Origin: a virus
Taxonomy: Duplodnaviria; Caudoviricetes
Virus record (IMG/VR): IMGVR_UViG_3300017963_000189
Direction: 5' to 3' (one strand)
Length of the DNA stretch: 64,000 nucleotides
Positions 1 through 64,000 of the stretch are shown piece after piece. Positions within the stretch are counted from its first letter, which is position 1, and every line of letters starts with the position of its first letter. Both the position numbers and the translations under genes were made by a program. The notes under the pieces were generated by a model. It was not told the DNA's origin. It was given only the letters and a program-made list of their open reading frames with translations, and ran no database searches.

Positions 1-47
1 TTAGGACATTTAGCTGGGATAACGATTGATAAACTTTGTACTTCCAC
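1..47 (-). CDS. 5' end of a gene running off the window (MEVQSLSIVIPAKCPN...), possibly radical SAM
   Basis: GTG at 47 with GAAAGG RBS, downstream of promoter 78-116; only 15 codons visible, resembling the lead-in to a CxxxCxxC motif. Confidence 0.35.
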   Translation of the reverse strand, partial: MEVQSLSIVIPAKCP

Positions 48-77
48 TCTATAACCTTTCTCTTTTTAAACTACCTA

Positions 78-116
78 AATATACGAAATAAATGTGGATT
101 TGTCAACTGTTTTCTG
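78..116 (-). promoter_or_regulatory. sigma70-type phage promoter P1
   Basis: Minus strand CAGAAAACAG-TTGACA-17bp-TATATT; the TGA in TTGACA is the nadD stop. Confidence 0.85.
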
Positions 117-747
117 ATCTTTTTTCATATAATTTATGTTCTCTAATGTAGTTTAAAACCTTACGGGGCAAGTATCTTCCTGCAACGGTAACTCCACTTT
201 TCAACCAATTACGTACCAATGTTGCTGATAAACTATTCCGTTTTACATCAATTACGATAATCTTATTAATGTTTTTTGATAGAATAGGATTAGAACTAAT
301 AATTTTTGCAATATCATCTGTACCTCTACCAATAACTACAAGGCTCGCCATTTCAAAAATCTTTTCTGGTTGTTTCCAATTATGAAATTCTTTTAGATTA
401 TCACTCCCCATAACGAAGAACAACTCACTTTCTCTAAACATATTTTTATATCGGCGTAACAGCTCATATGTATACATTTTTCCAAATGAAAGAGCATCTA
501 CTCCACCAACACTATAAATACATCCATCAATCGGAGCACTATCATCGAAAATTTCCTGAATCATATTGATTCTATGTTCGACATCTTCTAAACCATTTTT
601 GTCATATTCATTATTTGTTGGCTCAAACATTAACCAACTTAGACTTAATTTTTTCGCCACTAATTCAGCAATCTGAACGTGCGCAGTTGTTATCGGATTG
701 AATGATCCGCCATAAATACCAACTTTACCCGTCAATCTCTGTGTCAT
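103..747 (-). CDS. nadD: nicotinate/nicotinamide-nucleotide adenylyltransferase
   Basis: GIYGGSFNPITTAH (HIGH-like), FVMGSDNL, SLSATLVR, and the C-terminal VLNYIREHKLY typical of NadD. Confidence 0.9.
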   Translation of the reverse strand: MTQRLTGKVGIYGGSFNPITTAHVQIAELVAKKLSLSWLMFEPTNNEYDKNGLEDVEHRINMIQEIFDDSAPIDGCIYSVGGVDALSFGKMYTYELLRRYKNMFRESELFFVMGSDNLKEFHNWKQPEKIFEMASLVVIGRGTDDIAKIISSNPILSKNINKIIVIDVKRNSLSATLVRNWLKSGVTVAGRYLPRKVLNYIREHKLYEKRSENS

Positions 748-1102
748 CTGGTAACTCCACTTCTATTAAATCCAATATAAAATACCATGATTCATTCCTA
801 TCTTCTTCTGATACTTGAGCCAACAACTTACCTGCTTCTTCTGGCGAAATCCTAAACGTTACTCGATTTCCATGATTATATAAAAAAGGAATAAGTTCAG
901 ATACATCAGCATCCATCGCTATAAACTCAAGTAACAATGAATACAAATCTAAATCCCATACACATTGACCCAACTCTTTGGCTTGTTCTTGAACAAATTC
1001 AACAAACTTGTCCTCGTCTATACATGAATCATATACCCATGAATCAAGTTCATTAACATCTTCAATCGACAAACCTAACAATTTTTCCATCCATTTATCC
1101 AT
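725..1102 (-). CDS. hypothetical acidic protein
   Basis: 125 aa ORF, GGGAG RBS, overlaps nadD start. Confidence 0.7.
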   Translation of the reverse strand: MDKWMEKLLGLSIEDVNELDSWVYDSCIDEDKFVEFVQEQAKELGQCVWDLDLYSLLLEFIAMDADVSELIPFLYNHGNRVTFRISPEEAGKLLAQVSEEDRNESWYFILDLIEVELPDDTEIDG

Positions 1103-1169
1103 AATATATCTCCCACGTTATATTATATTAAACGAACTAAAAACATAAAAGTTCATTCATATATAAATA

Positions 1170-1412
1170 TTATGGTAATTCACATCCCACTTCTGTAATC
1201 TCAGTTTGTAACCCTAAATACTCAAGTTTGTCTTTCATTTCAATAGCTTTTTCTTTGTCAATGTTCTCTACTATCGGACAAGAACCATTTACGTGAGTGA
1301 TTAAAGTAAATGATTGAGCTTCGTCAAGTTCCAAACCGCATACTTCCATCAGTGCCATCTGCACATCCGAGTGATGATTTACATCGTCATTGATTAGGTG
1401 TAAACTATACAT
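1170..1412 (-). CDS. clpS: ClpS-like Clp protease adaptor
   Basis: LHLINDDVN...EVCG...EAQ...TH.NGSC..V...L...GLQTEI resembles short Bacteroidota-type ClpS. Confidence 0.75.
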   Translation of the reverse strand: MYSLHLINDDVNHHSDVQMALMEVCGLELDEAQSFTLITHVNGSCPIVENIDKEKAIEMKDKLEYLGLQTEITEVGCELP

Positions 1413-1569
1413 CTTTCTTACCTTTCTTTTCGTTCTCTATTATATCCATTATTCGCCGTGTGGCTACATCGGTTATTCGTTTCTTAGCCATTTTTGAGTG
1501 ACCGTCCATTACCTGTTGAACGGTCACTATGACTTCATGAATTTTGTTTTCTAAATCTTTGTTAGACAT
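1405..1569 (-). CDS. small hypothetical protein (54 aa, not in track)
   Basis: Hand translation MSNKDLENKIHEVIV...KKDV*; fills the gap and overlaps both neighbours. Confidence 0.55.
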   Translation of the reverse strand: MSNKDLENKIHEVIVTVQQVMDGHSKMAKKRITDVATRRIMDIIENEKKGKKDV

Positions 1570-1876
1570 TTCTATCCAAAATTTGAAATTCTAAAGGTTT
1601 CCAACCTTTTGCTTTACGAATCTTATTGAAGTTTTTTACGTAGGCACGAGTTTCATCAAGCTCCATCGGAATGATTCTTACTTTGAGACCTGTCTTTTCA
1701 TCCAAGTTCATACGTTCAGCAAAAACTGTTGAATCAACGCCAGTAATCAAAGAATCTCCACGATTCTTTTTCAAGTATGTTCCATTCGGCATACATACAA
1801 TCATATCATAATCATCATTAATTACTTTGACACGAAATTCAAAGTGTCCTCTAATATCCATTTTTCTAAACTTCAT
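1562..1876 (-). CDS. hypothetical protein
   Basis: 104 aa, ATGA overlap with upstream gene. Confidence 0.7.
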   Translation of the reverse strand: MKFRKMDIRGHFEFRVKVINDDYDMIVCMPNGTYLKKNRGDSLITGVDSTVFAERMNLDEKTGLKVRIIPMELDETRAYVKNFNKIRKAKGWKPLEFQILDRNV

Positions 1877-2133
1877 ACACGTTCCTTTCTTTGTTTTTCT
1901 TTATATGAAATGATCCAATTAGGCTGTGTTGCTAACCATTCATCTTCGTCGGGAATATCCCATTCAATGTTACCACAATCGTAACATCTTACACCATAAG
2001 CGCCACTGGCCTGTTCGCACAAGGCGTTCCAGGCTCGATTCCAAGACCCACGATCAAGAAATAATGATCCACATTTTTCACAAGTAGGTATTTTAAAGAA
2101 GTGACAAAACGATTTAAAAAATGCTTTAATCAT
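1873..2133 (-). CDS. zinc-ribbon protein
   Basis: CEKC and CYDC pairs. Confidence 0.7.
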   Translation of the reverse strand: MIKAFFKSFCHFFKIPTCEKCGSLFLDRGSWNRAWNALCEQASGAYGVRCYDCGNIEWDIPDEDEWLATQPNWIISYKEKQRKERV

Positions 2134-2383
2134 TTAAAAATAATCTTTCTAACTGTTTTTCTGTTATATCATAAAATCCATCTGGCCAAGTGTGACAACG
2201 ACCATCCGAATCTATCTCAATTTTGTGTTCATTAAACATTACATAATATCCACTTAACTTTTGTTCCATAATCTGAACGCGAACATCATTAAAAGAATAT
2301 TCACTTTCAATAGTTCCAATGAAGTTATCTTTAGGATCATATAAAAAACACATGATTTGTGGTATGTTATTTATTTTAATCAT
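2126..2383 (-). CDS. hypothetical protein
   Basis: 85 aa, GAGGA RBS. Confidence 0.7.
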   Translation of the reverse strand: MIKINNIPQIMCFLYDPKDNFIGTIESEYSFNDVRVQIMEQKLSGYYVMFNEHKIEIDSDGRCHTWPDGFYDITEKQLERLFLND

Positions 2384-2393
2384 AATATCCTCA

Positions 2394-2591
2394 TTACATA
2401 TTTGCTATCATTTCTTCAACTAAAATCAAATCTTCAGCAACAATATTCAACTCTCGTTGTTTTTCTGCTAACAAATCATTCAACACTTCAACTTTATTTT
2501 GATAAATTATTTCTTTGAGTTCGGCAATTTCAGCTTCCAAACGTTCTTTTTTAGCATACATCTTTTTTACATAACTAAAATCTTGTTCCAT
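2394..2591 (-). CDS. coiled-coil hypothetical protein
   Basis: Start moved to MEQDF, which has an AAGGA RBS. Confidence 0.65.
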   Translation of the reverse strand: MEQDFSYVKKMYAKKERLEAEIAELKEIIYQNKVEVLNDLLAEKQRELNIVAEDLILVEEMIANM

Positions 2592-2602
2592 TTTATATAT
2601 CC

Positions 2603-2884
2603 TTATTTTACGGGATTCCAAATAGTTAATCTATGTTTTAATTTACCTATTCTTTCTATATCAGTAAAACCCTCAGGAATTTCTCGACCAGTTCTTTTCC
2701 AATTTTTACGAGCTTCACCTTTAGACCGAAACAATCCAAACATAACTAATATATCAAACATATCTTCATCAGGTCCAACACCAACAAAACCTTCATCTTC
2801 ACCAAACAAATGTTTGAATAAATCTACATTTGATTCTAAATTATCATTTTGTACGATAACATTAAACTCTTGACCCATACTCAT
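2603..2884 (-). CDS. protein with S4-like segment resembling the TyrRS C-terminus
   Basis: DILVMFGLFRSKGEARK; first gene after P2; GAAAGG RBS. Confidence 0.55.
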   Translation of the reverse strand: MSMGQEFNVIVQNDNLESNVDLFKHLFGEDEGFVGVGPDEDMFDILVMFGLFRSKGEARKNWKRTGREIPEGFTDIERIGKLKHRLTIWNPVK

Positions 2885-2913
2885 TTTATTTTTTCCTTTC
2901 TCAAACATACCTA

Positions 2914-2950
2914 AATATACGAAAAAACGGCGTCTTTGTCAACTGTTTTT
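2914..2950 (-). promoter_or_regulatory. sigma70-type phage promoter P2
   Basis: AAAACAG-TTGACA-17bp-TATATT. Confidence 0.85.
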
Positions 2951-2959
2951 TTCAATATT

Positions 2960-2986
2960 TGTAACTTTTTTTCATTTTTTCTCGTA
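2960..2986 (+). promoter_or_regulatory. putative ECF-sigma promoter of the plus-strand cassette
   Basis: TGTAAC-N17-CGTA, ending 26 bp before ATG 3013. Confidence 0.5.
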
Positions 2987-3012
2987 TACTATATAAACGA
3001 AAGGAATAAACC

Positions 3013-3150
3013 ATGTTTACAAACATTATTTTAGGAATTATTATTTTGATTTTCGCCATACCATTTGTCTACATTATTATTGCAGACCTATTTGACGTGG
3101 CGAAACGATTAAAACCATACATCATATTAGCGTTCAACAAACTCACATAA
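3013..3150 (+). CDS. small membrane protein (45 aa, not in track)
   Basis: MFTNIILGIIILIFAIPFVYIIIADLF...; AAGGA RBS; stop abuts the next GGAGG RBS. Confidence 0.7.
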   Translation: MFTNIILGIIILIFAIPFVYIIIADLFDVAKRLKPYIILAFNKLT

Positions 3151-3161
3151 GGAGGCTTATC

Positions 3162-3557
3162 ATGAAACTTTTACTAACTTTTTTACTTGTCATTTTATTC
3201 GTGTCGCCAACATTAGCAAACAGCGAACGACTTATTAAAAATGCGTTACCAAATTATGAACTTGCATTAAGTTCAAATAATAACGGGCTAATCATTTCTG
3301 CCGTTGAAAATGTAGTTGAATTAAAAATTCGTGCTCCATATTTAGATTTGTCAAAGATCATAACTAAACTTGATAAATTGTCTGAAAGTGAAACACCTGA
3401 AATTAAATACAAATCTTTTGTTGTTAGTTCATTTCTTAAAAATCCACACTTTTTTACTTGGCTAAAAGATAAAAACGATCAAGAAAAACTTGAGTTAATG
3501 AAAAAAATGTTGTCTCATTTAGAACAATTCGCTAACAAAAAACATAAGGAGAATTAA
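3162..3557 (+). CDS. secreted helical protein, host-like
   Basis: Sec signal MKLLLTFLLVILFVSPTLA; GGAGG RBS. Confidence 0.85.
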   Translation: MKLLLTFLLVILFVSPTLANSERLIKNALPNYELALSSNNNGLIISAVENVVELKIRAPYLDLSKIITKLDKLSESETPEIKYKSFVVSSFLKNPHFFTWLKDKNDQEKLELMKKMLSHLEQFANKKHKEN

Positions 3558-3559
3558 TT

Positions 3560-3961
3560 ATGAAACAATTTTTTATTATTCTACTTTCATTGTTGTTTGT
3601 TGTTCCTGTAATGTCTCAAGATACTTTATCTGTCAGGACTTTTGATGATCTTGGCCCAGCCCTTGAGAAAAAACTTGAGCCTCTCAAACAACTTGAATCA
3701 TTACCACACGACGATTGTAATTGCGAAGAATGTATGGTAATCAAAAACAAGGTTGCTGACGAAGTTGACGCCATCGTTTTAGATGTCGATATTCAACTTG
3801 AACCCTGGCAATCTCGTACATTCCATGAAAAAATAAAATATGGTATGAACAAGATTGAAACACTTAATAAACTGGGCGAAAAAATTCGTAACAAGGAGCG
3901 TCTTCGGCATAGACACCACGATCACGAATGCGAAAAATGCCCGAAAACATTGGAAAATTAA
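3560..3961 (+). CDS. secreted protein with Cys/His motifs
   Basis: Sec signal; CNCEEC and HRHHDHECEKC; AAGGAG RBS. Confidence 0.85.
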   Translation: MKQFFIILLSLLFVVPVMSQDTLSVRTFDDLGPALEKKLEPLKQLESLPHDDCNCEECMVIKNKVADEVDAIVLDVDIQLEPWQSRTFHEKIKYGMNKIETLNKLGEKIRNKERLRHRHHDHECEKCPKTLEN

Positions 3962-3977
3962 TCATAGGAGTAATAAC

Positions 3978-4298
3978 ATGGAACTTGGATTTTTAGTACC
4001 TGTAGCATTTTTGTTCTTAATCGGTTGGATTGTTAAAACAATCTCTGACAACAAAGTAAGAAAACGTGCTTTAGAAAATGGTAATCTCAATGAAAGTATC
4101 AAACATCTATGGCAAAAATCTTACGCGAATCGTCCACTACAAAACATTAAATGGGCTATTATATTTGCCGGAATTGGATTCGTAATACTTCTTGCTCACC
4201 TGTTCGCCCTTGCTGAAGCTGTCGCTATTGGATTCGTATGTATTGTTGTCGCTGTTGCTTTACTTGTATATTATAAAATGGAAAAAAATAAATGTTAA
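3978..4298 (+). CDS. DUF6249-like three-TM membrane protein
   Basis: IVKTISDNKVRKRALENG...NIKWAIIFAGIG; start moved to MELG with AGGAG RBS. Confidence 0.7.
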   Translation: MELGFLVPVAFLFLIGWIVKTISDNKVRKRALENGNLNESIKHLWQKSYANRPLQNIKWAIIFAGIGFVILLAHLFALAEAVAIGFVCIVVAVALLVYYKMEKNKC

Positions 4299-4314
4299 AA
4301 CAATCCTACCTAAT

Positions 4315-4353
4315 AAAAAGGGCGTCATTCTAACCCCCAGACGCCCTTTTTTT
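4315..4353. terminator. bidirectional intrinsic terminator
   Basis: AAAAAGGGCGTC-13nt-GACGCCCTTTTTTT between convergent transcription units. Confidence 0.85.
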
Positions 4354-4567
4354 AATTCAAATCCTCTTTTGATTCTACTATTACCGTTACATCGGGACGC
4401 CCTAACGCTTTAGCAAGAGTTTCTAACATAAATGTCGTCTCAACCTTTTCTTCAGTTGTCACTGGACTATTCACTCTAATTTTGAATGTTCCATCCGACG
4501 GCAATGAACTTATTTCTTTAATCAACCTATTTGCTAAATCATCTACCTCTTTCTCATAATCTGTCAT
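4352..4567 (-). CDS. hypothetical protein
   Basis: 71 aa; last gene of the leftward unit. Confidence 0.7.
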   Translation of the reverse strand: MTDYEKEVDDLANRLIKEISSLPSDGTFKIRVNSPVTTEEKVETTFMLETLAKALGRPDVTVIVESKEDLN

Positions 4568-4568
4568 A

Positions 4569-4826
4569 TTATATTCCTTTCCCTAAATCGTCTAAAAACT
4601 TTAACATTCCTTTTTCAATAAAATCATATACGTGTTGGGCGACATACTCAAGTTTATCTACATGAAATGAATCATGAGAAGGATTTTCACTAACTCCACT
4701 TGAGCAGTTACATGCGCTCATAGAGATTAATCCAAACCATTGACCTCTTTCATCTTCGCCAACTTCCGAGATAATCCAAAAAGAGTTACCAAACTTTACT
4801 ACATTTCCTTTATTATAACGTCTCAT
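4569..4826 (-). CDS. hypothetical protein
   Basis: 85 aa; ATGA-coupled to the upstream small ORF. Confidence 0.7.
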   Translation of the reverse strand: MRRYNKGNVVKFGNSFWIISEVGEDERGQWFGLISMSACNCSSGVSENPSHDSFHVDKLEYVAQHVYDFIEKGMLKFLDDLGKGI

Positions 4827-4984
4827 TTGTCTTTTACTATAACAGTTTTTTCATTTATCAAACCAACAATAAGTTGTGTTTGTAACTCAACAAATTCTTC
4901 TAATTCATCTACACTCATTTTATCCAATATCTCTTGTCGCTCTTTCGCGGGTTTCCCCATAAATTCTAATATATCAATTTCCAT
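4823..4984 (-). CDS. small hypothetical protein (53 aa, not in track)
   Basis: Hand translation MEIDILEFMGKPAKERQEIL...; GGAGG RBS. Confidence 0.6.
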   Translation of the reverse strand: MEIDILEFMGKPAKERQEILDKMSVDELEEFVELQTQLIVGLINEKTVIVKDK

Positions 4985-5606
4985 ATGCGTCTACGCCTCC
5001 AAATGATTTATACAAACTATTTAATGTTACTATTTCTATTTTTTCCAATCCACCAGTTCGCTGATCAAATTTTCTCTCTATATCATAAACAACCTTTGAC
5101 GCCTTTTCTATCGATTCTTCACTTAAATTAAACCTATTACTTTCAATCGCACTTTTTATTCTTCTAAACTTACCACGAATGGATGCTCTTTTCTCAGTAT
5201 ATTCAACAATATTATTTGCATCTTCAAATGACTTTATAGGATCACTCCAAGTTTTTATAGGCGTCGATCCGTGATACAAATCCCAATCACCGGTTTCTTT
5301 ATTAAATGATAAAATCCAATTACCTTTACGACGAAATTCCGTGACCTCAATCATTTCCCAATCTTGATCTTTCGCCCATTCTTTTATAACGAAATCAAGT
5401 GCTTCTCCCTTTGACGAAAATTCAGCGACCCGGTTATCAACTTTCTTAGCGTTTACAATCCACCTTTCTTTACCATCACCTGGCATCAATACTCTACTTA
5501 CACCATAAACACCTAATGTAAATAATTTATTATCCATAGGCGAATTATCACTAATTTGACCAAAAAAATCTAAAGCGATTCTATATTCTAATGCAGTACC
5601 ACTCAT
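4974..5606 (-). CDS. hypothetical protein, LNxLYK paralog family
   Basis: C-terminal I.GKF..I...I..N...L...LNSLYK shared with 6783 and 8053. Confidence 0.75.
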   Translation of the reverse strand: MSGTALEYRIALDFFGQISDNSPMDNKLFTLGVYGVSRVLMPGDGKERWIVNAKKVDNRVAEFSSKGEALDFVIKEWAKDQDWEMIEVTEFRRKGNWILSFNKETGDWDLYHGSTPIKTWSDPIKSFEDANNIVEYTEKRASIRGKFRRIKSAIESNRFNLSEESIEKASKVVYDIERKFDQRTGGLEKIEIVTLNSLYKSFGGVDAYGN

Positions 5607-6040
5607 GGTATATCCTTTTTCACAAATGAATATGATTCATAAACATCTAATCCTACCACTCGTCCAAATGTCGCCGTTGAATCACTCGTCAGGCGAAAAG
5701 CAAACATAAAAGGTTTTCCATTTTCATCATGAAAGTTTGATGGTTTATTGTTAAACAATCGTTTCTCAACTTTACATACAATAATATTTTTATATACACC
5801 TTTTAATTTGAAATATCGTCCACTCATATATTGTGATGTCGCCACCTTTTTCGTGGGCTCGCCATCTAAATTTCTCAAATATGAGTTGTACTCAAATATC
5901 CATATATCTAATTCGGCTTGAAAATATACCTCGGTGTAAAAATGTTGATCCCAATGTTTTATTTGCCATAAGCCAGAATGCGGGTGTCCGGCGACACCCA
6001 CACTAACTAATATAATGAATATTAAAATAAGTTTTTTCAT
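5603..6040 (-). CDS. secreted beta-rich protein
   Basis: Sec-like N-terminus MKKLILIFIILVSVGVAG. Confidence 0.75.
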   Translation of the reverse strand: MKKLILIFIILVSVGVAGHPHSGLWQIKHWDQHFYTEVYFQAELDIWIFEYNSYLRNLDGEPTKKVATSQYMSGRYFKLKGVYKNIIVCKVEKRLFNNKPSNFHDENGKPFMFAFRLTSDSTATFGRVVGLDVYESYSFVKKDIP

Positions 6041-6591
6041 TTAGACGCTTCCGTATCGGGACGACTTGCTTCAGTTTTATTTGTTCCATTAGCAACCAAA
6101 TCCAAAAGTTCTTCTGTATGTAATAGATCGGCAGCTTTTTTGACTTTAGGAACAATTACTTTGTATATTTCTTTTACCAATCCCAAGAAAATATATTTCA
6201 TGAAAACAAATGTTATTCCAAATACAATCGCCGTCCAAATACTACCGGTAGACGCGATTAAAACTGCTAAACTTGTATATAACACACTCGACATACTTGT
6301 TTGAAATTTATACCATTTTGAGTTAAGTTTTTTATCCCACTTCAAAATAGATTCAATCTTTTTCTTGTCCTTTAAATCCTTACTACCGAAAATCGTATCA
6401 CCGTCTAACATTCCTATAACAATAAGTAATACAACAGTGATTACAAGTTCAAGAATAAACATAATCCACATATAAAAAATCGTTATCGACTCACATGCCG
6501 AATTTCCGTAGTAATAACCATAAATAACTACGGCAGGAATAACTAACCAACCTAAGATATTACCTAAAGTTGTTTTAATTGCTTGCTTCAT
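6037..6591 (-). CDS. multi-pass membrane protein
   Basis: About 4 hydrophobic helices. Confidence 0.75.
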   Translation of the reverse strand: MKQAIKTTLGNILGWLVIPAVVIYGYYYGNSACESITIFYMWIMFILELVITVVLLIVIGMLDGDTIFGSKDLKDKKKIESILKWDKKLNSKWYKFQTSMSSVLYTSLAVLIASTGSIWTAIVFGITFVFMKYIFLGLVKEIYKVIVPKVKKAADLLHTEELLDLVANGTNKTEASRPDTEASK

Positions 6592-6613
6592 AACATTCTC
6601 CTTATTTTATTGT

Positions 6614-6802
6614 TTATATTCCAATCCAATCTTCAAAATCTTCTTTTTCGACTTCTTTATCCCACGAAAAATTAAATCCCAACCAACAATATATCGCAGG
6701 ATTCTTTTTCAATGTCAATCGTCTCGGTATGATATAACGATACCATATAACATATACACCTTTTACAGGTGACCCGAGTAACCTATACAACTTGTTTAGC
6801 AT
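6614..6802 (-). CDS. hypothetical protein
   Basis: 62 aa, overlaps upstream stop. Confidence 0.6.
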   Translation of the reverse strand: MLNKLYRLLGSPVKGVYVIWYRYIIPRRLTLKKNPAIYCWLGFNFSWDKEVEKEDFEDWIGI

Positions 6803-7640
6803 TAGCTTCTGCCTCCATTTGTTTAAATTCTAAATCTATATCTTTACTTACTTGTATATTTTCTTTATATAATGTATTTAATCGTTTCGCCGTCTCTTTT
6901 GTGAATATTCTCTTGTCCATAAATTCTTTATAATAACTTTCTAATACATTAAAATCTTGTTCAACTATTTCAAGAGCATCATCAGCCATATGAAATTGTA
7001 ACAACTTGTCTCTATTCTCTCGGATTAATTGAGAAATTATATAAAACTTTTTTCTTATGTGTTCGTCTTTATCTTCCCATATACGAATACTATCTTTTTT
7101 ATATGAAGCATGATTTTCTTCTGTACGATAACGTTTTACACCATCACTATCTTTCAATACAAGACGTACTTTCATTACTTTATACTTAAACTCACCATTC
7201 TTTAAAACAAGAACTCTATCACCTACATGAATATCACTATTTGTATTGACGCCAACTAAATCGTTCGGCCCCACAGTTTGAAAATGTATGTTACCATTAC
7301 CTGATGGTTTTGTTGGTTGAATAACATATTCTAATTGTCTATCATGAACTTGAACTCTCGCAACACTCCACGTATCAGTATTATTGTAACCGAGTTCCGG
7401 ATGATTCTCTCCAAACCTAACAATGTCGCCCAACGCAAATGTTTTCGCTAAAGTAACTTCTTTAGTAGAGAATATTTTTTTCGTTCCCTCTACATGAATA
7501 AGTACACTACCCGTTTGCACTATTGGTTGACCAACGGTTTCTACAACAAAATAACTTCCTTTTGGAAATGTTGTATTTTTATACTTACAATCTTTTGTCG
7601 TAACTACAATGTCACGCGGGTTTATTTTGTTTGCGCTCAT
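6783..7640 (-). CDS. SH3/KOW-like repeat protein, LNxLYK family
   Basis: Repeated GD(I/R)V beta motifs; IRIWEDKDEHIRKKF...FTKETAKRLNTLYK. Confidence 0.75.
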   Translation of the reverse strand: MSANKINPRDIVVTTKDCKYKNTTFPKGSYFVVETVGQPIVQTGSVLIHVEGTKKIFSTKEVTLAKTFALGDIVRFGENHPELGYNNTDTWSVARVQVHDRQLEYVIQPTKPSGNGNIHFQTVGPNDLVGVNTNSDIHVGDRVLVLKNGEFKYKVMKVRLVLKDSDGVKRYRTEENHASYKKDSIRIWEDKDEHIRKKFYIISQLIRENRDKLLQFHMADDALEIVEQDFNVLESYYKEFMDKRIFTKETAKRLNTLYKENIQVSKDIDLEFKQMEAEANAKQVV

Positions 7641-7752
7641 TTCTCAACTTTTGATTTAATTCTAATTTTCTAATCTTTTCGTCTACTCTTTCCTTTTCCA
7701 CAAGAAGTTCGGCTAAATCGAGTGCGGAATCACTTCCATGTATTCGCATGAT

Positions 7753-7881
7753 TTACCTCGCTTCCAGAACTTCCACATTCATACCGTATATACTTGCAGC
7801 GGCGTGTGTGGCATCAAAAATATTATACTCAAAAACAGTTCCAACTTTCATTTCACCAACGAATACATTATAGGCTCTCAT
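7753..7881 (-). CDS. small hypothetical protein (42 aa, not in track)
   Basis: Hand translation MRAYNVFVGEMKVG...; GGAG RBS. Confidence 0.55.
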   Translation of the reverse strand: MRAYNVFVGEMKVGTVFEYNIFDATHAAASIYGMNVEVLEAR

Positions 7882-7978
7882 AGATAACTCCAGTCTTATA
7901 TGATTTATATGTTTTATAAAGTGCTTGAACTACTTGAATCACAATTAAAGTTATAAAAATAATCCAAAATAATGACAT
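7868..7978 (-). CDS. small hydrophobic peptide (36 aa), first gene after P3
   Basis: MSLFWIIFITLIVIQVVQALYK...; AAGGAAAG RBS. Confidence 0.5.
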   Translation of the reverse strand: MSLFWIIFITLIVIQVVQALYKTYKSYKTGVIYESL

Positions 7979-8005
7979 CTTTTCTTTCCTTTTTTAATGT
8001 ACCTA

Positions 8006-8044
8006 AATATACGAAAAAATATAACCTTTGTCAACTGTTTTCTG
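8006..8044 (-). promoter_or_regulatory. sigma70-type phage promoter P3
   Basis: CAGAAAACAG-TTGACA-17bp-TATATT. Confidence 0.85.
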
Positions 8045-8052
8045 ATATTTTT

Positions 8053-8829
8053 TTATGTACTCGGTGTGTGTATAACCGCGTGAGCATTAGGTATTTCAAA
8101 ATTCATCAAAGTTCTATATTCTTCTATACTATATTTTGGTTCATAACCGGTTGGAACATTACCATCATATACCCATTTAGGATCAGCGTAAAAGACTTGA
8201 CTTTTCTTTTCGATTTTCCAAATCTCATTCAACTTCCTAATATCTTCTTTAGAAAATTCTTCGTGATATAAAAACTTATCAAACTTATATTTGACGTGTC
8301 TCATATTCGCCACGTGTTGATCGATTAACGCTTTAACAAAATTTTCTTTCTTACGAAGCTCAAGAGTTGTCTTGTTTGTATTCATCAAGGCGAATAACTT
8401 CTTGAATTTCATACATATATCATCGTCTTTTTCTCTCCATATACGGACATCGTCACAATCTACATAAAATCCAATATCACCACCACCAATAGAATCAGCG
8501 ACCAGATATAACTTACCGGTTTCATCCCATTCTTTTACAATACCGATAACACCTTGAGATTCTCCACATTTGACTATAACCCGACCACCTTTACACGCTA
8601 TCAAAACTTCCTCACCATTTGGTTTCCTATCTATTAAACTCGAGGCATCCCAATAAAGTTCCATTTCACTTTCATAAAATCCAACATTGGTTTCTTTGAC
8701 GCCCCACAAATGATCGTCTGACAAATACTTCCCGTGATAAACTTTAAGAGTTAATATATCACCTTTCTTAAAGCGTTCCATTCCACGTTTGACATCAACC
8801 TTTAGTTTTACCTGATCACCGGATTTCAT
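8053..8829 (-). CDS. SH3/KOW-like repeat protein, LNxLYK family
   Basis: GDQVKL/GDILTL motifs; VRIWREKDDDICMKF...FSKEDIRKLNEIWK. Confidence 0.75.
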   Translation of the reverse strand: MKSGDQVKLKVDVKRGMERFKKGDILTLKVYHGKYLSDDHLWGVKETNVGFYESEMELYWDASSLIDRKPNGEEVLIACKGGRVIVKCGESQGVIGIVKEWDETGKLYLVADSIGGGDIGFYVDCDDVRIWREKDDDICMKFKKLFALMNTNKTTLELRKKENFVKALIDQHVANMRHVKYKFDKFLYHEEFSKEDIRKLNEIWKIEKKSQVFYADPKWVYDGNVPTGYEPKYSIEEYRTLMNFEIPNAHAVIHTPST

Positions 8830-9071
8830 TATAGTTTCACCACTCCACCTGATGTTTTACGTCTCACATTAAAGTCTTTAATTCTCTTGGCGAAATCCCT
8901 ATTAAGTTTACGAGATTCATAACGTCTTTCCATTTCAGCGTTCGCCAGAGACTCGTTCTTGTACTTATCAACTAAACGATATACCTTTTCACTTGTATCA
9001 TAACGATACAACAACCATTCTTTCTTACTATACTCAACAACCAAAAATAACTTCGGTCTACCCACTCTCAT
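8829..9071 (-). CDS. basic hypothetical protein
   Basis: 80 aa, abuts neighbours. Confidence 0.65.
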   Translation of the reverse strand: MRVGRPKLFLVVEYSKKEWLLYRYDTSEKVYRLVDKYKNESLANAEMERRYESRKLNRDFAKRIKDFNVRRKTSGGVVKL

Positions 9072-9074
9072 GAC

Positions 9075-9263
9075 TTACCTACTTTCTTTTTTAGTGTAAA
9101 CCCTGTTACATACAGGGCACTTTAGTTCGGCAGTAACCACACTCGGCTCATTGGAACGCCATACAAATCTTTCTGTATATTCCAATGCGACCTGTTCATT
9201 ATTATTTTTACAACTTGGACATAAATAATTTTTTCGTCCAACTTTCTTTTTCGTCTCAAACAC
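9075..9263 (-). CDS. zinc-ribbon protein
   Basis: CPSC and CPVC; GTG start overlapping the upstream stop is more likely than the track start. Confidence 0.6.
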   Translation of the reverse strand: MFETKKKVGRKNYLCPSCKNNNEQVALEYTERFVWRSNEPSVVTAELKCPVCNRVYTKKESR

Positions 9264-9570
9264 TTTGCGCCTCCGTAACCCTTTTGATTTGGTGGCGCAA
9301 ACGTGATTCGTGTTTGTCCATTTCACGTAATCTATTTTCTTCATTTACCATATCATTCTTTTTTGTAGATTTGGCAATAGTTGAATACTTTTCGCCATTC
9401 CACTTCATTAAATGATATCGGTTTTCCCATGCAACAATCACATATTTCAGCTTTCGTCCAGGGTCATTGAATTTCTTCATGTTTTTTGCCTCCCGAGCAA
9501 CTTTCTTTTTCAACGGAATAACCTTTACGGTTATCTCGTCATTATCTTCATTAAACTTGTATATTTTCAT
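9256..9570 (-). CDS. hypothetical protein
   Basis: 104 aa in operon. Confidence 0.65.
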   Translation of the reverse strand: MKIYKFNEDNDEITVKVIPLKKKVAREAKNMKKFNDPGRKLKYVIVAWENRYHLMKWNGEKYSTIAKSTKKNDMVNEENRLREMDKHESRLRHQIKRVTEAQSV

Positions 9571-9869
9571 CGTAAGTAATTAACTCCATATACATCAGTT
9601 CCAGCTAAAGGATCATCATTATAGATGTTTCCACGAGCATGTTTAGCAGGAGCACTCCAGCTCGCAGGTTTATAAATATCTCCAGTAGCGATTTCAACAA
9701 AAGCATAAACCGAACGATCATGGACAACTTTAGCAAATTTACGACCAAACGTTAAATCCCAGGGTTTGGGCGACAAATTAGAAAAGTTCTCCAAAATGTG
9801 TTTTTCGTCACGTTCACGTAACAAAACCATAAAGTTCATAATCGCTTCATCAAAATTTTTATTACTCAT
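9567..9869 (-). CDS. conserved phage protein
   Basis: GDIYKPASWSAPAKHARGNI motif, which I recognise from many phage genomes; GAAAGG RBS. Confidence 0.75.
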   Translation of the reverse strand: MSNKNFDEAIMNFMVLLRERDEKHILENFSNLSPKPWDLTFGRKFAKVVHDRSVYAFVEIATGDIYKPASWSAPAKHARGNIYNDDPLAGTDVYGVNYLR

Positions 9870-9941
9870 TTTCAAATCCTTTCTTGACTTGTTATACCCA
9901 AATATAATCAATTCGGGCATAACAGTCAAGGGCTTTTTTAA

Positions 9942-12515
9942 TTATTTTTCAGTAAATAGTTTATTCAACGCACGGGCAAGAGGTACAACTTGAGTAACAT
10001 TAATATGTGTAGCATCTTTACCATACATCATTTTAAATCTACTCATATCAGGATCAACTTTTGATGTGATGAAGAATGACAAGATTTTCACACCATTCGC
10101 CCGAATCTTATCTACATTATGTTTCGCGATTTCATAAGCATTCATTCTTGAATACTCAGGAAGATTCTCATTTACCATATTAGGATAACCATCAGAGAAG
10201 TTTATAAAGTAACCATCTTTACCGCTCATTGATTTGAGAATGTCTTTCATCACCGCTTCATAACATAGACCTTCTGGAGTAATTCCAAAAGTTCCGATAT
10301 AAGGAAAGAGTTTTTGAATCTTTTTGAACTTATCTTTCCTTGAATCATATGCGATAACCATCAGAGGAATTTGATCATAATTATACCATTTACTCCGACG
10401 AGTTTTGGGTTTAGAATAAGTTCCACGAAATGAAATCACAACTTCAAGATTTTCAACTTGAGTAGCAGCGTAAGCAATCGCTACTGCAGCGATCATTGTG
10501 TTTTTCCATTTTTCACCACTCATTGAACCACTCGCATCAATAGTAATATGAACAACAGCGTTACCGTATTGATCTTTGTTGATTGTCTCAAAGATTTGAG
10601 TAGTACCAACACCTAATTGATGTAATAGGCGACGATCTACTTTCCCAAAGGTTTTACGTTTACTTTTATATACCTTAGTTTCATTTCTAACTTGTAGTTT
10701 CTTCGCCAGAAGTTTTCCTAAACGAGTACCAGTAGTCACAGCTTCTTGTGATTCAGAATCAATCTTCGCTTCGTAAATAGGGTTATAATCTTCGTCACGT
10801 TCCCCTGTGTAATCCTTATCACAAATCCCAAATGTCAACATAATGTCTTTGTTGAGTTTTCTAACTACATAAACATCGGTACCGGTTTTAGAATCACCTT
10901 GAACGTGTTCAACTGTCGTTCCAGCATCCTCAATATCTTTCAATGTCTTAGCATCTTTTTTACTCAAACCTTGTTTCTTAACGTCACCGTCTAACATATC
11001 GGATTGAGTTTCCAACTCTTTTTCAAGTTTCTTTTCATCTTTAGAATCTAAATCTTCAGGTTCTTCTTCGGGTTCTTCATCTTCCGATTCATCGTCAGAA
11101 TCTTCATCGTCGCTCTCATTACTTTCACTACCATTACTATCAGATTCATCATCAGTTTCATCTTCGTCTGATTCTTCGTCACCATCTTCACTTTCGTTAC
11201 TATCGTTACTATCGTTACTTTCGTTATCATCGTCATTTTCGTCTATATCTTCATCAGTTCCATCAGCATTTCCGCCTTTGGAATTTTCACTATCGTCGGA
11301 TTCTTCATCATTTTCAGTCTCGTCAGTATCACCATTACCAGATTCATCAGATTCGTTTTCATCATTTTCATCAGATTCGTCGTTTTCACCGTTTGTTGAA
11401 ACACCATCATCGGATGAAACATCGTCGTTTTCATCTTCGTTTTCAACGGAATCGTCATTTTCATTTTCATCAGATTCTTCTGATGGTTCATTACTTGGCT
11501 CAGGTGTTCCGCTATCACCAGGATCAGAATCATCTAAATCACCAGCATCTTCGTAATCGTCTCTATTATCATTTTCTTCAGGAACATCTTGACTTGATCC
11601 ATCACCGTCCTGCGGATCGCCTTGATCTGAAGATTCTTCGTTTTCATTTTCTTCATCTTGTTCGGGCTGCGGTGTAGGAATATTTTTAACAATCATTCTA
11701 ACAACTTCAATCGCAACGTCAATAACTTCTTGAGTATTCTCAAGACGAGAAATGTTGGCGACATCAATAAGATTAATAATATCTTCTAATCCAGGAAGAG
11801 CTTTAGGATCACTCGCGGGATTAATGTGATTGACAATTCTAAAATTGTATGATTTAAAATTTGGTTCACGACCAAAAGAACTTTCCAAACCTTTAGTGAT
11901 AAGTTTAGAATGAAAATATTTCTTATACAATGCTGTATAATATGGTTCGTAACCAGGAATCATCTTAATCATTTTATCATCAATACGACGATCTTCAATA
12001 TAATTTTCATAACTTTTTACGATTTTACGAATAATAACATCTAAATTATGATGTTCCGCATAACCAATTCTTGTAGATTCGTCAATCAAATCTTGTGGAA
12101 TTGTCCAAACATTTTTGGCTCCCCAACTATCCATCAAGTTTTTAAGAGCTTCCCAATCAGTCCAAAGAATATGACTTGACTCATGAAGTGCTAAACCAAC
12201 AACAGAATCAAACTCTTTATTCTTACATACAGCAGAAAGAATAACCTTATCTTCTTGATCGGTTACGTATGAATGACCTTTAAGATTATATACAACAGGA
12301 ATGTCTTTACGTGTAGCGATTTTTACGAATCGAGCGACTGCTCTACGATATGAAGCAAGAGTAATCAAATCTTTGTTATGTTTTGGAAGTTGACCTAACC
12401 AATAATTTGAATACAAATCATCAGTAGAATTTTCATCTTCGTCGCCAAAACCATAACGATCTTTAATTACTTCCTCTAAATAGTCAACATCGTTATATGT
12501 AAGTTCTTTACTCAT
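9942..12515 (-). CDS. HExxH metallopeptidase-like domain + acidic linker + vWA domain protein (MoxR partner)
   Basis: LALHESSH; about 210 aa D/E/N/S linker; MIDAS DASGS...T(PEG)...FSDG. Confidence 0.85.
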   Translation of the reverse strand: MSKELTYNDVDYLEEVIKDRYGFGDEDENSTDDLYSNYWLGQLPKHNKDLITLASYRRAVARFVKIATRKDIPVVYNLKGHSYVTDQEDKVILSAVCKNKEFDSVVGLALHESSHILWTDWEALKNLMDSWGAKNVWTIPQDLIDESTRIGYAEHHNLDVIIRKIVKSYENYIEDRRIDDKMIKMIPGYEPYYTALYKKYFHSKLITKGLESSFGREPNFKSYNFRIVNHINPASDPKALPGLEDIINLIDVANISRLENTQEVIDVAIEVVRMIVKNIPTPQPEQDEENENEESSDQGDPQDGDGSSQDVPEENDNRDDYEDAGDLDDSDPGDSGTPEPSNEPSEESDENENDDSVENEDENDDVSSDDGVSTNGENDESDENDENESDESGNGDTDETENDEESDDSENSKGGNADGTDEDIDENDDDNESNDSNDSNESEDGDEESDEDETDDESDSNGSESNESDDEDSDDESEDEEPEEEPEDLDSKDEKKLEKELETQSDMLDGDVKKQGLSKKDAKTLKDIEDAGTTVEHVQGDSKTGTDVYVVRKLNKDIMLTFGICDKDYTGERDEDYNPIYEAKIDSESQEAVTTGTRLGKLLAKKLQVRNETKVYKSKRKTFGKVDRRLLHQLGVGTTQIFETINKDQYGNAVVHITIDASGSMSGEKWKNTMIAAVAIAYAATQVENLEVVISFRGTYSKPKTRRSKWYNYDQIPLMVIAYDSRKDKFKKIQKLFPYIGTFGITPEGLCYEAVMKDILKSMSGKDGYFINFSDGYPNMVNENLPEYSRMNAYEIAKHNVDKIRANGVKILSFFITSKVDPDMSRFKMMYGKDATHINVTQVVPLARALNKLFTEK
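11030..11670 (-). repeat. acidic low-complexity coding tract, including the 9-bp tandem TCGTTACTA x3 (11194-11220)
   Basis: Dense GAT/GAC/GAA codons, NDS repeats. Confidence 0.85.
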
Positions 12516-12543
12516 TTAGTCCTATCCTTAATTTTTATACTTA

Positions 12544-12582
12544 AATATAACGAATTCCGACGTATTTGTCAACTGTTTTCTG
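12544..12582 (-). promoter_or_regulatory. sigma70-type phage promoter P4 (vWA gene)
   Basis: CAGAAAACAG-TTGACA-17bp-TATATT. Confidence 0.85.
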
Positions 12583-12834
12583 GTTTTTCTGGTGAAAAAA
12601 TTTTATCCCACCAACATATAATTGTTGCGATTATGGCGAGCCCGATAAAAAATACTAAACCACCAATAAATATAATTACAAATAATGTTCCTATCATTTT
12701 AATCCTTTATGAACAAAATAATGCTATTAAACCACAAATCCCTATAAACATGAATCGAGACTTTTGTTCTTCTGATGAAACTAAATATCCTATTACTCCA
12801 ATGAATAAAAAAAGTAACGCGAGTGATGTCATAT

Positions 12835-13089
12835 TTAATCCTTTAATATTTTTGTATGTTGATATAAATAATATGGGAATGAAAACATTGTGATAAGTCC
12901 GGCGACAACTCCAATGATTTGAAAGATACCAAATAATATAACCATGAAATATATATCCTTAAACCATACACCAATAACGGTACAAATAATAGTACATCCA
13001 AGTAATATTAAAAATCCAACCGTCATAACTAATGATTCTCTTTTCTCAAGATTCTTTATATCTACAAAATAGTTCCCTGTGAATTTCAT
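12835..13089 (-). CDS. membrane protein
   Basis: 2 TM segments. Confidence 0.65.
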   Translation of the reverse strand: MKFTGNYFVDIKNLEKRESLVMTVGFLILLGCTIICTVIGVWFKDIYFMVILFGIFQIIGVVAGLITMFSFPYYLYQHTKILKD

Positions 13090-13090
13090 A

Positions 13091-13351
13091 TCAGTCCTCT
13101 AATTTCTCTATCAAATATTGTGGGTATAAAAAACTCGCGACATATAAAACACAAACTGCTAAACAACCAACAATAACAATCGGTAATCCTATCATCTTTG
13201 TTTCTAATGATGAATTCAACCATGTATTGAAAACTAACCACCATTCAGCATAATTGAAATAATGTATTAGTGTCGGAGCAAATTTGATCGCTAAATATAA
13301 TTGAACCCAAAATGTTAATAACTGTAACGCTACAACTTTTCCTTTTTTCAT
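13091..13351 (-). CDS. membrane protein
   Basis: 2 TM segments; ATGA overlap. Confidence 0.65.
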   Translation of the reverse strand: MKKGKVVALQLLTFWVQLYLAIKFAPTLIHYFNYAEWWLVFNTWLNSSLETKMIGLPIVIVGCLAVCVLYVASFLYPQYLIEKLED

Positions 13352-13665
13352 AATACCTTTCCCTCAACCTTTACCTTTTTATATGTCTTAATTTCGTGTG
13401 GGCGAATAATATGAACTTTCTTAGTTCGTTCATCAACTAAATGAAGATATACAACCTTATTAAAGTTTTCTACACGAGCATAATTATCATCGTTGTCGCC
13501 ATCAAGTAATATATTCAACACGCGACCATCATGATAATAATATGTCATATCATATATTCCATCCATGTCTACTGTCGCCGTCGATTCAACTGTACAACTC
13601 GATAACAATAACCCAACTAATAACAATAACAAAAATCCCTTTAACTCTTTTGTAAATTCTATCAT
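13348..13665 (-). CDS. putative lipoprotein
   Basis: Hydrophobic stretch ending in the lipobox LSSC. Confidence 0.7.
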   Translation of the reverse strand: MIEFTKELKGFLLLLLVGLLLSSCTVESTATVDMDGIYDMTYYYHDGRVLNILLDGDNDDNYARVENFNKVVYLHLVDERTKKVHIIRPHEIKTYKKVKVEGKVL

Positions 13666-14063
13666 TCTTCATCCCCTTTCGGTTTTAAATGTGGAAATAA
13701 CTTGTAAAAACGCTTCCACGCCGTCTTTCGTTTTTTTCTTGGATAACGTAACCAACCACGCTGCGGGTGACCACTACCCTTATTTATAAAATCCTTGTTA
13801 TCTTGTCTGGGACGCTTAGGCATCTTGTTATACTTTTGACGTTCCTCACAAAATTTACTTCCTCTATAATTTTCCCACCATATCTCCCGAACATCCCCTA
13901 ATACCTTTAGATTCTTCGCCAGTTCAAAGATTTCATCAAGTATAGGATTACGATAATCACATTCATCTTTCAACTCTACAAACTTGTCATATTCCATCGG
14001 CCAAGTTATTGACATTAAATATATCATTCGTCGGTTCATCTTATTTCTTGACATCTTTTTCAT
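13662..14063 (-). CDS. basic hypothetical protein
   Basis: LRYPRKKRKTAWKRFYKLFP. Confidence 0.7.
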   Translation of the reverse strand: MKKMSRNKMNRRMIYLMSITWPMEYDKFVELKDECDYRNPILDEIFELAKNLKVLGDVREIWWENYRGSKFCEERQKYNKMPKRPRQDNKDFINKGSGHPQRGWLRYPRKKRKTAWKRFYKLFPHLKPKGDEE

Positions 14064-14293
14064 TAGAACTCTCCATCATTTGCTAAATGCCACTTTTGAC
14101 AATATGGACAAAAATAAACTTTCCATACTATACGTTCCCTATATCTCTCATTAGCTTCCCGGCCCCAAGCGAGTGCTTCTAACTCACTATTATATTGTTT
14201 CTTGTCACCACACATCTTTCGTCGCCGTTCTGCTTCTTCCTGTAACTCAGTGTCCCTGAGTTTCTTTTGTCGTCTTTTCTTTCTTCGTGTCAT
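14063..14293 (-). CDS. small zinc-binding phage protein
   Basis: CGDKKQY...YFCPYCQKWHL. Confidence 0.7.
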   Translation of the reverse strand: MTRRKKRRQKKLRDTELQEEAERRRKMCGDKKQYNSELEALAWGREANERYRERIVWKVYFCPYCQKWHLANDGEF

Positions 14294-14294
14294 A

Positions 14295-14585
14295 TCAATT
14301 CAACGGTTTAATATACAATCCATCTTTATAGGCGATAAAACCCTCTCCACCAAACCAACTCTCGGCTTCCCTACACATTTCGCCAGGTTTATGATCAAAA
14401 CCACATTTTACACATTTACCATTTAGATAATTTTTCTTAAAGTTATCACAAAAATCTGCGATGCTCATAACAGTAAAATATTGATCAAGATAAATATCCC
14501 ATAATTCTTCACAAGTCATTTTTGTCGTCTGACTCAACTTCCATATTCTACGTTTATTACGATTTCGTAACCTATTGAGATTCAT
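14295..14585 (-). CDS. zinc-finger protein
   Basis: CVKC..H....C. Confidence 0.65.
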   Translation of the reverse strand: MNLNRLRNRNKRRIWKLSQTTKMTCEELWDIYLDQYFTVMSIADFCDNFKKNYLNGKCVKCGFDHKPGEMCREAESWFGGEGFIAYKDGLYIKPLN

Positions 14586-14755
14586 TGTAACTCTCCATCT
14601 AAATAACCCAATATCAACTTTACAAGAGCATATATCAATGTAACACCACCAAAGAATATAAATCCTGCTGCGAGTGTTTGGAACGCTAATGATAATCCTA
14701 CTGAAAATAATAATGCTCCCATAAATAATACTTTTACCAATTCACTTTTATTCAT
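14582..14755 (-). CDS. membrane protein
   Basis: 2 TM; start moved to MNKSEL with GAAAGG RBS. Confidence 0.6.
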   Translation of the reverse strand: MNKSELVKVLFMGALLFSVGLSLAFQTLAAGFIFFGGVTLIYALVKLILGYLDGELQ

Positions 14756-15129
14756 TACATAATCCTTTCTATTATGTTTGTCGCCTTTTCCCAATTCCTG
14801 GCGAAAAATCTATTAATCTCAAATTTATTTAAACTATATATCAAAGTAATCAACAAACCAATTACTATAACAACCATATAAAGCAATAACACAGATTTAA
14901 GTTCTATACTATAAGTTTGATGAATCCAAAGAGCTAATACGGCGAGCCCGTAAAGAGCAGCAAAAACACCTAATGAAGTTAAAGTTGTTTTCCACTTTTT
15001 AATCATAATAACCCAGGGACGCCAGAACAAAAATCGTAACAACTCAAAAATCTTCAAGGCGACAAAAACAAGAATTGTCAATATAAACTTCAATACTCTT
15101 AATATGTAATATAAAATTATCCCAAACAT
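14755..15129 (-). CDS. membrane protein
   Basis: 3 hydrophobic segments. Confidence 0.65.
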   Translation of the reverse strand: MFGIILYYILRVLKFILTILVFVALKIFELLRFLFWRPWVIMIKKWKTTLTSLGVFAALYGLAVLALWIHQTYSIELKSVLLLYMVVIVIGLLITLIYSLNKFEINRFFARNWEKATNIIERIM

Positions 15130-15253
15130 TTCTTAATCTCCTTTATTAAAAGTACTGTCACAAATAAAGTAATTCCACCTAATATACCAACTATAAATGC
15201 TTCTACTAAAAAATTTACAAACGGACTTAACATAACCTCTGTTCCTTATAATA

Positions 15254-16498
15254 TTATTTAACAAGATTCATTCTTTTAATTGAACGATTACTACTTGTAC
15301 TCAATACATAAAAATAAGTTCCACTCGCTAACTCACTACCATCAAAATCTACGGAATAACTACCAACATTCAATCGACCATTAACTAATACTTCAACAAC
15401 CCTACCCTGAATGTCATATACAACTAACTTAACATTGTCGGTATTAGGAATACTAAATTCAATCGTAGTGTTCGGATTAAATGGATTCGGATAGTTTTGA
15501 AAAACATTAAACTCAATAGGAATGTCGCCTAACGTCTCAATAGAATTTGGTTCTTCTACCTTTGGTTCGGTTAACGGACTCTCGTAGGCACCTAAATCAG
15601 GTAACCCAGGACCACATCTCGGATTTCCCTCTATATCTAATTCGGGAGCATAATACATCGTTGAATCAACTAATATGGAATCAACTCCAGCTCCAATAGC
15701 GGATGAATAATCACTTAAATGATAATCGTTGTTTTCAAGTGAAACAAACACTGTGTCGCCCAATGTCTCACCGAATGGGGCATAAATCGAATTTGATATT
15801 GTCGCTTCTCCATCATGTGCGTTTAAAGTAACACTTTTTGTAATAATAGAATTGATAACTGTTATCTTTAATCTACTCTTGTCGGTTTCTTGATAGCCTT
15901 CAATCGGACCGGTAACAGTTGAATTCATAATAATAGAATGAAAAACTTCCTTTGGTTCTTTACGTTCACTCTCACTATAAAGATAAATACCAGTATAAAA
16001 ATCAAGTCCATAAACTATACTATTCGTCATTTCAGTAGAAGTAGATATGAAAGCAACTCCGGCGAAATGATTTGAATTCACAATAAGATTGCGTAATTTA
16101 CAAGAAATGTTTTCATTAAAATTATTAGACATACATAAAACTTGAGCGCCATAGTCTTCAAATCCCCAACTAATTGCTCTACCCCCTTTAATAGTAAATC
16201 CAATTACTTCACTACTATCAGCTTGTACCCATAATGCTTCGCCAGAACCTAAATCACCATCAATAATTGTATTCAAAATATGAAAATATCTGGCGTCCAA
16301 TATAAATTCTGAAGCTAAAACAATACTCTTGTTAAGTATAACATTTGAGTATGTTCCATCACGAACGATTATTGTATCACCATCTGCTACGGAATCAATA
16401 GCCGTTTGAATCGTCGGATAATTATCCGGTACATATACCGTTTCACCAAACGATAACGACACTAAAACTAAACTTAACAAAATAACTAAATACTTCAT
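15254..16498 (-). CDS. secreted right-handed beta-helix protein with T9SS type-A C-terminal sorting domain
   Basis: Sec signal; VPDNYPTIQTAID..ADGDTIIVRDGTY; DYHL...SAIGAG...DIEGNPR...DLGAYE; QNYPNPFNP...SGTYFY...KRMNLVK. Confidence 0.85.
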   Translation of the reverse strand: MKYLVILLSLVLVSLSFGETVYVPDNYPTIQTAIDSVADGDTIIVRDGTYSNVILNKSIVLASEFILDARYFHILNTIIDGDLGSGEALWVQADSSEVIGFTIKGGRAISWGFEDYGAQVLCMSNNFNENISCKLRNLIVNSNHFAGVAFISTSTEMTNSIVYGLDFYTGIYLYSESERKEPKEVFHSIIMNSTVTGPIEGYQETDKSRLKITVINSIITKSVTLNAHDGEATISNSIYAPFGETLGDTVFVSLENNDYHLSDYSSAIGAGVDSILVDSTMYYAPELDIEGNPRCGPGLPDLGAYESPLTEPKVEEPNSIETLGDIPIEFNVFQNYPNPFNPNTTIEFSIPNTDNVKLVVYDIQGRVVEVLVNGRLNVGSYSVDFDGSELASGTYFYVLSTSSNRSIKRMNLVK

Positions 16499-16517
16499 AA
16501 TATAACCCTTTCTTTGT

Positions 16518-16781
16518 TTATTTACTTTCATCTAATATATTATCTATATACCAAATATCTGCTTCGGTAATCGGATCAAATTCTTCCTTGAAATATTTAC
16601 GACCAAATGAATCTTCTATATATCCACTTTCGCCCACATTCCACTGATCACGAAACATCAATCCATCATATTCTTCCTGAGTAATGTATATCCGCATCCA
16701 GAATCGCGGTGGTACATCATACATCGCTTTTACATACCTGTACTTCTGTCCTCGGTATTCCATCTTAAACTCCATATCCAT
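16518..16781 (-). CDS. hypothetical protein
   Basis: 87 aa in operon. Confidence 0.65.
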   Translation of the reverse strand: MDMEFKMEYRGQKYRYVKAMYDVPPRFWMRIYITQEEYDGLMFRDQWNVGESGYIEDSFGRKYFKEEFDPITEADIWYIDNILDESK

Positions 16782-16918
16782 TTATCAACTGAAATTGTTT
16801 CAACTTCTCAATCTCAATCTTAGTTCTAATAATATCCAACTCCAATTTAATTATTTGAGCTTGACGCTGATCGATGATCTTACTTTTGAGTAATCTCATA
16901 ACATCTTTGTATACATCA

Positions 16919-17206
16919 CTATTTCTTGACATTTTTATTTCCTTTTACACTAATATAAGACTTTTTAGAATACTTGTCAACTGTTTTTTTCAGATACCAT
17001 TGATAAATGGCGAAAATCTTATCAAAAAATGTAACATCACTTACTAAGTAACAACTGTGTTCTTGACCAGTATACTTCACTTTATTATCATGAAATATCT
17101 TTTCTTTTCCATACTTAGTACAATAAATGTATTTACCATGTTCATTCTTGAATATACATTTTTCGCCAACTAAAATGTTATTAAAATACTTTTTTTCTAA
17201 CTTCAT
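16919..17206 (-). CDS. hypothetical protein
   Basis: 95 aa; promoter P5 lies inside its 3' end. Confidence 0.6.
   Translation of the reverse strand: MKLEKKYFNNILVGEKCIFKNEHGKYIYCTKYGKEKIFHDNKVKYTGQEHSCYLVSDVTFFDKIFAIYQWYLKKTVDKYSKKSYISVKGNKNVKK
16952..16987 (-). promoter_or_regulatory. sigma70-type phage promoter P5
   Basis: AAAACAG-TTGACA-17bp-TATATT. Confidence 0.75.
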
Positions 17207-17520
17207 TAAAATATCCCACTAAAACTTTGAAATGAAAATCCCATTATTAAAATTAAAAATACACCGATCGCCGTCAACAATGAAAATATCGATATTCCTA
17301 CAAATTCCATCGGTGTCATACTTTGCAATGTTGTATTCTTGTCATATGTAAAATACAAAAATAAAACTCCAACAACTATCAAGAAAATTCCAGGGTTATC
17401 GGCGAAAACAAAAATAATCGACACCAATACACTTATTATTACTGAAATTAAAAGTATACCTACAAATAACCCTACTAACCAATGACTACCTTGATTAAAA
17501 TTTTGTCTACTCGTGTACAT
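17206..17520 (-). CDS. membrane protein
   Basis: 3 TM segments. Confidence 0.7.
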   Translation of the reverse strand: MYTSRQNFNQGSHWLVGLFVGILLISVIISVLVSIIFVFADNPGIFLIVVGVLFLYFTYDKNTTLQSMTPMEFVGISIFSLLTAIGVFLILIMGFSFQSFSGIF

Positions 17521-17654
17521 TATATTTCCCTCGTGTTTAATTCAACTATAACTTTGTTTATCTCGCCCATTTCTTGTATGGAAGCACAAATGTAGCCAAT
17601 AAGATAGGCGACAACCATCAAAAGAATACCTAATATAATCCATAAAAACATAAT

Positions 17655-17861
17655 TTACTCCATCAAATATTTATCTAAATAATTTTTAATTATTGTAAGT
17701 TTCTTTACTGTACCATGTACGTAAAACATACTTGTATAAAATGAAATCTTTGTTTCTGTCCAAAACTCAATATACTTTTTTTCTTCACACTCAATACAAA
17801 ATCGTCTGAAATCAGCCTTCCCAAAACCACTAACCTCATATCTCATTTTCGCTTCACTCAT
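17655..17861 (-). CDS. hypothetical protein
   Basis: 68 aa in operon. Confidence 0.6.
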   Translation of the reverse strand: MSEAKMRYEVSGFGKADFRRFCIECEEKKYIEFWTETKISFYTSMFYVHGTVKKLTIIKNYLDKYLME

Positions 17862-17863
17862 TA

Positions 17864-18127
17864 TTAACCCTTTCCAAATAATCTAATCAAAATTGCTAAT
17901 AACGCGGATAATATAACTAAATCTTGTACCTTTAAATCACTCACTGGTTTATCAAACCAACTAGCAACTTGTGGTGAAGTAGCTATCATTTCTAATACAT
18001 GGGCGAGAAAATAAACAATACAAAATAAAACAAATAATCCTATAATTGTTCCCACAATTAAAAGTATAGCCTTTCCAAACCACGAATCTAAAATACTCCA
18101 AAATCCTAATGTAATCTTATTCCACAT
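17864..18127 (-). CDS. membrane protein
   Basis: Start moved to MWNK with GGAAAGG RBS; 2 TM. Confidence 0.65.
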   Translation of the reverse strand: MWNKITLGFWSILDSWFGKAILLIVGTIIGLFVLFCIVYFLAHVLEMIATSPQVASWFDKPVSDLKVQDLVILSALLAILIRLFGKG

Positions 18128-18145
18128 ATAAAACCTTTCCACAAG

Positions 18146-18182
18146 TTAAAGTGTCAACTAAATATTAAAGTGTCAACTAAAT
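18146..18182. repeat. tandem 18-bp direct repeat TTAAAGTGTCAACTAAAT x2 (period 19)
   Basis: Copies at 18146-18163 and 18165-18182. Confidence 0.9.
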
Positions 18183-18356
18183 TCGTTTTGTATATGTTAT
18201 CAACACTGAATATTTCCTATCACTCATTTGATATTGTAACTCACATGAAACCCGTTCGTCGGGATATAGTGAATCTAAAAAATCATTTACCTTTTTCTCA
18301 AAACTTACTTCACGAGTATCTTCTATTAATTTAACCTGAAATTTCTTTGGTGACAT
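18177..18356 (-). CDS. small protein (59 aa, not in track), similar pattern to 36505
   Basis: MSPKKFQVKLIE...EKKVNDFL...YSVLITY. Confidence 0.6.
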   Translation of the reverse strand: MSPKKFQVKLIEDTREVSFEKKVNDFLDSLYPDERVSCELQYQMSDRKYSVLITYTKRI

Positions 18357-18372
18357 AACTTATTCCTTTTAA

Positions 18373-18660
18373 TTAGTCATTTATTAATAATAATCTTATT
18401 CCATCTTCACTTTTATAATTCCATCCAGCTATCTCGTCACTGTTCATATCATTGTGCGTATGAAAAAATACCTTGTGATTCTCGGTCTCAACATTGATAA
18501 CTTCCACGGAATCAAAATGTAACTTACCCTTACTATCCCTACGAGCGGGACCGGAAAAATCGTCAAAACGACCATCTAACTCGGATACTTCCCAAACTAA
18601 ACTACGGTTCTTCTTGTTCCAAGCACGTTTCATCAATTCCTTTGTTACATATAATCTCAT
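18373..18660 (-). CDS. hypothetical protein
   Basis: Start moved to MRLY; first gene after P6. Confidence 0.7.
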   Translation of the reverse strand: MRLYVTKELMKRAWNKKNRSLVWEVSELDGRFDDFSGPARRDSKGKLHFDSVEVINVETENHKVFFHTHNDMNSDEIAGWNYKSEDGIRLLLIND

Positions 18661-18693
18661 TCCTAAAATCCTTTCAAATTTTATCAGTACTAT

Positions 18694-18732
18694 AATATAC
18701 AAAATAAAACCGTATTTGTCAACTGTTTTCTG
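18694..18732 (-). promoter_or_regulatory. sigma70-type phage promoter P6
   Basis: CAGAAAACAG-TTGACA-17bp-TATATT; TGA is the stop of 18719-18970. Confidence 0.85.
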
Positions 18733-18970
18733 ATAAATCTGGTAACTTTGGTAAATCCACTTTCATAAAATGTGCTTCCTCTACCTCACTCTCGTACATA
18801 AACTGCCCGCTCGCTACATACATAAATCCATTAGCACACCTGTGTACTTCCATAAACATTAACTCCGGTTTAACGGTCTCACCATTCGGTCTGTCATACT
18901 TACCATATCGATAACCATAAAACCAATAACAACCTTCCTCTTTCGGAAATTCTCTACTCCATTTACTCAT
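18719..18970 (-). CDS. hypothetical protein
   Basis: WSREFPKEEGCYWFY; GGAGAA RBS. Confidence 0.7.
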   Translation of the reverse strand: MSKWSREFPKEEGCYWFYGYRYGKYDRPNGETVKPELMFMEVHRCANGFMYVASGQFMYESEVEEAHFMKVDLPKLPDLSENS

Positions 18971-19092
18971 TCTAATTCTCCATTTCTCGGGGCGAGCCCG
19001 ATACCAATCACTCTTTTAATAATTTTACGTTCGGAAACGGCGACTCCACCAATAATTACTTTAATTAATTTCTCGCCGCTAACCAATATCCT

Positions 19093-19284
19093 TTAATTAA
19101 AAATAATCGTTTCGGAAACTTCTCTGGGTTGCGGAATATAAATAACTTCACCATCGGTAAATATGTTCATTTCCTTAAACTCGTATAAAGGAAGTTCCTC
19201 AATATCATCTACTAAATCAATCGGTACGTTTCGTATAACCTTTTCACCTGAATCGTTGTGAAATATCATCTTGACTGTAACCAT
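19093..19284 (-). CDS. hypothetical protein
   Basis: 63 aa; GAAAGG RBS. Confidence 0.6.
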   Translation of the reverse strand: MVTVKMIFHNDSGEKVIRNVPIDLVDDIEELPLYEFKEMNIFTDGEVIYIPQPREVSETIIFN

Positions 19285-19303
19285 TAAATAACCTTTCCTT
19301 TCT

Positions 19304-19918
19304 TTACCTCTGTAATACTAACTTCTTAGTGTCTCTAAAATACGTTGTCGTCATTTGATAAAAATATACACCACTCGATACCTGTTCACCATTATCATTC
19401 CTACCATCCCACCGTATCTTGTAATGTCCTATATCCTTACTCTCGTCAACTAAAACCCTAACCTTGTTCCCTAACATATCATAAACTACTATCGTTACAC
19501 TCGTGTTCTTTGCTATACTATACTCAATCGTCGTTATGGGATTAAACGGGTTCAGATAATTTTGAGATAAATCATACGATTTATCTCCGTCATTATCCTC
19601 ACCAACAATTCGTGTAACTGTCGTGCTGACTTCATTCGACGGCCCACTCTCTAATACATTTAAAGAATCATCATGATATACTGCTGTGACTTTCCAATAA
19701 TATGTCTCTCCCTCTGTAATCTGGTAATCATAATAAAAGGAATCTAAACCCGCTACATTATCTAAATATACCATCGTTCCTGCTTGTATATCCCTATACA
19801 TCCTATAATCAATAAGTGTATAATTTGGATCATTAGGTGGCGTCCACTCTAAATGTATATATTCCTGAGAAAATAACCCTTGACTTAATAAAAATAAAAA
19901 TATTAATAATTTTCTCAA
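19304..19918 (-). CDS. secreted FN3 protein with T9SS/FlgD-Ig-like C-terminal sorting domain
   Basis: Sec signal; LEWTPP...YRMYR...Y.D..I..G.TYYWKVTAV...ES.PSNEV; QNYLNPFNP...WDGRNDNGEQVSSGVYFY...KKLVLQR. Confidence 0.85.
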   Translation of the reverse strand: MRKLLIFLFLLSQGLFSQEYIHLEWTPPNDPNYTLIDYRMYRDIQAGTMVYLDNVAGLDSFYYDYQITEGETYYWKVTAVYHDDSLNVLESGPSNEVSTTVTRIVGEDNDGDKSYDLSQNYLNPFNPITTIEYSIAKNTSVTIVVYDMLGNKVRVLVDESKDIGHYKIRWDGRNDNGEQVSSGVYFYQMTTTYFRDTKKLVLQR

Positions 19919-19946
19919 TGCGCCTCTCCGGTTACGGCGACAATCC

Positions 19947-20129
19947 TTATTTCTTCTTGTCCACCAATTCTGCTTTCATGATACTTACATCAACTACTAT
20001 ATATGCTAAAGCTAATAATACCATTCTCTCAAATGTATATATTCCAACATCAACACTTATTACAAATACAAAGTATACTATTAAATATGATCCAATTCTT
20101 TGAAAAACTCTTTTTGTGTGTTTATCCAT
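19947..20129 (-). CDS. membrane protein
   Basis: 2 TM segments. Confidence 0.6.
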   Translation of the reverse strand: MDKHTKRVFQRIGSYLIVYFVFVISVDVGIYTFERMVLLALAYIVVDVSIMKAELVDKKK

Positions 20130-20514
20130 TCTTTAATATCCCTTTTATTACATCAGCTAATGCTTTTAATCCCTCTAATGTGTCTACATGATATAAACCT
20201 ACTCCAAATCCCTTATACCATTCTTTAGGTGACGGACATCCACAATGACCAGCAACCCGAACAACCTGACCATATTCCTTATGTAACTTCTCGGCGACAT
20301 CCGCAGGAATACCCGGCCCTCGACATACCCAATATGTCCACGCTCTCTCAAATCCCCAACCTGAACCCTTAATCTCTCCAATTACGGATGTAGGTACTTC
20401 ACCATCAAAAGGGCGACTGAATTTCGTATACTCAATACCAGCATACTTTAATTCTCTGATAATACCATCGTCACAATCCGCAACACCAGCATAATTCTTT
20501 AAATAATCATCCAT
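20122..20514 (-). CDS. conserved phage protein
   Basis: WGFERAWTYW...VRVAGHCGCPSP...YHVDTLEGL. Confidence 0.75.
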   Translation of the reverse strand: MDDYLKNYAGVADCDDGIIRELKYAGIEYTKFSRPFDGEVPTSVIGEIKGSGWGFERAWTYWVCRGPGIPADVAEKLHKEYGQVVRVAGHCGCPSPKEWYKGFGVGLYHVDTLEGLKALADVIKGILKNG

Positions 20515-20681
20515 TTCTAATACCTTTCTCTTATCCTAATACCTCTATTTCATATCTACCATCAGGTAAATCATTAATTCTGTATGTTAAATGTTTCTTA
20601 TCCAACTCTTTGATAGCTTTACCGAGTTTGCTGACTACAAATCTCGCTATTACTCGTCCTTTCATTGTGTCGCCTTTCTTT

Positions 20682-21125
20682 TTATAAATTTCTTATCTCT
20701 ATTGAATCATCATACTCTAAATCGTATACATACTCTGTAGAATCACTTAAAATCTCAATCGTAGTCTCAACTAAAAAATCTGTATATACACCTAATGAAT
20801 CCTTTGGTACAATATATATCTGCTGAGCTAATGTGTAATACTCATAATAATCTTCATCCCACGCGTACCAGATCATCGAAATCGCTAATACACTGTCACT
20901 CGTCAATTTTGTGATGTCTGCCATATCAGGTGATAAAAATAACATTCCATCGTCGCCATTTGTAATACAAAATAAATCACTATCATCAAAACTCGTTTCA
21001 AGTGAATCTAAAAATTGTGTTTCTAATGAACTATATTCAAGACCATCGGTTACCCAAATCGTTGTCGGTAACTCTTGACCAAAACTTATTCCAACTAATA
21101 AAATGAATATTAAACTAAATCTCAT
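20682..21125 (-). CDS. secreted acidic protein
   Basis: Sec signal MRFSLIFILLVGISFG. Confidence 0.75.
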   Translation of the reverse strand: MRFSLIFILLVGISFGQELPTTIWVTDGLEYSSLETQFLDSLETSFDDSDLFCITNGDDGMLFLSPDMADITKLTSDSVLAISMIWYAWDEDYYEYYTLAQQIYIVPKDSLGVYTDFLVETTIEILSDSTEYVYDLEYDDSIEIRNL

Positions 21126-21269
21126 TAACCCATTTCTCCCATTCTTTACGGGTATACCATTTATCTCTATAATAATGTCCTTTACACTTCGGACAAAATA
21201 TGTGAATTAAATCCATACCACTAAGATTTTGCGTTCCCTTGTTACCACAAAATTTACATTTCTTTGATT

Positions 21270-21533
21270 TTATCTCCATGACTTACTAAATCTCATTGCT
21301 GATTCAGCACTACCACAATGCTTAATAGCTATAACAAAATGTGATCTTTCATCGTCACTAAAATTTCCATCTTTAAGACGTTCACTTTTATATTCGGCCC
21401 ATGTCAATAAACGAAATAGATTTCCGGTACGTTTTAATATCTTCATAATATTTTGAGCAACAGTCTCTGTTTCGCTCTTATATACTATTGATTCATACGG
21501 AAAATTTGTAAAATCTGCTGGATATTTTTTCAT
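21270..21533 (-). CDS. hypothetical protein
   Basis: 87 aa; GAAAGG RBS. Confidence 0.7.
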   Translation of the reverse strand: MKKYPADFTNFPYESIVYKSETETVAQNIMKILKRTGNLFRLLTWAEYKSERLKDGNFSDDERSHFVIAIKHCGSAESAMRFSKSWR

Positions 21534-21553
21534 AACGTTTCCTTTCTTATTTA

Positions 21554-21781
21554 TTAGTTTTTGTCAAAAACTCCATCAATCTCTACACTTAATCTTTCTT
21601 CTTCTGTCATTTCTCTAAATGAATAAATAGCACGTTCCATCTTATTCAAGTCAGCAAAATGTGTTCCCGTTACGCGCCAATCTCTCGGTGATACATCCTT
21701 TGTAAACTCGTCGTAAACTTCTTTGAATTCCTGAAGTTTTTCTAACATTTTCTTTTTCTTCTTGTCAAATGACTTACTCAT
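21554..21781 (-). CDS. hypothetical protein
   Basis: 75 aa; GAAAGG RBS. Confidence 0.7.
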   Translation of the reverse strand: MSKSFDKKKKKMLEKLQEFKEVYDEFTKDVSPRDWRVTGTHFADLNKMERAIYSFREMTEEERLSVEIDGVFDKN

Positions 21782-22052
21782 TGTTAATCCTTTCTTCTAT
21801 CGGTACATTAAGTTCAAATGAAGCAATCGGGTCGCCCATTGAATAAGGTACATACGCTTCAAAATCCTTAATCTCTTGAAGTGTACTTACTTCTTTACTT
21901 GTGTATATATGGATCACTCCGTCTTTGCCCTTTATATAATGATATAACGTTTTAAGACTTTCAACATATACTAATAATGTATATCCCACGGGCTTGAGCC
22001 AGGTGTTCGGTTCAACTTCCCTATATCCCATCTTAGTTAGTTCTTCTTTCAT
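21774..22052 (-). CDS. hypothetical protein
   Basis: Start moved to MKEEL (ATGA overlap). Confidence 0.65.
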   Translation of the reverse strand: MKEELTKMGYREVEPNTWLKPVGYTLLVYVESLKTLYHYIKGKDGVIHIYTSKEVSTLQEIKDFEAYVPYSMGDPIASFELNVPIEERINNE

Positions 22053-22498
22053 TTGTTTTCCCAAAATTTCTTGACTGCTTCTAAATACTCATTTAATTCA
22101 TTCCATTCAGCTTCGCTGATACGCTCATACATTTCTACACTATACGTATCATATCTCTGGTAATCCTTTACCTCTTTCTTTATATTGATTTCTCCCTTTC
22201 TCATAGGGCTTCTTGGCTCGTCGCCGAAGAAAACTATTATAGCATCGGCTTCTACCCATATAACGCCATTAGAATCTAAATCAGCACTATGTAATTTGTA
22301 ATAAAAACGCTGATCATTTCCAAAAGTACCTTTGTAATAAGCACCATTCTCATTGATGTCTTTTACTATCGCTAAATTTTTAGCATTAATCCTCTCAAAT
22401 TCTTTCTCGTCGTTTATCTTGTCTTGCTTTTGAATCTCAAGATATTCGGCGCCTGTCTTGTCGGGATATTCACGCGCTAACTGATCAATAGTTCTCAT
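22049..22498 (-). CDS. hypothetical protein
   Basis: 149 aa in operon. Confidence 0.75.
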   Translation of the reverse strand: MRTIDQLAREYPDKTGAEYLEIQKQDKINDEKEFERINAKNLAIVKDINENGAYYKGTFGNDQRFYYKLHSADLDSNGVIWVEADAIIVFFGDEPRSPMRKGEINIKKEVKDYQRYDTYSVEMYERISEAEWNELNEYLEAVKKFWENK

Positions 22499-22792
22499 TT
22501 ATTTTCCCTCTTTATCATTCTCACTGAAATATTCATCTTCCCAAATGTTGTTCAACGGATATGGTTCTTCTTTCGCTATAATGTCGGATTCGGATACTAA
22601 TATCGATCCACCGTCCTTACATAATATACCATACCATCTACCTTTTCTTTCTTCATCTGTTACAGGAACTTGTTGGGCATCTAACCATTCCTGACTTTGA
22701 CCGGTTTCACTAAATACTAAATAAATGTTAAATACACGTCCCTGATGTCCGTGTTTTCCTGTCCTTACATATTCGCCTAAATATGACTTCAT
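22499..22792 (-). CDS. hypothetical protein
   Basis: 97 aa in operon. Confidence 0.7.
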   Translation of the reverse strand: MKSYLGEYVRTGKHGHQGRVFNIYLVFSETGQSQEWLDAQQVPVTDEERKGRWYGILCKDGGSILVSESDIIAKEEPYPLNNIWEDEYFSENDKEGK

Positions 22793-22794
22793 TT

Positions 22795-23001
22795 CTATTC
22801 CTCTCTTATTTTATCTATTGTGTCTTTAACGTCTTGTAACTCTTTATATACTTGTGTCGTGTTTTCGCCAATAATAAACCTAATCCGCTTCCGTTTATTT
22901 GGAAAAAACGGTAATGCGGGAACGGTTATATAATACTTAATCTTCCTTACTCTATATCCCTTATATTCGCCTTCTAACAATGTGTCAAATTTCTTTATCA
23001 T
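22795..23001 (-). CDS. hypothetical protein
   Basis: 68 aa; ATGA overlap. Confidence 0.6.
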   Translation of the reverse strand: MIKKFDTLLEGEYKGYRVRKIKYYITVPALPFFPNKRKRIRFIIGENTTQVYKELQDVKDTIDKIREE

Positions 23002-23004
23002 GAT

Positions 23005-23271
23005 TTATCCTAATTTGTTGATAATCCAAATACCAATTCCAGCAACTACCATTGATCCATGTATAATGTATTCAGCTAATATGAATGTTTCTTTGATTTC
23101 AACTGATGTTAATTGTGTGTCTAATGACATAACTGAAAGTATAAAAGCTATAACTAAAGCTATGAAAAGTTCAAAAAATAATATCCTCTTTCCATAATAC
23201 TTAACAAACGCCCAAATTATATCCCACTTCGTTATATCCCACATATTACTCTCCTTTATATGACCATTCAA
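23005..23271 (-). CDS. membrane protein
   Basis: 2 TM; AAGGAGAG RBS. Confidence 0.65.
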   Translation of the reverse strand: MNGHIKESNMWDITKWDIIWAFVKYYGKRILFFELFIALVIAFILSVMSLDTQLTSVEIKETFILAEYIIHGSMVVAGIGIWIINKLG

Positions 23272-23431
23272 AGTTCGGTTCTAATTTTAATATCTTGTTT
23301 TCAATATCCCAAAATCGTTTTAATGCTTCATCCGCAGCTTTCATCGTATAAGCTTTACTTACTTCCTCTTTGTATATTCTTTCATGTTCAACTTTTAATT
23401 TTTCTAATGTAGTCATTTTTTCTTTCCTCAT
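23246..23431 (-). CDS. hypothetical protein
   Basis: First gene after P7. Confidence 0.65.
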   Translation of the reverse strand: MRKEKMTTLEKLKVEHERIYKEEVSKAYTMKAADEALKRFWDIENKILKLEPNFEWSYKGE

Positions 23432-23443
23432 TTATTATATCTA

Positions 23444-23482
23444 AATATACGAAAAAATAGCGTATTTGTCAACTGTTTTCTG
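23444..23482 (-). promoter_or_regulatory. sigma70-type phage promoter P7
   Basis: CAGAAAACAG-TTGACA-17bp-TATATT. Confidence 0.85.
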
Positions 23483-23582
23483 ATATTTCTGAAATCAATA
23501 AGCCTCTCAGCATTCAAAATCCCAATACCTAAAATCAACATCAATAATAACCAACTACCTAATAAAATGATTCTGATGTCCA

Positions 23583-23924
23583 CTACATATTCTCCAATTT
23601 CTCTTTTAATCTTTTCGCCTTGTTCGCGAAAAATTCGTAATGTAAATCACCCTCACCAAGCGCGTCTCTCATATATTCAGCATCCTCGATTTCCTGCTTC
23701 AATCTGTATTCGTAACTGTCCTCTACAAAATCTAAATCAAATGATTCCTTTGAAGCGGATCGCGATCCAGGTCCATCCCACCTGTCTATAAAAATGTTGT
23801 CGTTTTTATATCCATTATCTTTCAACCATCTATCCCTCGCCAAAATCGTCCTAAAATACTTCGTGTCAACATGAACGTCACTACGATCATATTCCTCGTA
23901 AATCTTGACTACATGAACTTTCAT
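23583..23924 (-). CDS. hypothetical protein
   Basis: First gene after P8; AAGGAG RBS. Confidence 0.75.
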   Translation of the reverse strand: MKVHVVKIYEEYDRSDVHVDTKYFRTILARDRWLKDNGYKNDNIFIDRWDGPGSRSASKESFDLDFVEDSYEYRLKQEIEDAEYMRDALGEGDLHYEFFANKAKRLKEKLENM

Positions 23925-23952
23925 CTTCTGACTCCTTTTTTAATGTCACTAT

Positions 23953-23991
23953 AATATAATACATTTTAGCGTCATTGTCAACTGTTTTCTG
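23953..23991 (-). promoter_or_regulatory. sigma70-type phage promoter P8
   Basis: CAGAAAACAG-TTGACA-17bp-TATATT. Confidence 0.85.
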
Positions 23992-24162
23992 ATATTTCTT
24001 TCAATGCTGGCAATATATTTTATCCTCTCATATCATATACACCGGGGCGCGTCTCAAAAAGCGACCTCACGACACAAGCACACAATGTTGAGCGCACCGG
24101 TGCTGCTGCTCTTCTGTTTTCCTGACTTTCCCCCTGTCTCCGTGTACCCGTGTCCAGCGCAT

Positions 24163-24192
24163 AAAAAAAACCGGACTCAAAAGAATCCGGTT
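24163..24192 (-). terminator. intrinsic terminator (second, downstream of the ATPase unit)
   Basis: RNA AACCGGAUUC-UUUU-GAGUCCGGUU followed by a U tract. Confidence 0.8.
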
Positions 24193-24300
24193 CGCGGGGT
24201 GCGCTACCATGCAGCTCGTATACGTTATAACTCGTTTGTCTACTCGTAAGTATGACTCACTCTTATATATTATACTCAGGGATACGGTTAAAAGTTCCCT

Positions 24301-24337
24301 AAAATAGAAAAAACCGAGGTGTGACCAGCACCTCGGC
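24301..24337 (-). terminator. intrinsic terminator of the ATPase transcript
   Basis: RNA GCCGAGGUG-CUGGUCA-CACCUCGGU-UUUUU. Confidence 0.85.
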
Positions 24338-24352
24338 TTTCCTTGCAAGAAC

Positions 24353-24448
24353 GAGTAGGTATAGGAAAGGAGTTAACTATACCATACTCTTGTTTATAGT
24401 CCGAGACACCACTCTCAGACTTATTAACCGGGACACCACTCCCGGTTA
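24353..24448 (-). ncRNA. candidate structured RNA element: three hairpins in the ATPase 3' UTR
   Basis: Stems at 24425-24448 and 24399-24420, both with loop GUGGUG; stem at 24353-24389 with loop UUAACUCCUUUC. Confidence 0.5.
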
Positions 24449-24476
24449 TCCCCAACTAACCACCTATCCTATATAA

Positions 24477-25763
24477 TTAGTTTGTAAAGAAATCTTCGTC
24501 CTCGTTGAATAGATCATCCGTTTCATTGTTTTCCGATTCCTCTACTTCCTGTACTTCTACTTTTGGTTTCGCCATTGGAAATGTGTCTACATTATCCAAA
24601 TGACTTTCACCTTGTACAACTTGTCTCATGTGCGCTCTCTCAGATTCCCCGACTCCGCCTTCATCGTCGTACATTGGAAATACGACAGCTTCCATTACCT
24701 CGGTGAACTTGAAACCATCAATCAATAACGCGACCTGCTCAACAGTTGACCGTGTCGAAATAATAGTTGATAATTCCGGTTCCTCGGATATAACGTTTTC
24801 TCGTGTATACCAAGCAACTTTGGCGATACCCTTGAGTAATTCTTTATTCACTTTAGGATATAACAACTTCAAAAGATTATATTCTTCATCTTCCGTTAAA
24901 ACAGGTATATCTACTATTGTGGTGAATCTATCTTTTGTCGCCCGATCAATCTGACGAGTTGATGTATATTCCGTACCAACGTTCTCAGTACCAAAGAAAC
25001 ATACACCATCAGCAACCTCAACTACAGGGGTATCAGGATGTTCGTCAATTCTGAGATAACGTTGATCTTTGTCAAGTACCGTTAAAAGGATATTCTCGGC
25101 GTCATTGGAAAGCCGTGAGACTTCATCCAAAACTACCACTGCACCCGGAGTAGTAATCGCTGTAACGAATTCACTTTTGGCGAAATACGTACCTTTATCA
25201 GGATCGTAGTGAGTATTACCAATCAAAGCTGTACGAGCGTCCTGCATCGCTCCAAGATTAAACTTGAAAACTGGGCGACCATACGCTTTTGCTAATGTAG
25301 TAGCAGTTAAAGTTTTTCCACCACCACTATGACCATTAAATAATATATTTTCTCCGCGTAACAGAGCACGTACACTATATTTCCAATGAAGTTCTGAAAG
25401 AACTAAGGTATTAGGTTTTTTAGCGTAAGCGTTCATTACACCGGTTCTTACTTCATCATCAGTAAGTTTCTTATACTCATTATCATTAGAGTTTTCGCCA
25501 GACGAAACACCGGGATCGGCGAACGGACTCGTATACGATTTTGGTAACTTGTCCTTTTCAATACGACGCCAGATAACGTTCCCCGCTTTGGAAACTTTCT
25601 TACCAAGATAACGTTCCCTGTCTACGGCGAAACGGCGAGCCCCATAAGGAATAGTTTCATTCACCGGTTCACGGGATAAAACTTCCACGGGTACTAATTT
25701 GTTTCCCTCTCTTATTACTTCTACAATAATGTCAAATGAATCTTGTTTTTTATTTTTCGCCAT
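24477..25763 (-). CDS. MoxR-family (CbbQ/NirQ/NorQ-like) AAA+ ATPase
   Basis: Walker A GHSGGGKT, Walker B VVVLDE, R-finger DRATKDRF, CbbQ-like C-terminal ISTR. Confidence 0.9.
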   Translation of the reverse strand: MAKNKKQDSFDIIVEVIREGNKLVPVEVLSREPVNETIPYGARRFAVDRERYLGKKVSKAGNVIWRRIEKDKLPKSYTSPFADPGVSSGENSNDNEYKKLTDDEVRTGVMNAYAKKPNTLVLSELHWKYSVRALLRGENILFNGHSGGGKTLTATTLAKAYGRPVFKFNLGAMQDARTALIGNTHYDPDKGTYFAKSEFVTAITTPGAVVVLDEVSRLSNDAENILLTVLDKDQRYLRIDEHPDTPVVEVADGVCFFGTENVGTEYTSTRQIDRATKDRFTTIVDIPVLTEDEEYNLLKLLYPKVNKELLKGIAKVAWYTRENVISEEPELSTIISTRSTVEQVALLIDGFKFTEVMEAVVFPMYDDEGGVGESERAHMRQVVQGESHLDNVDTFPMAKPKVEVQEVEESENNETDDLFNEDEDFFTN

Positions 25764-25798
25764 TTGGCGACTCCTTAATTAGTGATCAATAATACTAT

Positions 25799-25837
25799 AA
25801 TATAATAAATATAATCTACAATGTCAACTGTTTTCTG
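25799..25837 (-). promoter_or_regulatory. sigma70-type phage promoter P9 (ATPase)
   Basis: CAGAAAACAG-TTGACA-17bp-TATATT. Confidence 0.85.
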
Positions 25838-25839
25838 GT

Positions 25840-26124
25840 TTATTTTCTAAGTTTATCGTTTATACTTTTTGGATAATGCTTACCTGCTCTCTTAGATACA
25901 TAGTTGAAAATCCGTGATCCGCATTCCATACATTCGCCGAAATGACCTTTCATTTTTATAGTTCCAACGGAAAACTTAGTGTCGTTCGGCAAGAAACCAA
26001 ACCCTGTCGGTAACTCCAGAGTCCCTGTTCCATCGGCCCATACATCGCCCCCACCTTTACAATCGGGACACTCCATATAGTTTTTCTTCTTGTCATACTT
26101 TTTAATCTTTGGTAAATCTGACAT
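25840..26124 (-). CDS. zinc-ribbon protein
   Basis: CPDC and CMEC; first gene after P10. Confidence 0.7.
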   Translation of the reverse strand: MSDLPKIKKYDKKKNYMECPDCKGGGDVWADGTGTLELPTGFGFLPNDTKFSVGTIKMKGHFGECMECGSRIFNYVSKRAGKHYPKSINDKLRK

Positions 26125-26153
26125 CTTAGTTCCTTTCTAAATGTTACAATACA

Positions 26154-26192
26154 AATATAACTAATTACCGCTTAACAGTCAACTGTTTTCTG
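26154..26192 (-). promoter_or_regulatory. sigma70-type phage promoter P10
   Basis: CAGAAAACAG-TTGACT-17bp-TATATT. Confidence 0.8.
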
Positions 26193-26224
26193 ATCTTTTT
26201 TTCATTAACCTTTTCGCCAACGAG

Positions 26225-26381
26225 CTCGGAAAAAGAGGCGAACCGCGCACGGAGTCTGGCCTGTTATCCCACAATACAATATAATAAATTAATAGTCAAC
26301 AGTCAACTGTTTTCTGAGAAAAGCGTCCCAGCTAAATGGACACTGGAACACGGTTTATTTTCGCGCACTCGGAAAAAGAGG
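26225..26381. repeat. 14-bp direct repeat CTCGGAAAAAGAGG x2
   Basis: Copies at 26225-26238 and 26368-26381, each upstream of a promoter. Confidence 0.85.
26278..26316 (-). promoter_or_regulatory. sigma70-type phage promoter P11 (no ORF directly downstream)
   Basis: CAGAAAACAG-TTGACT-17bp-TATATT. Confidence 0.75.
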
Positions 26382-26457
26382 CTATACCTTTATTTCAGGA
26401 AGCCATTAGCATGCCCGTATTTTTATTGTAGGACGGCGTCCCTGTGACACGGTTTAT
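26348..26457. repeat. 11-bp direct repeat ACACGGTTTAT x2
   Basis: Copies at 26348-26358 and 26447-26457. Confidence 0.8.
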
Positions 26458-26580
26458 ACCCTTGTTGGAAATGATCTTTGGAAATGGGGCGCCAATAACG
26501 CCGTCACACAAGCACACCGTGGTGCTGAGACAATTTGATATTCTTTTATGGGCGTTATGGAATACTAAGTGTATAACTGA

Positions 26581-26620
26581 AAGTGGTTGACAGTGGTGTA
26601 AAGTGGTTGATTGTGGATAT
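26581..26620 (+). repeat. four GTGG cores at exact 10-bp spacing (iteron-like)
   Basis: AAGTGGTTGA CAGTGGTGTA AAGTGGTTGA TTGTGGATAT. Confidence 0.8.
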
Positions 26621-26875
26621 TTGAAAAATATTTCAAAAGCGTAAAGACAATAACGAGACTCTTTACAGAATATGTGATAAAGTATTGAGGCTCAACGGAG
26701 TTAGATGAACTGTAGTACAGTAATGGTGGGATATGAATGGCGAAGGTACAACTGTGTCATTTTGGTATATGATAAGGTGTGAACAGGGACACTGAGAATA
26801 GTGGAGTAGTTTACAGGGATGAAAGGAATGAGTAGATTTATATTAAAAAAGGATTTTATGAGTTGAATAAATTTC

Positions 26876-27136
26876 TTATTGTTGACCGATTGTTTTAGAT
26901 TTAGATTTACCACATCGTATACATTTGTATTGTACGATAAAGGGAATTAAGGGAGTAGTCAGGAACGCTGTTAGTATACCGGTAATAGGGTTAGATGAAT
27001 TTGGTTGTTTAATATCATTAGGGTTAGAGATTTCATATTTATGAATTCCGAGTATACATCTAACAGAGAATGATTTCTTTTTAGGTTTATTTCTTAGAGT
27101 AATTCCGTGAGTGTCATATAGATTTCTTTTATTCAT
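26876..27136 (-). CDS. zinc-finger protein with hydrophobic insert
   Basis: CILGIHKY...CIRCGK. Confidence 0.65.
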   Translation of the reverse strand: MNKRNLYDTHGITLRNKPKKKSFSVRCILGIHKYEISNPNDIKQPNSSNPITGILTAFLTTPLIPFIVQYKCIRCGKSKSKTIGQQ

Positions 27137-27154
27137 ATTACTATGTCCTTTATA

Positions 27155-27421
27155 TTAGTCAAATAGTTTTTTACATTTTTCAGCAGTTTCATTTACAGTA
27201 TCATTATTATTTTTGTTGTCGCCACAAAAGATGTAATGAAGTTTTTTGAGTAGTTCTCTCAATGGATAATTTCCCGGTTCCAGGAGTTGTTCTTTTTTGA
27301 CGATCATTTTATGTACTTTTTTATGATGTTTGAATACCCATCTTAACATTTCTATTTCGTCTTTATTAAATGTAAGTGTTAATTCTTCTATCGTATTATT
27401 TGTTTTGATTGATGCTTTCAT
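27155..27421 (-). CDS. hypothetical protein
   Basis: 88 aa; AAGGA RBS. Confidence 0.65.
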   Translation of the reverse strand: MKASIKTNNTIEELTLTFNKDEIEMLRWVFKHHKKVHKMIVKKEQLLEPGNYPLRELLKKLHYIFCGDNKNNNDTVNETAEKCKKLFD

Positions 27422-27442
27422 ATTGTGATCCTTTATTTTTTA

Positions 27443-27703
27443 TTATGTCGCCTCGACATCATGAGTATTTACTAATGTAGAATGATTAGTTTGTTGACAT
27501 TCATGTAATGTCATTAGAATAAGATTTCTTACAGCGTTATCGTATACAAATGATCTTGAAAGTGAATCAGTCCATTGACCGAGTTTCAGTCTCAGGTAGT
27601 GATATTGTTCTCTATACTCAGCGTCACTGATATGCGGTTCATGAAGTGATCCCATATTAAATTGATGTAGAGTTTGACAAATTTCAAGTATATTTTTATT
27701 CAT
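27443..27703 (-). CDS. hypothetical protein
   Basis: 86 aa; AAGGA RBS. Confidence 0.65.
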   Translation of the reverse strand: MNKNILEICQTLHQFNMGSLHEPHISDAEYREQYHYLRLKLGQWTDSLSRSFVYDNAVRNLILMTLHECQQTNHSTLVNTHDVEAT

Positions 27704-28033
27704 TTTTTATTCCTTTTTCTTTATTGATTTGATTTATCAGTGATTGTATATATTGTAAATGAGCGTAATAGGAACCTGAGTAAGTCCAATTTCCATTTTC
27801 TTCAAGACGTTTTGCTTCTATTAATTCACGTTCTAAACGTTCAAGTTTAGTCATTTTCATATCCTCTCCAGATGATGATTACGATTTTTTTGTAGTCATA
27901 TATTTCAAATAGTTTATAGTTATGTGGTTTCTTTTTATGTTTATGGAATGTAAGAGTATGTGGATTCCATTCATATATTTCTTTTTTCATTTAGTGTCCT
28001 TTCATCAGAGAACCGAATGTTTTTTATTAAAGA

Positions 28034-28240
28034 TTAACTGGTATCTTTTGTCATTTGATTATACAGGGAAGTAAGACATCTTTTTTGTTCTTTAGACAGT
28101 TTACCTTGATTAAGTTGTAGGAATAGTTCTCTTATTTTTTTAATCGCCTCATTAATATCGTCTTGGATCAAGATTCTATTAGGTTGAGTAGACAGAATAA
28201 TAGCTCCCTTTGTAGTAAATTCTTTTGGTTGATTTTTCAT
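28034..28240 (-). CDS. hypothetical protein, possible LNxLYK-family remnant
   Basis: LSKEQKRCLTSLY. Confidence 0.6.
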   Translation of the reverse strand: MKNQPKEFTTKGAIILSTQPNRILIQDDINEAIKKIRELFLQLNQGKLSKEQKRCLTSLYNQMTKDTS

Positions 28241-28498
28241 TGTATTATATTTTACCTCTTATGTATTCAATTTTTATACGTCACCGAGGCGTAATTTAAT
28301 TAAAGATTAATTGGTGACTCTCTCACTCCGTGAAATAGAATTCTTTAAGTTCTTTAATTATTTCATGAACTTGTGCTAATGCTATAGAGTAGTCCATTTC
28401 ATCAGGGAAATCAGGGAGTTTAACCGCAGTTTCCAATTTATCTACGAGTTCATCTTTCCATTCGTTATTTGCTTCTGCTATACCTGCTGATATTATAC

Positions 28499-28870
28499 TC
28501 ATTTTTCTTCGTCCTTTCCGTCGTATTCATTATATTTAAACCACAAGACATTATAGTAAGGGATAAACAGATTACCGTCGAAGTCTTTACAGTTATGTAG
28601 AGTAATGAAGTCAAACATAGCTTTCATAGTTACATCTTCGCAGTAGAATGTAGCAGCTATCATACTATCTTTATATTTCACTTGTACTTTATATTTGTAT
28701 ACCGTGTTACTTATGAGATTATCATTTTGGATTTCGCCAGTTGGAATTGTGTTATTTTGTTCGGCGTCACTGTTACAACCGTATACAAAAAGACTTATCA
28801 CAAAACAAACGAGTACCGCGAATCCGATTCTAATCCAAATATCTGCTTCATCCATATCTTTATATTTCAT
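28499..28870 (-). CDS. putative lipoprotein or membrane-anchored protein
   Basis: Hydrophobic segment ending VYGC. Confidence 0.7.
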   Translation of the reverse strand: MKYKDMDEADIWIRIGFAVLVCFVISLFVYGCNSDAEQNNTIPTGEIQNDNLISNTVYKYKVQVKYKDSMIAATFYCEDVTMKAMFDFITLHNCKDFDGNLFIPYYNVLWFKYNEYDGKDEEK

Positions 28871-29179
28871 TTAGTCCTCCAGATTTTCTCGATAATAGTA
28901 TTTGACATTATAGTATTCTATATAAAATTTATTATTATTAGCTTCTTTACAATCATCTATGTATATTGTACTACCGGTTATTCTTACATTTGATCCATGA
29001 AAGATTTCAGTAGAATCATTATTAAAAGTAATAACAAGTCTTTCTTTATAGATACTTTCATCATTAAGGTTTTCGCCACAACCGACTTGGGCGAACAAAA
29101 TACAAAATGTCAATCCAAGTAAAAGTATAGAATGTACTATCCAAATTTGATAACGTTTCATTTTATGTCCTTTCGCCAT
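28871..29179 (-). CDS. putative lipoprotein
   Basis: Hydrophobic segment ending QVGC. Confidence 0.7.
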   Translation of the reverse strand: MAKGHKMKRYQIWIVHSILLLGLTFCILFAQVGCGENLNDESIYKERLVITFNNDSTEIFHGSNVRITGSTIYIDDCKEANNNKFYIEYYNVKYYYRENLED

Positions 29180-29646
29180 TAATCACTAAATACACCATAT
29201 CCAACAAACTCAATGTGTCTATCCTTATCGTCGTGACCGTAAAACGGTAACCAGGGAATAGGATCATTAATAATTCTCAGATCTAAATCTTCGTCACAAT
29301 AATTTAGCAGAAATACCCAAAGTTCAGCCATATCTTCTGGCGACAAATGGATTTCTTGTAGATGATTTTCCATATCAGTAATAGATGTCCAGTCAAATCC
29401 CATATCTTTGAGTAGTTGATATTCAGGGTCAGCTTTCCTGATAAAGTCAACACCATATTCATCACAAAGATTGTGGATGTCTACTCCCGTTTTATCTTTA
29501 ATAGTGTAATGAACTTCTCTTACATATGCGACAGGTTTTGCTGAATGGACAAGGAAGTATTCACATTTACCGTGACCATCAGCACTCCAGTCTCCGATGG
29601 GAAGTTTAAATTCGTATAATTGTTGAACGTCATTATTTTCATTCAT
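29179..29646 (-). CDS. conserved phage protein
   Basis: IGDWSADGHGKCE...FVGYGVF. Confidence 0.8.
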   Translation of the reverse strand: MNENNDVQQLYEFKLPIGDWSADGHGKCEYFLVHSAKPVAYVREVHYTIKDKTGVDIHNLCDEYGVDFIRKADPEYQLLKDMGFDWTSITDMENHLQEIHLSPEDMAELWVFLLNYCDEDLDLRIINDPIPWLPFYGHDDKDRHIEFVGYGVFSD

Positions 29647-29647
29647 A

Positions 29648-29857
29648 TTATCCGTCCTTTTTATCTCCTAATGTATCTAAAAAATTCATTAATTTTTCAT
29701 AACAAGTAGAACACAAATCTTTTTCACCCGCGACACTGCGTTGTATGTGAGTATGTTTATCTACTTCAAATGATATTTTATAAAATGGATCAAAAGAAGC
29801 TTTTTTATCTACTTCAAAACCACAACCATCACATACTATTATTTCTTTTTTCGCCAT
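29648..29857 (-). CDS. zinc-finger protein
   Basis: CDGC...DLCSTC. Confidence 0.7.
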   Translation of the reverse strand: MAKKEIIVCDGCGFEVDKKASFDPFYKISFEVDKHTHIQRSVAGEKDLCSTCYEKLMNFLDTLGDKKDG

Positions 29858-29866
29858 AATTATCTC

Positions 29867-30124
29867 CTATTTATACGCTTCATCCACTCGATCAAATTGT
29901 GGTGGCTCCACAGTTGGATCGGGCAATAATCCCTCTTGTTCAAGTTGAAATTCTAAATCAACGATTCGTTTGCGAAGATACTCAATACATTCCATAGTAG
30001 GTTTACCATATTCTTTACTATGAACTTCTTGTGATCCACATACACGACAAACTTCATTCGGTTCTTCTTGACCCTTATTAAGTCCACGCCGATCATTAAT
30101 TGTATATCCCTTTTCTTCACTCAT
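29867..30124 (-). CDS. zinc-binding hypothetical protein
   Basis: CRVC...H...C. Confidence 0.7.
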   Translation of the reverse strand: MSEEKGYTINDRRGLNKGQEEPNEVCRVCGSQEVHSKEYGKPTMECIEYLRKRIVDLEFQLEQEGLLPDPTVEPPQFDRVDEAYK

Positions 30125-30141
30125 AATTTACCCCTTTCTTA

Positions 30142-30378
30142 TTAATAAGAACCATCTATTAAGGCGATACCTATTGCGAACGGGAACGCGAAACATAACC
30201 AACCAACAGTACCCGACAATCCCCACATGATAGCTCCCCAGATGAACAGCCAAAATGATGGTTCAGTAATACCATGAAACATATTTACAGCTCCACCCCA
30301 AAAGAGTAGATAAACACCTACGTATAGACCTATAACTATACCGATTAAAATTAATAAACCACCTAATAATTTCTTCAT
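30142..30378 (-). CDS. membrane protein
   Basis: Gly-rich TM segments; first gene after P12. Confidence 0.75.
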   Translation of the reverse strand: MKKLLGGLLILIGIVIGLYVGVYLLFWGGAVNMFHGITEPSFWLFIWGAIMWGLSGTVGWLCFAFPFAIGIALIDGSY

Positions 30379-30413
30379 GATTTGTTCCTTTCTATTTAGA
30401 TTATATTTCTTAT

Positions 30414-30442
30414 AATATACGAAATTATTTCGTATTTGTCAA
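30414..30442 (-). promoter_or_regulatory. sigma70-type phage promoter P12
   Basis: TTGACA-17bp-TATATT with TTCG before -10; TGA is the stop of 30439-30804. Confidence 0.75.
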
Positions 30443-30804
30443 GTAATTTCTTTAGCTTCCGCCCATGCTATTTTAATGTTTGTCCAAATCCATTTGATAA
30501 ATTTTACAATCGCCCAACCAATCCATGTGGCTAACGCTGTTAAAAATGTAACAGCAAATCCTACGACATATAAAGGTACGGCTTTACCGTCACCATCTAC
30601 CGAATCCAACCAACCGAATACATCTACAATGACATATCCAACTATATGAAATACCCCAAATAATATTGAAAAGACAATAGCTAATACAACTACTATTATA
30701 ATCACTTCAAGAATATCCGTCCAACCGCGCCAACCCGTTATCCGTTTAATCTCGTTCCATTTATTTCTTAGAAAGATTCTAAAAAAGTTAAGTAGAAAGT
30801 TCAT
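30439..30804 (-). CDS. membrane protein
   Basis: 2 TM segments. Confidence 0.7.
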   Translation of the reverse strand: MNFLLNFFRIFLRNKWNEIKRITGWRGWTDILEVIIIVVVLAIVFSILFGVFHIVGYVIVDVFGWLDSVDGDGKAVPLYVVGFAVTFLTALATWIGWAIVKFIKWIWTNIKIAWAEAKEIT

Positions 30805-31007
30805 TTATTTTCTCCCTCATATTGAAAGTCTTTTTTACACTTAGGGCATTGCATCATAACACCCTCTTTTTTTATTCGTTTTATACAATTTTTGGCGATA
30901 TGTCTATTAACCGGTCCTTTAGATTCACCTATAAAATCTAACATCATTAGATGTGTATAGTCAAAAGTTGATTTACAATTTGGACAATGGATATTTTCTA
31001 TTTTCAT
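30801..31007 (-). CDS. zinc-ribbon protein
   Basis: CPNC and CPKC. Confidence 0.65.
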   Translation of the reverse strand: MKIENIHCPNCKSTFDYTHLMMLDFIGESKGPVNRHIAKNCIKRIKKEGVMMQCPKCKKDFQYEGENK

Positions 31008-31288
31008 TCCAACAGACCTTTCTTTTCAGAATACTTCATATATTTTCTTACTTTTGTCTTTTTCGCCTCAATTTGTTCAGCACTATACAAAATCGTCTCT
31101 CTAATATCTTCACCAAATAACATTTCAATCACGGCGACCAACTCAATAAATTCCCGTAAGATCACTTCTTGAGGCGACTCGTCTAAAAAATCATCGTCTA
31201 ACCCAAATCGTTGAGCTTTTCCGACACCTTGAATTATTTCAGATGCTTCTTCACCTATACACGTTAGCAAATATTCCTTTTTATTCAT
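31004..31288 (-). CDS. MazG-like all-alpha NTP pyrophosphohydrolase
   Basis: LLTCIGEEASEIIQ..GK..RFG...EFIELVAVIEML. Confidence 0.65.
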   Translation of the reverse strand: MNKKEYLLTCIGEEASEIIQGVGKAQRFGLDDDFLDESPQEVILREFIELVAVIEMLFGEDIRETILYSAEQIEAKKTKVRKYMKYSEKKGLLE

Positions 31289-31442
31289 TTATAATTTTCC
31301 TTATAATATTCATCACTCATTTTAGGTTTAAATGGTAATTTAGCACATTTAGGACATATATTATTATGAACTATGATGTAAATATAATGTCCAATATAAT
31401 GTTTGGTTGATGCTTCTCTACCACATGAATAACATTTCATAT

Positions 31443-31694
31443 TTATATTCCTTTGTATGTCGCCTCTTGTTCATCAAAATTATCTTTCCAATGATCAAAA
31501 GGTTCATAATTTTTTGTAGCGTAATTGTATACTCCATATTTATTTACTCGTATCACTTCCCAAAATGCTTCGTGTGGGCGTACCACATCACAATTAAGTT
31601 CTTTCGCCAATTCAATCATTTCTCTTACTGATTTGAGCATTTGTGGTACACTACTTTCATTAATAGTTACCACCACAGCAATATTTCTTTTCAC
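31443..31694 (-). CDS. hypothetical protein
   Basis: 83 aa in operon. Confidence 0.6.
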   Translation of the reverse strand: MKRNIAVVVTINESSVPQMLKSVREMIELAKELNCDVVRPHEAFWEVIRVNKYGVYNYATKNYEPFDHWKDNFDEQEATYKGI

Positions 31695-31938
31695 GTATTG
31701 CTCCTTCCACTTCTTTTCTTTGTCTCAACATTTTTAAACCCACTTTAATACCAACTTCTTGAGCTTCTTCTCTTGTGTCATAAGTATCTTCTGGCATATA
31801 ACTACTATAAACTTTCATATAATGTCTATCGACTATACAACAAACCCATCCTAATAAATTTGGATTGAGTTCAGCAGCTCCAACAGTAAATGTACTTACT
31901 TCTATTTCATAATTGTTTAAGAACTTAATATAGTTCAT
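31660..31938 (-). CDS. hypothetical protein
   Basis: 92 aa in operon. Confidence 0.65.
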   Translation of the reverse strand: MNYIKFLNNYEIEVSTFTVGAAELNPNLLGWVCCIVDRHYMKVYSSYMPEDTYDTREEAQEVGIKVGLKMLRQRKEVEGAIREKKYCCGGNY

Positions 31939-31940
31939 TC

Positions 31941-32105
31941 TTACGCCTCATTTGCTAAAGTAGTGAATTTATGACCACATTGTTCACAACGATATGTGAT
32001 TCTATCAGGTTTTCCCAAGAATGCTTTCTTAAATGTCTTTTGTAACCACCATTTACCATCGGCCCGACACTTCGGGCAGTTTTGAAATTCTTTAAATTCC
32101 ATCAT
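31941..32105 (-). CDS. zinc-ribbon protein
   Basis: CPKC and CEQC; start moved to MMEFK. Confidence 0.65.
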   Translation of the reverse strand: MMEFKEFQNCPKCRADGKWWLQKTFKKAFLGKPDRITYRCEQCGHKFTTLANEA

Positions 32106-32287
32106 TTTGTTTTTTCCTCTCCCAACAATCTGGCGAGTTCCCAACCAGCATGACTTAAAACATCGTCTAACATATGATGTGTTCTCCACATTTCTAATTC
32201 AGCCGCACGTCCTTTTACAGTAGCAAGAGTTAATATAAATGAACGTATGTCTAATTCTCTTTTATGATCGATTAGTTTTTTACCCAT
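32102..32287 (-). CDS. hypothetical protein
   Basis: 61 aa, overlap-coupled. Confidence 0.6.
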   Translation of the reverse strand: MGKKLIDHKRELDIRSFILTLATVKGRAAELEMWRTHHMLDDVLSHAGWELARLLGEEKTK

Positions 32288-32510
32288 TATTTTTCTCCAT
32301 TATTAATCGTTTCGCCACCCATTGACAACCACAAATCTTACAAGTATACCTTACTTCATATCCTGGCTTACCGTCAGGAGCTGTAGCATCTTGAAAAGAT
32401 ATAATTTCAAACTTAAATTCCGCAAAGTTTGTAATACATTCAGGACAGGTTTCATTCATAAATGACATATCCCCATAAATAAATTTTAATCCATGTTTAA
32501 TTATTTTCAA
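32280..32510 (-). CDS. zinc-ribbon protein
   Basis: CPEC and CKIC. Confidence 0.65.
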   Translation of the reverse strand: MKIIKHGLKFIYGDMSFMNETCPECITNFAEFKFEIISFQDATAPDGKPGYEVRYTCKICGCQWVAKRLIMEKNNG

Positions 32511-32797
32511 AATAATAACTCCTTTAATTGTGATAAAGCTAATACCAAATTAAAAAATCCTACAAGAAATAAAAATATTCTTCCTAAGAAGATTCTATAA
32601 ACTTTCATCGACGCAATTAACAACCAAAATGCGATATTTAAACTCGCAATCGTTTCAGCCCATAAAGGTAATGTAAAAATCCAACTTATAAGAATCAAAA
32701 AAACTACTGCCCATCCCCAAAGATTAATTCGTCCTCTAAAGGTTTCATTAGTATTGTAAAGTTCAGTCCAATATGGTTGTGGTTCAAATTTACTCAT
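32507..32797 (-). CDS. membrane protein
   Basis: 3 TM segments. Confidence 0.7.
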   Translation of the reverse strand: MSKFEPQPYWTELYNTNETFRGRINLWGWAVVFLILISWIFTLPLWAETIASLNIAFWLLIASMKVYRIFLGRIFLFLVGFFNLVLALSQLKELLF

Positions 32798-33426
32798 TTT
32801 TTAGCTCCCATATATTTAGCTTTTCCCAATAGTGCTGGTTGATTTCTTGTTGTAGCACCATATCTATTTTTAACTATTTCGCCGTAAATACTTCCATCTT
32901 TACAAGTTACATGAACTACAAAAGACGCCATCGACATTATCGGCATTCCCCAATTCGGATCAGTATTATGTAAATAAAAATATCCCATTTCTGCTACCCT
33001 ATTTTGTTGTAACGTAACCCAAACTCTATAATTATTTTTAATAGCGATCCTTTGAATATCTCTCAAACGATGATAAGTTTTTACTCCACCATCTAACAAA
33101 TAAAGATTATCAATAAAAATGTTTTGTCTTGAATAATTTCTAAGATTTAAGAAAAATTCCAACGTTTCAAAATCTCTTAAAAATGGTTGTTTTTCCAAAT
33201 CTATCAACACACTTTCCAATTCTTTACCACATTTTGCCATTTCAGAAATAAGTTTTGATTTTCCAGATCCAGTCTTACCATAAATAATACCTACTTCTCC
33301 AGGACTAACTATCCATCCAGGTAATCCAACATCTTCTTTTACTTTTGTCGCCCCAAATAAGAAATTTCCGGTCGCTATCATCGCGCCCGAGGCCATAATT
33401 GTCTTGAAAAAATTTCTACGATCCAT
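32794..33426 (-). CDS. DnaB/RecA-fold P-loop protein with twin-arginine-like N-terminus
   Basis: MDRRNFFK + hydrophobic stretch; GKTGSGKS; IFIDNL; TLQQNR; IVKNRYG. Confidence 0.7.
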   Translation of the reverse strand: MDRRNFFKTIMASGAMIATGNFLFGATKVKEDVGLPGWIVSPGEVGIIYGKTGSGKSKLISEMAKCGKELESVLIDLEKQPFLRDFETLEFFLNLRNYSRQNIFIDNLYLLDGGVKTYHRLRDIQRIAIKNNYRVWVTLQQNRVAEMGYFYLHNTDPNWGMPIMSMASFVVHVTCKDGSIYGEIVKNRYGATTRNQPALLGKAKYMGAKK

Positions 33427-33660
33427 TGTTGCTCCTCTCACCTTATGTAATATCTTACACCTTTAAAAAACTCTTTCCACCAATTAATTGTATCAGGTAC
33501 TACCAATATAAACATAAGAATAAACATCCCTACCGGAAACGCCCCTAACCAGAAATGCCATCTTTTGTCAAACGAGTGACCATGTACAAACATAAACTAA
33601 AACCCATAATTTATAACAACCATCCAAGGCGTAACAAATAATAAAATTGACCAATCCATT

Positions 33661-33933
33661 TTATAACTCCACAAATAATAAAATTATAAATGTAATAATA
33701 ATTAACCAACTACCAAAATAACCCATTGACGAAAAGGCATCCAACATCCAAGTATGTCTATATCTCCACACCCCATATATACCCACTCCAATAAATTGAA
33801 TGGTGACTATTGTTATTCCTGCGGGGAAAATCTCAGGATTCACAGAAGTCATTAAACAAAAAAACATTACTACTCCATAAATAATTACAAATAATCCTTT
33901 TATTCCCGCCCATGCTTCTTGTGTCATTTTCAT
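33661..33933 (-). CDS. membrane protein
   Basis: 3 TM segments. Confidence 0.65.
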   Translation of the reverse strand: MKMTQEAWAGIKGLFVIIYGVVMFFCLMTSVNPEIFPAGITIVTIQFIGVGIYGVWRYRHTWMLDAFSSMGYFGSWLIIITFIILLFVEL

Positions 33934-34148
33934 TTTGTTACGCCTTTCAATACAAGTGTTGTTAATTCATCTACTGCTGTCGCTAGATTTTGTACTTGTT
34001 CTTGTAGATTTGGAATGATTTTTTCAACCAATATTTTATTTTCATTCTTTTGAATATCATACAATTCTTTTAATAACTTTAACGCGTTACTATTATTTAA
34101 AGCGATTTGATTGATTTTTTCTTGTCTGCTCTCAGGAGTTTCGTTCAT
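33930..34148 (-). CDS. coiled-coil protein
   Basis: 72 aa heptad pattern. Confidence 0.65.
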   Translation of the reverse strand: MNETPESRQEKINQIALNNSNALKLLKELYDIQKNENKILVEKIIPNLQEQVQNLATAVDELTTLVLKGVTK

Positions 34149-34557
34149 TTTCTTGTTCCTTTACTTGTACTAAAATGTTTTGTAAAATTTCTTGTACTTG
34201 TCTATCGATCACTTGAGTTGATAAAGACATTCCGTGTGTAAGCACACACTTCCCCTCAGACGAAAATAATGACCATTCCCAAAATTTTCCTTTGAGAAAG
34301 CATATATAAATGCTACTTCCATCTTCAAAAGTAAACTTATAATCTCCGGAATGACTATATCTCATAACATTTATTTTTGGATTTGATTGTAAATGTTTCA
34401 ATACATTTTTTCTCGTCAACCACTTGTGACGTTCAAAAAATATAGATTCCCAAACCATTAGAGCAAATCCCAATGTTGCTGCCATGACATATCCTCCGAG
34501 AATCTGAAATGCTAACTTATATTTGACATCTTCTTTTTTGACACATATGTTTTTCAT
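34132..34557 (-). CDS. membrane-anchored hypothetical protein
   Basis: 1 TM near the N-terminus. Confidence 0.65.
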   Translation of the reverse strand: MKNICVKKEDVKYKLAFQILGGYVMAATLGFALMVWESIFFERHKWLTRKNVLKHLQSNPKINVMRYSHSGDYKFTFEDGSSIYICFLKGKFWEWSLFSSEGKCVLTHGMSLSTQVIDRQVQEILQNILVQVKEQENERNS

Positions 34558-34964
34558 GCACAGTTTTCCTTTGGTTCTATTCCTACACTTGTAATAACAT
34601 AATTATCCACAATAGTAATATTTTCATCTTCGTCTGATTTGGATGTATGACCGAATCCAAATGTAACTATCCGAAAGTTTTCCGCATCCTCAATAATTTT
34701 TTTTAGTTCTTCGCCGCTTGGAGTTCCTATTATTTCAATATCACCTACATAATCGTTATCTACTTCATTGATCTCTTTTACCAGAAACGCCGATTTGTGT
34801 AGTTCAATATCATCATGTTTTGGTTGACCAAGTTGACCAACGGCTTTATCTTCCTCTACTTGTACTTTCACATATTCTTTGAAAGCATTCCGGAGCGCTT
34901 CCTTTGTAAATACCACTCCATTTCCATTAGGCTCGTCAGCTTTGACGTTAAATTTTACTTTCAT
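34554..34964 (-). CDS. T4 gp21-like prohead protease homolog, apparently inactive
   Basis: ADEPNGNG.VF....A.GQLGQP...VGDIEIIGTPSG; ELxHP is QLGQP and SSRG is VTFG. Confidence 0.7.
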   Translation of the reverse strand: MKVKFNVKADEPNGNGVVFTKEALRNAFKEYVKVQVEEDKAVGQLGQPKHDDIELHKSAFLVKEINEVDNDYVGDIEIIGTPSGEELKKIIEDAENFRIVTFGFGHTSKSDEDENITIVDNYVITSVGIEPKENCA

Positions 34965-35407
34965 TGTTCCTCTCCAGGTTTAAATTCGTGACCACAATCA
35001 GGACAAGTTACATATTCGGACATATCCACATCATTCGCAACGTGACACGGTTCATTATTTTTCATTACGAGTTTCCAACTATCTTTTGCTCTTTCGCCTT
35101 GAGCATGTAACGTTCCCTCTAACTCAAAATCGGGATATAAATGTGTCATATAATTGATAATTCCTTGAACGGCGCCCCTCATACCATATGTTTTTTCAGT
35201 TCCATTCCATCTAATACCATCATAATCAGAAGTAAACTCCAAATCAATGTGATAACCATCAAAATCAGCAGCATCCCAGAATCTGGCTACGTCCTCGTCA
35301 AAATCTCTCACATCTTCACCAAGAACTTTGTCTAATCTGGCTATCTGAGCAGCATTCAACATCTTTTTGAATGTCAAACAACCACTAAAATCTGTATTAT
35401 ATCCCAT
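34961..35407 (-). CDS. conserved phage protein
   Basis: MGYNTDF.G...I.WNG.EK.Y...L.G.L.AQGE; C-terminal CPDC. Confidence 0.8.
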   Translation of the reverse strand: MGYNTDFSGCLTFKKMLNAAQIARLDKVLGEDVRDFDEDVARFWDAADFDGYHIDLEFTSDYDGIRWNGTEKTYGMRGAVQGIINYMTHLYPDFELEGTLHAQGERAKDSWKLVMKNNEPCHVANDVDMSEYVTCPDCGHEFKPGEEQ

Positions 35408-35408
35408 A

Positions 35409-35582
35409 TTAAAATCTCCCTTTTATAGATTTATATAACTCGTAAAAGAAGAACGGTGGCCCAATTATAAGACATAATAAAAATACCCAAATCTTTCTTT
35501 TCCAATTAATTTCAGTTTGATTTGAATAAATAATGTAATGTAACAATCCAAGTCCTAACCAAATATATAAAAATTCTTCCAT
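35409..35582 (-). CDS. membrane protein
   Basis: Start moved to MEEFL; 2 TM. Confidence 0.6.
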   Translation of the reverse strand: MEEFLYIWLGLGLLHYIIYSNQTEINWKRKIWVFLLCLIIGPPFFFYELYKSIKGRF

Positions 35583-35583
35583 A

Positions 35584-35799
35584 TTAGTACCGATCCCCGC
35601 CACAAAATTCACCATTAGGTTGATCTTTCTTTTCAATTTTCTCAACGTCAATTTCTACTACACTATGTAGTGGAATGATAATTTCATTATTGTCGCCTCG
35701 TTCCATTGTAAGAATGTTATCTTTTATTCGATAGCGACTAATCTTTTTATACGTTGTTGAACTATCTCTTTTTGTTACTGTCATTGTAAATGTTTTCAT
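35584..35799 (-). CDS. hypothetical protein
   Basis: 71 aa; ATGA overlap. Confidence 0.65.
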   Translation of the reverse strand: MKTFTMTVTKRDSSTTYKKISRYRIKDNILTMERGDNNEIIIPLHSVVEIDVEKIEKKDQPNGEFCGGDRY

Positions 35800-36032
35800 A
35801 CTTTTACCTTTCTTACATAGAACGCTTTTAATTCGTCCTCTCGTTTTCGTAAATCCTTGTCGATATTATACCAGGGTCTGTCGTGTCCTATCACTTCCCA
35901 CATTTCACCTTTCGCCATGAATATAGTTCCTATCTCAAAATCTTTGACATCTTCCCTTTCAAATACAAACGTTATTTCACCACGCGCACCGACTTGATCG
36001 GCGACCGGATGGTATTCTCTCATATTATTCAC
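35796..36032 (-). CDS. hypothetical protein
   Basis: 78 aa in operon. Confidence 0.65.
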   Translation of the reverse strand: MNNMREYHPVADQVGARGEITFVFEREDVKDFEIGTIFMAKGEMWEVIGHDRPWYNIDKDLRKREDELKAFYVRKVKV

Positions 36033-36492
36033 CTATATTAAAATCATACTCACTTACATCTATAACTTTCATATCTTCATCAGGTTCAATGACATACCAA
36101 CCGAAAAAGATGTTGTTTCCATACATTTTTTTCTCAATAATAGTACGATTGTAATCATTTATTCTACGTTTCGCATCATAAATTCCCTCAACCAAACCCT
36201 CATAATATCCATCTTTGGATTCAGCAATAAGATTATCATCAGCATTAATTGTTTGAGATACCGCATTTAACGCTTTCAAATCATGTTGTAGGATTTCGCC
36301 ATCTTTATACGTTCTCAAATCAACGTAAGAACCATATGAACAACCCCAAGAAATTATCATAACCACAATTAAAATTACTGCTGCAGCACCACTAAAAAAC
36401 GCAGCTTCTTCACAATATGTTTTTTGAGCATATTTAACACTCAATGAAATCATAAATATAATTAAACCTACATGAATAAAAAATAATAACAT
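36025..36492 (-). CDS. membrane protein
   Basis: 2 TM plus INDYN.....K....N..FG.Y. Confidence 0.75.
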   Translation of the reverse strand: MLLFFIHVGLIIFMISLSVKYAQKTYCEEAAFFSGAAAVILIVVMIISWGCSYGSYVDLRTYKDGEILQHDLKALNAVSQTINADDNLIAESKDGYYEGLVEGIYDAKRRINDYNRTIIEKKMYGNNIFFGWYVIEPDEDMKVIDVSEYDFNIGE

Positions 36493-36504
36493 AACCTTTT
36501 TCTC

Positions 36505-36699
36505 CTATTTTTTGACTCTTTCATAAAAGATTGAAATAACAGTTCTTGATTGTTTTCCCATTTCAGTAAGACCCATTGATTGATTTGTATCAACAATTTT
36601 CACTCGTTCTAAATGAGTGTCTGATGATTGTAACCAATTATTTATGAGATTTTGTAAACTATCAATATTGTCGCCTTGAAATATTTTACATTGAATCAT
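36505..36699 (-). CDS. small hypothetical protein
   Basis: CKIFQG....LQNLINNWL...ISIFY; GAGGA RBS. Confidence 0.65.
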   Translation of the reverse strand: MIQCKIFQGDNIDSLQNLINNWLQSSDTHLERVKIVDTNQSMGLTEMGKQSRTVISIFYERVKK

Positions 36700-36702
36700 A
36701 TT

Positions 36703-37035
36703 TTAATCCTCTAATTTCAATAAAACACCAGGAGAATTATACCAATTTTCCCCTCTACCCTCTACTTTGACAAGTTCCCCATTTGTATTCGGCAACCAGA
36801 CGTCAGACCCTTTGACATCAGTAAAATAGAGCGCATCAGAATCTGCAGCGGAATATGTAATTGTTATATTACTAAACTTCGCCATGATTTTTCCACCACT
36901 ATATATTACCAATGATCCATCTTCATTAGTAATAGATTCATAATTGGCTTTGTCGTACATCTTCTCACAACTACCACACCCTGTCATTATTGTCGCCAAA
37001 ATAACGATCATAAAGACTTTAAATAAAGTATTCAT
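36703..37035 (-). CDS. putative lipoprotein
   Basis: Start moved to MNTLFK (GAAAGGG RBS); lipobox MTGC. Confidence 0.75.
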   Translation of the reverse strand: MNTLFKVFMIVILATIMTGCGSCEKMYDKANYESITNEDGSLVIYSGGKIMAKFSNITITYSAADSDALYFTDVKGSDVWLPNTNGELVKVEGRGENWYNSPGVLLKLED

Positions 37036-37063
37036 AATAAACCCTTTCTTGATTATATTTATA

Positions 37064-37639
37064 TTATGCGAATAGAATCGCAGCACATAGACCGATGAAA
37101 CCAAAGTAAAATAAAACGTGTCCAACTCGTTCATAATTTTTACTTGAATCATAATTTGAGCCTTCGGCTCTACGATTTATGATTTCATATTCTTTGTCAT
37201 ATGAATTAAATAACTTGCCTTCTTTTTTCAATGTTTTCTTTTTTAAGATTTTGCGGGGAATACAAGTTTTGATATAAGAGTATGTAAATAATAAAGTTCC
37301 AATCAACCAAAGCGGGATTCCAACTAACATTTGTAGGAAATCCGTTCCTATAACTTTCCATGCTAAAATTCCAATGAGAGCCATACCCGGAGTAGATTCA
37401 CCAAATTCAACAGCGTTCCGGTTCAAAGCGTCGAAGATCGCCGTGGCTCCCTCTCCAATTTCTTGACCAATTCCGCCCCATTCTTTAGCAGATTTGACTT
37501 TCTCTTTGACCTCGATTTTAGCTTTTTGATCCGCGTTCAGCATACTTTTTGGAACAGTAACCATTTCAGGTTCCTTTTGTTGTCCAAAAGATACACCAAT
37601 AGCAAGCAATAGAATAAAGACTATAAATAGTTTCTTCAT
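37064..37639 (-). CDS. signal-peptide membrane protein
   Basis: Sec signal plus 2-3 TM segments. Confidence 0.8.
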   Translation of the reverse strand: MKKLFIVFILLLAIGVSFGQQKEPEMVTVPKSMLNADQKAKIEVKEKVKSAKEWGGIGQEIGEGATAIFDALNRNAVEFGESTPGMALIGILAWKVIGTDFLQMLVGIPLWLIGTLLFTYSYIKTCIPRKILKKKTLKKEGKLFNSYDKEYEIINRRAEGSNYDSSKNYERVGHVLFYFGFIGLCAAILFA

Positions 37640-37661
37640 TTTCGTAACCCTTTCTTGTTTG

Positions 37662-38051
37662 TTAGTTTTTTATGTAAAAAATGTTTACACCTATCCATTT
37701 GATTCTTTGTACATCTTTTGTGTCAATTATTTCTTCACCAAAAAAACGTCTTGTTACATTAGACGGTACTAACAATGTATCAGATACACTTTTAGAAATC
37801 ACATCTTCATCGGCATCATACCAATAAAATGTAGTCAAAACTTTGTTATCTACTTCATTTCCTGAGACGTAAACTACCCAACCCATTCTAACATTTACAT
37901 CGTTACTATCCAACATTGTTTGTCTAAACTCCACGATTTCTACTGGCGTCTCTTTGACAACTTGTTTTTTAGCTTGAATAGTTTCAGTAGATTGAGCAAA
38001 AGTTATTGAAGATATTAAAATAACATATAAAATTGTAATCCATTTATTCAT
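37662..38051 (-). CDS. secreted Ig-like beta protein
   Basis: Sec signal ending ITFA; beta-strand pattern. Confidence 0.75.
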   Translation of the reverse strand: MNKWITILYVILISSITFAQSTETIQAKKQVVKETPVEIVEFRQTMLDSNDVNVRMGWVVYVSGNEVDNKVLTTFYWYDADEDVISKSVSDTLLVPSNVTRRFFGEEIIDTKDVQRIKWIGVNIFYIKN

Positions 38052-38073
38052 ATATAACCCTTTCTATTTACGA

Positions 38074-38304
38074 TTAATTTAATTGATTTGATGGTAACTT
38101 TAGATTCTCTACATACTTATTATACGATTCGTCGCCCAAAAAGTTCCTTAAAATTATATTTGCTGCCAAATCACGATGTACATCGTCCATCTTGGATAAA
38201 TCTACATTCGCTGACTCGGCAATCTCAAATAATAAATCCTTTAACTGATGATATTGTTTTATGACCTTTATCCGGTCGTCTGTGATATGTAAAGAACCAC
38301 TCAA
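38074..38304 (-). CDS. hypothetical protein
   Basis: 76 aa in operon. Confidence 0.65.
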   Translation of the reverse strand: MSGSLHITDDRIKVIKQYHQLKDLLFEIAESANVDLSKMDDVHRDLAANIILRNFLGDESYNKYVENLKLPSNQLN

Positions 38305-38523
38305 TTAATTTCCCCTTAACATTTTAAAAAATCCAATAAAAAGCACGATCACTATCATCACGATGATTAGGATCGGCACAAGTATGTGGGCGAGTATAAC
38401 AATCCCATATACTATAAATATAATGATAACAATAAAAAACAATGATAAGATTGTTAAAATGATTGATCCAATAAAAGAACCAAAACTATATACCCATTTA
38501 AATAGTTTATCCATTATCTTCAC
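38305..38523 (-). CDS. very hydrophobic membrane protein
   Basis: Ile-rich, 2 TM. Confidence 0.6.
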   Translation of the reverse strand: MKIMDKLFKWVYSFGSFIGSIILTILSLFFIVIIIFIVYGIVILAHILVPILIIVMIVIVLFIGFFKMLRGN

Positions 38524-38836
38524 TTTCCTTATAATATTTCTTCTCTTTAATGTATTCTTTCGCCCATTCCAAAGCCTCTAACGCGTTACTATATCCGCCC
38601 ACTTCATGTAATATTTGTTGGTAAGATGGTTTTTTCATATCCATTACATGCCATACATTGAATCTCGCTTTATACATAATAATAAGATTCTCAAATTGAT
38701 AACGTTCATCGTTGTTTGTAGGTACGTAATCAGCATGAACCTTTTCACTTCTATCTTTTCGTCTGTCGCCCAAGTAATATGGTTCTTTGCCCTTTCTACG
38801 TTCTTTACCATCCCACTTCTCTACCTTTTTGCCCAT
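38507..38836 (-). CDS. hypothetical protein
   Basis: 109 aa; AAGGAAG RBS. Confidence 0.7.
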   Translation of the reverse strand: MGKKVEKWDGKERRKGKEPYYLGDRRKDRSEKVHADYVPTNNDERYQFENLIIMYKARFNVWHVMDMKKPSYQQILHEVGGYSNALEALEWAKEYIKEKKYYKESEDNG

Positions 38837-38878
38837 TTCACTTCCTTTTGATCTTAATTTTGATTTTTAACTTATATT

Positions 38879-39112
38879 TCATGACATCCATTCTAACTTT
38901 TCTTCCAAAAGTTCTCGCACCCGTTTCCTTGTTTTTTTCAATTCCTTTTCCAACGCAGCAGCATACTCTAACCAAAAGTTCTTTTCCCAAAATAAATGCC
39001 ACTCGGCTTCATTGACCCCAGTAACTCGGCGAGCTTTTGCCGTTCGTTTCCAATGATATTGTAAATATTCATTTTTAGATATTTCTAATATATTATACGC
39101 TGATTCACTCAT
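38879..39112 (-). CDS. hypothetical protein
   Basis: 77 aa; AAGGA RBS. Confidence 0.65.
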   Translation of the reverse strand: MSESAYNILEISKNEYLQYHWKRTAKARRVTGVNEAEWHLFWEKNFWLEYAAALEKELKKTRKRVRELLEEKLEWMS

Positions 39113-39121
39113 TTTTGTTCC

Positions 39122-39424
39122 TTAATCTTCATACTTCCAAACGCCCTTTTCTTCCTTTTTACAAAGTTTCAATCCGGCAGCATTATTGTATACCACGTAT
39201 AACAAATTATCTTCCACAAATGATTCAATACTTTTTGTGTCGCCACTCAAGTTGATATTCTCACTCAAACAAGAGCCCATATGCAATGATCCACACTTGA
39301 GACAATAATAAGTTTTTTGTGTCGTTTGTTCATACACACCTACACCCCGTGTAATGTGTTGAACCATTAACATTTTTTCTTTACAAGTTTTACATTTCAT
39401 CAGCTCACCTGCCAATCGTGACAA
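39122..39424 (-). CDS. zinc-ribbon protein
   Basis: CKTC and CLKC. Confidence 0.65.
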   Translation of the reverse strand: MSRLAGELMKCKTCKEKMLMVQHITRGVGVYEQTTQKTYYCLKCGSLHMGSCLSENINLSGDTKSIESFVEDNLLYVVYNNAAGLKLCKKEEKGVWKYED

Positions 39425-39666
39425 TCTTTACATTCCATAACAATGTTTTTAACCAATTCACCTTTTTCAGGAGTATAACCACTTGGAAGTTTTTCGCCAG
39501 TAGCAAAATGTCCATTGATGATCATTCGTCCACCACAATTCGGACATTCCATACGACCATGAGCACGAAAAGTACCATTAGTTACGCCCTCTTGCGGGAA
39601 TACGGCTAACAATCTAATACCTTGAAAAGTTTTACCAACTACACCATTAAAATCAAAATATTTCAT
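39400..39666 (-). CDS. zinc-ribbon protein
   Basis: CPNC and CKDC; GAAAGGG RBS. Confidence 0.7.
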   Translation of the reverse strand: MKYFDFNGVVGKTFQGIRLLAVFPQEGVTNGTFRAHGRMECPNCGGRMIINGHFATGEKLPSGYTPEKGELVKNIVMECKDCHDWQVS

Positions 39667-39667
39667 T

Positions 39668-40066
39668 TTAAACCCTTTCCGGTTTATAATCTAAAGTTAA
39701 TTGATACCATAATATAATAAATCTTTCGTATATTGTCAAGTCTTTTCTGAAAAATCTTGGAAAACTTCTTGATTTTCTCCAAACAATATGTCTCGGTAAC
39801 TCTTTTGTTTCTTGATGAGCACGAGCGAGATTACACGGCTCACACGATAATACTGTAAAGTTTTTACCTACTTCTTTCTTCGTTTTCTCTCGTTTACCTC
39901 TATACTTCCCATTTTTAACTTTTGAATATAGATGCTCTAATGTCGTTTCTTCCCACTCTAATTTCTTACCACAATAATGACAATGCGGAAATTGTCGCCA
40001 GAGATTGTATCTCCGGCGACCATTTGAATTTTTGGGTTTAACTATTTTATCTATTTTAGTGACCAT
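39668..40066 (-). CDS. HNH endonuclease
   Basis: CHYCG...TLEHL...N..LSCEPCNLAR; start moved to MVTK. Confidence 0.8.
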   Translation of the reverse strand: MVTKIDKIVKPKNSNGRRRYNLWRQFPHCHYCGKKLEWEETTLEHLYSKVKNGKYRGKREKTKKEVGKNFTVLSCEPCNLARAHQETKELPRHIVWRKSRSFPRFFRKDLTIYERFIILWYQLTLDYKPERV

Positions 40067-40664
40067 AACCAAAACTTGTTTGATATTGTGGGCGACCATT
40101 CCATTTACTCGCACCAGAATAACTTGTAAGACTTACCCAACCATCTTCCGAAGCCACTCTTTTTAGCATAATCTTTCCACTTCTATAAGAAGTATCAGGA
40201 ACGACACTCGACCCACCAGGACCATTATCCTCAATAAGTCTTTGACCAATCTTTTCAATCCGAACACTCTTGTTAGTAACTCCAACTACTTCATAAAAAT
40301 CAACGTTAGTTTGATCATAACCCCAACTTGAAGTAAGAATATCACCAACTTGATAAGGATTTTGAAGATTTTGACGGGCTTTCTTCCGCTCAGCTTTACG
40401 TTTTTCTTCGTTGTCCATTGAAGTCTTGAACTTATCAATAGCGTCTTGACGACTGGCTTCAGTTACATAATAGTAATAAGATTTAGCTTTACCAGATTCA
40501 CCTTTATACACACGAAGAACAGGTTTACCCTTTTCATTCGTCCAAGTCTGAAATTCATATTTCTTATAAGTTTCTACTTTAAAATCAGCAGAACGTTCGG
40601 CTTGTTTCTTAGTATCGTATTCTCTCATACCTTTCCAAAACTTTTGTCCACGTCCATAACTCAT
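40056..40664 (-). CDS. conserved phage early protein
   Basis: GDILTSSWGYDQTNVDFYEVV; first gene after P13. Confidence 0.8.
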   Translation of the reverse strand: MSYGRGQKFWKGMREYDTKKQAERSADFKVETYKKYEFQTWTNEKGKPVLRVYKGESGKAKSYYYYVTEASRQDAIDKFKTSMDNEEKRKAERKKARQNLQNPYQVGDILTSSWGYDQTNVDFYEVVGVTNKSVRIEKIGQRLIEDNGPGGSSVVPDTSYRSGKIMLKRVASEDGWVSLTSYSGASKWNGRPQYQTSFGYGH

Positions 40665-40708
40665 TTTATTTCTCCTTTTGGTTAGTTGTTCTCTCAATCA
40701 ACACTATA

Positions 40709-40747
40709 AATATACGAAATTTCTGGTTACTTGTCAACTGTTTTCTG
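40709..40747 (-). promoter_or_regulatory. sigma70-type phage promoter P13
   Basis: CAGAAAACAG-TTGACA-17bp-TATATT. Confidence 0.85.
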
Positions 40748-40920
40748 GTTTTTCTGTTAAAAATATTTTTTATAAATGTGATGAGCATAATTGTAAAGAG
40801 CGGGATCACGTCTTGACATTTCTTCTCTATTATGAAGATACCACTCCATTACCCAACGTTCGCAGATTCCTTTGAATTGTAAATAACTCATTAAATCCCC
40901 GTCCATAACCTTTCCCTTTC

Positions 40921-41178
40921 TTATAATTCAATTACATCCATATCAACTACATACAAATCTTCATCTACGGTGTCGCCCAAATCGTGTACCGCATATAACT
41001 CTACTATCGGGAACGCTTCAGTAAAAGTCCTAAGAAGATTATTGTAATCTTGTGAAGTCATTTTTCTAATGAGTTTGTCAGCTTTTTCTTCGTCTTGTTC
41101 TAATTGTTTGACCAAACCCAAAATATAATAGGCATTACCTTTCGGCCCACCAATATTTAATCTTACTTTTCTTGACAT
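40921..41178 (-). CDS. conserved phage protein
   Basis: GGPKGNAYYILG; first gene after P14. Confidence 0.75.
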   Translation of the reverse strand: MSRKVRLNIGGPKGNAYYILGLVKQLEQDEEKADKLIRKMTSQDYNNLLRTFTEAFPIVELYAVHDLGDTVDEDLYVVDMDVIEL

Positions 41179-41206
41179 TTCTATCCTTCCTTTTTTAATG
41201 TACTAC

Positions 41207-41245
41207 AATATACGAAAATGAAAGATGTTTGTCAACTGTTTTCTG
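41207..41245 (-). promoter_or_regulatory. sigma70-type phage promoter P14
   Basis: CAGAAAACAG-TTGACA-17bp-TATATT. Confidence 0.85.
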
Positions 41246-41251
41246 ATATTT

Positions 41252-42016
41252 TTATAATAAATCTGGACGGTATTTTTCCATAAGATTACGAGACGCTGCA
41301 ATTATTTCATCTTCAACAAAATAACGATTGTAAACTATTATCTTCTCGATGTAACCGTGAAAATCCATATCATCACGATCAATTTGCCAATTACCAATGA
41401 TTAACGGGTCAGCCACAACAGGCGCGATAGTTAATGGATCAACAGGATTGTATACTGTGTTATCACAATTAACTCCATTGACATAAAATATTGATGAAGA
41501 TTGATGGTATCTCCAGTCAGGAACTGACCAACACGCTACATAAGTTGTATCTACTGTTTGAACCGCATTTGTAGTTCCAACTCTACCACCTGGCTGCCAA
41601 TGATCAGTAGCTATATCATAATTATTCCCATATGAAAAGAAACACATTCCATCATAACCGTCAGATGGATTTTGACTTACTAATGTAGCAAATGTACTAT
41701 GTGTCGATTGTTCAAATACGGCGAATACTGTAATAGGAAATTGAGCTAACCCCGAAAATACACTATTATTTTGTGTTTGAAAATAATCATGAACATGAGC
41801 ATTAGGATAATTAAAAGCTAATGCGGGACGACCCGCAGTATTTATGGAAGCTGATGGAGCATTAGTAGAAATACAATGATTTTGTTGTTGACTTAAATCT
41901 TCCCATGTACCATTAAGTCCTGTATAAACATAATTTTCAGCATCCAAGTGTAAAACACAATTAGGATCGGTTGATTTAAAGTTACTCCACAATGGAGCTC
42001 CACTACGAACGGTCAT
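41252..42016 (-). CDS. LamG/ConA-like jelly-roll protein (array member 6)
   Basis: VLHLDA...WEDLS...LIIG....F.G.I..I.VYNR. Confidence 0.8.
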   Translation of the reverse strand: MTVRSGAPLWSNFKSTDPNCVLHLDAENYVYTGLNGTWEDLSQQQNHCISTNAPSASINTAGRPALAFNYPNAHVHDYFQTQNNSVFSGLAQFPITVFAVFEQSTHSTFATLVSQNPSDGYDGMCFFSYGNNYDIATDHWQPGGRVGTTNAVQTVDTTYVACWSVPDWRYHQSSSIFYVNGVNCDNTVYNPVDPLTIAPVVADPLIIGNWQIDRDDMDFHGYIEKIIVYNRYFVEDEIIAASRNLMEKYRPDLL

Positions 42017-42684
42017 ATTTTATACCTCGATCTAAACGCTTCATGAATTCTTTTAATTTCACCTAATGTAAGTTGTCTATTATATAAAAGAGCTTGAGAT
42101 ACCCAACCCCACGGTTGAGAAAGTGCACTATAATTTCCTATTCTATCATGTGATTGTCCGGTAGCATTTCTGGCTACACTACCAACAAAATCACCATTGA
42201 TATAATAATCTGTTGTGTCGCCATCATAGGCATTAGCACAAATAGAAAACCAAGTCTCAGCATGTGGCGAAATATCATAACCAGACGACAACCAACCGCC
42301 ACCATCATTATCATAAAATCCCAATTCATTTGTTGATGTTTGAATAAGAATCATATGATCCTCAGGAGTTCCGCGAAAAAGAGTTCTCCAAGTACCATGA
42401 TCAGCCATCATTTTTGTGAATCCATAATAACAATAATCGTCGCCTAAAGATGATTGAATAGTAGCTGCTGCAGTTATAATATCACTTCCAGAACATTCTA
42501 TTGTAGGTATTCCATCTTCATATACAAATCCTGTACCTGTTATCGTATGAACGCCAATATTTGTCCTATCTCGTGATACATTATAAATACTCGTACCACT
42601 TCCCGGATAACTCACAGTATTGAATACATCAAGATTGATTTCCAATCCGTTTGTAGGTATTTCGGGATTTCCAAACGCACTCAT
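42013..42684 (-). CDS. LamG-like protein (member 5)
   Basis: GLEINLD...SYPGSG...YING...RIG...LYNRQLT. Confidence 0.8.
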   Translation of the reverse strand: MSAFGNPEIPTNGLEINLDVFNTVSYPGSGTSIYNVSRDRTNIGVHTITGTGFVYEDGIPTIECSGSDIITAAATIQSSLGDDYCYYGFTKMMADHGTWRTLFRGTPEDHMILIQTSTNELGFYDNDGGGWLSSGYDISPHAETWFSICANAYDGDTTDYYINGDFVGSVARNATGQSHDRIGNYSALSQPWGWVSQALLYNRQLTLGEIKRIHEAFRSRYKI

Positions 42685-43403
42685 ACTCCGTACCTCACTC
42701 GTTTGGATTGAAAGTTTTGTAATATTTCAACATCAGTCAATACCCTATCATAAAATGCTATAAATCCAATGTCAACTGGTGCATAATAAGAATCTCTATC
42801 ATATGATATTCTACCTATCGCCATTCCTTCCGAACCGATTGTCGGATCACCTGCACCACCACGTAATACCGTTAAATCATCACCGGTATATTGTCTATCA
42901 TTCACCCAAATAGCACAAGATGTGGTTGTAAAAGCTCCTGAAGTTTTAGTCCAATGAACCAAAACCCAATTATTTAATGGATATTGCACTTCCGTAGAAT
43001 ATGTAGATGTTCCCCACAAATCCATTGTTATTCTATTATTATCACCTGCATTATAATTCCAATTCCCAATACCATCTAATGTAGTATCGTCGCCAAATCC
43101 CCAAAATCCTGCGGATAAAAAATCATCAGTTCTATAAAATGCTCCAAATACAGTAAAATTAGGATCACCTTGTAAAGTTGTAGGAGTTGTTATTCGATTA
43201 GCATAATCACTTGAACCATTGAATTGTATTCTCTGTGTCGCCCCACTTCCTGCTAAACCTGCTCCACCATAATTTAAAAAATCTCCACTTCCTGCTAAAT
43301 TCTTAATGGTAGCTCCACTCGTGTAACTCTTTGGATTTGCTCCATCAACCAATACTAAAAGATTTTCCTTAGCAGTTAAATGTCCGCCTGTGTTAAATGC
43401 CAT
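42681..43403 (-). CDS. LamG-like protein (member 4)
   Basis: LLVLVDGANPKSY...FNGSSDY...IG...FYDRVLT. Confidence 0.8.
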   Translation of the reverse strand: MAFNTGGHLTAKENLLVLVDGANPKSYTSGATIKNLAGSGDFLNYGGAGLAGSGATQRIQFNGSSDYANRITTPTTLQGDPNFTVFGAFYRTDDFLSAGFWGFGDDTTLDGIGNWNYNAGDNNRITMDLWGTSTYSTEVQYPLNNWVLVHWTKTSGAFTTTSCAIWVNDRQYTGDDLTVLRGGAGDPTIGSEGMAIGRISYDRDSYYAPVDIGFIAFYDRVLTDVEILQNFQSKRVRYGV

Positions 43404-43405
43404 AT

Positions 43406-44146
43406 CTAAACTCCAAATCTCGCTCTAAATGAATTGAAATATCGTAAAACTTCATCACCAGAAAGTTCCCGATTGTATATTGAACACATATAATAATTTC
43501 CAGCCAATTCTTGAACACCATCACGACTACCAATAGTAAAATGTGTGCCGACATCTACCATTGTAGCATCCAATGTTCCATATGTAGTAGCATCATAAGT
43601 ATCGGCTACAACACCATCAAGATATGAAGTTATTCCTGTCGCAACGGCTGAACCATCATAAGTTGTACAAGCCATATGAATACCATCATTTATATCAGTT
43701 CTACCTGTCCAAGTTCCACGGCGTCTAACAGCTTTTACACTCCATTGATTTATATCATGTTCACCTACACTACCACCAGGATTTGAAGTTGTCCACAAAT
43801 CCCAACCACGCCAATAACCCGCTCCAGCTTTATCTTGCGCCATTTTCGACATCCACGCACCAGTTTCATCCGATGGAATGTTAGCAACGCAAATTAATGT
43901 CTTTGGATCATCATATTCAAAATCTAATAATGTCGCATCTGAACCGGAAATATACAATTCATTAAAAGTTGTCGTTGTAAAAAATCCTGCAGAATCCCAT
44001 GTCGCACCATTTATAGTAACATTAAGTTCATTACCGGACAAATCATACCATATATTACCACTTCCCGGATAACTTTTAGGATTTCCGGCATCTACATGAA
44101 ATATAAGTCCGTCTCTCGGTATTCTCGGCCCAAATCCAAATGTCAT
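43406..44146 (-). CDS. LamG-like protein (member 3)
   Basis: DGLIFHVDAGNPKSYPGSG.IWYDLSGN...YLDG...IYNRELS...RARFGV. Confidence 0.85.
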   Translation of the reverse strand: MTFGFGPRIPRDGLIFHVDAGNPKSYPGSGNIWYDLSGNELNVTINGATWDSAGFFTTTTFNELYISGSDATLLDFEYDDPKTLICVANIPSDETGAWMSKMAQDKAGAGYWRGWDLWTTSNPGGSVGEHDINQWSVKAVRRRGTWTGRTDINDGIHMACTTYDGSAVATGITSYLDGVVADTYDATTYGTLDATMVDVGTHFTIGSRDGVQELAGNYYMCSIYNRELSGDEVLRYFNSFRARFGV

Positions 44147-44883
44147 ACTCCAAACCTCGCTCTCTCAGCATTAAAATTTTCTTCCATTTCATAAGCTGTT
44201 AATTCTCTATTATACGCTCTAACGATTGACACATAATTACCAGCTTCAAAACAATCATACGGTGGATTGGCTGCATAACCCCTTCCAATTCTTATTTGAT
44301 TTGGAGTTGGTGTAATAGCATCCCCATCAGTTTCTGTGTCTACAGAAAGTGCAGCTACTTGTCCATTAATATAACCAATACCATTTTTAAATCCAGCATC
44401 ACCGGTATCTCTTGTCATTCCAAACTGTATCCATTGTGATTGCGGAAGAAGCATTCTATGATAATCATAAGATGGACGGCAATAAAACCAACTCATATCT
44501 TCATCTGTTTCATACGTCATAGCAATTTCTTGATAATACGAAGCATAATCAGTTCCAAGTTTTTCAAAGAATGTAGTACGTGTAGCAGTGCCACCAAAAT
44601 ATACCCAAAATTCAAGTGTCATTGGCCCTGATAAATCTAAATTAGCTCCATTATCATGAGCAAAACATTTTTGTTCATTATATTGAAAACACTGAACTCC
44701 ATTTAACGTTTCAAATGTTAAATCATTGGTTGCAGCAGCTGCTCCAGATTGATAAAAATCAACATTATTTCCACTCAAATCTTTCCACAATGAACTACCA
44801 CTAACATAACTTTTTGGATTTCCGGCGTCCAAATTAAGAATAAGACTTTCTCTTGAGTTTCCTCTACCTATACTCATTGTCAT
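44143..44883 (-). CDS. LamG-like protein (member 2)
   Basis: LILNLDAGNPKSY..G...WKDLSGN...TLEFWV...YING...YNRELT...RARFGV. Confidence 0.85.
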   Translation of the reverse strand: MTMSIGRGNSRESLILNLDAGNPKSYVSGSSLWKDLSGNNVDFYQSGAAAATNDLTFETLNGVQCFQYNEQKCFAHDNGANLDLSGPMTLEFWVYFGGTATRTTFFEKLGTDYASYYQEIAMTYETDEDMSWFYCRPSYDYHRMLLPQSQWIQFGMTRDTGDAGFKNGIGYINGQVAALSVDTETDGDAITPTPNQIRIGRGYAANPPYDCFEAGNYVSIVRAYNRELTAYEMEENFNAERARFGV

Positions 44884-45641
44884 ACGCCAAACCTCGCTCT
44901 ATTCATATGAAAATTATTCAATACTTGTTCATAAGTTAATACTACATCATATATTCGTACTATCGCTATTGACATATCAAAAATCATATGTGTTGCATAC
45001 CACGGCCCCATATTACCTATCGTAATTCTATTACAATCCCGTACACCACCAGCAACCACAGTAGTATCAATATTATTACCATTCCACCAAACATTCCCCG
45101 TACTACCATCGTGAGTAACAACCCAATGATACCAATTTCCAATAACAGGAACAGCAGTTACGCTATCATATTGATATATTCTATTTGTCGAACTTGTTCC
45201 AGGTCCCTCATTTGTCCAAGCCCGAATTGACCGATCAGGTTCTACATTTAAAGCATGACCATCATACGGATCAGATGACGTTTGATCTTCATTTATATCT
45301 TGCCACAATTCGATCACTCTTGGATTATTACCTAATTGATTATCAGCATCTAACCTAAACCAAGCTTCCATTGTGATTGTGTCATTTGGAAATGATAGTG
45401 ATGCCGTGGCAACCAATCCACTTATATTAGCAACAGTAAACTTAAAACATCCACCGGCGTCAGAAGATAAAACAGGAAAAGTTGTGTCACCATCAGCGGC
45501 ATCCTTAAATGCCGTAGAACGTACTTCACCAATAATATCATCCCAATAAGCACTACCAGTTAAATGACTTTTTTTGTTGCTCGCGTCCGCATAAAAAATC
45601 AATCCATCTGTAATTATGTCGCCTCCAATCTTCATTCCCAT
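44880..45641 (-). CDS. LamG-like protein (member 1)
   Basis: IITDGLIFYADASN.KS...TMEAWF...WYHWVVTHDG...IYDVVLT...RARFGV. Confidence 0.85.
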   Translation of the reverse strand: MGMKIGGDIITDGLIFYADASNKKSHLTGSAYWDDIIGEVRSTAFKDAADGDTTFPVLSSDAGGCFKFTVANISGLVATASLSFPNDTITMEAWFRLDADNQLGNNPRVIELWQDINEDQTSSDPYDGHALNVEPDRSIRAWTNEGPGTSSTNRIYQYDSVTAVPVIGNWYHWVVTHDGSTGNVWWNGNNIDTTVVAGGVRDCNRITIGNMGPWYATHMIFDMSIAIVRIYDVVLTYEQVLNNFHMNRARFGV

Positions 45642-46031
45642 TTATTTTCCCCAAATATTAGCATACTTGTTCTCATATAAATAGTCTCCAAGATGAATAT
45701 CATCAACCCATATTTCTGCTAAGTATCGGCTAAATGAACCTTTCTTTACTGATCGTATAATAACCTCTTTCCCTTCCATCATATCAACCACTTTTTGTTT
45801 TACCCTTAATCCTTCCTCTCGTTCCTCGCCTCGAACCTCTGGCGTGTTGTAATAAAATAACCTAAATCTTATCAATGAATATTGATCAAATCCTAAACTA
45901 ACTAAAATGTCATACGTGTCGCCATCAACTACATATGTCACTAAACCTTTATAATAATACAACTTATCTTCATTCTTTATATTACTTTGTTTCTTAAATG
46001 AAGCCAACGCTTCCTTAATCTTCTCTAACAT
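45642..46031 (-). CDS. SNase (thermonuclease)-like nuclease
   Basis: VVDGDT.D..V.LGF......FRL...NTPE.RG...RYLAEI. Confidence 0.8.
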   Translation of the reverse strand: MLEKIKEALASFKKQSNIKNEDKLYYYKGLVTYVVDGDTYDILVSLGFDQYSLIRFRLFYYNTPEVRGEEREEGLRVKQKVVDMMEGKEVIIRSVKKGSFSRYLAEIWVDDIHLGDYLYENKYANIWGK

Positions 46032-46041
46032 TCTTTCTCTC

Positions 46042-46551
46042 CTACTTAAAAATTATCTCGTCTAATATTTCACCAGTAACTGGATCTGTAATGTACTCTT
46101 TTCTTCTACCCATTAAATTACCACCTGTAAGATATGAACAATTATAACATAACAATGATAAATTTTCTTTCTTATAATTCGTTCTATCGCCATCTTCATA
46201 AGCCAATAATAATGGGGCTTTTCCATCGGTGATCCTCTTTTCGTCGAATCCACATAAACTACACTTTTCTTCGCCAAGTACCATTTCTTGAATGATTTGA
46301 TCCCTTAACCTTGTTGGATTTAATTTCTTCCCATTAAACTTACCCGCTAAAACATCCTTTAATTCACGGCGTACTCCTTGGCGCATCTTCGGAATTCCCC
46401 TTCCAGACGGATTCTTACCACCCTGAATCCATACATCATATAACTTTGCATACTTCTTGAATGTGTTGTATGAAATGTTTAAATAGCGAGCAGCTTCGCG
46501 GAATGAGCGGGTTTTGTCTATCGCGGCTTTGAGTTGTCGTTCTTCAATCAT
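46042..46551 (-). CDS. HTH + degenerate HNH-fold protein (probable DNA-binding regulator)
   Basis: SFREAARYLNISYNTFKK; CSLC...LLLAYEDGDRTN...ENL.LLCYNC lacks the HNH histidines. Confidence 0.7.
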   Translation of the reverse strand: MIEERQLKAAIDKTRSFREAARYLNISYNTFKKYAKLYDVWIQGGKNPSGRGIPKMRQGVRRELKDVLAGKFNGKKLNPTRLRDQIIQEMVLGEEKCSLCGFDEKRITDGKAPLLLAYEDGDRTNYKKENLSLLCYNCSYLTGGNLMGRRKEYITDPVTGEILDEIIFK

Positions 46552-46622
46552 GGTTTATCTCCTTGTTTTTATATAAATATAAGGAAATAAAATTCTTGAT
46601 ATACTTTTGAAGTTGATATACA

Positions 46623-46811
46623 CTACGGCTTGTAACGTCGAGAAGTACACTCAACATTCCATTTCATTGTGGCTTCTTTTATAGTTTCTTCTTTTTCGCC
46701 AGAAAACCCACAATCAACACAATGTATTTGTATTAATGTGGGCTCTCCCATATAAACGTTTGGTATCAATCTTTTACTATTACAATCTGGGCATGGTAGG
46801 CAACCGTCCAT
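46623..46811 (-). CDS. Lar-like zinc-ribbon protein
   Basis: LPCPDC...I.CVDCG......EA..KWN. Confidence 0.65.
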   Translation of the reverse strand: MDGCLPCPDCNSKRLIPNVYMGEPTLIQIHCVDCGFSGEKEETIKEATMKWNVECTSRRYKP

Positions 46812-46857
46812 TTTTCTCTCCTTAAAAGTTTTATATAAATAGATGGTTGTATAAAAT

Positions 46858-47331
46858 TTAACGTCTTACATATCTTATCATCATACAATATCTCGGTTCA
46901 AATGTTTCAGGATCATAGATCGCTGGAGTAAGTCTAAGAATATAAAAATGAAACATATTCAAATCTAACTCACGAAACTCAGCTTCCATTTCCTCTACAA
47001 TACATTTTAAAGTATATTGTTTCATGTCCTTATTGAATTTAGAATATCGTTCTGAAATATAAGGTTTTAATTTACGAGTTTTAGCAGTAAATAGATCACC
47101 TTGAATATGTTCTGTACAATATTTCATTTGTTTCCAGTTGAACTTTGTCTTATGATTTTTAAGATATTCAAAGAAATCATTTGTTAACATTTCAGATTCT
47201 TCATCTTCTACTGAAACATGACTAATCTCTTTTTCCTTTTCATATACCTTAACTTCTTTTGCATTTGATACTATTACTTTTGTCGCCATTGGTATGGCTA
47301 ACATACTACCTAAAAAATTTCTTCGTCTCAT
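46858..47331 (-). CDS. mini protein with T4 gp23-like capsid segments and RR-signal-like N-terminus
   Basis: MRRRNFLG; TAKTRKLK; TPAIYDPETFEPR...IRY. Confidence 0.65.
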   Translation of the reverse strand: MRRRNFLGSMLAIPMATKVIVSNAKEVKVYEKEKEISHVSVEDEESEMLTNDFFEYLKNHKTKFNWKQMKYCTEHIQGDLFTAKTRKLKPYISERYSKFNKDMKQYTLKCIVEEMEAEFRELDLNMFHFYILRLTPAIYDPETFEPRYCMMIRYVRR

Positions 47332-47334
47332 AAC

Positions 47335-48243
47335 TTACTCCCACGGAATTTCTATTCCTAATCGTTTCGCCTTTTCTTCAAACTCTAATCGTTCTATGTT
47401 GTTTTTTAATGTTCCATCTTCACGTAAATTAAACCAACCATACAAATTCGCTTTTTTAAAGGAATATAAATCTCGTTTAGGTATAAAATCTGGCGATTGT
47501 AATAAATGTATTAACCCAATATCCCGTGCTGTCAATGTAATAGCGTTCAGGCGATAATCCTCAAAGGCGCCCCACGTCAATGGAAATAACTTGGCGACAA
47601 TCTCGTTCCCTATTATCGTAGCATATTCCCTTATCTCTTTCTGAGCATGACTATCCATTCTCAACGATAAAAAATGTAAAAGATTATGCAAATCGATTTT
47701 CCAATACGCCATTGTATATGTGGATAAAGGTAAATCCTTACGGGCTTGTTCCCTGGCAACTCCCTTTTCTAATCGTTGTTTGTATATGTTGTTCGTCAAC
47801 TCGTGTAAATGACTCTCTTGAAATGTTAATCCGGCACCGGTGAGTAGTGGTAAAGTCTCACCACTTCCTTGTTTGTTTATCTTCCCTTGTGTTCGCCAGT
47901 CCTCTGGCTTCGTCATTTGTTTCTCGTCTATCGCCTCAGAATACCTTGTAGAATACTCATTTACACTTGCTGTGCGATGTCTTATCCATTGACGCCAACA
48001 ATCCATTGGTACTTTTACATGGAACTTTAATTCGCATTGCTCAAACGGCGTTGTGTGTCGATGTCTCATAAGGTATCGAATTAAGCCTTCATCTTCATGA
48101 CGTGTCTTTGTTCCCTTTCCATAACTTACTCTGGCTGCTTGCACCACGGCTTCGTCACTACCCATCACATCAACCAAACGAATAAAACCCTTATCTAAAA
48201 CCTTGAACTCTTTCCCTATCAATTCATTTTTTATCTTGTCCAT
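47335..48243 (-). CDS. thyX: flavin-dependent thymidylate synthase
   Basis: AARVSY, H.TPFE, RQWIRHRTASVNEYSTRY, NLLHFLSLR...AQ.EIR. Confidence 0.95.
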   Translation of the reverse strand: MDKIKNELIGKEFKVLDKGFIRLVDVMGSDEAVVQAARVSYGKGTKTRHEDEGLIRYLMRHRHTTPFEQCELKFHVKVPMDCWRQWIRHRTASVNEYSTRYSEAIDEKQMTKPEDWRTQGKINKQGSGETLPLLTGAGLTFQESHLHELTNNIYKQRLEKGVAREQARKDLPLSTYTMAYWKIDLHNLLHFLSLRMDSHAQKEIREYATIIGNEIVAKLFPLTWGAFEDYRLNAITLTARDIGLIHLLQSPDFIPKRDLYSFKKANLYGWFNLREDGTLKNNIERLEFEEKAKRLGIEIPWE

Positions 48244-48451
48244 AATCTATTCCTAACAATTCTTTAGGTAATTTATTCAACTTTCCACAAATTTTACATA
48301 TTTCGTAATCTTCTAAATCAATTACTCCACCATATACATAAATGTGATCACATAATTTTTCACGAATACCCTCAATAGTTTTTCTACTATCCTCTATTCG
48401 TTTTTTATGTTTCTCAATCGACGCTTTCAACGCTTTCTGTTGATTGTTCAT
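48224..48451 (-). CDS. zinc-binding coiled-coil protein
   Basis: CDH...CKIC. Confidence 0.6.
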   Translation of the reverse strand: MNNQQKALKASIEKHKKRIEDSRKTIEGIREKLCDHIYVYGGVIDLEDYEICKICGKLNKLPKELLGIDYGQDKK

Positions 48452-48761
48452 TTTCTTTCTCTCTTTCTGTCAAAAGTTCTTTCAACTCATTAAATCTGTC
48501 GATTGACCATTGACGTTTATCTTCCATGTAAATATGTGGACACGCTAATCCATTAGGCACCCATTCGTCACCAACTTTATTGAAAAATTCAATAGGAACT
48601 ACACCCGGAACGCCTTCATCTAACAACCCTACAACTATCCCCAAATCCTCATGAACGCTATGAATCTTGGCGATTGAATAACGACCATAATCACGATGAA
48701 ATGTTTCTCTCTTTGCGAATGGATCAAACCTTGAACCAACCTTTGCTCTTTTCTTTGGCAT
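48414..48761 (-). CDS. hypothetical protein
   Basis: 115 aa; AAGGAG RBS. Confidence 0.7.
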   Translation of the reverse strand: MPKKRAKVGSRFDPFAKRETFHRDYGRYSIAKIHSVHEDLGIVVGLLDEGVPGVVPIEFFNKVGDEWVPNGLACPHIYMEDKRQWSIDRFNELKELLTEREKENEQSTESVESVD

Positions 48762-48944
48762 AATTTCTCCTTAACTATTATCTTTTATATATTCCATTAT
48801 TGCTATTTGATTTTTTAAATTTTGTAACCACAAACGATATTCTAACGCTTTTATGAATTCAGAATCACTTCCTTGTCTATCATGTATAGCTTCTAATATT
48901 TCTTTGCTGTCAGCTAATTCCTTTTCCATAACCTTTTCCTTTCT

Positions 48945-49271
48945 TTAATGTCGTCCGTTCATCATACGACGATTCATTGTTTTGTTTATAACCTTATGTT
49001 GTAAAGTAGGTACATTAACCTTTCTTTTTATACTCCGTTCTATACGACCAAGTTCCATTATTTGTAAATCTTCTCTCTCTTGTTCTTTTCGCCAATGTTC
49101 TTCCTCTTGTTCCTTTGTATAACCATCCGTAGTGTCGGTACAATATGGACAATTCGTTCTTACATCAGCAGTTCCGTTCCAAGATTCACAATTCCAACTA
49201 TTAGCTGTTGACGTGTCACAATCACACCGCGAATAGACACGCCTCATATATTCATATAAACTTATACTCAT
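48945..49271 (-). CDS. Cys-rich hypothetical protein
   Basis: CDC...C...CPYC. Confidence 0.6.
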   Translation of the reverse strand: MSISLYEYMRRVYSRCDCDTSTANSWNCESWNGTADVRTNCPYCTDTTDGYTKEQEEEHWRKEQEREDLQIMELGRIERSIKRKVNVPTLQHKVINKTMNRRMMNGRH

Positions 49272-49386
49272 TTTTTCTTATACTTTCTATAAAAATAGTG
49301 ACCATAACCGGCGACTACAATCAAAATACCCATTATTATAGGCATTAAATCTTTCATAACATCCATGTTGTGTTCCTATCCTTTCA

Positions 49387-49680
49387 TTAAAATTTGTTTA
49401 ACCATTCCCAACCATATTTTTTGATCAGCCAACGGCGAAGCTGGTAAAGCGGTTTACCAATGTAATGACCATAACTGTGGTAATTTGGATTGTCATAAAC
49501 TCGTTGTAATCTGTGTTGACCTATATCGTCTACGGTGAGCCATGTACCAAGTGATGTGAGTATAGTTCCCCACACAATATTACCCATACAGAGTTGCCAA
49601 ATACCAACTCCAATCATTATTAAACCAGTATATAAATGATGCCATCCTTTGACATCGAACATAAAATATTTATCTAACAT
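49387..49680 (-). CDS. membrane protein
   Basis: WHHLYTG, 2 TM, DD...H; GGGAGAG RBS. Confidence 0.75.
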   Translation of the reverse strand: MLDKYFMFDVKGWHHLYTGLIMIGVGIWQLCMGNIVWGTILTSLGTWLTVDDIGQHRLQRVYDNPNYHSYGHYIGKPLYQLRRWLIKKYGWEWLNKF

Positions 49681-49733
49681 ATGTACTCTCCCTATTTATT
49701 ATACATCTATAAATAGAGAAAGTTCCATATATT

Positions 49734-49922
49734 TTATTCTTCAGCAGCAGCTGTTTTTCTATTACGTCTTGTTTTATGACGACCTTTCTTTTGTTTCTTG
49801 TTTCGCCATCTAACATCTTCCGGTTTCATCCTCGTTTTCTTAACCTTTGAGATTTTTTCAACATCTTCTAAATCTTCCATTTCTTCATAATCTTCAATGT
49901 CGTTAAGATTTACTTTACTCAC
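49734..49922 (-). CDS. small acidic/basic protein
   Basis: Acidic N-half, K/R-rich C-half. Confidence 0.65.
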   Translation of the reverse strand: MSKVNLNDIEDYEEMEDLEDVEKISKVKKTRMKPEDVRWRNKKQKKGRHKTRRNRKTAAAEE

Positions 49923-50253
49923 TGTCTTGCTCCTTGTTTATTTCTACTTCTTTGATTAATTCTATAACATTTTCTGTTATAAGTTCTATTCTATTATCAT
50001 ACTCATGATAATGTTCACCAATTTCTCTTACTTTTTCTAACAACTCGTTTAAATTTTGTTCTTTCCATTTTCGACCACCAACCTTTAACAAACCAGAATA
50101 TGTACCTGGCCCCATATCATCAATAAATCTATAACTTATGCCACAAAATGTACAACTATGTCCTATACGATATTTGGGATTATCGTTCCATACCATTTCT
50201 CTACCACATTCAGGACATATTCCTTTATCTATTTTATTATATCTATCACTCAT
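49915..50253 (-). CDS. zinc-ribbon protein
   Basis: CPEC and CTFC. Confidence 0.7.
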   Translation of the reverse strand: MSDRYNKIDKGICPECGREMVWNDNPKYRIGHSCTFCGISYRFIDDMGPGTYSGLLKVGGRKWKEQNLNELLEKVREIGEHYHEYDNRIELITENVIELIKEVEINKEQDSE

Positions 50254-50609
50254 TTCAATCCCTCTTTATAAAGATACCAATCAAGTGTTGGCTTTTCATC
50301 CGAATTTGTGTCCCAGACCGCTCTCTCAATTTTTGGACATTCTTCATATTCGAATCGTCCGTCCATTTCATACAAAACATATAATCTTACATGAAGTTCT
50401 TCAGCAATCTCTTTTAATTTCTTATAGTCAAGAGTTAAATCTATATCACCAAACCAAATCTTACCATATTCCATTGTAACGATATTACTATTGAATATAG
50501 TTAAATGTGTTGGATATTGTTTTTCATATGTTGATTTTGAATATGATACCATTCGGCCGGGTGTAAACCCATGTTCTATAAATACTTTTTCTATTTCATA
50601 CAGTTCCAT
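50250..50609 (-). CDS. conserved phage protein
   Basis: GRMVS.SKS.Y....P....FN.N......KIWFGDIDLT...LYVL.E.DGRF. Confidence 0.75.
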   Translation of the reverse strand: MELYEIEKVFIEHGFTPGRMVSYSKSTYEKQYPTHLTIFNSNIVTMEYGKIWFGDIDLTLDYKKLKEIAEELHVRLYVLYEMDGRFEYEECPKIERAVWDTNSDEKPTLDWYLYKEGLK

Positions 50610-51000
50610 CTAATAACACCTTATATATAATTAATAACTGAACTAAATGTAACCATTGATCAAATCCAATGACTACAAAAAAGTTGTGATAATCTTTTTT
50701 CTTCCATAACTTTGATGTTAATTTACTCGATAAAAAATCAGTAACCCAGTGCCACCCGAATACCATACACCAAAAAGGAAAAAGAACAAATGTACTTGGA
50801 GGCGAAGTTTCAAGAATAAATCCATGAATAATCATAACAAGTAACATCATCCAAAATGTTGTGACTGTCGCATATACTCCAGAATGATATGTCAACCACA
50901 TATTATCTTTTGATTTCTTTGTCGCCATTTCCTCACTTTGACAAATAAAATCGGCGATAAAATGACCTAACATGATAACTAAAACTATCCAAATTTCCAT
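50596..51000 (-). CDS. DUF3307-like membrane protein
   Basis: HFIADFICQ...K......L..H...H..TD...GFDQ.LH. Confidence 0.8.
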   Translation of the reverse strand: MEIWIVLVIMLGHFIADFICQSEEMATKKSKDNMWLTYHSGVYATVTTFWMMLLVMIIHGFILETSPPSTFVLFPFWCMVFGWHWVTDFLSSKLTSKLWKKKDYHNFFVVIGFDQWLHLVQLLIIYKVLLDGTV

Positions 51001-51218
51001 TATTTTTTCCCTTTTAATGACTTTATTAATTGTTCTTTTTTGATTTCCATTTCTTCAAAATTATCTACTAAATCTTCAAAAATATCTTCAGGTTTCAGCA
51101 ATGGTTCAGTATCTGGATAATACTTTTTATTTAATTTTTTTATTTGTTCAATATATTGACGAGCTTTTTCTTCAGCTATTTTTCTTCTTTTCGATTTCAT
51201 TCTTTTTTCTTTCTTCAT
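51000..51218 (-). CDS. hypothetical protein
   Basis: 72 aa charged. Confidence 0.6.
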   Translation of the reverse strand: MKKEKRMKSKRRKIAEEKARQYIEQIKKLNKKYYPDTEPLLKPEDIFEDLVDNFEEMEIKKEQLIKSLKGKK

Positions 51219-51552
51219 TGATTGCCGCGGCAGCTACGTGAGCAGCAAAATCTTCCATTTGTTTTACCGTTAAATGTGGTACAAGAACTTCTCCACTTCC
51301 CCACGTTACACGATCACCATTATGTGTATTTGATTGCATCCAACTACGAGCAGCACCTAACCAACTACCACCTTTTCTACTCAACTCACACGGTAAAATC
51401 CTCTCTACTCGTTGTTGTTTCAATGGTTTATTATTTAATCGTTCCCATTTTACACCACCTATACCGGTACACGGTAAATCTTTTCTCCAACCCTCAGTTG
51501 ATTTACAATCGGGGAAATGATTACAAGTTCCACAAATCTTTTTTTCAAACAT
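51172..51552 (-). CDS. conserved phage protein
   Basis: WLGAARSWMQ....NGDRVTWGS. Confidence 0.7.
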   Translation of the reverse strand: MFEKKICGTCNHFPDCKSTEGWRKDLPCTGIGGVKWERLNNKPLKQQRVERILPCELSRKGGSWLGAARSWMQSNTHNGDRVTWGSGEVLVPHLTVKQMEDFAAHVAAAAINEERKKNEIEKKKNS

Positions 51553-51729
51553 TTTAATTCCACTCCCTAAAAATATTATTAAAATCTTCTATTTTACATT
51601 TTAATTCTCTTACAGGATATTCAGTAGAAAACGTTACCACATCTTTTTCAACATTCAAAACTTGTATCTTTTGAAATGGTATATTTTCATGATATTGAAT
51701 TGTTTTTGCTTTATATAACTTTCCTACTT

Positions 51730-53655
51730 TCATTTTCCCACCATTTTTAAGAAATCTACATCACTTATTATTTCAACTCCAAGACTCAGAGCTTTCTTAG
51801 TTTTACTACTTTGACTTGTTGGATCGGCTTGTACAAGATATGTTAACCCACTTGATACACTCTTAACTTGACCACCATTTTCTTTTACAAGAGTTTCTAA
51901 CATTCCTCTTTTATATCTATCTCCATTTTCGTCTGTCGCCTGAACCGCACCAGTAAAACAAAATGACTTACCACTTAGTTTACTTTCGTCCTCAGAACTT
52001 GAAGTTTTTTCAAGGATTTTTACACCATTTTGAACTAACTCATTTATGATATGTTCTTTTTCGTCCATTCCATTCAAGAATGATGTCGCCGTCTTTTCCT
52101 CGATTCCCTTGATCCCTACAAGAGTTTCAAGATTCAAGGCGAAAAGTTTCTCCAATGTATCATGACCATTCTCAACCAATAATTCAACCATTGAAGTTGA
52201 AAAGTTTCTAATGTTCAATCCACCAATGAATTGACTCAAAGGTAACTCTCTCTTACCTTGAATTATAGTGTAAACCTTTTCTGCGGATCGTTTTCCAAAT
52301 CCCTCAAGATTTTCCATTTCATGTTGTTTAAGTGTATATAAATCTTGTGGTTCATACACTAAACCCTCATTGTAAAGTTTCTCTAATGTCTTTCCACCTA
52401 TACCCAAACTTTGCATTTCCGTAACACTCGCCCACTTCTTCAGATCACCAATTTTGGCTCCATCGCACATCGGGTTAGGACACACAAGAAATTTCCCATC
52501 AGCAACAGGTGGTTCACCACAAACAGGACATTCGTCAGCAGGATCAAAAGGAGCTTCACCTTTATATTCAACTACTTTTTCTACATATGGAATAACATCA
52601 TTTCTACGTGATACAAGAACAGTATCTCCAGGTCGAAGTTCTAATGTTAAGAAGTTTTCAAGATTGTGTAATGACGCACGTTTGACCGTAACTCCGCCCA
52701 TTTCAACTGGCTCAAGTTCGGCAACAGGTGTAAGTGTTCCACTTTTACCTAACTGCCATGTAATATCATTGATTGTTGTTTCTTTCTTCATTGATTTAAA
52801 TTTGTATGCTACAGCACCTTTTGGACGATCATTCTTTTCGCCAAGTCTAAGAAAATGATTTGTATCGTTTATATCAATAACAAGTCCATCAATTTCATAT
52901 GATAAACTACTTCTTACACTATTTTCATAAATTTCTACTCGTTCAGGTACTTCATCAGTATTACACATCGCAACAAAAGAAGTAGGTAATCCCATATAAC
53001 CCAAAAATTCAAACTTTTCTTGTTTTGTATCAAAATCACCGGTAACATCAAAATAAACAATACTCAAATATTCAGCATATTTTCCATCATATCTCTTAGC
53101 GATACCACTTGCTCCATTACGAAGATTTTTCAATGGTTCTTCGCCACGAGATTCTTGAATAGAAACTATCGTTTCAAAATCATCTTGTTTCAAAATAATC
53201 TCTCCACGAACCGAACCGGTAAAATTCTCTAACTTTTTCTCAACATTCTGCATCTTCATTACATTCTTTGTGATGTCCTCTCCAATAATACCATCACCAC
53301 GAGTAATCGCTTTGAAAAGAAGTCCATTGTAATATTCTAAATCAATAGAAATACCATCTAACTTTTCACTCAGTACATAATATTCACCGCTTACGCTGAG
53401 AGCCCATTTGAAAAATTCGTCTTTATTTGTGACCTTGTTCAAACTACCCATCGGTATTTTATGTGTCGCCTTTTCCCACTCGCTTGCGGGATCGATTGAC
53501 GAACCAACGGTTTTCAAAAATGGATCATTAGGATATTTCGATTTGAATTCATCATAGAGTTTATCGAACTCGGCGTCCGACATAATAGAATTTGATTTGT
53601 TGTAATAAGCATCTGAAGCTTCCAGAAGCAACTTCATCATTTCTTGTTTTGACAT
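51730..53655 (-). CDS. ligA: NAD-dependent DNA ligase
   Basis: M.SL.K, SEKLDG, TRGDG..GED, EIDG.V, A.KF, RASLHN, Zn finger CPVC/CDG, HhH, BRCT FCFTG. Confidence 0.97.
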   Translation of the reverse strand: MSKQEMMKLLLEASDAYYNKSNSIMSDAEFDKLYDEFKSKYPNDPFLKTVGSSIDPASEWEKATHKIPMGSLNKVTNKDEFFKWALSVSGEYYVLSEKLDGISIDLEYYNGLLFKAITRGDGIIGEDITKNVMKMQNVEKKLENFTGSVRGEIILKQDDFETIVSIQESRGEEPLKNLRNGASGIAKRYDGKYAEYLSIVYFDVTGDFDTKQEKFEFLGYMGLPTSFVAMCNTDEVPERVEIYENSVRSSLSYEIDGLVIDINDTNHFLRLGEKNDRPKGAVAYKFKSMKKETTINDITWQLGKSGTLTPVAELEPVEMGGVTVKRASLHNLENFLTLELRPGDTVLVSRRNDVIPYVEKVVEYKGEAPFDPADECPVCGEPPVADGKFLVCPNPMCDGAKIGDLKKWASVTEMQSLGIGGKTLEKLYNEGLVYEPQDLYTLKQHEMENLEGFGKRSAEKVYTIIQGKRELPLSQFIGGLNIRNFSTSMVELLVENGHDTLEKLFALNLETLVGIKGIEEKTATSFLNGMDEKEHIINELVQNGVKILEKTSSSEDESKLSGKSFCFTGAVQATDENGDRYKRGMLETLVKENGGQVKSVSSGLTYLVQADPTSQSSKTKKALSLGVEIISDVDFLKMVGK

Positions 53656-53678
53656 AATACTCCCTTTTTAATTTACTT

Positions 53679-53708
53679 AAATATACGAAATTTTTTACAC
53701 GTTGTCAA
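53679..53708 (-). promoter_or_regulatory. sigma70-type phage promoter P15 (ligA)
   Basis: TTGACA-18bp-TATATT with TTTCG before -10. Confidence 0.7.
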
Positions 53709-53934
53709 GTAAAATCTGATATTTTTTCATTTTTTCTAAAAATTCTTCAATATCCATTCTTCCGGGAGCATCATCTTTTCTTACATACATTCCTTCAAGT
53801 AACCCTTGTTCATTATTCTTTACAAGAACTTCAAGAATAATCCAGCCATCTTCGGCGTAAAACTTATTAAATGAAGTTTCGCCAAGTGACCAATATTGTT
53901 CGTCAATCTCACGAACCAAATAATATGTTGACAT
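53695..53934 (-). CDS. hypothetical protein
   Basis: 79 aa; GAGGA RBS. Confidence 0.7.
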   Translation of the reverse strand: MSTYYLVREIDEQYWSLGETSFNKFYAEDGWIILEVLVKNNEQGLLEGMYVRKDDAPGRMDIEEFLEKMKKYQILLDNV

Positions 53935-53936
53935 TA

Positions 53937-54140
53937 TTAATCCTCGTGTTTATATGACTCTTGTAAAAGTTGTTTATCAGTCCTTTTTATATTGACAAAT
54001 GGAATTTCCCTCTTAAACAAACAAAGATTATTTGGCCAAACATTCATAAGTTCCCAGCCTTCCTCTCCAAGTTCATTTAATATATTCGTCGCCAATTCAT
54101 TTTCATCAAATTTAACCTTTTTGTACTCAAATTTCTTCAT
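53937..54140 (-). CDS. DUF4177-like small protein
   Basis: FEYK...LNELGEEGWEL.......FKR. Confidence 0.7.
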   Translation of the reverse strand: MKKFEYKKVKFDENELATNILNELGEEGWELMNVWPNNLCLFKREIPFVNIKRTDKQLLQESYKHED

Positions 54141-54696
54141 CTAATTTCTCCTTAAATTCATCAAAAGATGTTGCTTCTTTATCTTTCTCTGACATAATTA
54201 CTTGATCCCAATCCCAACCAAAATTAAAACCAAATGGCGAAATTGAGTGTTCAGAATAAGATACTCTCATATGTGTACACTTATAATGAAATACAGTATC
54301 ATCAGTTAATGCTAGAAATCCATGAGCAAATCCAGGTGGTATCCAAAGTTGTCTTTGGTATCCTTCATGAACTTCATTGTTAAGAGCAGTAATATAATAT
54401 TCTCCAAACGTTTCAGAGTTTTTACGAATATCAATAACAACGTCAAGAACTTCGCCATTTAAAACTTGCGCCAACTTACCTTGTCCATCTGGTTCTTTTT
54501 GATAATGAAGTCCACGAAATACATTTTGATTTGATACAGAAACTAACTCATGTATAAAATCAAAATTTTCTAATCCCGGTATCGATCTCTTGTATTTCTT
54601 GTCGGTATAAGATTCAAATAGATAACCTCTACTATCTTTATAAACTGGCGTCAAAATAACATACAAACCCTCTAATTCAGTTTTCTTTACAATCAT
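54127..54696 (-). CDS. rmlC: dTDP-4-dehydrorhamnose 3,5-epimerase
   Basis: D.RG...ESY, S.S..NVFRGLHYQ, DV.IDIRK.S.TFG, LWIPPGFAHGF..L. Confidence 0.92.
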   Translation of the reverse strand: MIVKKTELEGLYVILTPVYKDSRGYLFESYTDKKYKRSIPGLENFDFIHELVSVSNQNVFRGLHYQKEPDGQGKLAQVLNGEVLDVVIDIRKNSETFGEYYITALNNEVHEGYQRQLWIPPGFAHGFLALTDDTVFHYKCTHMRVSYSEHSISPFGFNFGWDWDQVIMSEKDKEATSFDEFKEKLDEEI

Positions 54697-55610
54697 AATT
54701 CCCTCTCTAAATAAATAGGTAGCCAATCTTCTAAACGTGTCTCAGGTTCCCAGCCAAACGTTTCTTTAGCTAAACTTATATCAGCATGTGTCTTATATGG
54801 CTCAATAACCGGTGGTTTATAAATCCTATCACACTTCGTTACTTTCTCAAATATATCAGCTACTTGATTCACTGATAATGGATTTCCACCACCTATATTA
54901 AATGCGTCACCAAATGCTACACCCGCACAAGCTTCACTATTAGCAGCCATCATGTTGGCTCTTACCACGTCACCAACAAATGTGAAATCCCTTTGTTGAT
55001 TTCCATCACCATTTATTTCTATCGGTTTCTTTTGTTTTATTAAGTTTATCCATTTACCAATCAATAACATATATGCTCCCTCTTGAGGCATTCTGTTACC
55101 AAATACATTGAAATATCTCAATGATACTGCTGGTACGTCATATAAATCAGCATACAACCTTATATATTGTTCGCCAATTAATTTCTGTAACGCGTATGGA
55201 CTGGATGGATTTTTCTGAGCAATTTCATTTACAGGAAATTGTACTTGTTCTCCATAAACCGATGAAGATGAAGAATATACAAATTTTATTAAATTTTTAT
55301 TATTTCTAAGAGCCTCTAATACATTCAATAAACCATTTACATTTACTCTGTGATACGGGAGCGGATTTTCTATTGATGGTTGAACTCTGGCTTTAGCAGC
55401 TAAATAAAACACATAATCAGCATCTAAAAGTATCTCATAAGTCTTTTGATTTAAATAACTAACATCGTTTTTCTGAACAATGTGATTTGGAACATTCTCT
55501 ACACAACCGGTACTCAAATCATCAACGATAATGACTTTGCCAAACTTGTCCAACTTATCAACTAAATGACTACCTATAAAACCGGCTCCACCAATAACTA
55601 CAAATTTCAT
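54693..55610 (-). CDS. NAD-dependent nucleotide-sugar epimerase/dehydratase (extended SDR)
   Basis: GGAGFIG, SSSSVYG, YALQK, LRYFNVFG, RDFT.V.D. Confidence 0.92.
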   Translation of the reverse strand: MKFVVIGGAGFIGSHLVDKLDKFGKVIIVDDLSTGCVENVPNHIVQKNDVSYLNQKTYEILLDADYVFYLAAKARVQPSIENPLPYHRVNVNGLLNVLEALRNNKNLIKFVYSSSSSVYGEQVQFPVNEIAQKNPSSPYALQKLIGEQYIRLYADLYDVPAVSLRYFNVFGNRMPQEGAYMLLIGKWINLIKQKKPIEINGDGNQQRDFTFVGDVVRANMMAANSEACAGVAFGDAFNIGGGNPLSVNQVADIFEKVTKCDRIYKPPVIEPYKTHADISLAKETFGWEPETRLEDWLPIYLEREL

Positions 55611-56812
55611 TATCTCACCTTTTTAGTTTTATCCACTACTATCAATTTATCTTCAAAATGATTTAGTGCCCTAACTTCTACATTAAATATATCAAATTCA
55701 TATTCGCCAACATCCTCTAATTGATCCAATATGGATGAAAGTTGTGTGACGACGACCTGAAATTTCTCTTGTGTCAACTGTCGCCCATCAAATGAAACCA
55801 AAATTTGTCCTACGTATTCCACATCTTTATTTTGACGAAATAAAAACACTCTTTTAGTCAAATCATACATTGTATTAGGTTGTTCCTTATTTATATATTC
55901 TTGTATCTCGCCATCACAATAAATACGCGAACACCAGGGTTCAAGAGCATCCAAAAGATCTGGAGTACAATTATTAACCACAAAACTTATATCATATTTA
56001 TGTGGAATAATAGGTTTCAACTTTTCGTCCACCTTTACCATATGACCCCACTTCCGAGTAAAATTCCTCTCACTCTTACGATTGTGTGCTAACCATTCCG
56101 CACTGGCTTGACCTACTTGAGTGATTTGTGGATTGAATCTTGAGCCTCTACAAGTCATATGATAAACAAAAGTTTCCCATGTTTGAATTGGCTCATATCC
56201 TGCTAATAAGAATCGATTGAATATGTCACTATCCTCTCTCGATTGTGGAGCATAAAGTGGATCGTGACCACCTATTGCTAAAAAATCCTCTTTGTAAATC
56301 GCCCAAGGGGCAAACATCCCTTGTGTGTTTCCATTGTTGTATACACCTTTATCATCAGCAAACTTCAAAAATCGTTCCTCATTGAATTCCTCAGGTTCCG
56401 TCCCAAAATTCATAACGATTTTTTCCGGACCATCAGGATGTAAAGGTGGCTCAATACGTGTTACCGAAACAACCGTCTTTGGTTTCAACGTTCTCAATAC
56501 TTCCTTGTCCATGTCTTTAGCACAGTACATATCGTTGTGGTAAATCATCACTATATCGTTTGTCGCCTTTTCAATCAACTCGTCGTATAAAATCGTGTGA
56601 CCCAATCGGGTTGGCCCGTCGTTACGAAATATTTGTACGTTCTTGTCCTTTTTCGCCGTCTCCTGCATCCACTCCCACGTTCCATCATTTGAAAAATCAT
56701 CGTACATACATATCTCGTGTTGCTTACTACAATTTTTCCTCAATCCACGGTACGCCCATTCCAAATACTTTTTGCCATTCCGCGATGGCATAATGAAACT
56801 AATCTTGTCCAT
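55610..56812 (-). CDS. GT2-family glycosyltransferase
   Basis: ISFIMP.RN, YDDFSNDGT, HND, EDSD...R. Confidence 0.88.
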   Translation of the reverse strand: MDKISFIMPSRNGKKYLEWAYRGLRKNCSKQHEICMYDDFSNDGTWEWMQETAKKDKNVQIFRNDGPTRLGHTILYDELIEKATNDIVMIYHNDMYCAKDMDKEVLRTLKPKTVVSVTRIEPPLHPDGPEKIVMNFGTEPEEFNEERFLKFADDKGVYNNGNTQGMFAPWAIYKEDFLAIGGHDPLYAPQSREDSDIFNRFLLAGYEPIQTWETFVYHMTCRGSRFNPQITQVGQASAEWLAHNRKSERNFTRKWGHMVKVDEKLKPIIPHKYDISFVVNNCTPDLLDALEPWCSRIYCDGEIQEYINKEQPNTMYDLTKRVFLFRQNKDVEYVGQILVSFDGRQLTQEKFQVVVTQLSSILDQLEDVGEYEFDIFNVEVRALNHFEDKLIVVDKTKKVR

Positions 56813-56813
56813 T

Positions 56814-57134
56814 CTATTCTCCTAATACCTTTTTATCTCTCGTCCTCATATGAAGTATAACTAAATATCCAATAGCACTCTCAATCTTTTTCAATGCGGT
56901 TTCTAAATCTTCGCCATCAGCAGCATCCTCGGCTTCCCGTAACCTGACATCAACATGAAGTTCACGAACATGATTTATATCATCAACCGCAGAACGTTCC
57001 ATGATTCTCGGCGAATGACTGTGTTGAATCCCATGATTCTTTTCGTCACCACGTTTAAATGCTTCCGCTAACTTGTCTAAAATAACATTCTTAATGTATG
57101 TTATCTTCTTTTGATAATTTTGATTATTTTCCAT
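56814..57134 (-). CDS. all-alpha protein, possibly dNTP diphosphohydrolase-like
   Basis: LAEAFKRGDEK...H...; weak resemblance only. Confidence 0.45.
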   Translation of the reverse strand: MENNQNYQKKITYIKNVILDKLAEAFKRGDEKNHGIQHSHSPRIMERSAVDDINHVRELHVDVRLREAEDAADGEDLETALKKIESAIGYLVILHMRTRDKKVLGE

Positions 57135-57771
57135 CGTCCTCTCCTTTTGCTTCGTTTCGTTCATCTTCAGTAAAAGCATCCAATTTTCCAGTCGAACGAT
57201 AACACTTAACTTTATCAGCCATTAAAGCATACGAAGTTGTAACACCTTTTTCATTAGCACTATAAGTCAATGAACTACCAGCATCAAAACCATATTGACC
57301 ACCGACTTCAATAGCATCTTGATTAGCTCCAAGAAACATGAATTCCCATTTTTCCTTTTCTTTCATCTCGGTAATCATATTAAAAAGGGCTTCCCTTGTA
57401 TATTCTCGACTGGAATTTTCAAATCCATCGGTAATAACAACAAATATAACTTGTTCAGGTCTATCTTTCTTTTTAGCAGATTTGATAGAACTATAAGTTG
57501 AACTAATTGTTTTACCTACAGCATCCAATAAAGCTGTCAATCCACGAGGCACAAATGTAGTATCATCTAAATCAGCAACAACATTCAAATCCACTCCCGC
57601 AAATTGAGGCTCATATTGATCATCAAATAATACTAATGATACTTCCGCCTTACCTTTTACTTTCCTTTGTTCCTCTAAAAAACTATTAAATCCACCAATA
57701 GTATCATCTTTGACAGACCGCATTGAACCTGAACGATCCAATACCATTACGATTTGTGTAAATTTACTCAT
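57124..57771 (-). CDS. stand-alone vWA domain protein
   Basis: MIDAS LDRSGSM, TALLDA, VITDG.EN.S.EY. Confidence 0.9.
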   Translation of the reverse strand: MSKFTQIVMVLDRSGSMRSVKDDTIGGFNSFLEEQRKVKGKAEVSLVLFDDQYEPQFAGVDLNVVADLDDTTFVPRGLTALLDAVGKTISSTYSSIKSAKKKDRPEQVIFVVITDGFENSSREYTREALFNMITEMKEKEKWEFMFLGANQDAIEVGGQYGFDAGSSLTYSANEKGVTTSYALMADKVKCYRSTGKLDAFTEDERNEAKGEDDGK

Positions 57772-58658
57772 AACCACTCTCCCGTTTTTTCAAAATGTTT
57801 GCGTTGTTCTTCATAACCACTTTTTTTATTTTTATCTGTTTGTTTTCTTAATTCTTCCCACTTCTCTACATCATTCTTGATTTGAGAAAAACCATCTTCT
57901 TTTGTTGACATCCCTTTATAATGAAAAATGAATGCGGTTTTACATAACGCGGGAAAATCGTTGTTTGGTATCAATGTCGCCCAATTAAATTCATCTTCAC
58001 CTTGATACATGATTTTTGATGGATCAAATAAATTTCCATCTTCCCTTTCATACTTTATGATATTTCTATTCATCATAAAGAAAAACCCATTGAACATTTT
58101 CATTCGTATCGGGTCTAAAAGATATAAATTGTTAGCGTCTTTAAATTTTTGTTTCACATCTAAAATAGATTTTTGAACTAATTGATAATTTTTAGGTGTA
58201 TTTATCCACTCCGATTCCGTTCCCGGATAATAGACTTCAATACCTTGAGCATTTCCATTATGACCTGCACCGGCTACACTTGACATTGGAACAACCAACG
58301 AAAACGGCCACTTCTTAAATACCTCAACCATTTCTTTGATCGCACCTTTCGGAACTAAAACATCATTGTTAGAAATAATAATGTATTTATATTCTTTATG
58401 TTCTTTGAAATATTTATATCCTTTATTCCAAGAATCCGTGAGACCTTTTCCTTGATCCTTTTTGATAATGTTTATTCCATTTATGGTACACCACTCAACT
58501 GTCGCATCAGTACTCGCATCGTCCACAACTAATATATCAATTTCTATTCCACTCACAATCTCAGGGGAACTTAACTTGAACGCCGTTAAACGGTTATGTA
58601 ACATTTCCGTATAACTCATTTGATTATACGTTGTTATAACAAATAATATTTTATCCAT
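57768..58658 (-). CDS. GT2-family glycosyltransferase
   Basis: VITTYN, VVDDASTDAT, WNKG, ISNND, IFHYKG. Confidence 0.85.
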   Translation of the reverse strand: MDKILFVITTYNQMSYTEMLHNRLTAFKLSSPEIVSGIEIDILVVDDASTDATVEWCTINGINIIKKDQGKGLTDSWNKGYKYFKEHKEYKYIIISNNDVLVPKGAIKEMVEVFKKWPFSLVVPMSSVAGAGHNGNAQGIEVYYPGTESEWINTPKNYQLVQKSILDVKQKFKDANNLYLLDPIRMKMFNGFFFMMNRNIIKYEREDGNLFDPSKIMYQGEDEFNWATLIPNNDFPALCKTAFIFHYKGMSTKEDGFSQIKNDVEKWEELRKQTDKNKKSGYEEQRKHFEKTGEWL

Positions 58659-58833
58659 TTTGACTTAACCGATTATTATAGATTTTCAATAACTCCGCTA
58701 AAGCTTCTTCTAAAACCGCATGCTGAGAGCTTGGTTCATTCTCCACCAAACTTTTCAAAATGACTAATTGTTTCAGCAGATTCTTTATTTCTTTACTTAC
58801 CTTAAAATTAAGGTTTACTTTTTCTTCTGCCAT
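58651..58833 (-). CDS. ribbon-helix-helix DNA-binding protein
   Basis: KVNLNFKVSKEIKNLLKQ...VLEEAL..LL. Confidence 0.6.
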   Translation of the reverse strand: MAEEKVNLNFKVSKEIKNLLKQLVILKSLVENEPSSQHAVLEEALAELLKIYNNRLSQNG

Positions 58834-58871
58834 GTTTCGTCCTTTTATTTACTTTCTTTATTGTCTATATC

Positions 58872-59864
58872 TTATTTAACTCCCGAAAACACCTTTTGTT
58901 CCAAGAAATTAAAGAAATTCTTTTTCCAAACTTCCTCACTATATACTTCCTTGTAAATTCTCTTTGACTCATTTGAACAAAAATCGTAAAATTCTTTGTC
59001 CTCTTTCAACTTCCTTGCTATTTCTTTAGCATTCCCCAATCCTGCAGTTACATCAACTGACAAATATTCATGACACCAATGTTGTGTATCTATTTGTTCG
59101 TTCCCAATACACGGAATTCCTAAATAAGCACAATTCAATGAAAACGTTCCTGCAGCTGCGGTCGGCATCATATGAATCGCATACTTAAACCCCGATAAAG
59201 TGGACATCCATTCTTTCCAGGTTTTATATTCAATGTGAGATAATCCCTCAACTTGAGCTTCATCCTCTTTCATTCTACCCATAGATGGCGCAAATATCTC
59301 TTGTCCAAATTCTAAGGCAATCATGTATGAATCAAATCCACCATACCAACCAACAAAGTTTCCACCTATCATTGTTCCATGTCGCGCTTCCGGCTCATGC
59401 CAGGGCCCGTTAGGTAGAGCATCCTCAATCATTAATGTACGATTGACAAATATATCCATGTCAGGAAAATGAGCTTCCATATAATCTTTGTCTATTTCAT
59501 TATGTACAAATAAGAAATCCATTGACGCTAATGTAGCAAAATACCATGTCTGAATCGCCATAGAATAATCATGAAAATATTTTACAGGTCCTTCCTGCAT
59601 CCATCCTATCTTTTTCGCAATACGTCTCATTTGACCTACTAAATCAAATCCCTGGTACGCAGATATACGATATAAAATATCTTCTCTCTTTGGTAATATA
59701 ATAATAGCTACATCATAAGAATTATCAGGTACATTCAATATATTTCCTATATTTGTATGAACACCATCACTAGCACAAAACCACGCCATTTCTGTCCGCA
59801 TTTGTTCAAAGTTTCTCGGTACTTTTCCCTCTAAACCGTTTTCAGATAACCATAAAATTTTCAT
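58872..59864 (-). CDS. GT-B-fold glycosyltransferase-like protein
   Basis: In the glyco cluster; C-terminal AGTFSLNCAYLGIPCIG. Confidence 0.65.
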   Translation of the reverse strand: MKILWLSENGLEGKVPRNFEQMRTEMAWFCASDGVHTNIGNILNVPDNSYDVAIIILPKREDILYRISAYQGFDLVGQMRRIAKKIGWMQEGPVKYFHDYSMAIQTWYFATLASMDFLFVHNEIDKDYMEAHFPDMDIFVNRTLMIEDALPNGPWHEPEARHGTMIGGNFVGWYGGFDSYMIALEFGQEIFAPSMGRMKEDEAQVEGLSHIEYKTWKEWMSTLSGFKYAIHMMPTAAAGTFSLNCAYLGIPCIGNEQIDTQHWCHEYLSVDVTAGLGNAKEIARKLKEDKEFYDFCSNESKRIYKEVYSEEVWKKNFFNFLEQKVFSGVK

Positions 59865-60217
59865 TAATCACTCCCATGATTTACTTTAATATCTTTAAAT
59901 CCTTCGCCATACGTTTCAACCATTTGGTTCTTGACGAATACCCTTTTCTTGTTTTGTTCACGAATTAATATGGCACGTCGTCCAACTTCCTCAAGTCCAA
60001 GTTCCTTCTCTCGACCCTTACGTATATCAGATTCCAGATGCCAGATTTCTCCATTAATCTCATATAATTTGTCAACATATTCATGAATGTTTTCATAACC
60101 TCTTAACTCACTTTCATATAACTCAATTTCTTTTCGTAAATCTTCGGATGTCCTTTCTTGTTTTAACATACAAATAGACAACCTATCAGCGATTTCACTT
60201 ATCGGCATTTTAATCAT
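59864..60217 (-). CDS. helical protein (DUF6165-like)
   Basis: ISEIADRLSI..K...L..IN..IW..E..IR...N..R...KN. Confidence 0.6.
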   Translation of the reverse strand: MIKMPISEIADRLSICMLKQERTSEDLRKEIELYESELRGYENIHEYVDKLYEINGEIWHLESDIRKGREKELGLEEVGRRAILIREQNKKRVFVKNQMVETYGEGFKDIKVNHGSD

Positions 60218-60220
60218 AAT

Positions 60221-60421
60221 TTACCCTTTCAAAAGTTCTCTTTTGTCTATTTCGATTCCGCTAAATCCTTCAAACGCTTCAAATGTCATATCAAATTTTA
60301 ACTTCGTGACCACATTTTCAAGTGTCAACATTTTTCTTGCTTCGTCAACCTTTATTACGGTAACTTTATGTTTCTTACCGCCCATATCCATTTCTACTAA
60401 AAGTCCTTTAAGGTTTTTCAT
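60221..60421 (-). CDS. hypothetical protein
   Basis: 66 aa; GGGAGAG RBS. Confidence 0.7.
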   Translation of the reverse strand: MKNLKGLLVEMDMGGKKHKVTVIKVDEARKMLTLENVVTKLKFDMTFEAFEGFSGIEIDKRELLKG

Positions 60422-60433
60422 TATATCTCTCCC

Positions 60434-60661
60434 TCAATGTTTTTCTATTTTTGTTCTTACGATTTTTTCAGGTTGTTCATTAAACAATTTATCAGCATCC
60501 CGTTTTGGATCATAACTGGCACAAGTCTCAGCCATACAATTTTCCCATCCTTTTGCATCATCAGGTAACAAGGGGCAAACCGTAAATTCTTGTCCACAAG
60601 TCTCACAAATATGAATTGATATCGGAGTACCATATTCATTTACACTATTTTTTATTTTCAT
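60434..60661 (-). CDS. Cys-rich conserved phage protein
   Basis: CETCG.EFTVCP...C....C.SYDP.RD. Confidence 0.7.
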   Translation of the reverse strand: MKIKNSVNEYGTPISIHICETCGQEFTVCPLLPDDAKGWENCMAETCASYDPKRDADKLFNEQPEKIVRTKIEKH

Positions 60662-60854
60662 TTCTTTTCTCCCAACGTTTTAAAAAAGAAAATGTCCACC
60701 TAAAATATTTCTTGTTCCCATATTTGATAACCCACCAACTATTCCAGGATTTACTCTTTGGAACGTTTAATCCAATATGTAATCCCTTGTCATATGAATT
60801 ACCACAATAAGAACAAGTACACAATTCTTTATGTTTTTCATTTAATATTGTCAT
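60645..60854 (-). CDS. hypothetical protein
   Basis: CTCSYC; GGAGAA RBS. Confidence 0.55.
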   Translation of the reverse strand: MTILNEKHKELCTCSYCGNSYDKGLHIGLNVPKSKSWNSWWVIKYGNKKYFRWTFSFLKRWEKRNENKK

Positions 60855-61005
60855 TTTAAATTCTCCATTCGCAACATATTAAGAAGTATATCTACTTCAA
60901 TTATTACCCTTGACACATCACATTCAGAATATTTATCCGTATCTACATATTGTTTTTTAAGTTCTTTAATATTGGTTTCTAACTCACTTATTACTTTTTC
61001 TTTTG

Positions 61006-62052
61006 TCATTTTAAATACCCTTGTTGTATCATTGATGTAAAATATTCATTCCAAGTATGAAATCTAAAATTTGGATTATTTAAATTATATAAATTCTCTT
61101 TACTCCATTGTTCTAATATCTTCCACCATTTACCTTTATCCTTTTCGCCACAAAAACCCAATGGATTATCTTCATCTAATATGTAATGTCTCTTTTTTGG
61201 GTGGCGACGATTGTGTACACGTAACAAATTTCTTACGTGAAACTGTATGTAACCATCACCTAATATCTTCTTAGCAATATATCCAAAACTCGTGTCCTCT
61301 CCACTCATAAGTAACGCGTGCGGTATGTTGACTCCACTCTTTACAATGTCACTCCTAAATACTACACACGAACCATCAAACTTTGGATCGGCTAACGGAA
61401 CAATATCTATATCATGTTCTTTTAAACTTCTCTCATTTATCTCGTTCATATCTTCAATCGACATATAACACTTTTCACTGGCTCGATTGTTTAAATTCCA
61501 TTCATCAGTATCCTGGAACGCTTCTTTCGCAAACTCAGGATGTTCCAATACTGCCCATCCCTTATCCCACATTTTACGATAAGCAAAACTTACTACATAT
61601 CTACTTACATTTACTTGATCCGCATACATAGCAACTCGTTCTAAAACTTGAAATGTTTGTTTTGGAAAAAATGAATCAGTTTCGCCCCACATCAAATAAT
61701 CAACTTCATTCGCATAACGATAATTGAAGTCTCGACGACAACGAGCAATACTATATGGTTCAGGACGATCATGACCATCAGACAAAACATAATCATTTAC
61801 TTTTATTCCGGTATTCGTTAATATTTCGATTTGTTTCATATATTCGGTAACCAAATAACCGTCACTCGGTAACGTTTTGTGATCTATCGTTTCAAAATCT
61901 TGACACATACTATAATCAATATGTAAGGTAATATTCTCCGGATTCTCCACATCCAATAACATATTCTCAATCCCTTTTACCCAATCTTTCATCATTTCTA
62001 TTTCATAGAACATAATCAAACAATGGATAGCATAAGTTTTACTTAGTTTCAT
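61006..62052 (-). CDS. GT-A-like glycosyltransferase
   Basis: RRDFN....DYLMWGETD...GED...H.R.HP.KR; cluster context. Confidence 0.6.
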   Translation of the reverse strand: MKLSKTYAIHCLIMFYEIEMMKDWVKGIENMLLDVENPENITLHIDYSMCQDFETIDHKTLPSDGYLVTEYMKQIEILTNTGIKVNDYVLSDGHDRPEPYSIARCRRDFNYRYANEVDYLMWGETDSFFPKQTFQVLERVAMYADQVNVSRYVVSFAYRKMWDKGWAVLEHPEFAKEAFQDTDEWNLNNRASEKCYMSIEDMNEINERSLKEHDIDIVPLADPKFDGSCVVFRSDIVKSGVNIPHALLMSGEDTSFGYIAKKILGDGYIQFHVRNLLRVHNRRHPKKRHYILDEDNPLGFCGEKDKGKWWKILEQWSKENLYNLNNPNFRFHTWNEYFTSMIQQGYLK

Positions 62053-62443
62053 TTTCACCATACCTTTCTATATAATACTCACCAATCAACGCACACAATT
62101 CAAATTCGGCGTCCAACATACCCATTTCCTTGAACGCTTTAAATGTGTCGCCGTGTTTTTCAATGACTTCAAAATATATTTCTTTCATCTTTTCATAATC
62201 AGCTTTTAATTCTTTTCCTTCATCGTATATTCGTCTTACAAGCGGCATTACCATTCCATTAAAATATTCATCACTGTTTTCATCACCAATTACGGCAAGC
62301 GCAGCTTCCTCTAAATATTCAGCTACTTTTTGTTTCCAATCCGTATCTAACCTTTTCTTTCGTAATTCCTCACTGGTTGGATATGGAGTAGTCCTTTTAT
62401 CCAACAATCCCGTCATTTCCCACTTTTTTATTAAATCACTCAT
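62039..62443 (-). CDS. protein resembling the N-terminus of T4-type major capsid protein
   Basis: LIKKWEMTGLLD...K.KVAEYLEE.A...F...VMPLVRRIY. Confidence 0.6.
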   Translation of the reverse strand: MSDLIKKWEMTGLLDKRTTPYPTSEELRKKRLDTDWKQKVAEYLEEAALAVIGDENSDEYFNGMVMPLVRRIYDEGKELKADYEKMKEIYFEVIEKHGDTFKAFKEMGMLDAEFELCALIGEYYIERYGENETK

Positions 62444-62455
62444 AACTTTTCCTCT

Positions 62456-62674
62456 CTAAAAATTTAAGTCTAACCAATTACAAAATTTAAAAATTGGCTT
62501 AGAAAATATTACCATGAATCCATACCAAAATACTACTAACATAATCCCTGCTAAATCCGTATCACCTTGAATACCTATTAATTCTATTGATGTAAATGCT
62601 AAATACATACAACCAAATACAAAAAGACAAGCCACCAACATTGCTGTTATAAATTTTATTATGTTAAAAATCAC
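62456..62674 (-). CDS. membrane protein
   Basis: 2 TM segments. Confidence 0.6.
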   Translation of the reverse strand: MIFNIIKFITAMLVACLFVFGCMYLAFTSIELIGIQGDTDLAGIMLVVFWYGFMVIFSKPIFKFCNWLDLNF

Positions 62675-63429
62675 AATTCACCCCACAAATATTTGTATGT
62701 CGCCTCCATCCACGCGTTTGAAATCCTACTTTCTTGATTGTTTGGGATTGCATTAAAATGATAAACCCAACCAAATTCCGTGAATAAAAAGTCCTCAGTC
62801 AATCCCTCATGCATTGCTAAATCCTGCATATTAAATTGATAATCTAATATTGTCATATCTACTTTAAAAATATCCAATAAGAAATTTACTACTGGTTGAT
62901 CAGTTCCCACATGAAATGTTTCTTGTACTTTCAATAAGTGATCCTTGTTTGTATTATAAAACTCGGTCATAGCAGCAAAAAATGGTTCATGTTCTTTATT
63001 CACTATTTGGAAACCACCATTTATATATTTCGCCCAATCACTAAATTCATATTCATTGAATACATATTTTGAATAATTCTCTATTGACCTAAATAACCAA
63101 TCATATGAGCCACAATTATGTACTCCACTATATTTATACTCCGTCAACTCAAAAAAGTTCGGACAATCTGGATGTACTATTGTGTCACTATCGACCATTA
63201 AAATTTGATCATATTCTACTCCACTACTTTTCAATAAATCAAATAAATAATAACGTTGCCATGTGGGGCTCATTGTCTTTGGATCTGTTAATGGTTCTTC
63301 CAATATAAATGTCTTACAATTATTCTTTTCGCCCCATTTCTTCCAACTTGAAATAGAATACTCATACGCATCAGCTCGATTCGGTTTGTGATCGAGCTTC
63401 ATATTAATCATAAAAATAATATTATTCAT
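62671..63429 (-). CDS. GT8/GT34-like glycosyltransferase (DxD)
   Basis: YDQILMVDSDTIV, YINGG, DQPVVN, HFN; start moved to MNNIIF. Confidence 0.8.
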   Translation of the reverse strand: MNNIIFMINMKLDHKPNRADAYEYSISSWKKWGEKNNCKTFILEEPLTDPKTMSPTWQRYYLFDLLKSSGVEYDQILMVDSDTIVHPDCPNFFELTEYKYSGVHNCGSYDWLFRSIENYSKYVFNEYEFSDWAKYINGGFQIVNKEHEPFFAAMTEFYNTNKDHLLKVQETFHVGTDQPVVNFLLDIFKVDMTILDYQFNMQDLAMHEGLTEDFLFTEFGWVYHFNAIPNNQESRISNAWMEATYKYLWGEL

Positions 63430-64000
63430 AGTTACAAATAACCCCTTCCTGATCGAAAAACTGCGTTCCGGCCGCATGACTTAAATCTTCTGGTTTTTCT
63501 CCAATGAACTTTGTGATCTTCAAAACCCCTTGTGAAACTTTTTCATCGATTGCTCGTTTTACCTCGCCAGGAGGCAAACCATAATCATCAAATATAAATA
63601 TAGGATTTTCAATATTTTTCAACGAATTTTCAATGTCCATTTTTACTGCTTCATAAGTATGATTAGCATCAATAAAAACTACATCAACTTCGTGAGAGCG
63701 AATCCAATCCCAGGGTTCATTATATAAATCGGCCTTAATAATTTGAACATTATCACGATCCTTGCATCTTTGCTTCGCTTGTTCAATATTCCAATCATCA
63801 ATATCAACCGCAATAACTTTTCTAAATATATGACTAAACATTCTTGTCGATTGACCTTGACTACAACCTAACTCTAAAATTGCCTTGTCTTTAAATCTCT
63901 CATTATGAAACATATCTAAAATATCTTGTTTGAATTTTCGACTTGTTGTATATTTAGCCTTATCTTTGTGTTCAACTTCGTCCAAAATCGAAGAACTATC
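63422..64000 (-). CDS. class I SAM-dependent methyltransferase, 5'-truncated by the window edge
   Basis: ILELGCSQG, VIAVDID, FIDANHTYEAV..D; frame stays open to 64000. Confidence 0.85.
   Translation of the reverse strand, partial: DSSSILDEVEHKDKAKYTTSRKFKQDILDMFHNERFKDKAILELGCSQGQSTRMFSHIFRKVIAVDIDDWNIEQAKQRCKDRDNVQIIKADLYNEPWDWIRSHEVDVVFIDANHTYEAVKMDIENSLKNIENPIFIFDDYGLPPGEVKRAIDEKVSQGVLKITKFIGEKPEDLSHAAGTQFFDQEGVICNYE

What the first reader, a model, noticed from the sequence alone, without database searches (positions are those of the whole stretch)
15254..16498. Phage-encoded type IX secretion cargo: beta-helix protein with T9SS sorting domain
Seen: Sec signal, parallel beta-helix start, a choice-of-anchor-Q-like segment and a textbook NYPNPFNP...SGTYFY...KRMNLVK C-terminal domain. 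Established: a Sec signal plus type-A CTD (TIGR04183-like) defines T9SS cargo in FCB bacteria. Inference: the phage uses the host T9SS to display or secrete a glycan-binding or glycan-degrading protein, for example for receptor masking, capsule thinning or superinfection exclusion. I know of no characterised phage T9SS cargo.
Basis: partly seen in the sequence, partly recalled or inferred. Interest (0 to 1): 0.8.

Follow-up and report, generated by a model that had tools for sequence, protein, structure and literature searches.

The report
Jumbo-phage gene for T9SS-exported beta-helix protein
A giant uncultured marine or sediment phage carries an intact gene, and a second smaller one nearby, for proteins bearing both export tags of the bacterial type IX secretion pathway, so the phage probably puts its own proteins on the surface of the infected cell; such genes have been noted in phages before, but none has been tested.

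Summary
Window 15254-16498 (-) encodes a 414-aa protein with four parts:
- a Sec-type signal peptide;
- a right-handed beta-helix, supported at fold level only;
- a sub-threshold choice-of-anchor-Q-like segment;
- a terminal T9SS type A sorting domain that passes both curated cut-offs (TIGR04183 42.9/23 bits; PF18962 39.6/27 bits).

The context is a phage. The window belongs to a 161-kb IMG/VR virus record, and contigs up to 309 kb carry the neighbouring cargo-2 gene. All genes lie on one strand, with baseplate, helicase, RNA-ligase and NAD-ligase genes, and GC and skew are uniform.

The gene sits in a block of small, membrane-rich genes driven by a repeated TTGACA-N17-TATATT promoter. A syntenic related phage fragment lacks the four-gene stretch that holds it.

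A second cargo (19304-19918, signal peptide + FN3-like + CTD) is conserved at 67-69% in relatives. Loosely related phages carry CTD cargo with other passenger domains.

The nearest CTDs are from Ignavibacteria, Balneolales and other FCB lineages, which do encode SprA. The host itself is unidentified.

Phage T9SS cargo was reported in 2019 and 2020, and this scan has found it on other phage DNA. This is therefore a new member of a known but untested kind. Function (glycan binding or cleavage, surface remodelling) remains inference.

The parts
15254..16498 (-). Cargo 1 gene: 414 aa plus stop. An alternative upstream ATG at 16531 would give 425 aa.
16445..16498 (-). Sec-type signal peptide, aa 1-18 (MKYLVILLSLVLVSLSFG, predicted cut before E19)
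   Evidence: Sequence inspection; hydrophobic segment; AF2 helix 2-15. No SignalP was run.
15824..16444 (-). Right-handed parallel beta-helix passenger, about aa 19-225 (DUF1565/Pmp/NosD-like by fold)
   Evidence: Sequence HMMs are only weak: NosD E 3e-4 and no PF13229 match.
15578..15724 (-). Choice-of-anchor-Q-like segment, aa 259-307; sub-threshold and poorly modelled
   Evidence: NF041518 20.7 bits against cut-off 25; motif conserved in A1; pLDDT below 50
15257..15493 (-). T9SS type A C-terminal sorting domain, aa 336-414 (QNYPNPFNP ... SGTYFY ... KRMNLVK)
   Evidence: AF2 gives a strand-rich Ig-like domain (6 strands listed) with block pLDDT about 70-90. Foldseek hit to the T9SS-bound NucA CTD 8glk_D, TM by target 0.65.
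16952..16980 (-). Sigma-70-type promoter TTGACA-N17-TATATT, the nearest one upstream of cargo 1; member of a repeated phage promoter family
   Evidence: 17 sites on the minus strand; 1.8 expected on both strands
15133..16932 (-). Four-gene stretch (55-aa, 87-aa, cargo 1 and 43-aa ORFs) that is absent at the syntenic place of the related phage fragment L175
19304..19918 (-). Cargo 2: 204 aa with signal peptide, FN3-like domain and T9SS type A CTD; TTG start behind GGAGAGG
   Evidence: (35.3 bits against cut-off 23)
20682..21125 (-). Third predicted secreted protein: 147 aa, signal peptide, very acidic, no CTD and no Pfam family
13348..13665 (-). Predicted lipoprotein (LLLSSC lipobox-like) in the same envelope-rich block
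   Evidence: no Pfam family

Best explanation
The gene encodes a genuine phage-borne cargo of the host's type IX secretion system.

Inferred route, from the established behaviour of type A CTD proteins:
- The signal peptide takes the protein through Sec into the periplasm.
- The folded Ig-like CTD is recognised by the host T9SS (SprA/Sov translocon with PorV).
- The CTD is removed by the PorU sortase.
- The beta-helix passenger is either released or anchored on the outer face of the outer membrane.

The passenger belongs to the very common beta-helix + CTD surface proteins of FCB bacteria (DUF1565/Pmp/NosD-like). It most likely binds, and less likely cuts, a surface or environmental polysaccharide.

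The gene sits in an early-type block that is rich in membrane and secreted proteins and is driven by a repeated sigma-70-like promoter. It is a flexible, moron-like accessory gene, whereas the neighbouring small FN3 cargo is conserved in relatives. Together these genes probably remodel the envelope of the infected cell, for example by masking or removing receptors against superinfection or against loss of progeny on debris.

Shown here: domain architecture, phage context, flexibility, recurrence in other phages.
Inferred: export route, timing, function.
For: Architecture
- The CTD passes both curated cut-offs at the extreme C-terminus.
- An Ig-like fold is modelled at block pLDDT about 70-90, and it matches a T9SS-bound substrate CTD.
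- A signal peptide is present.
- The passenger has a beta-helix fold.

Phage context
- The window belongs to a 161-kb virus record with all ORFs on one strand.
- Baseplate, Dda helicase, RNA ligase, NAD ligase, ThyA and virion protein genes are present.
- A single contig covers both cargo genes at even depth.

Promoters and neighbourhood
- The promoter family occurs 17 times on the coding strand against 1.8 expected, and one copy lies about 450 nt upstream of cargo 1.
- 13 of 28 genes at 12-21 kb have hydrophobic segments, against 20 of 135 elsewhere (p = 5e-4).

Comparison with other phages
- The related fragment L175 keeps cargo 2 (67% identity) and flanking genes but lacks the stretch holding cargo 1.
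- Other phage loci that share genes with this phage carry CTD cargo with DUF285+FN3, cohesin or unknown passengers.
- Two near-complete phages of 207 and 210 kb encode signal peptide + CTD proteins.

Host lineages
- The nearest CTDs come from Ignavibacteria, Melioribacteraceae, Balneolales, KSB1, Cloacimonadota and Neomarinimicrobiota.
- Five such genomes all encode SprA, and three encode PorV over cut-off.
Against: - The host is not identified, so the presence of a T9SS in it is inferred only from the CTDs.
- Host signals disagree on the class. The CTD flavour points to Ignavibacteria or Balneolales. The named homologues of the phage TonB-dependent receptor, at about 40% identity, are nearly all Cytophagales-type Bacteroidota. 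Heavy Shine-Dalgarno use (59% against a 12% background) and TTGACA promoters argue against classical Bacteroidia.
- No RNA data are available, so 'early' rests only on promoter type and gene-block style.
- No enzyme family or catalytic residues could be assigned. Within the beta-helix core of 13 homologues, N216 is the only invariant column, so glycan cleavage is unsupported.
- AF2 confidence is moderate (mean pLDDT 67.8), and aa 227-327 are poorly modelled.
- The various contigs carrying the identical protein may derive from one sampling campaign. Runs X1 and X2 have identical contig sets.
Confidence: 0.65

Rival explanations
1. T9SS jamming or competition. The CTD itself is the active part. 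Early, abundant phage cargo, especially the nearly passenger-less cargo 2, occupies the PorV/SprA/PorU or anchoring sites. This shuts down display of host adhesins, gliding proteins or receptors. The beta-helix is secondary.
For: - Cargo 2 is only 204 aa, with one small FN3-like domain, and is the conserved member of the pair.
- Passenger domains differ freely between related phages while the CTD stays constant.
- The first-stage note e1-5406260 raised the same idea, but it is not independent evidence.
Against: - Cellular homologues with the same small SP-FN3-CTD architecture exist in ordinary chromosomal context (P0131). The small size is therefore not phage-specific.
- The FN3 part is as conserved as the CTD in the alignment.
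- Expression level was not measured.
Confidence: 0.12
2. Virion protein. The beta-helix is a tailspike-like depolymerase, and the C-terminal Ig-like domain is a virion decoration or adhesion module, as Ig-like domains are on many phage structural proteins. It would not be a secretion signal.
For: - Foldseek lists phage tailspikes among weak hits: CBA120 TSP2, E about 2e-3, TM about 0.25.
- Beta-helix depolymerases are typical phage receptor-binding proteins (general knowledge).
Against: - A cleavable Sec signal peptide is present on both CTD genes.
- The gene lies among tiny early-style and membrane genes, far from the baseplate region at 9-20 kb of the record.
- The closest relatives are cellular surface proteins with the same SP + beta-helix + CTD layout.
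- No PHROG family matches.
Confidence: 0.07
3. Inert passenger. The gene was captured recently from a bacterium and has no role in infection, or it works in a host whose T9SS does not recognise it.
For: - Cargo 1 is absent from the closest available relative.
- Its nearest full-length homologues are only 35-36% identical, so no conservation within phages can be shown for it.
Against: - The frame is intact with all CTD motifs, a good start context and phage-like composition.
- The identical protein occurs on several contigs.
- A second CTD gene is conserved at 67-69% in relatives with invariant CTD motifs.
- CTD cargo recurs in related and unrelated large phages.
Confidence: 0.08
4. Assembly chimera or host contamination. 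Under this reading the CTD genes are bacterial DNA joined to phage DNA.
For: - Some IMG/VR 'viral' contigs found through the same motif look cellular: L035 encodes a PorU-like C25 protein, and L028 has a similar ORF layout.
- Logan contigs break at the repeated promoters.
Against: - Both genes lie about 113-117 kb into a 161-kb record, flanked by phage genes on the same strand.
- GC and skew do not change there.
- One 18,335-bp contig spans 12564-24000 and beyond with 0 differences, at the same depth as its flanks.
- The JGI 63-kb contig shows the same order.
- A relative from another sample has cargo 2 in synteny.
Confidence: 0.02

Closest known systems
Phage-encoded T9SS type A CTD cargo of 'Cryophage' (Bellas et al. 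2020, Nat Commun, PMC7468147)
   Same: These are uncultured phage genes with a T9SS type A sorting domain. The cargo genes vary between phage variants. The authors interpret them as hijacking the host T9SS for surface or secreted proteins, possibly in superinfection or competition.
   Different: - The passengers there are an endoglucanase, a GH39 and a PA14 protein, from cryoconite, a different habitat. Here the passenger is a family-less beta-helix plus a small FN3 cargo.
- This phage is a jumbo phage (contigs up to 309 kb) from marine or sediment samples.
- The genes here lie in an early-type, promoter-studded envelope block.
- Neither case has been tested experimentally.
T9SS sorting-domain proteins noted in crAss-BACON gut phage contigs (de Jonge et al. 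2019, Viruses, PMC6949934)
   Same: CTD-bearing ORFs were seen in phage contigs of Bacteroidota hosts.
   Different: Those lie next to head genes, and some carry BACON repeats. There was no analysis of signal peptides, flexibility or expression context.
Cellular beta-helix + T9SS CTD surface proteins of FCB bacteria (Ignavibacteriota, Fidelibacterota/Marinimicrobia, Cloacimonadota; DUF1565/Chlam_PMP/Beta_helix clusters)
   Same: They have the same layout: signal peptide, N-terminal VP..Y.TIQ.AID.A..GDT cap, beta-helix, choice-of-anchor-Q-like segment and NYPNPFNP-type CTD. Identity is 27-38% overall and up to 64% in the CTD.
   Different: - The phage copy is shorter.
- Its GGG/Pmp-like repeats are degenerate.
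- It is encoded in a phage.
- The cellular family is itself uncharacterised.
Phage T5 Llp and other early envelope proteins that block receptors (superinfection exclusion) - a functional analogy only
   Same: In both, an early-expressed, Sec-exported phage protein acts at the outer membrane of the infected cell (general knowledge, not tested here).
   Different: Llp is a small lipoprotein acting on FhuA. There is no T9SS, no sequence or fold relation, and the analogy is untested.

Membership tests
T9SS type A cargo (TIGR04183 / PF18962 Por_Secre_tail) | Sorting-domain HMM above the curated cut-off | tested here: met
   TIGR04183 42.9 bits (cut-off 23); PF18962 39.6 bits (cut-off 27). 46.6 bits in the genome scan, with 0 of 14 control genomes hit.
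T9SS type A cargo (TIGR04183 / PF18962 Por_Secre_tail) | Domain at the extreme C-terminus, with the conserved GxY and terminal K..K motifs | tested here: met
   aa 336-409 of 414; SGTYFY and KRMNLVK-stop; these columns are conserved in A1.
T9SS type A cargo (TIGR04183 / PF18962 Por_Secre_tail) | N-terminal Sec signal peptide | tested here: met
   MKYLVILLSLVLVSLSFG|E, judged by inspection and hydropathy and AF2 helix 2-15. No dedicated predictor was available.
T9SS type A cargo (TIGR04183 / PF18962 Por_Secre_tail) | Ig-like beta-sandwich fold of the CTD | tested here: met
   Six strands are listed between aa 343 and 412, with block pLDDT about 70-90. Foldseek hits 8glk_D, a NucA CTD in a T9SS complex, with TM by target 0.65, and the Rhodothermus ManA C-terminus.
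T9SS type A cargo (TIGR04183 / PF18962 Por_Secre_tail) | Producer cell has a T9SS (SprA/Sov, PorV, PorU ...) | not testable with these tools
   The host is unknown. Indirectly, 5 of 5 genomes with the nearest CTDs have SprA over cut-off and 3 of 5 have PorV over cut-off. The 161-kb phage record itself has no PorV.
T9SS type A cargo (TIGR04183 / PF18962 Por_Secre_tail) | T9SS-dependent export and CTD removal by PorU | not testable with these tools
   Needs an experiment.
Right-handed parallel beta-helix proteins (Pfam clan: Beta_helix, NosD, DUF1565, Pel9A-like) | Sequence HMM match over cut-off | tested here: not met
   No Pfam beta-helix family at E<=1. No PF13229 match in the record. NosD TIGR04247 scores 19.4 bits against cut-off 300. 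Homologues do carry PF13229, PF07602, PF22842 and PF02415.
Right-handed parallel beta-helix proteins (Pfam clan: Beta_helix, NosD, DUF1565, Pel9A-like) | Beta-helix fold | tested here: met
   AF2 strand ladder over aa 20-220. Foldseek probability 1.0 to CE8, PL6 and PL9 helices, though TM is only 0.3-0.4. Atlas model TM 0.6-0.75 to beta-helix clusters.
Polysaccharide lyase / pectinesterase / glycosidase beta-helix enzymes | Conserved catalytic residues of a named family | tested here: inconclusive
   The profile search against PDB gives only generic repeats (GH28, PL6, GH120; E 4e-5 to 3e-4). No charged column is invariant in the helix core of A1, although that alignment is poor there.
Choice-of-anchor Q domain (NF041518) | HMM above cut-off | tested here: not met
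   20.7 bits against cut-off 25, E 3.7e-4, aa 259-307. The motif is visible in A1.
Phage moron / flexible accessory gene | Present or absent between related phages at a fixed place, with its own promoter | tested here: met
   L175 has homologues of window 16919-17206 and of 14063-14293, plus a weak one of 14755-15129, next to each other without the 15133-16932 stretch. The promoter at 16952-16980 is absent from the corresponding place in L175. Only one relative was available.

The most novel reading that the evidence does not exclude
A jumbo phage of an uncultured FCB bacterium, possibly outside classical Bacteroidia, uses an early-expressed, exchangeable set of T9SS cargo proteins together with its own lipoprotein, small membrane proteins and even a TonB-dependent receptor. 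With these it rebuilds the outer surface of the infected cell. The CTD would serve as a portable address tag that lets the phage lineage swap passengers (beta-helix, FN3, DUF285, cohesin) in an arms race over receptors and superinfection.
Probability: 0.3. Interest if true: 0.65.

Novelty: new member of a known kind. Interest (0 to 1): 0.42.

Why it matters
If phages routinely send their own proteins through the host's type IX secretion system, the surface of infected FCB cells in oceans, sediments and guts is partly phage-made. That would affect adsorption of other phages, polysaccharide turnover and cell-cell contacts.

This locus is a clean test case:
- two intact cargo genes, one flexible and one conserved;
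- clear promoters;
- many comparable phage loci.

The idea is already in the literature. What is missing is an experiment, and the uncultured host makes that hard here.

Tried and rejected
- GenBank/INPHARED phages: neither 11 kb of DNA nor the protein by tblastn found any match. No cultured relative could be used.
- The search for related loci with the single protein found no viral relative. Only the alignment-based scan did, and mostly through the CTD.
- PHROGs: no family matches cargo 1.
- Type B CTD (TIGR04131): no match in the record, but the control genomes did not ring either, so this is uninformative.
- PorV in the phage record: none. The record is only part of the genome.
- The listing of cluster members gave no organism names for the closest cellular homologues. 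The taxon of P0003/P0004 stays unknown.
- The contig of the best full-length homologue P0002 could not be read (no DNA). Its phage nature is only suggested by small unnamed ORFs.
- Sequencing runs: no RNA holder is listed, so nothing can be said on expression.
- The two DNA holders have identical contig sets and are probably one data set filed twice. They are not independent support.
- Joints reported all sit at the repeated promoter sequences. I read them as repeat-induced graph breaks, not rearrangements.
- Host assignment from the phage TonB-dependent receptor gave only about 40% identity, and nearly all named hits were Bacteroidota. This is too distant to settle the class, and it partly disagrees with the CTD-based signal.
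- Complex prediction was not used. No specific partner is claimed.
Full report
**What is there**

Window 15254..16531 on the minus strand is an open frame of 425 aa.
- It is preceded by GAAAGGG at a suitable distance, while the upstream ATG has no such site and overlaps the preceding gene.
- JGI gene calls on other contigs give 414 aa.
- All homologues start at the equivalent MK.

The protein begins with MKYLVILLSLVLVSLSFG followed by E. This is a standard Sec signal: a basic n-region, a hydrophobic core, and small residues at -3 and -1. No signal-peptide predictor was available, so the call rests on inspection, a hydropathy scan and the AF2 helix at residues 2-15.

The last 80 residues carry QNYPNPFNP, SGTYFY and KRMNLVK-stop. 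They match the T9SS type A sorting domain above both curated cut-offs: PF18962 at 39.6 bits against 27, and TIGR04183 at 42.9 bits against 23. In the genome-wide scan the model scored 46.6 bits here and hit none of 14 control genomes.

AF2 models this part as a strand-rich Ig-like domain with block pLDDT about 70-90. Foldseek aligns it to the NucA CTD bound in a T9SS complex (8glk_D, TM by target 0.65) and to the C-terminus of Rhodothermus ManA.

**The passenger**

Residues 20-220 are modelled as a right-handed beta-helix with pLDDT mostly 70-90.
- Foldseek finds pectin methylesterases, PL6 and PL9 lyases and archaeal surface glycoproteins at probability 1.0, but TM is only 0.3-0.4.
- The ESM Atlas model of the same protein aligns at TM 0.6-0.75 to clusters annotated Beta_helix/DUF1565/Chlam_PMP/NosD. 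Several of these also carry Por_Secre_tail and come from Ignavibacteriota, Fidelibacterota, Cloacimonadota, Fibrobacterota and Gemmatimonadota.

At sequence level membership fails. No Pfam beta-helix model matches, and NosD is far below its cut-off. The choice-of-anchor-Q model reaches 20.7 bits against a cut-off of 25, although its motif is visible in the family alignment.

A profile of 13 homologues against PDB sequences finds only generic repeats of GH28, PL6 and GH120 proteins. In the helix core, N216 is the only invariant column.

I therefore cannot name an enzyme family. A binding or structural surface role is slightly favoured over catalysis, and neither is shown.

**Is it in a phage?**

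The window is positions 97612-161611 of a 161,620-bp IMG/VR virus record. The identical cargo 1 protein lies on contigs up to 288 kb, and the cargo 2 protein on contigs up to 309 kb.

- Every ORF of 200 aa or more across the 161 kb is on the minus strand.
- GC (0.31-0.37) and GC skew do not change around the gene.
- PHROG matches include baseplate wedge proteins, Dda-like and other helicases, a T4-type RNA ligase, NadR, a nicotinamide phosphoribosyltransferase-like protein, NAD-dependent DNA ligase, thymidylate synthase and virion structural proteins. They lie on both sides of the locus.
- A single 18,335-bp Logan contig covers 12564-24000 and beyond without a difference, at the same depth as the flanks.
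- A 63-kb JGI contig shows the same gene order.

One caveat applies. The two sequencing runs that hold the region have identical contig sets and are probably one data set. Independence of the assemblies is therefore not established.

Independent support comes instead from a relative in another sample, described below. I put a chimera at about 2%.

**Neighbourhood and expression signals**

A sigma-70-type promoter, TTGACA-N17-TATATT, often with a shared AAATACG...TTTCG spacer, occurs 17 times on the coding strand with at most one mismatch. About 1.8 are expected on both strands together.

One copy at 16952-16980 lies about 450 nt upstream of cargo 1. Only a 55-aa and an 87-aa ORF lie between them.

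The region 12-21 kb consists of very small genes. Thirteen of its 28 genes have hydrophobic segments, against 20 of 135 in the rest of the window (Fisher p = 5e-4). The block includes:
- a lipoprotein-like gene (13348-13665);
- a third secreted, very acidic protein (20682-21125);
- a second T9SS cargo (19304-19918).

The style is that of an early, host-RNA-polymerase-read block devoted to the envelope. The timing itself is inferred, and no RNA run was listed.

**The second cargo**

Window 19304-19918 (-) encodes 204 aa: a signal peptide, one FN3-like domain, a GEDN linker and a CTD. TIGR04183 gives 35.3 bits against 23, PF13860 36.3 bits and PF18962 27.0 bits. The gene starts at TTG behind GGAGAGG.

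The two phage CTDs are only 41% identical to each other. That is less than the identity of cargo 1's CTD to cellular CTDs (up to 64%), so a recent duplication is unlikely.

Cargo 2 has full-length homologues at 69% and 67% identity. It also has cellular homologues of the same architecture at 44-49%. One of these sits in an ordinary chromosomal context with an ECF sigma factor, a HEPN/NT pair and a GWxTD protein. The CTD motifs are invariant across all of them.

**Flexibility**

The 67% homologue lies on L175, a 5.5-kb contig from another sample made of small same-strand ORFs.

L175 has homologues of the following window genes, in the same order:

| Window gene | Identity in L175 |
|---|---|
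| 19093-19284 | 67% |
| 17206-17520 | 30% |
| 16919-17206 | 46% |
| 14755-15129 | 39% (weak) |
| 14063-14293 | 43% |

The genes matching 16919-17206 and 14755-15129 abut in L175. The 1.8-kb stretch 15133-16932, which holds the 55-aa ORF, the 87-aa ORF, cargo 1 and the 43-aa ORF, is therefore missing.

The homology of the upstream gene ends at residue 82. The window copy has 13 extra residues there, overlapping the promoter. L175 has no promoter copy at that place.

Cargo 1 thus behaves as a moron-like flexible gene, and cargo 2 as a conserved one. Only one relative was available for this comparison.

**Recurrence**

An alignment-based scan of IMG/VR found 79 loci with this CTD flavour.

Some are probably cellular. 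L035 encodes a PorU-like C25 protein with its own CTD, and L028 has a similar ORF layout.

Others share further genes with this phage, and their CTD genes pass PF18962:

| Locus | Passenger | Length | Note |
|---|---|---|---|
| L013 | DUF285 repeats + FN3 | 886 aa | immediately upstream of the homologue of the window's 857-aa gene |
| L069 | cohesin | 646 aa | |
| L033 | unknown | 244 aa | 3 kb downstream of a 73%-identical homologue of window 20122-20514 |

Two near-complete phages of 207 kb and 210 kb each encode a signal peptide + CTD protein over cut-off.

The CTD therefore looks like a portable address tag with exchangeable passengers in large phages of FCB hosts.

**Host**

The best CTD matches among species-representative genomes are overwhelmingly Ignavibacteria and Melioribacteraceae. 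Balneolales/Rhodothermales, KSB1, Cloacimonadota, Neomarinimicrobiota and Calditrichaceae follow.

Five such genomes all encode SprA above cut-off, and three encode PorV above cut-off. These lineages therefore have the machinery.

59% of the phage's genes have a GGAG/GAGG/AGGA core upstream, against 12% at random positions, and the promoters are of the TTGACA type. From general knowledge, Bacteroidia and Flavobacteriia use TTTG/TAnnTTTG promoters and little Shine-Dalgarno pairing. This argues for a host outside those classes, as a first-stage note also suggested.

Against this, the phage-encoded TonB-dependent receptor has about 40% identity to its cellular homologues, and nearly all the named ones are Cytophagales-type Bacteroidota.

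I conclude that the host is an FCB bacterium of unresolved class. The runs that hold the DNA are labelled sediment and seawater metagenomes.

**Mechanism proposed**

Shown here:
- the two export signals and the fold;
- the phage location and the promoter family;
- flexibility and recurrence.

Inferred from the established T9SS pathway:
- Sec export and periplasmic folding;
- CTD recognition by PorV/SprA;
- CTD cleavage by PorU;
- release of the passenger or its anchoring to the cell surface.

Inferred from context: early expression and a role in remodelling the infected cell's surface, such as receptor masking or removal, superinfection exclusion, or protection of progeny from debris.

**Comparison with what is known**

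Bellas et al. 2020 described three variable genes with T9SS type A sorting domains in 'Cryophage' and proposed hijacking of the host system (PMC7468147). De Jonge et al. 2019 noted T9SS sorting-domain ORFs in gut phage contigs (PMC6949934).

Earlier follow-ups in this scan reported phage T9SS cargo on other DNA: e1-3262260, e1-3410721 and e1-3489770.

I found no experimental characterisation of any phage T9SS cargo in two literature searches.

**Verdict**

Function and host remain open.

This is a new member of a known but untested kind. The details of interest are the jumbo phage, the early envelope block, one flexible plus one conserved cargo, and a probable host outside classical Bacteroidia. 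Interest is moderate.

Noticed in passing
window, 17 sites on the minus strand (e.g. 78-106, 2914-2942, 8006-8034, 12544-12572, 16952-16980, 18694-18722, 23444-23472, 30414-30442, 40709-40737, 53680-53708): A repeated promoter, TTGACA-N17-TATATT, often with the shared spacer AAATACG...TTTCG. It occurs 17 times on the coding strand against about 1.8 expected. Logan contigs break exactly at these repeats.
   Followed up: partly
window 12500-21200: A block of very small genes strongly enriched for hydrophobic or secreted products (13 of 28 against 20 of 135 elsewhere, p = 5e-4). It includes a lipoprotein-like gene (13348-13665) and an acidic secreted 147-aa protein (20682-21125) with no known family.
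   Followed up: partly
G000:C1:28198-30171 (= L004:9198-11171, minus strand), outside the window: A phage-encoded TonB-dependent receptor (precomputed Pfam PF07715 + PF00593). Homologues at 79-86% identity lie on small contigs, presumably related phages. Cellular homologues are only about 40% identical, and nearly all the named ones are Cytophagales-type Bacteroidota.
   Followed up: partly
L035:4892-10258 (L028 has a similar ORF layout): The IMG/VR 'viral' contig L035 encodes a 1788-aa PorU-like protein (Propeptide_C25, Peptidase_C25_C, CTD), that is, a T9SS sortase. It is probably cellular DNA or a provirus flank. L028 carries a 1533-aa ORF in a similar layout but was not scanned. Raw counts of CTD genes in IMG/VR therefore overestimate phage cargo.
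   Followed up: partly
L079 (IMGVR_UViG_3300028840_004184, 170 kb, terminal repeats, same JGI sample as one contig of this phage): Another complete large phage carries a relative of the N-terminal beta-helix cap (query aa 14-147, 33% identity) but has no TIGR04183 match anywhere in its genome.
   Followed up: no
L083-L088: Five viral loci share homologues of the record's 1363-aa and 217-aa proteins (G000:C1:1504-5595 and 781-1434). They also show a weak (25-26% identity) CTD-like stretch nearby. This may be an Ig-like domain on a structural protein rather than a sorting signal.
   Followed up: no
runs X1 and X2: The two public runs holding the region, labelled sediment 2018 and seawater 2021, have identical Logan contig lengths (11007, 268, 1399, 18335, 7043, 3665). 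They are probably one data set filed twice, so they are not independent.
   Followed up: no
window 18373-18702: The longest-ORF start (TTG at 18702) lies upstream of the transcription start implied by the promoter at 18694-18722. The JGI call of 95 aa (start about 18660) fits the promoter better.
   Followed up: no

Follow-up and report, generated by a model that had tools for sequence, protein, structure and literature searches.

Twin GUGGUG-loop hairpins at the 3' end of a phage ATPase transcription unit recur with different stems in unrelated carriers

The stretch of DNA analysed here (the window) is 64 kb long and forms the last part of a 161.6-kb IMG/VR virus record (G000). Its G+C content is approximately 33% and every gene lies on the minus strand. 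Among them is a gene for a MoxR/CobS-like AAA+ ATPase of 428 aa (24477..25763, minus strand; Pfam AAA_5, 4e-14; PHROG 249), for which a promoter scan placed the gene's own AAACAGTTGACA-type promoter at ~25827-25799, also on the minus strand. An identical ATPase is encoded on a 309,378-bp ENA contig (L135). CheckV rated the 161.6-kb record as 70% complete, and the identical protein on a metagenome contig of 309 kb indicates that the virus is a jumbo phage of which the record is an incomplete fragment. Two DNA sequencing runs, from sediment and seawater metagenomes, were linked to the record and may represent its source samples. A megablast comparison of the ATPase locus with cultured phages gave no match, and a protein search with the ATPase found distant phage relatives only.

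The 3' UTR of the ATPase contains twin hairpins on the minus strand. Past the TAA stop codon (24479-24477), that strand carries in order an unpaired GGUGGUU, a first hairpin (HP1), a 3-nt spacer, a second hairpin (HP2), a third hairpin and an intrinsic terminator (T1), the twin beginning 28 nt beyond the stop. HP1 (24425..24448) consists of a 9-bp stem and the hexaloop GUGGUG at 24439-24434 (UAACCGGGA-GUGGUG-UCCCGGUUA). HP2 (24398..24421) displays the same hexaloop at 24412-24407 on a 9-bp stem with one U.G wobble (AGUCUGAGA-GUGGUG-UCUCGGACU). Two hairpins with the same GUGGUG loop and different stems just past the ATPase stop were what the original prediction had described, and the sequence and RNAfold agree on them; the stem of HP2 is one pair longer than had been written, at 9 bp. 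In RNAfold, the check suggested at the time, both the minimum free energy and the centroid structure comprised exactly HP1 and HP2 (-28.4 kcal/mol, z -3.7, none of 200 shuffles as good). HP1 alone folded at -14.3 kcal/mol (z -4.1) and scored 32.0 bits with a covariance model. HP2 alone scored 32.5 bits and folded at -12.3 kcal/mol on the minus strand vs. -7.4 kcal/mol on the plus strand, in keeping with the claim that a wobble in the second stem pairs on the minus strand only.

The tops of the two hairpins are identical over 10 nt (GA-GUGGUG-UC, with invariant A-U and G-C closing pairs), whereas six of the seven remaining stem pairs differ between HP1 and HP2. The core is therefore kept while the outer stems differ and yet still pair, as had been proposed. 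A constant loop on differing stems is not what neutral decay of a duplication would leave, since such decay would affect the unpaired loop at least as fast. The exact core, GAGTGGTGTC, has three copies in the 161.6-kb record, the third of which falls within a coding region and forms no hairpin. When the entire record was scanned for GTGGTG-like loops on stems of at least 5 bp, HP1 and HP2 were the sole matches, and the covariance model, which gives true copies 28-36 bits, found no other match above 15 bits in the record. The twin is a real, strand-specific structured element.

The features on either side of the twin were also read. The unpaired GGUGGUU (24458..24464, minus strand) lies 10 nt before HP1. 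Hairpin 3 (24353..24389, minus strand), identified by folding, belongs to the same lineage-specific module as the twin, and its loop exposes CUCCUUUC, an anti-Shine-Dalgarno-like sequence that is the complement of GAAAGGAG-type ribosome-binding sites in the window phage. T1 (24308..24342, minus strand) was recovered by both terminator calling and folding as a strong intrinsic terminator with 14 pairs and a U run, and it closes the ATPase transcription unit 55 nt past HP2. A search for tRNA and tmRNA genes found none. We also considered a coding reading of this region, a 55-aa ORF with a TTG start (24455-24288), and rejected it: the ORF crosses all four hairpins and the terminator, has no Pfam match and is absent from relatives, and in other carriers of the twin the core lies in other frames or behind stop codons.

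Homologs of the ATPase with 64-70% identity were found on short metagenome contigs, and the region downstream of the gene was read in six of these relatives (P0003, P0005, P0006, P0009, P0010 and P0011). The twin hairpins were absent downstream of the ATPase in all six. In every relative the stop codon is followed by 0-130 nt of unrelated, unstructured sequence, then by a conserved promoter-like GGAACTTT...TATAATATA and a conserved small terminator-ended unit. The same interval in the window is occupied by a module of approximately 175 nt (the twin, hairpin 3 and T1) inserted between two conserved blocks, and since the relatives lack it, the module is lineage-specific. In this narrow sense the expectation of conservation in related phages was not borne out, and covariation comes solely from the unrelated carriers described below. 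A relative of a further carrier (L252, below) with 55% identity also lacks the motif. Judged from these comparisons, absence from six relatives of the window phage and one of the L252 phage, the twin is dispensable, short-lived in evolution and patchily distributed.

The small unit downstream of the module spans 24163-24298 (minus strand) in the window, with the promoter-like GGAACTTT-N15-TATAATATA and a terminator at 24193-24168, and its RNA contains conserved GAGUUACA, ACGAGCUG and GGUAGC..CCCGCG blocks flanking a variable hairpin. The unit is kept in six of six relatives (L136, L140, L141, L142, L144 and L145), has no Rfam match and is likely a conserved phage sRNA gene. It is followed by a second conserved non-coding block (24030-24160, minus strand; CAGGGGAAAGUCAGGAAAAC ... 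CAUAGUGUGCUUGU), also present in L136, L141 and L144, of which a partial paralog (GUGUGCUUGUGU) is found in the control region, 2.4 kb upstream (26420-26530, minus strand).

To establish how widely the twin occurs, 2.9 million viral contigs were scanned for two exact cores 8-35 nt apart. Of the 11 loci found, nine were coding sequence or direct repeats and two (L010 and L011) had the same architecture with wholly different stems. A scan of 241 million metagenome records for the twin-core pattern added L252 and L255, the latter a close relative of L010. Taken together, the two scans yield just four independent carriers: the window phage; a 103-kb circular phage with 54% G+C (L010, with the twin at ~74.4 kb of G001:C1; also represented by L255); a 16.4-kb circular element with 56% G+C (L011); and a contig with 38% G+C bearing a phage Gp3-like gene (L252). 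Word counts and the covariance model agree on one twin locus per genome. In all four carriers the element is on the sense strand, reads in the direction of the genes beside it and comes after a stop codon. The stems have 9/9, 9/11, 11/15 and 6/10 pairs at the four independent loci and the linkers between the two hairpins measure 2-9 nt. The neighbors are the ATPase in the window, a 68-aa ORF and an FkbM methyltransferase in L010, RusA and an integrase fragment in L011, and the Gp3-like gene in L252. BLASTP of all ORFs of the three sequenced carriers (G000, G001 and G002) found no credible protein in common, even with very permissive settings. No relatives of the L010 methyltransferase were found, and distant RusA relatives were without the motif. 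The twin-core scan of bacterial genomes gave no true twin among the at least 120 matches listed, which were coding sequence or direct repeats, and a relaxed viral scan (R/Y closing pairs, loop word fixed) gave no hairpins among the at least 165 matches listed. The twin-hairpin motif is recurrent but rare, and it is uncatalogued.

The flanking elements recur in part. At the place equivalent to the GGUGGUU of the window (24464-24458), L252 also has GGUGGUU and L010 has GUGGUG; in these three of four carriers the sequence suggests that the loop word may be present a third time, without structure. L252 further carries CUCCUUCUUAUCC directly past its second hairpin, and a CU-rich element may be part of the twin module in some carriers.

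Several of the statistics that can be computed across carriers must be read with the search in mind. Over nine hairpins, 96% of cells were paired compared to 63% in shuffles and 33-47% with partners slid, and seven of nine pairs had changed on both sides (five G.U pairs and no A.C), although these pair and covariation values are inflated by ascertainment because only loci with stems were kept. The third pair was always purine-pyrimidine. Similarly, the 10-mer was fixed by the search pattern, so that invariance of the top between carriers is not evidence, whereas the match between the two tops of the window is what had been observed at the outset and is free of ascertainment. Given GA/UC, the chance of seven more pairs is ~0.375^7, or ~1e-3 per hairpin and ~1e-6 for both. 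With this chance per match and ~420 twin-core matches inspected, four loci would not be expected, and the recurrence of the twin is therefore not due to chance. In the hairpins, L255 departs from L010 at one position, where an A-U has become a G.U and pairing is retained. However, this conservation says little about selection, since the upstream flank is equally conserved (97%). The L010/L255 twin lies at a mosaic boundary, with 97% identity upstream and ~80-82% downstream, in the FkbM methyltransferase gene.

The position of these loci raises the question of whether the hairpins are simply ordinary 3'-end structures, that is, terminator and stabilizer hairpins without a specific reader, with the shared top being a remnant of a spreading cassette or a thermodynamic or sequence coincidence. 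The twin is always placed at 3' ends and module junctions, its distribution is patchy with relatives that lack it, the L010/L255 copy sits exactly where identity falls from 97% to 82%, and the window copy lies within a 175-nt lineage-specific insert flanked by two conserved blocks, all of which would suit this explanation. HP2 in L010, L011 and L252 is moreover terminator-like, a GC-rich hairpin followed by a U run (a T-rich tail in the DNA). In the window, by contrast, HP2 has no U run behind it, neither hairpin has a U tail and a separate terminator follows, so the hairpins are not terminators there. The stems of different carriers have nothing in common, which speaks against recent transfer of a cassette, and a 10-nt top that is identical twice per locus in four contexts ranging from 33% to 56% G+C, with the stems replaced, requires selection on the top. 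We consider it rather unlikely that ordinary 3'-end hairpins account for the twin.

A second possibility is that the twin belongs to a small RNA, either trans-acting or derived from the 3' UTR, in which the two identical loops serve as redundant seeds for a CACCAC-like target. Proposed targets are tRNA CACCA-3' ends, the ACACC repeats of the 16S 1400 region and the phage's own ACACCACU at 26599-26592. The anatomy of L011 is sRNA-like, with TTGACG / TATAAT upstream (spacer 19), a 5' hairpin, the twin and a terminator HP2 with a U tail. FinP and Esr41 (RF02676), which are phage- or plasmid-borne sRNAs, share with L010 and L011 the succession of a hairpin, a short spacer, a terminator hairpin and a U tail, and L011 matches the prophage family Esr41 weakly at the level of architecture (22.6 bits vs. 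a gathering score of 102). This match reflects the generic hairpin-plus-terminator layout: the loops of FinP and Esr41 differ from each other and from GUGGUG, and the window copy does not match Esr41 and, unlike these sRNAs, has neither a U tail nor a promoter of its own. The window module does end in a terminator and include hairpin 3 with its exposed CUCCUUUC loop. As for targets, CACCA reads as the exact complement of UGGUG, and the CACCA-3' end is common to most tRNAs; the sense strand of the 161-kb record holds a single ACACCACU, 2.2 kb upstream in non-coding DNA. However, ACACCACT is absent from the sense strands of G001 and G002, so that an intragenomic target is not general, and 5-6 bp of pairing to a tRNA end or to a buried rRNA segment would be weak without more anchoring. 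T-box RNAs, for example, need further anchoring for their short pairing to the tRNA end. The GUGGUG loop also lacks a YUNR U-turn motif, and a seed would not need the two closing pairs and the purine-pyrimidine third pair that are kept along with the loop. Finally, a promoter search found none directly before the twin in the window or in L010. An sRNA with twin seed loops consequently seems unlikely to us.

The promoters that were found in the window form a family with 13 sites, all on the minus strand, made up of an extended -35 element (AAACAGTTGACA/T), a 17-nt spacer and TATATT. The 13 copies are near-identical, compared to approximately one expected (e.g. 23976-23987, 25822-25833, 26177-26188 and 26301-26312), and members of the family are also present in the relatives L141, L142 and L144. 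This is probably the early promoter class of the window phage.

We also considered a role of the hairpins in DNA. The original prediction had pointed out that a sequence of the hairpins also occurs in phased repeats at 26592, and AGTGGTGT is indeed present at 26592-26599, as the middle unit of a set of 10-bp phased (A)GTGGT repeats found by sequence scan in a non-coding control region (26580..26616, plus strand). Three of only 47 plus-strand GTGGT in the 161-kb record fall in this interval. The link to the twin is nevertheless weak: the repeat lies on the opposite strand, where the sense RNA is complementary to the loops, approximately 0.3 matches are expected from composition, and in the other carriers AGTGGTGT occurs in the twin only, with no second copy anywhere in the genome. 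The repeats comprise four (A)GTGG(T) units in exact 10-bp phase within a 550-bp non-coding region with tandem promoters. Near 26000-28000 the GC skew is locally inverted (+0.10 vs. about -0.3 elsewhere), making this region a candidate origin or control region.

On this alternative, the hairpins would form on the single-stranded sense strand, as lagging-strand template or by extrusion, and would be read by a primase, an HUH nuclease, or an origin or packaging protein, with the phased AGTGGT repeats as double-stranded sites. The same two-hairpin structure is obtained with DNA folding parameters (z -5.9). G.T wobbles are tolerated in DNA and the strand asymmetry suits a lagging-strand template equally to RNA. 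A single twin locus in each genome is also what a DNA signal might show, and in the window the iteron-like AGTGGT array and the local GC-skew inversion are 2-4 kb away. GTGTC, at the end of the core, is among the pentamers that T7 primase recognizes, although a match to a 5-mer is weak. However, the phased repeats carry the loop word on the strand opposite to the twin, and G001 and G002 have no comparable array beside it and no GC-skew or strand-map landmark. No carrier has an HUH or primase gene adjacent to the twin, and in three carriers HP2 is followed by a T-rich tail in the manner of a transcription terminator. We therefore regard a single-stranded DNA signal as improbable.

Dual hairpins with conserved loops are known from several RNA systems, and the twin is of this general class while being a member of no known family. 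Rfam searches of the whole window at gathering scores, and of the locus and the other carriers at permissive E-values, yielded nothing relevant, nor did the literature on GUGGUG hairpins. A close parallel in organization is with the targets of ANTAR regulators, tandem hexaloop hairpins in which the stems and the linker are variable but the closing pairs and residues of the loops are conserved. A dimeric protein recognizes these targets, which are coupled to an intrinsic terminator. The ANTAR targets of EutV, NasR and AmiR are dual hairpins with hexanucleotide loops in which A1 and G4 are required, and the second hairpin competes with a terminator (PMC3369931). The twin differs in having G at both positions 1 and 4 in all nine hairpins. 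Its stems, at 9/9, 9/11, 11/15 and 6/10 pairs, are longer than the short mini-hairpins of ANTAR targets, and it is found at 3' ends rather than in 5' leaders. Likewise, the second ANTAR hairpin excludes the terminator, whereas HP2 is clear of T1 in the window and is itself terminator-like in L010, L011 and L252. No ANTAR domain (PF03861) was found in G000, G001 or G002.

The boxB element of phage lambda, recognized by N, shares other features with the twin, being a phage RNA hairpin of which the tip and not the stem is recognized and which lies upstream of a terminator. A nut site has one boxB hairpin, in which 5 bp support a GNRA-like pentaloop, together with boxA, and lies just behind early promoters. 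The twin instead has GUGGUG hexaloops on 9-bp stems after a 1.3-kb gene, and no boxA-like sequence (GCUCUU-type) was found in 24200-24700. Of the roles suggested originally, boxB-like antitermination is thus not supported: the loop is a hexaloop and not a GNRA-like pentaloop, boxA is lacking in that interval, the position is a gene 3' end rather than behind a promoter, and HP2 is terminator-like in three of four carriers. The broader suggestion of a tandem protein-binding site or protein sponge fares better and is still the reading that we put first, as conservation of the tops but not the stems fits recognition of the tips.

TwoAYGGAY (RF01731) and guanidine-II or mini-ykkC (RF01068) RNAs similarly comprise two hairpins with the same loop and variable stems and linker. 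The loops are AYGGAY in TwoAYGGAY, while those of guanidine-II are ACGR tetraloops that kiss and are located in 5' leaders of guanidine-related genes. The GUGGUG loops, unlike these, are unable to kiss each other, and the twin has no consistent downstream gene, its contexts being unrelated, in contrast to riboswitches such as guanidine-II. Neither the RF01731 nor the RF01068 model matched in the window region at E <=10, or in L010, L252 and L387 at E <=5. CsrA/RsmA sites, with GGA in the loop (A(N)GGA), also differ, as GG is followed by U in the twin and no copy contains GGA.

We infer that the twin may act as RNA and be read by a protein, as a bivalent site at transcript 3' ends recognized by a dimeric factor encoded by the host. 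We favor this reading tentatively, as a possibility that falls short of even. The element would function in the sense transcript, at the 3' end of the unit that expresses the ATPase, and stems of any sequence would there display two identical tips, each a GUGGUG loop above an A-U, a G-C and a purine-pyrimidine pair. Both tips could then be bound by a single RNA-binding factor that is dimeric or otherwise has two sites. There is precedent for such recognition in ThrRS, which reads two anticodon-like loops, and in the ANTAR regulators with their two hexaloops. A conserved component of the host, and not a phage protein, would be the reader, since no protein is common to the three sequenced carriers and their G+C contents lie far apart (33%, 54% and 56%). 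Binding might determine the fate of the 3' end, through termination efficiency, protection from 3'-exonucleases or titration of the factor. The regular presence of two tips, on the sense strand, at a 3' end and on variable stems is the pattern that a two-site tip-reading factor would select. Against this reading, dual-hairpin sites known to bind proteins have far shorter stems, relatives of two of the carriers lack the twin, and few independent carriers turned up in so large a search.

A related possibility, which we consider doubtful, is that unrelated phages of very different hosts acquired the twin or evolved it convergently as an RNA module whose loops engage one universally conserved host component. 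The candidates would be the tRNA CACCA-3' end, a conserved RNA-binding protein, the ribosome or RNA polymerase. If a universal host component were engaged, the twin would represent a new class of effector or decoy RNAs in phages, independent of the host.

Should the tips be read by a host factor, as in the bivalent reading that we prefer, a compact RNA handle of ~60 nt would be in use across phages of hosts ranging from 33% to 56% G+C, and it would point to an undescribed conserved host target of phage RNA. If the twin merely stabilizes 3' ends, it would provide a case of loop conservation with full stem turnover at phage module junctions. It would add an uncatalogued dual-hairpin motif to the small known set (ANTAR targets, TwoAYGGAY and guanidine-II), and it would make a simple bait for pull-down experiments.

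Finally, three further matches, L184 (509-550), L221 (1941-1982) and L240 (1592-1633), were evaluated as twin carriers and rejected, as their two AAAUGGA-GUGGUG-UCCAUUU palindromes are direct repeats of one unit. The repeats belong to a block of ~170 nt that is conserved between the three loci while the flanks are completely unrelated, and that also holds a GGGGACAGACCCC / GGGGUCUGUCCCC inverted repeat. This block is possibly the end of a mobile element and is probably unrelated to the phage twin.

Follow-up and report, generated by a model that had tools for sequence, protein, structure and literature searches.

Three intact small genes of a marine jumbo phage that derive from pieces of its head genes

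Truncated copies of a head protease have already been described in giant phages. Members of the phiKZ-like group carry 'cryptic' paralogues of the prohead protease (SPN3US gp117, 201phi2-1 gp206 and PhiPA3 gp143), which are 136-145 aa long, diverged, encoded away from the real protease, devoid of its C-terminal part and presumed to be inactive (Front Microbiol 2017, PMC5694885). Among capsid proteins, the vertex protein gp24 of T4 and Ccm of SaPIbov5, which redirects capsid size, are full-length, duplicated or diverged HK97-fold proteins that use capsid-type contacts. On the host side, bacterial sensors of the major capsid protein (MCP) are widespread; Lit/Gol and CapRel read short motifs, while Avs7, Avs8 and Avs10 wrap the HK97 fold (PMC13581612). 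This reading of capsid pieces or surfaces by host sensors is the premise for viewing capsid-like phage proteins as decoys, although it provides no link to the ORFs presented here. We found no description of a phage-encoded capsid-fragment decoy, in that work or in the further papers retrieved, and none of families of MCP fragments.

The window examined here, a 64-kb stretch of DNA from a marine jumbo phage, contains three small genes of interest, ORF1 (34554-34964), ORF2 (46858-47331) and ORF3 (62039-62443). All are intact, lie on the minus strand and are located outside the head-gene region. The initial annotation had described them as a gp21-like protease without catalytic residues, a 157 aa protein with two gp23-like segments and a 134 aa protein resembling the gp23 N terminus, in a window devoid of intact head genes, and each part of this description held. 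Neither an intact gp23 nor a second gp21 was found within the window or the 161-kb record. The MCPs and proteases used for comparison are those of relatives that share 43-44% identity with the studied phage in the baseplate wedge protein. In these relatives the MCP is canonical (PF07068 scores of 261 and 251 bits), and the protease carries the GELDHP and ISSRG motifs and is encoded some 5-6 kb away from the MCP. ORF1-3 are therefore best seen as extra copies, and not as the sole functional head genes of the phage.

ORF1 encodes 136 aa that cover the core of a prohead protease fold of the S77 (T4 gp21) type. It scored 36.3 bits on Pfam PF03420 (Peptidase_S77; cut-off 27), with residues 9-124 aligned to profile positions 53-171, and matched phrog_207 (1.8e-12) and the T4 gp21 structure 5jbl (3e-4). 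The single homologue in its family, P0003, is 44% identical and scored 34.7 bits on PF03420. The family profile gave 50-59 bits with the true proteases of the clade and ORF1 alone gave 24 bits with T4 gp21, which points to an origin within the clade, although the values come from different methods and their comparison is indicative only. All three catalytic positions differ. The column of T4 gp21 His85 is occupied by Q47, in the motif GQLGQP where GEL(N/D/G)HP is expected; five true proteases have His there, and three further short paralogues have Q, Y and M. The column of Ser140 is occupied by V100 (RIVTFG instead of (V/I)SSRG), and that of the downstream conserved Asp by I129, near the C terminus, where the alignment is less certain. 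Relative to the true proteases of about 200-215 aa, approximately 50 N-terminal and 40 C-terminal residues are missing. The gene is joined to both flanking genes by ATGA overlaps, and its neighbors are small non-structural ORFs, not the head module. Judged by its profile, ORF1 belongs to Peptidase_S77 and descends from a head protease, but it departs from that family in the His, the Ser/Asp, the full length and the place in the head module. Like the phiKZ-like paralogues, it is a short, diverged second protease copy without the aligned catalytic His. Those proteins, however, belong to the S80 branch and keep the aligned Ser and Asp, while ORF1 is an S77 protein of a gp23-type jumbo phage in which all three residues are lost.

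The relationship of ORF2 and ORF3 to the MCP was not visible in generic searches. Pfam, tblastn and PDB-sequence searches returned nothing for either protein, and comparison with a generic gp23 HMM gave only an E value of 1.5. When the MCPs of two relatives were compared by BLASTP with all 1541 ORFs that a six-frame translation of the 161-kb record yields, ORF3 ranked first (8.5e-5) and ORF2 second (0.004). An HMM of the clade MCP gave 5.1e-5 and 0.003 for the same two ORFs and 2.3 for the next one, so that ORF2 and ORF3 are the only significant matches among the 1541. The segments that match span 23-72 residues and are thus short. Among the hhalign controls, reversed alignments gave E values of 0.17 and 0.32, and comparison of the protease family with the MCP gave 0.48. 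The T4-type gp23 likeness proposed initially needs one correction: it is a likeness to the MCP type of the phage's own clade and is specific to it, and gp23 profiles of T4 or cyanophages show it only weakly.

In ORF2 (157 aa), a leader and a linker precede a compact alpha/beta domain (residues 40-157). Two of its segments are collinear with the MCP: residues 67-120 (46972-47133) with MCP residues ~284-348, comprising the AKTRKLK strand and the spine helix (hhalign 81%, E 1.2e-5), and residues 131-157 (46861-46941) with the C-terminal hairpin at ~495-522 (97%, E 8.6e-11). The MCP has ~535 aa, and its residues ~349-494 have no counterpart in ORF2. In reverse searches, ORF2 and its family profile matched the MCP C terminus in all five relatives' genomes. 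The family comprises 13 cluster representatives of intact small proteins, one of which, P0017, scored 27.0 bits on Pfam Gp23 (cut-off 24.4) at the segment matching ORF2 residues 67-120. The predicted model of ORF2 is confident and shows one helix-on-sheet domain, with residues 1-40 below a pLDDT of 55. Approximately 45 of the 50 nearest solved chains have the HK97 fold, at Z scores of only 3.8-6.5, among them T4 gp24 (1yue, Z 6.0) and SaPIbov5 Ccm (7rwz, Z 6.4). Foldseek found no significant match in the PDB; in BFVD it found a similar fold in small uncharacterized proteins of many T4-like phages, so that the domain of ORF2 may be a small one of general occurrence in phages. As judged from its sequence, ORF2 is related to the gp23-type MCP and is not a complete capsomer-forming HK97 fold (N-arm, E-loop, P-domain and A-domain). 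To our knowledge, its family would be the smallest HK97-derived domain family.

Residues 1-24 of ORF2 (47260-47331) resemble a twin-arginine leader, with RRxFL and then a moderately hydrophobic stretch; 9 of 14 family members have it. ORF2 did not match the Tat models PF10518 and TIGR01409, and elsewhere only sub-threshold matches were obtained. The same kind of leader is found on a P-loop NTPase-like protein encoded at 32794-33441, which makes export of ORF2 doubtful. If the leader were an export signal, it would speak against ORF2 acting in the cytoplasm, be it as a decoy or in assembly.

ORF3 (134 aa) is all-helical and lies within a glycosyltransferase cluster, overlapping the downstream gene by 23 nt. 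Its residues 2-75 (62219-62440) are collinear with MCP residues ~23-88 (hhalign 97%, E 6.4e-11), a region that comprises the propeptide and N-arm and includes the KWExTGLL and PLVRR motifs. Residues 110-123 (62075-62116) show a weak, short match to the MCP helix after the start of the spine helix (DAExEL..L), with 64% identity over 14 aa by BLASTP and a second hhalign alignment of E 6.8e-4 and 27% probability. The remainder is predicted to form unrelated helices in a model of low confidence (pLDDT 56). The ORF3-family profile matched the MCP N terminus in five of five relatives' genomes. All four homologues are intact small proteins, and the invariant columns of the family fall on the MCP motifs. 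We conclude that ORF3 is a fragment-derived protein and not a capsid protein. gp24 and Ccm have the whole HK97 fold and become part of the shell. ORF2, by contrast, is without an A-domain and an N-arm, and ORF3 amounts to no more than the N-terminal region and a helix; neither protein would be able to tile a shell. Both descend from MCP pieces.

The initial annotation had favored repurposing over decay, and this is supported for all three ORFs by intact, conserved families of small proteins. Homologues are 27-65% identical, and dN/dS (NG86) is 0.24-0.44 across the three families, a sign of selection. The proposal of a single, coordinated toolkit is not supported. In the records of five relatives, three of them complete genomes, an ORF3-like gene occurs only in G006 and a weak ORF1-like gene only in G007, and an ORF2-like gene is found in none; the three families do not co-occur. 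What remains of the original interpretation is the descent from head genes, the distinction from the working head genes and the retention; immune decoy, dominant-negative inhibitor and assembly modulator are candidate roles.

The surroundings of ORF2 and ORF3 are also non-structural. The start of ORF2 lies 3 nt past the stop codon of thyX (flavin-dependent thymidylate synthase; 47335-48243, minus strand), directly upstream, and thyX adjoins the family member P0010 in the same order. A Lar-like restriction-alleviation gene adjoins ORF2, and a homing endonuclease is encoded nearby. ORF3-like genes are consistently placed in clusters of glycosyltransferase and methyltransferase genes with overlapping reading frames. 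The TATAAATA late-promoter motif was not found directly upstream of any of the ORFs.

We propose that the three ORFs are independent accessory mini-proteins that originated when head genes of the lineage itself were partially duplicated, twice in the case of the gp23-type MCP and once in that of the S77 prohead protease, that each was then kept by selection, and that they probably act as competitive mimics; we give this an even chance. The descent, the loss of catalytic or shell-building parts, the conservation and the location outside the head module are observed. Each has lost parts on which the parent's function depends: the A-domain and N-arm are missing from ORF2, ORF3 is reduced to the propeptide/N-arm region and one helix motif, and ORF1 has neither terminal extension and none of the catalytic residues His, Ser and Asp. 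The remaining segments are ones involved, in T4-type heads, in prohead assembly and maturation. All three genes sit in what appear to be non-structural operons and would be expressed together with their neighbors; the coupled translation and close spacing with thyX and the glycosyltransferase genes, the missing late-promoter motif and the Lar-like neighbor of ORF2 count in favor of the proposal. As non-assembling, non-catalytic look-alikes, the proteins would bind a partner of the parent in the guise of a pseudo-subunit, a pseudo-substrate or a pseudo-enzyme. Because the distribution is patchy and accessory, we favor a role in conflict, with host capsid sensors or co-infecting phages, over an essential role in assembly. 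Against the proposal, the ORF2 leader, if a real Tat signal, would put the protein outside the cytoplasm, away from head assembly and the known sensors, and an exported ORF2 may merely reuse the fold for something unrelated. In addition, sensors that envelop the fold, Avs7 among them, contact the A-domain (PMC13581612), a part missing from ORF2.

Two other explanations are, in our estimate, unlikely. The first is that the proteins serve the phage's own head pathway, ORF3 as a scaffold- or MCP-binding modulator or a packaged protein that would enter the prohead by means of its MCP-type N terminus and ORF1 as a non-catalytic holder of L/I-x-E leaders. The MCP motifs retained by ORF3 lie in the propeptide, and the MCP propeptide of T4 is removed at maturation, so that these motifs would matter only in prohead assembly; T4 also offers a precedent in the head-located protease inhibitor Inh, known from its annotation. 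However, the genes are far from the head module and absent in most relatives with the same MCP type, and on reading the alignment we found that the L/I-x-E cleavage motif is not conserved at the aligned site across the ORF3 family.

The second is reuse of the fold without mimicry, with ORF2, for example, exported or membrane-associated and ORF3 a subunit or adaptor of the neighboring sugar-modifying enzymes. The leader in 9 of 14 ORF2-family members, the retention of ORF3-like genes in overlapping glycosyltransferase/methyltransferase clusters and the BFVD proteins from many phages that resemble ORF2 in fold are consistent with this. On the other hand, the leader does not reach the cut-offs of the Tat profile models and its kind recurs on the P-loop NTPase-like protein, and conservation in ORF3 is strongest at exactly the MCP motifs, an observation difficult to reconcile with MCP-type contacts that no longer count.

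That the fragments act specifically as immune decoys, binding host capsid or protease sensors of the Lit, CapRel or Avs type without activating them and so blunting abortive infection, we consider improbable. ORF3 keeps the PLVRR segment, the counterpart of the beginning of the stretch in T4 gp23 that triggers Lit, but lacks the VSVQPMN block, the most conserved part of that stretch in the MCP. Motif-reading and fold-reading MCP sensors are widespread (PMC13581612), the genes are accessory and patchy in relatives, and ORF2 adjoins the Lar-like anti-restriction gene; yet ORF2 lacks the A-domain gripped by Avs7 and may be exported, and a mimic of a trigger could equally set off the alarm early. 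Finally, decaying remnants or chance resemblance, compatible with the blank generic searches, the short matched segments and the homing endonuclease near ORF2, are very improbable and largely refuted, since record-wide searches single out exactly ORF2 and ORF3 while the controls fail, reciprocal searches reach the MCP in 5/5 genomes, the families are intact and conserved in length with dN/dS below 0.5, and the ORF2 model is confident and HK97-like.

Competitive mimicry remains our preferred reading. Its boldest form, in which a marine/freshwater lineage of gp23-type jumbo phages repeatedly makes capsid and protease mimics that disarm host sensors of the core virion proteome or sabotage the heads of co-infecting relatives and satellites, with a Tat-exported mini HK97 protein among them, would be rather unlikely. 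Truncated, inactive protease paralogues were already known from phiKZ-like phages. Genes such as ORF2 and ORF3 escape standard annotation and are visible only against the lineage's own capsid protein, and the ORF2 family may be useful for learning what a minimal HK97 fold can do. The most conserved parts of phages include capsid proteins and head proteases, which bacteria use as alarm signals. Selected mini-copies that can no longer build or cut are candidate self-derived mimics and may represent an undescribed counter-measure or form of assembly control.

Three minus-strand ORFs, ORF1 (34554-34964), ORF2 (46858-47331) and ORF3 (62039-62443), were described in the initial annotation as degenerate head-gene copies in a window that contains no intact head genes. 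The latter statement holds for the entire IMG/VR record (161,620 bp, 34.6% G+C, nearly all long ORFs on the minus strand), of which the window is the final 64 kb. The record begins with baseplate genes and contains no head module; a PF07068 (Gp23) profile search gave no match, and the sole PF03420 match is ORF1. The same phage is also carried on the ENA contig ERZ27256783 k141_2119345, of 309,378 bp, and is therefore a jumbo phage. CheckV estimates the record to be 70% complete, yet it represents about half of a genome of at least 309 kb. By coordinate arithmetic both assemblies appear to stop at the same position, which may be a true genome end or a repeat. The phage DNA is present in two DNA metagenomes (sediment and seawater), which may be its source, and there were no RNA datasets with phage sequence among the sequencing runs listed. 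The relatives, retrieved via the baseplate wedge protein and then via the capsid protein, make up a large aquatic phage clade whose genomes reach 369 kb. In two of them, canonical genes for the major capsid protein (MCP; 251 and 261 bits) and for the protease lie within a few kb of each other; another five relatives show the same, and the comparisons below use these relatives' MCP and protease genes rather than the phage's own copies.

ORF1 (136 aa) matches Pfam Peptidase_S77 with 36.3 bits (cut-off 27), phrog_207 at 1.8e-12 and the T4 gp21 structure 5jbl at 3e-4. Annotated gp21 proteins of 107 phage records match it at about 25% identity in tblastn. True proteases (T4, Aeromonas phage 65, Synechococcus phage Bellamy and two clade relatives) share the motifs GEL(N/D/G)HP and (V/I)SSRG and a conserved Asp. 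With T4 His85 and Ser140 used to place the catalytic columns, the ORF1 residues aligned with the catalytic His, Ser and Asp are Q47, V100 and I129, which bears out its description as a protease-like protein that lacks the catalytic residues. ORF1 is also without some 50 N-terminal and 40 C-terminal residues of the true proteases. A database homologue (P0003, 133 aa, 44% identity, 34.7 bits on PF03420) has in common with ORF1 a RIVT motif and an identical stretch of the last 11 C-terminal residues; its gene neighbours encode sugar- and methyl-transferases. Two uncultured huge phages also have short S77 copies lacking the His, LR756511 (33.8 bits, which exceeds the cut-off) and LR756501 (24.7 bits), and a weak, short, His-less ORF1-like copy is found in the relative G007. 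The clade's own proteases score 50-59 bits on the ORF1 family profile, and an IMG/VR scan with this family gave no match. The canonical prohead protease of the 369-kb relative G006 (L250:760-1860, plus strand, a 367-aa frame) matches S77 in two parts (profile positions 44-95 and 102-190) separated by an insert of about 150 aa, which opens with a Cys directly after GELDHPDS and looks, from its sequence, like an intein beside the catalytic His.

For both ORF3 and ORF2, searches of Pfam, PHROGs, 50,697 phage records (tblastn) and PDB sequences yielded nothing usable. ORF3 (134 aa), which has no BLASTP match to T4 gp23, has four homologues that are 36-64% identical to it; G006, whose 369-kb genome is complete, encodes one of the four. 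The invariant columns of the family include K7, W8, T11, G12, L13, L14 and D15, as well as P67, V69, R70, R71, Y73 and D74; at the matching places the clade MCP reads KWE.TGLLEG and LPLVRR. In hhalign, ORF3 residues 2-75 align with MCP residues 23-88 (97%, E 6.4e-11), in agreement with the earlier reading of ORF3 as a gp23 N-terminus-like protein, and a further, less strong alignment (E 6.8e-4) maps to the MCP helix that follows the start of the spine helix. When all six frames of the relatives' genomes were searched, the four-sequence ORF3 profile matched the N-terminus of the MCP frame in five of five, and one true homologue. The ORF3 family was also examined for an L/I-x-E protease site, and none is conserved. 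The ORF3 model is all-helical, of low confidence and too poor for a fold search, and the IMG/VR scan with the family gave no match.

ORF2 (157 aa) shows one short, weak HSP with T4 gp23 in BLASTP (E 0.011). With a generic gp23 HMM based on 83 MCPs of the T4 and cyanophage types the E-value was 1.5, and hhalign to the same profile was weak. A word-indexed search returned only ORF2 itself, as expected of an orphan; this possibility was ruled out by an exhaustive HMMER search, which found a family of 13 cluster representatives (27-45% identity, 130-187 aa). After the leader, which not all members carry, the family shares a linker that varies, a strand of the AKTRKLK type, an acidic helix and a TP.IYDP..F.PR.G..IRYA end. 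Against 82 clade MCPs, hhalign aligned the C-terminal 27 residues of ORF2 at 97% (E 8.6e-11) and residues 67-120 with the MCP strand and spine helix at 81% (E 1.2e-5), so that the two gp23-like segments proposed for this protein are both recovered. In all five relatives' genomes the C-terminal end of the MCP frame is matched by ORF2 alone and by the family profile, and in three of these the profile also matches the spine-helix region. One family member, P0017, retains more of the spine helix and reaches 27.0 bits on Pfam Gp23 (cut-off 24.4). The IMG/VR scan with the ORF2 family returned MCP genes only.

AlphaFold2, run on the family alignment, gave an ORF2 model with a pLDDT of 83.5, exceeding 90 over residues 41-157. 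In an exhaustive structural search the 50 best chains were almost all HK97-fold capsid proteins or encapsulins, at modest Z values of 3.8-6.5; among them are the phiKZ MCP, T4 gp24, a SaPIbov5 procapsid entry (with Ccm), lambda gpE and HK97. The proposed relation to gp21 and gp23 was upheld by the clade-MCP profiles and the S77 match. A Foldseek search of the ORF2 model against the PDB gave no significant match. Against BFVD, Foldseek found small uncharacterised proteins (80-190 aa, E 9e-4 to 0.1), with look-alikes of the ORF2 domain coming from many T4-like and other large myophages (phiM9, PM2, phiR1-RT, Merlin, JSE and Atu_ph07); on these models, a wider family with the ORF2 fold may exist. 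Phage PaBG contributes one weak BFVD match, a protein with a Tad2-like domain.

The homology of ORF2 and ORF3 is based on segments of 23-72 residues. When the MCPs of two relatives were compared with every six-frame ORF of 40 aa or longer in the 161-kb record (1541 in all), ORF3 (8.5e-5) and ORF2 (0.004) ranked first and second, and the third match was at 0.2. A clade-MCP HMM likewise gave 5.1e-5 for ORF3 and 0.003 for ORF2, with the next ORF at 2.3. In controls, E was 0.17 and 0.32 for reversed family alignments and 0.48 for the protease family against the MCP. Look-ups in the ESM Atlas gave nothing that rose above noise. Since likeness to the generic T4 and cyanophage gp23 profiles is weak, the ORF2 and ORF3 pieces would come from the clade's own MCP gene. 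Homologues of all three ORFs are all intact and of similar length, and Nei-Gojobori dN/dS, with dS saturated or nearly so, is 0.24 for ORF1 against P0003, 0.26 and 0.44 for ORF3 against two homologues, and 0.38 for ORF2 against its family member P0010, consistent with the earlier suggestion that these genes are kept rather than decaying. By these comparisons the three ORFs are neither working head genes nor decaying ones.

The idea that they constitute a single capsid-mimic toolkit did not survive. The ORFs lie in different operons, 12-15 kb apart, and the families do not co-occur: among five relatives' records (three complete genomes), an ORF3-like gene is found only in G006, a weak ORF1-like gene only in G007 and an ORF2-like gene in none. 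Gene order and distribution thus indicate that the three are not one system. ORF1 has ATGA overlaps with both neighbours. ORF3, flanked by glycosyltransferase-like genes, runs 23 nt into the next gene. ORF2 starts 3 nt past thyX, and the P0010 gene is likewise just downstream of a thyX gene. Downstream of ORF2 (46042-46811, minus strand) are a Lar-like restriction-alleviation gene, encoding a 62-aa zinc-ribbon protein (28.6 bits, exactly the cut-off), and then a homing-endonuclease-like NUMOD1 gene (169 aa, 46042-46551). The NUMOD1 gene made it plausible that a homing endonuclease had carried the end of a capsid gene to a place beside thyX. This explanation was set aside because genes of the ORF2 family are conserved and, in a relative that has no such neighbour, also lie near thyX. 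No T4-type late-promoter motif was found just upstream of any of the three ORFs. Just downstream of the ORF2 operon, six tandem genes (41252-45641, minus strand, 223-254 aa) form a paralogous array, and several of them match Laminin_G_3 (concanavalin A-like lectin).

Among the three, ORF2 stands apart by its leader. An RRxFL leader is present in 9 of 14 family members. ORF2 itself does not match the curated Tat signal profile models, and matches elsewhere are sub-threshold. If the predicted leader is a true Tat signal, ORF2 would act outside the cytoplasm and would be unlikely to mimic assembly partners. However, a 215-aa protein of the same phage (32794-33441, minus strand) has a clear twin-arginine-like N-terminus (PF10518, weak at 15.9 bits) followed by weak P-loop NTPase matches, an odd combination that makes it doubtful whether leaders of this kind signal export in this phage. 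In G006, a distant relative, a Tat-like leader is carried by a 199-aa protein (L254:2336-2932, minus strand) whose gene lies just upstream of both the ORF3-like gene and a thyX gene, bringing together an ORF3-type gene, a leader-bearing protein and thyX. The S77-like protein of LR756511.1, a 595-kb uncultured phage (L014:5857-6750, plus strand, 297 aa), has a GELGMP motif, no catalytic His and a twin-arginine-like leader at its start; a head-protein-derived domain and such a leader are therefore found together in an unrelated huge phage as well.

SPN3US (gp117) and other phiKZ-like phages are known to have second prohead-protease copies that are truncated and presumably inactive; these were termed unprecedented in 2017 (PMC5694885). 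ORF1, in which all three catalytic residues are lost, is the S77-branch counterpart of these copies and, on its alignment, extends them to that branch. Neither a jumbo-phage genomics overview nor targeted literature searches turned up any account of conserved MCP-fragment families; the nearest analogues, T4 gp24 and SaPIbov5 Ccm, are both full-length MCP paralogues.

Taken at the level of sequence, our comparisons demonstrate descent from head genes, loss of the catalytic and shell-building parts, purifying selection and an accessory distribution. We infer that each protein has preserved a contact surface from its parent and serves as a non-functional look-alike of it. On this view ORF3 would imitate the propeptide and N-arm of the MCP, ORF1 would amount to a protease core able to hold substrates but not to cut them, and ORF2 would be a P-domain relic. 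Bacterial sensing of the MCP is widespread and reads short motifs as well as the whole fold (PMC13581612). Given the patchy distribution of the three genes and their placement in non-structural operons, a role in conflict is somewhat likelier than one in the phage's own assembly.
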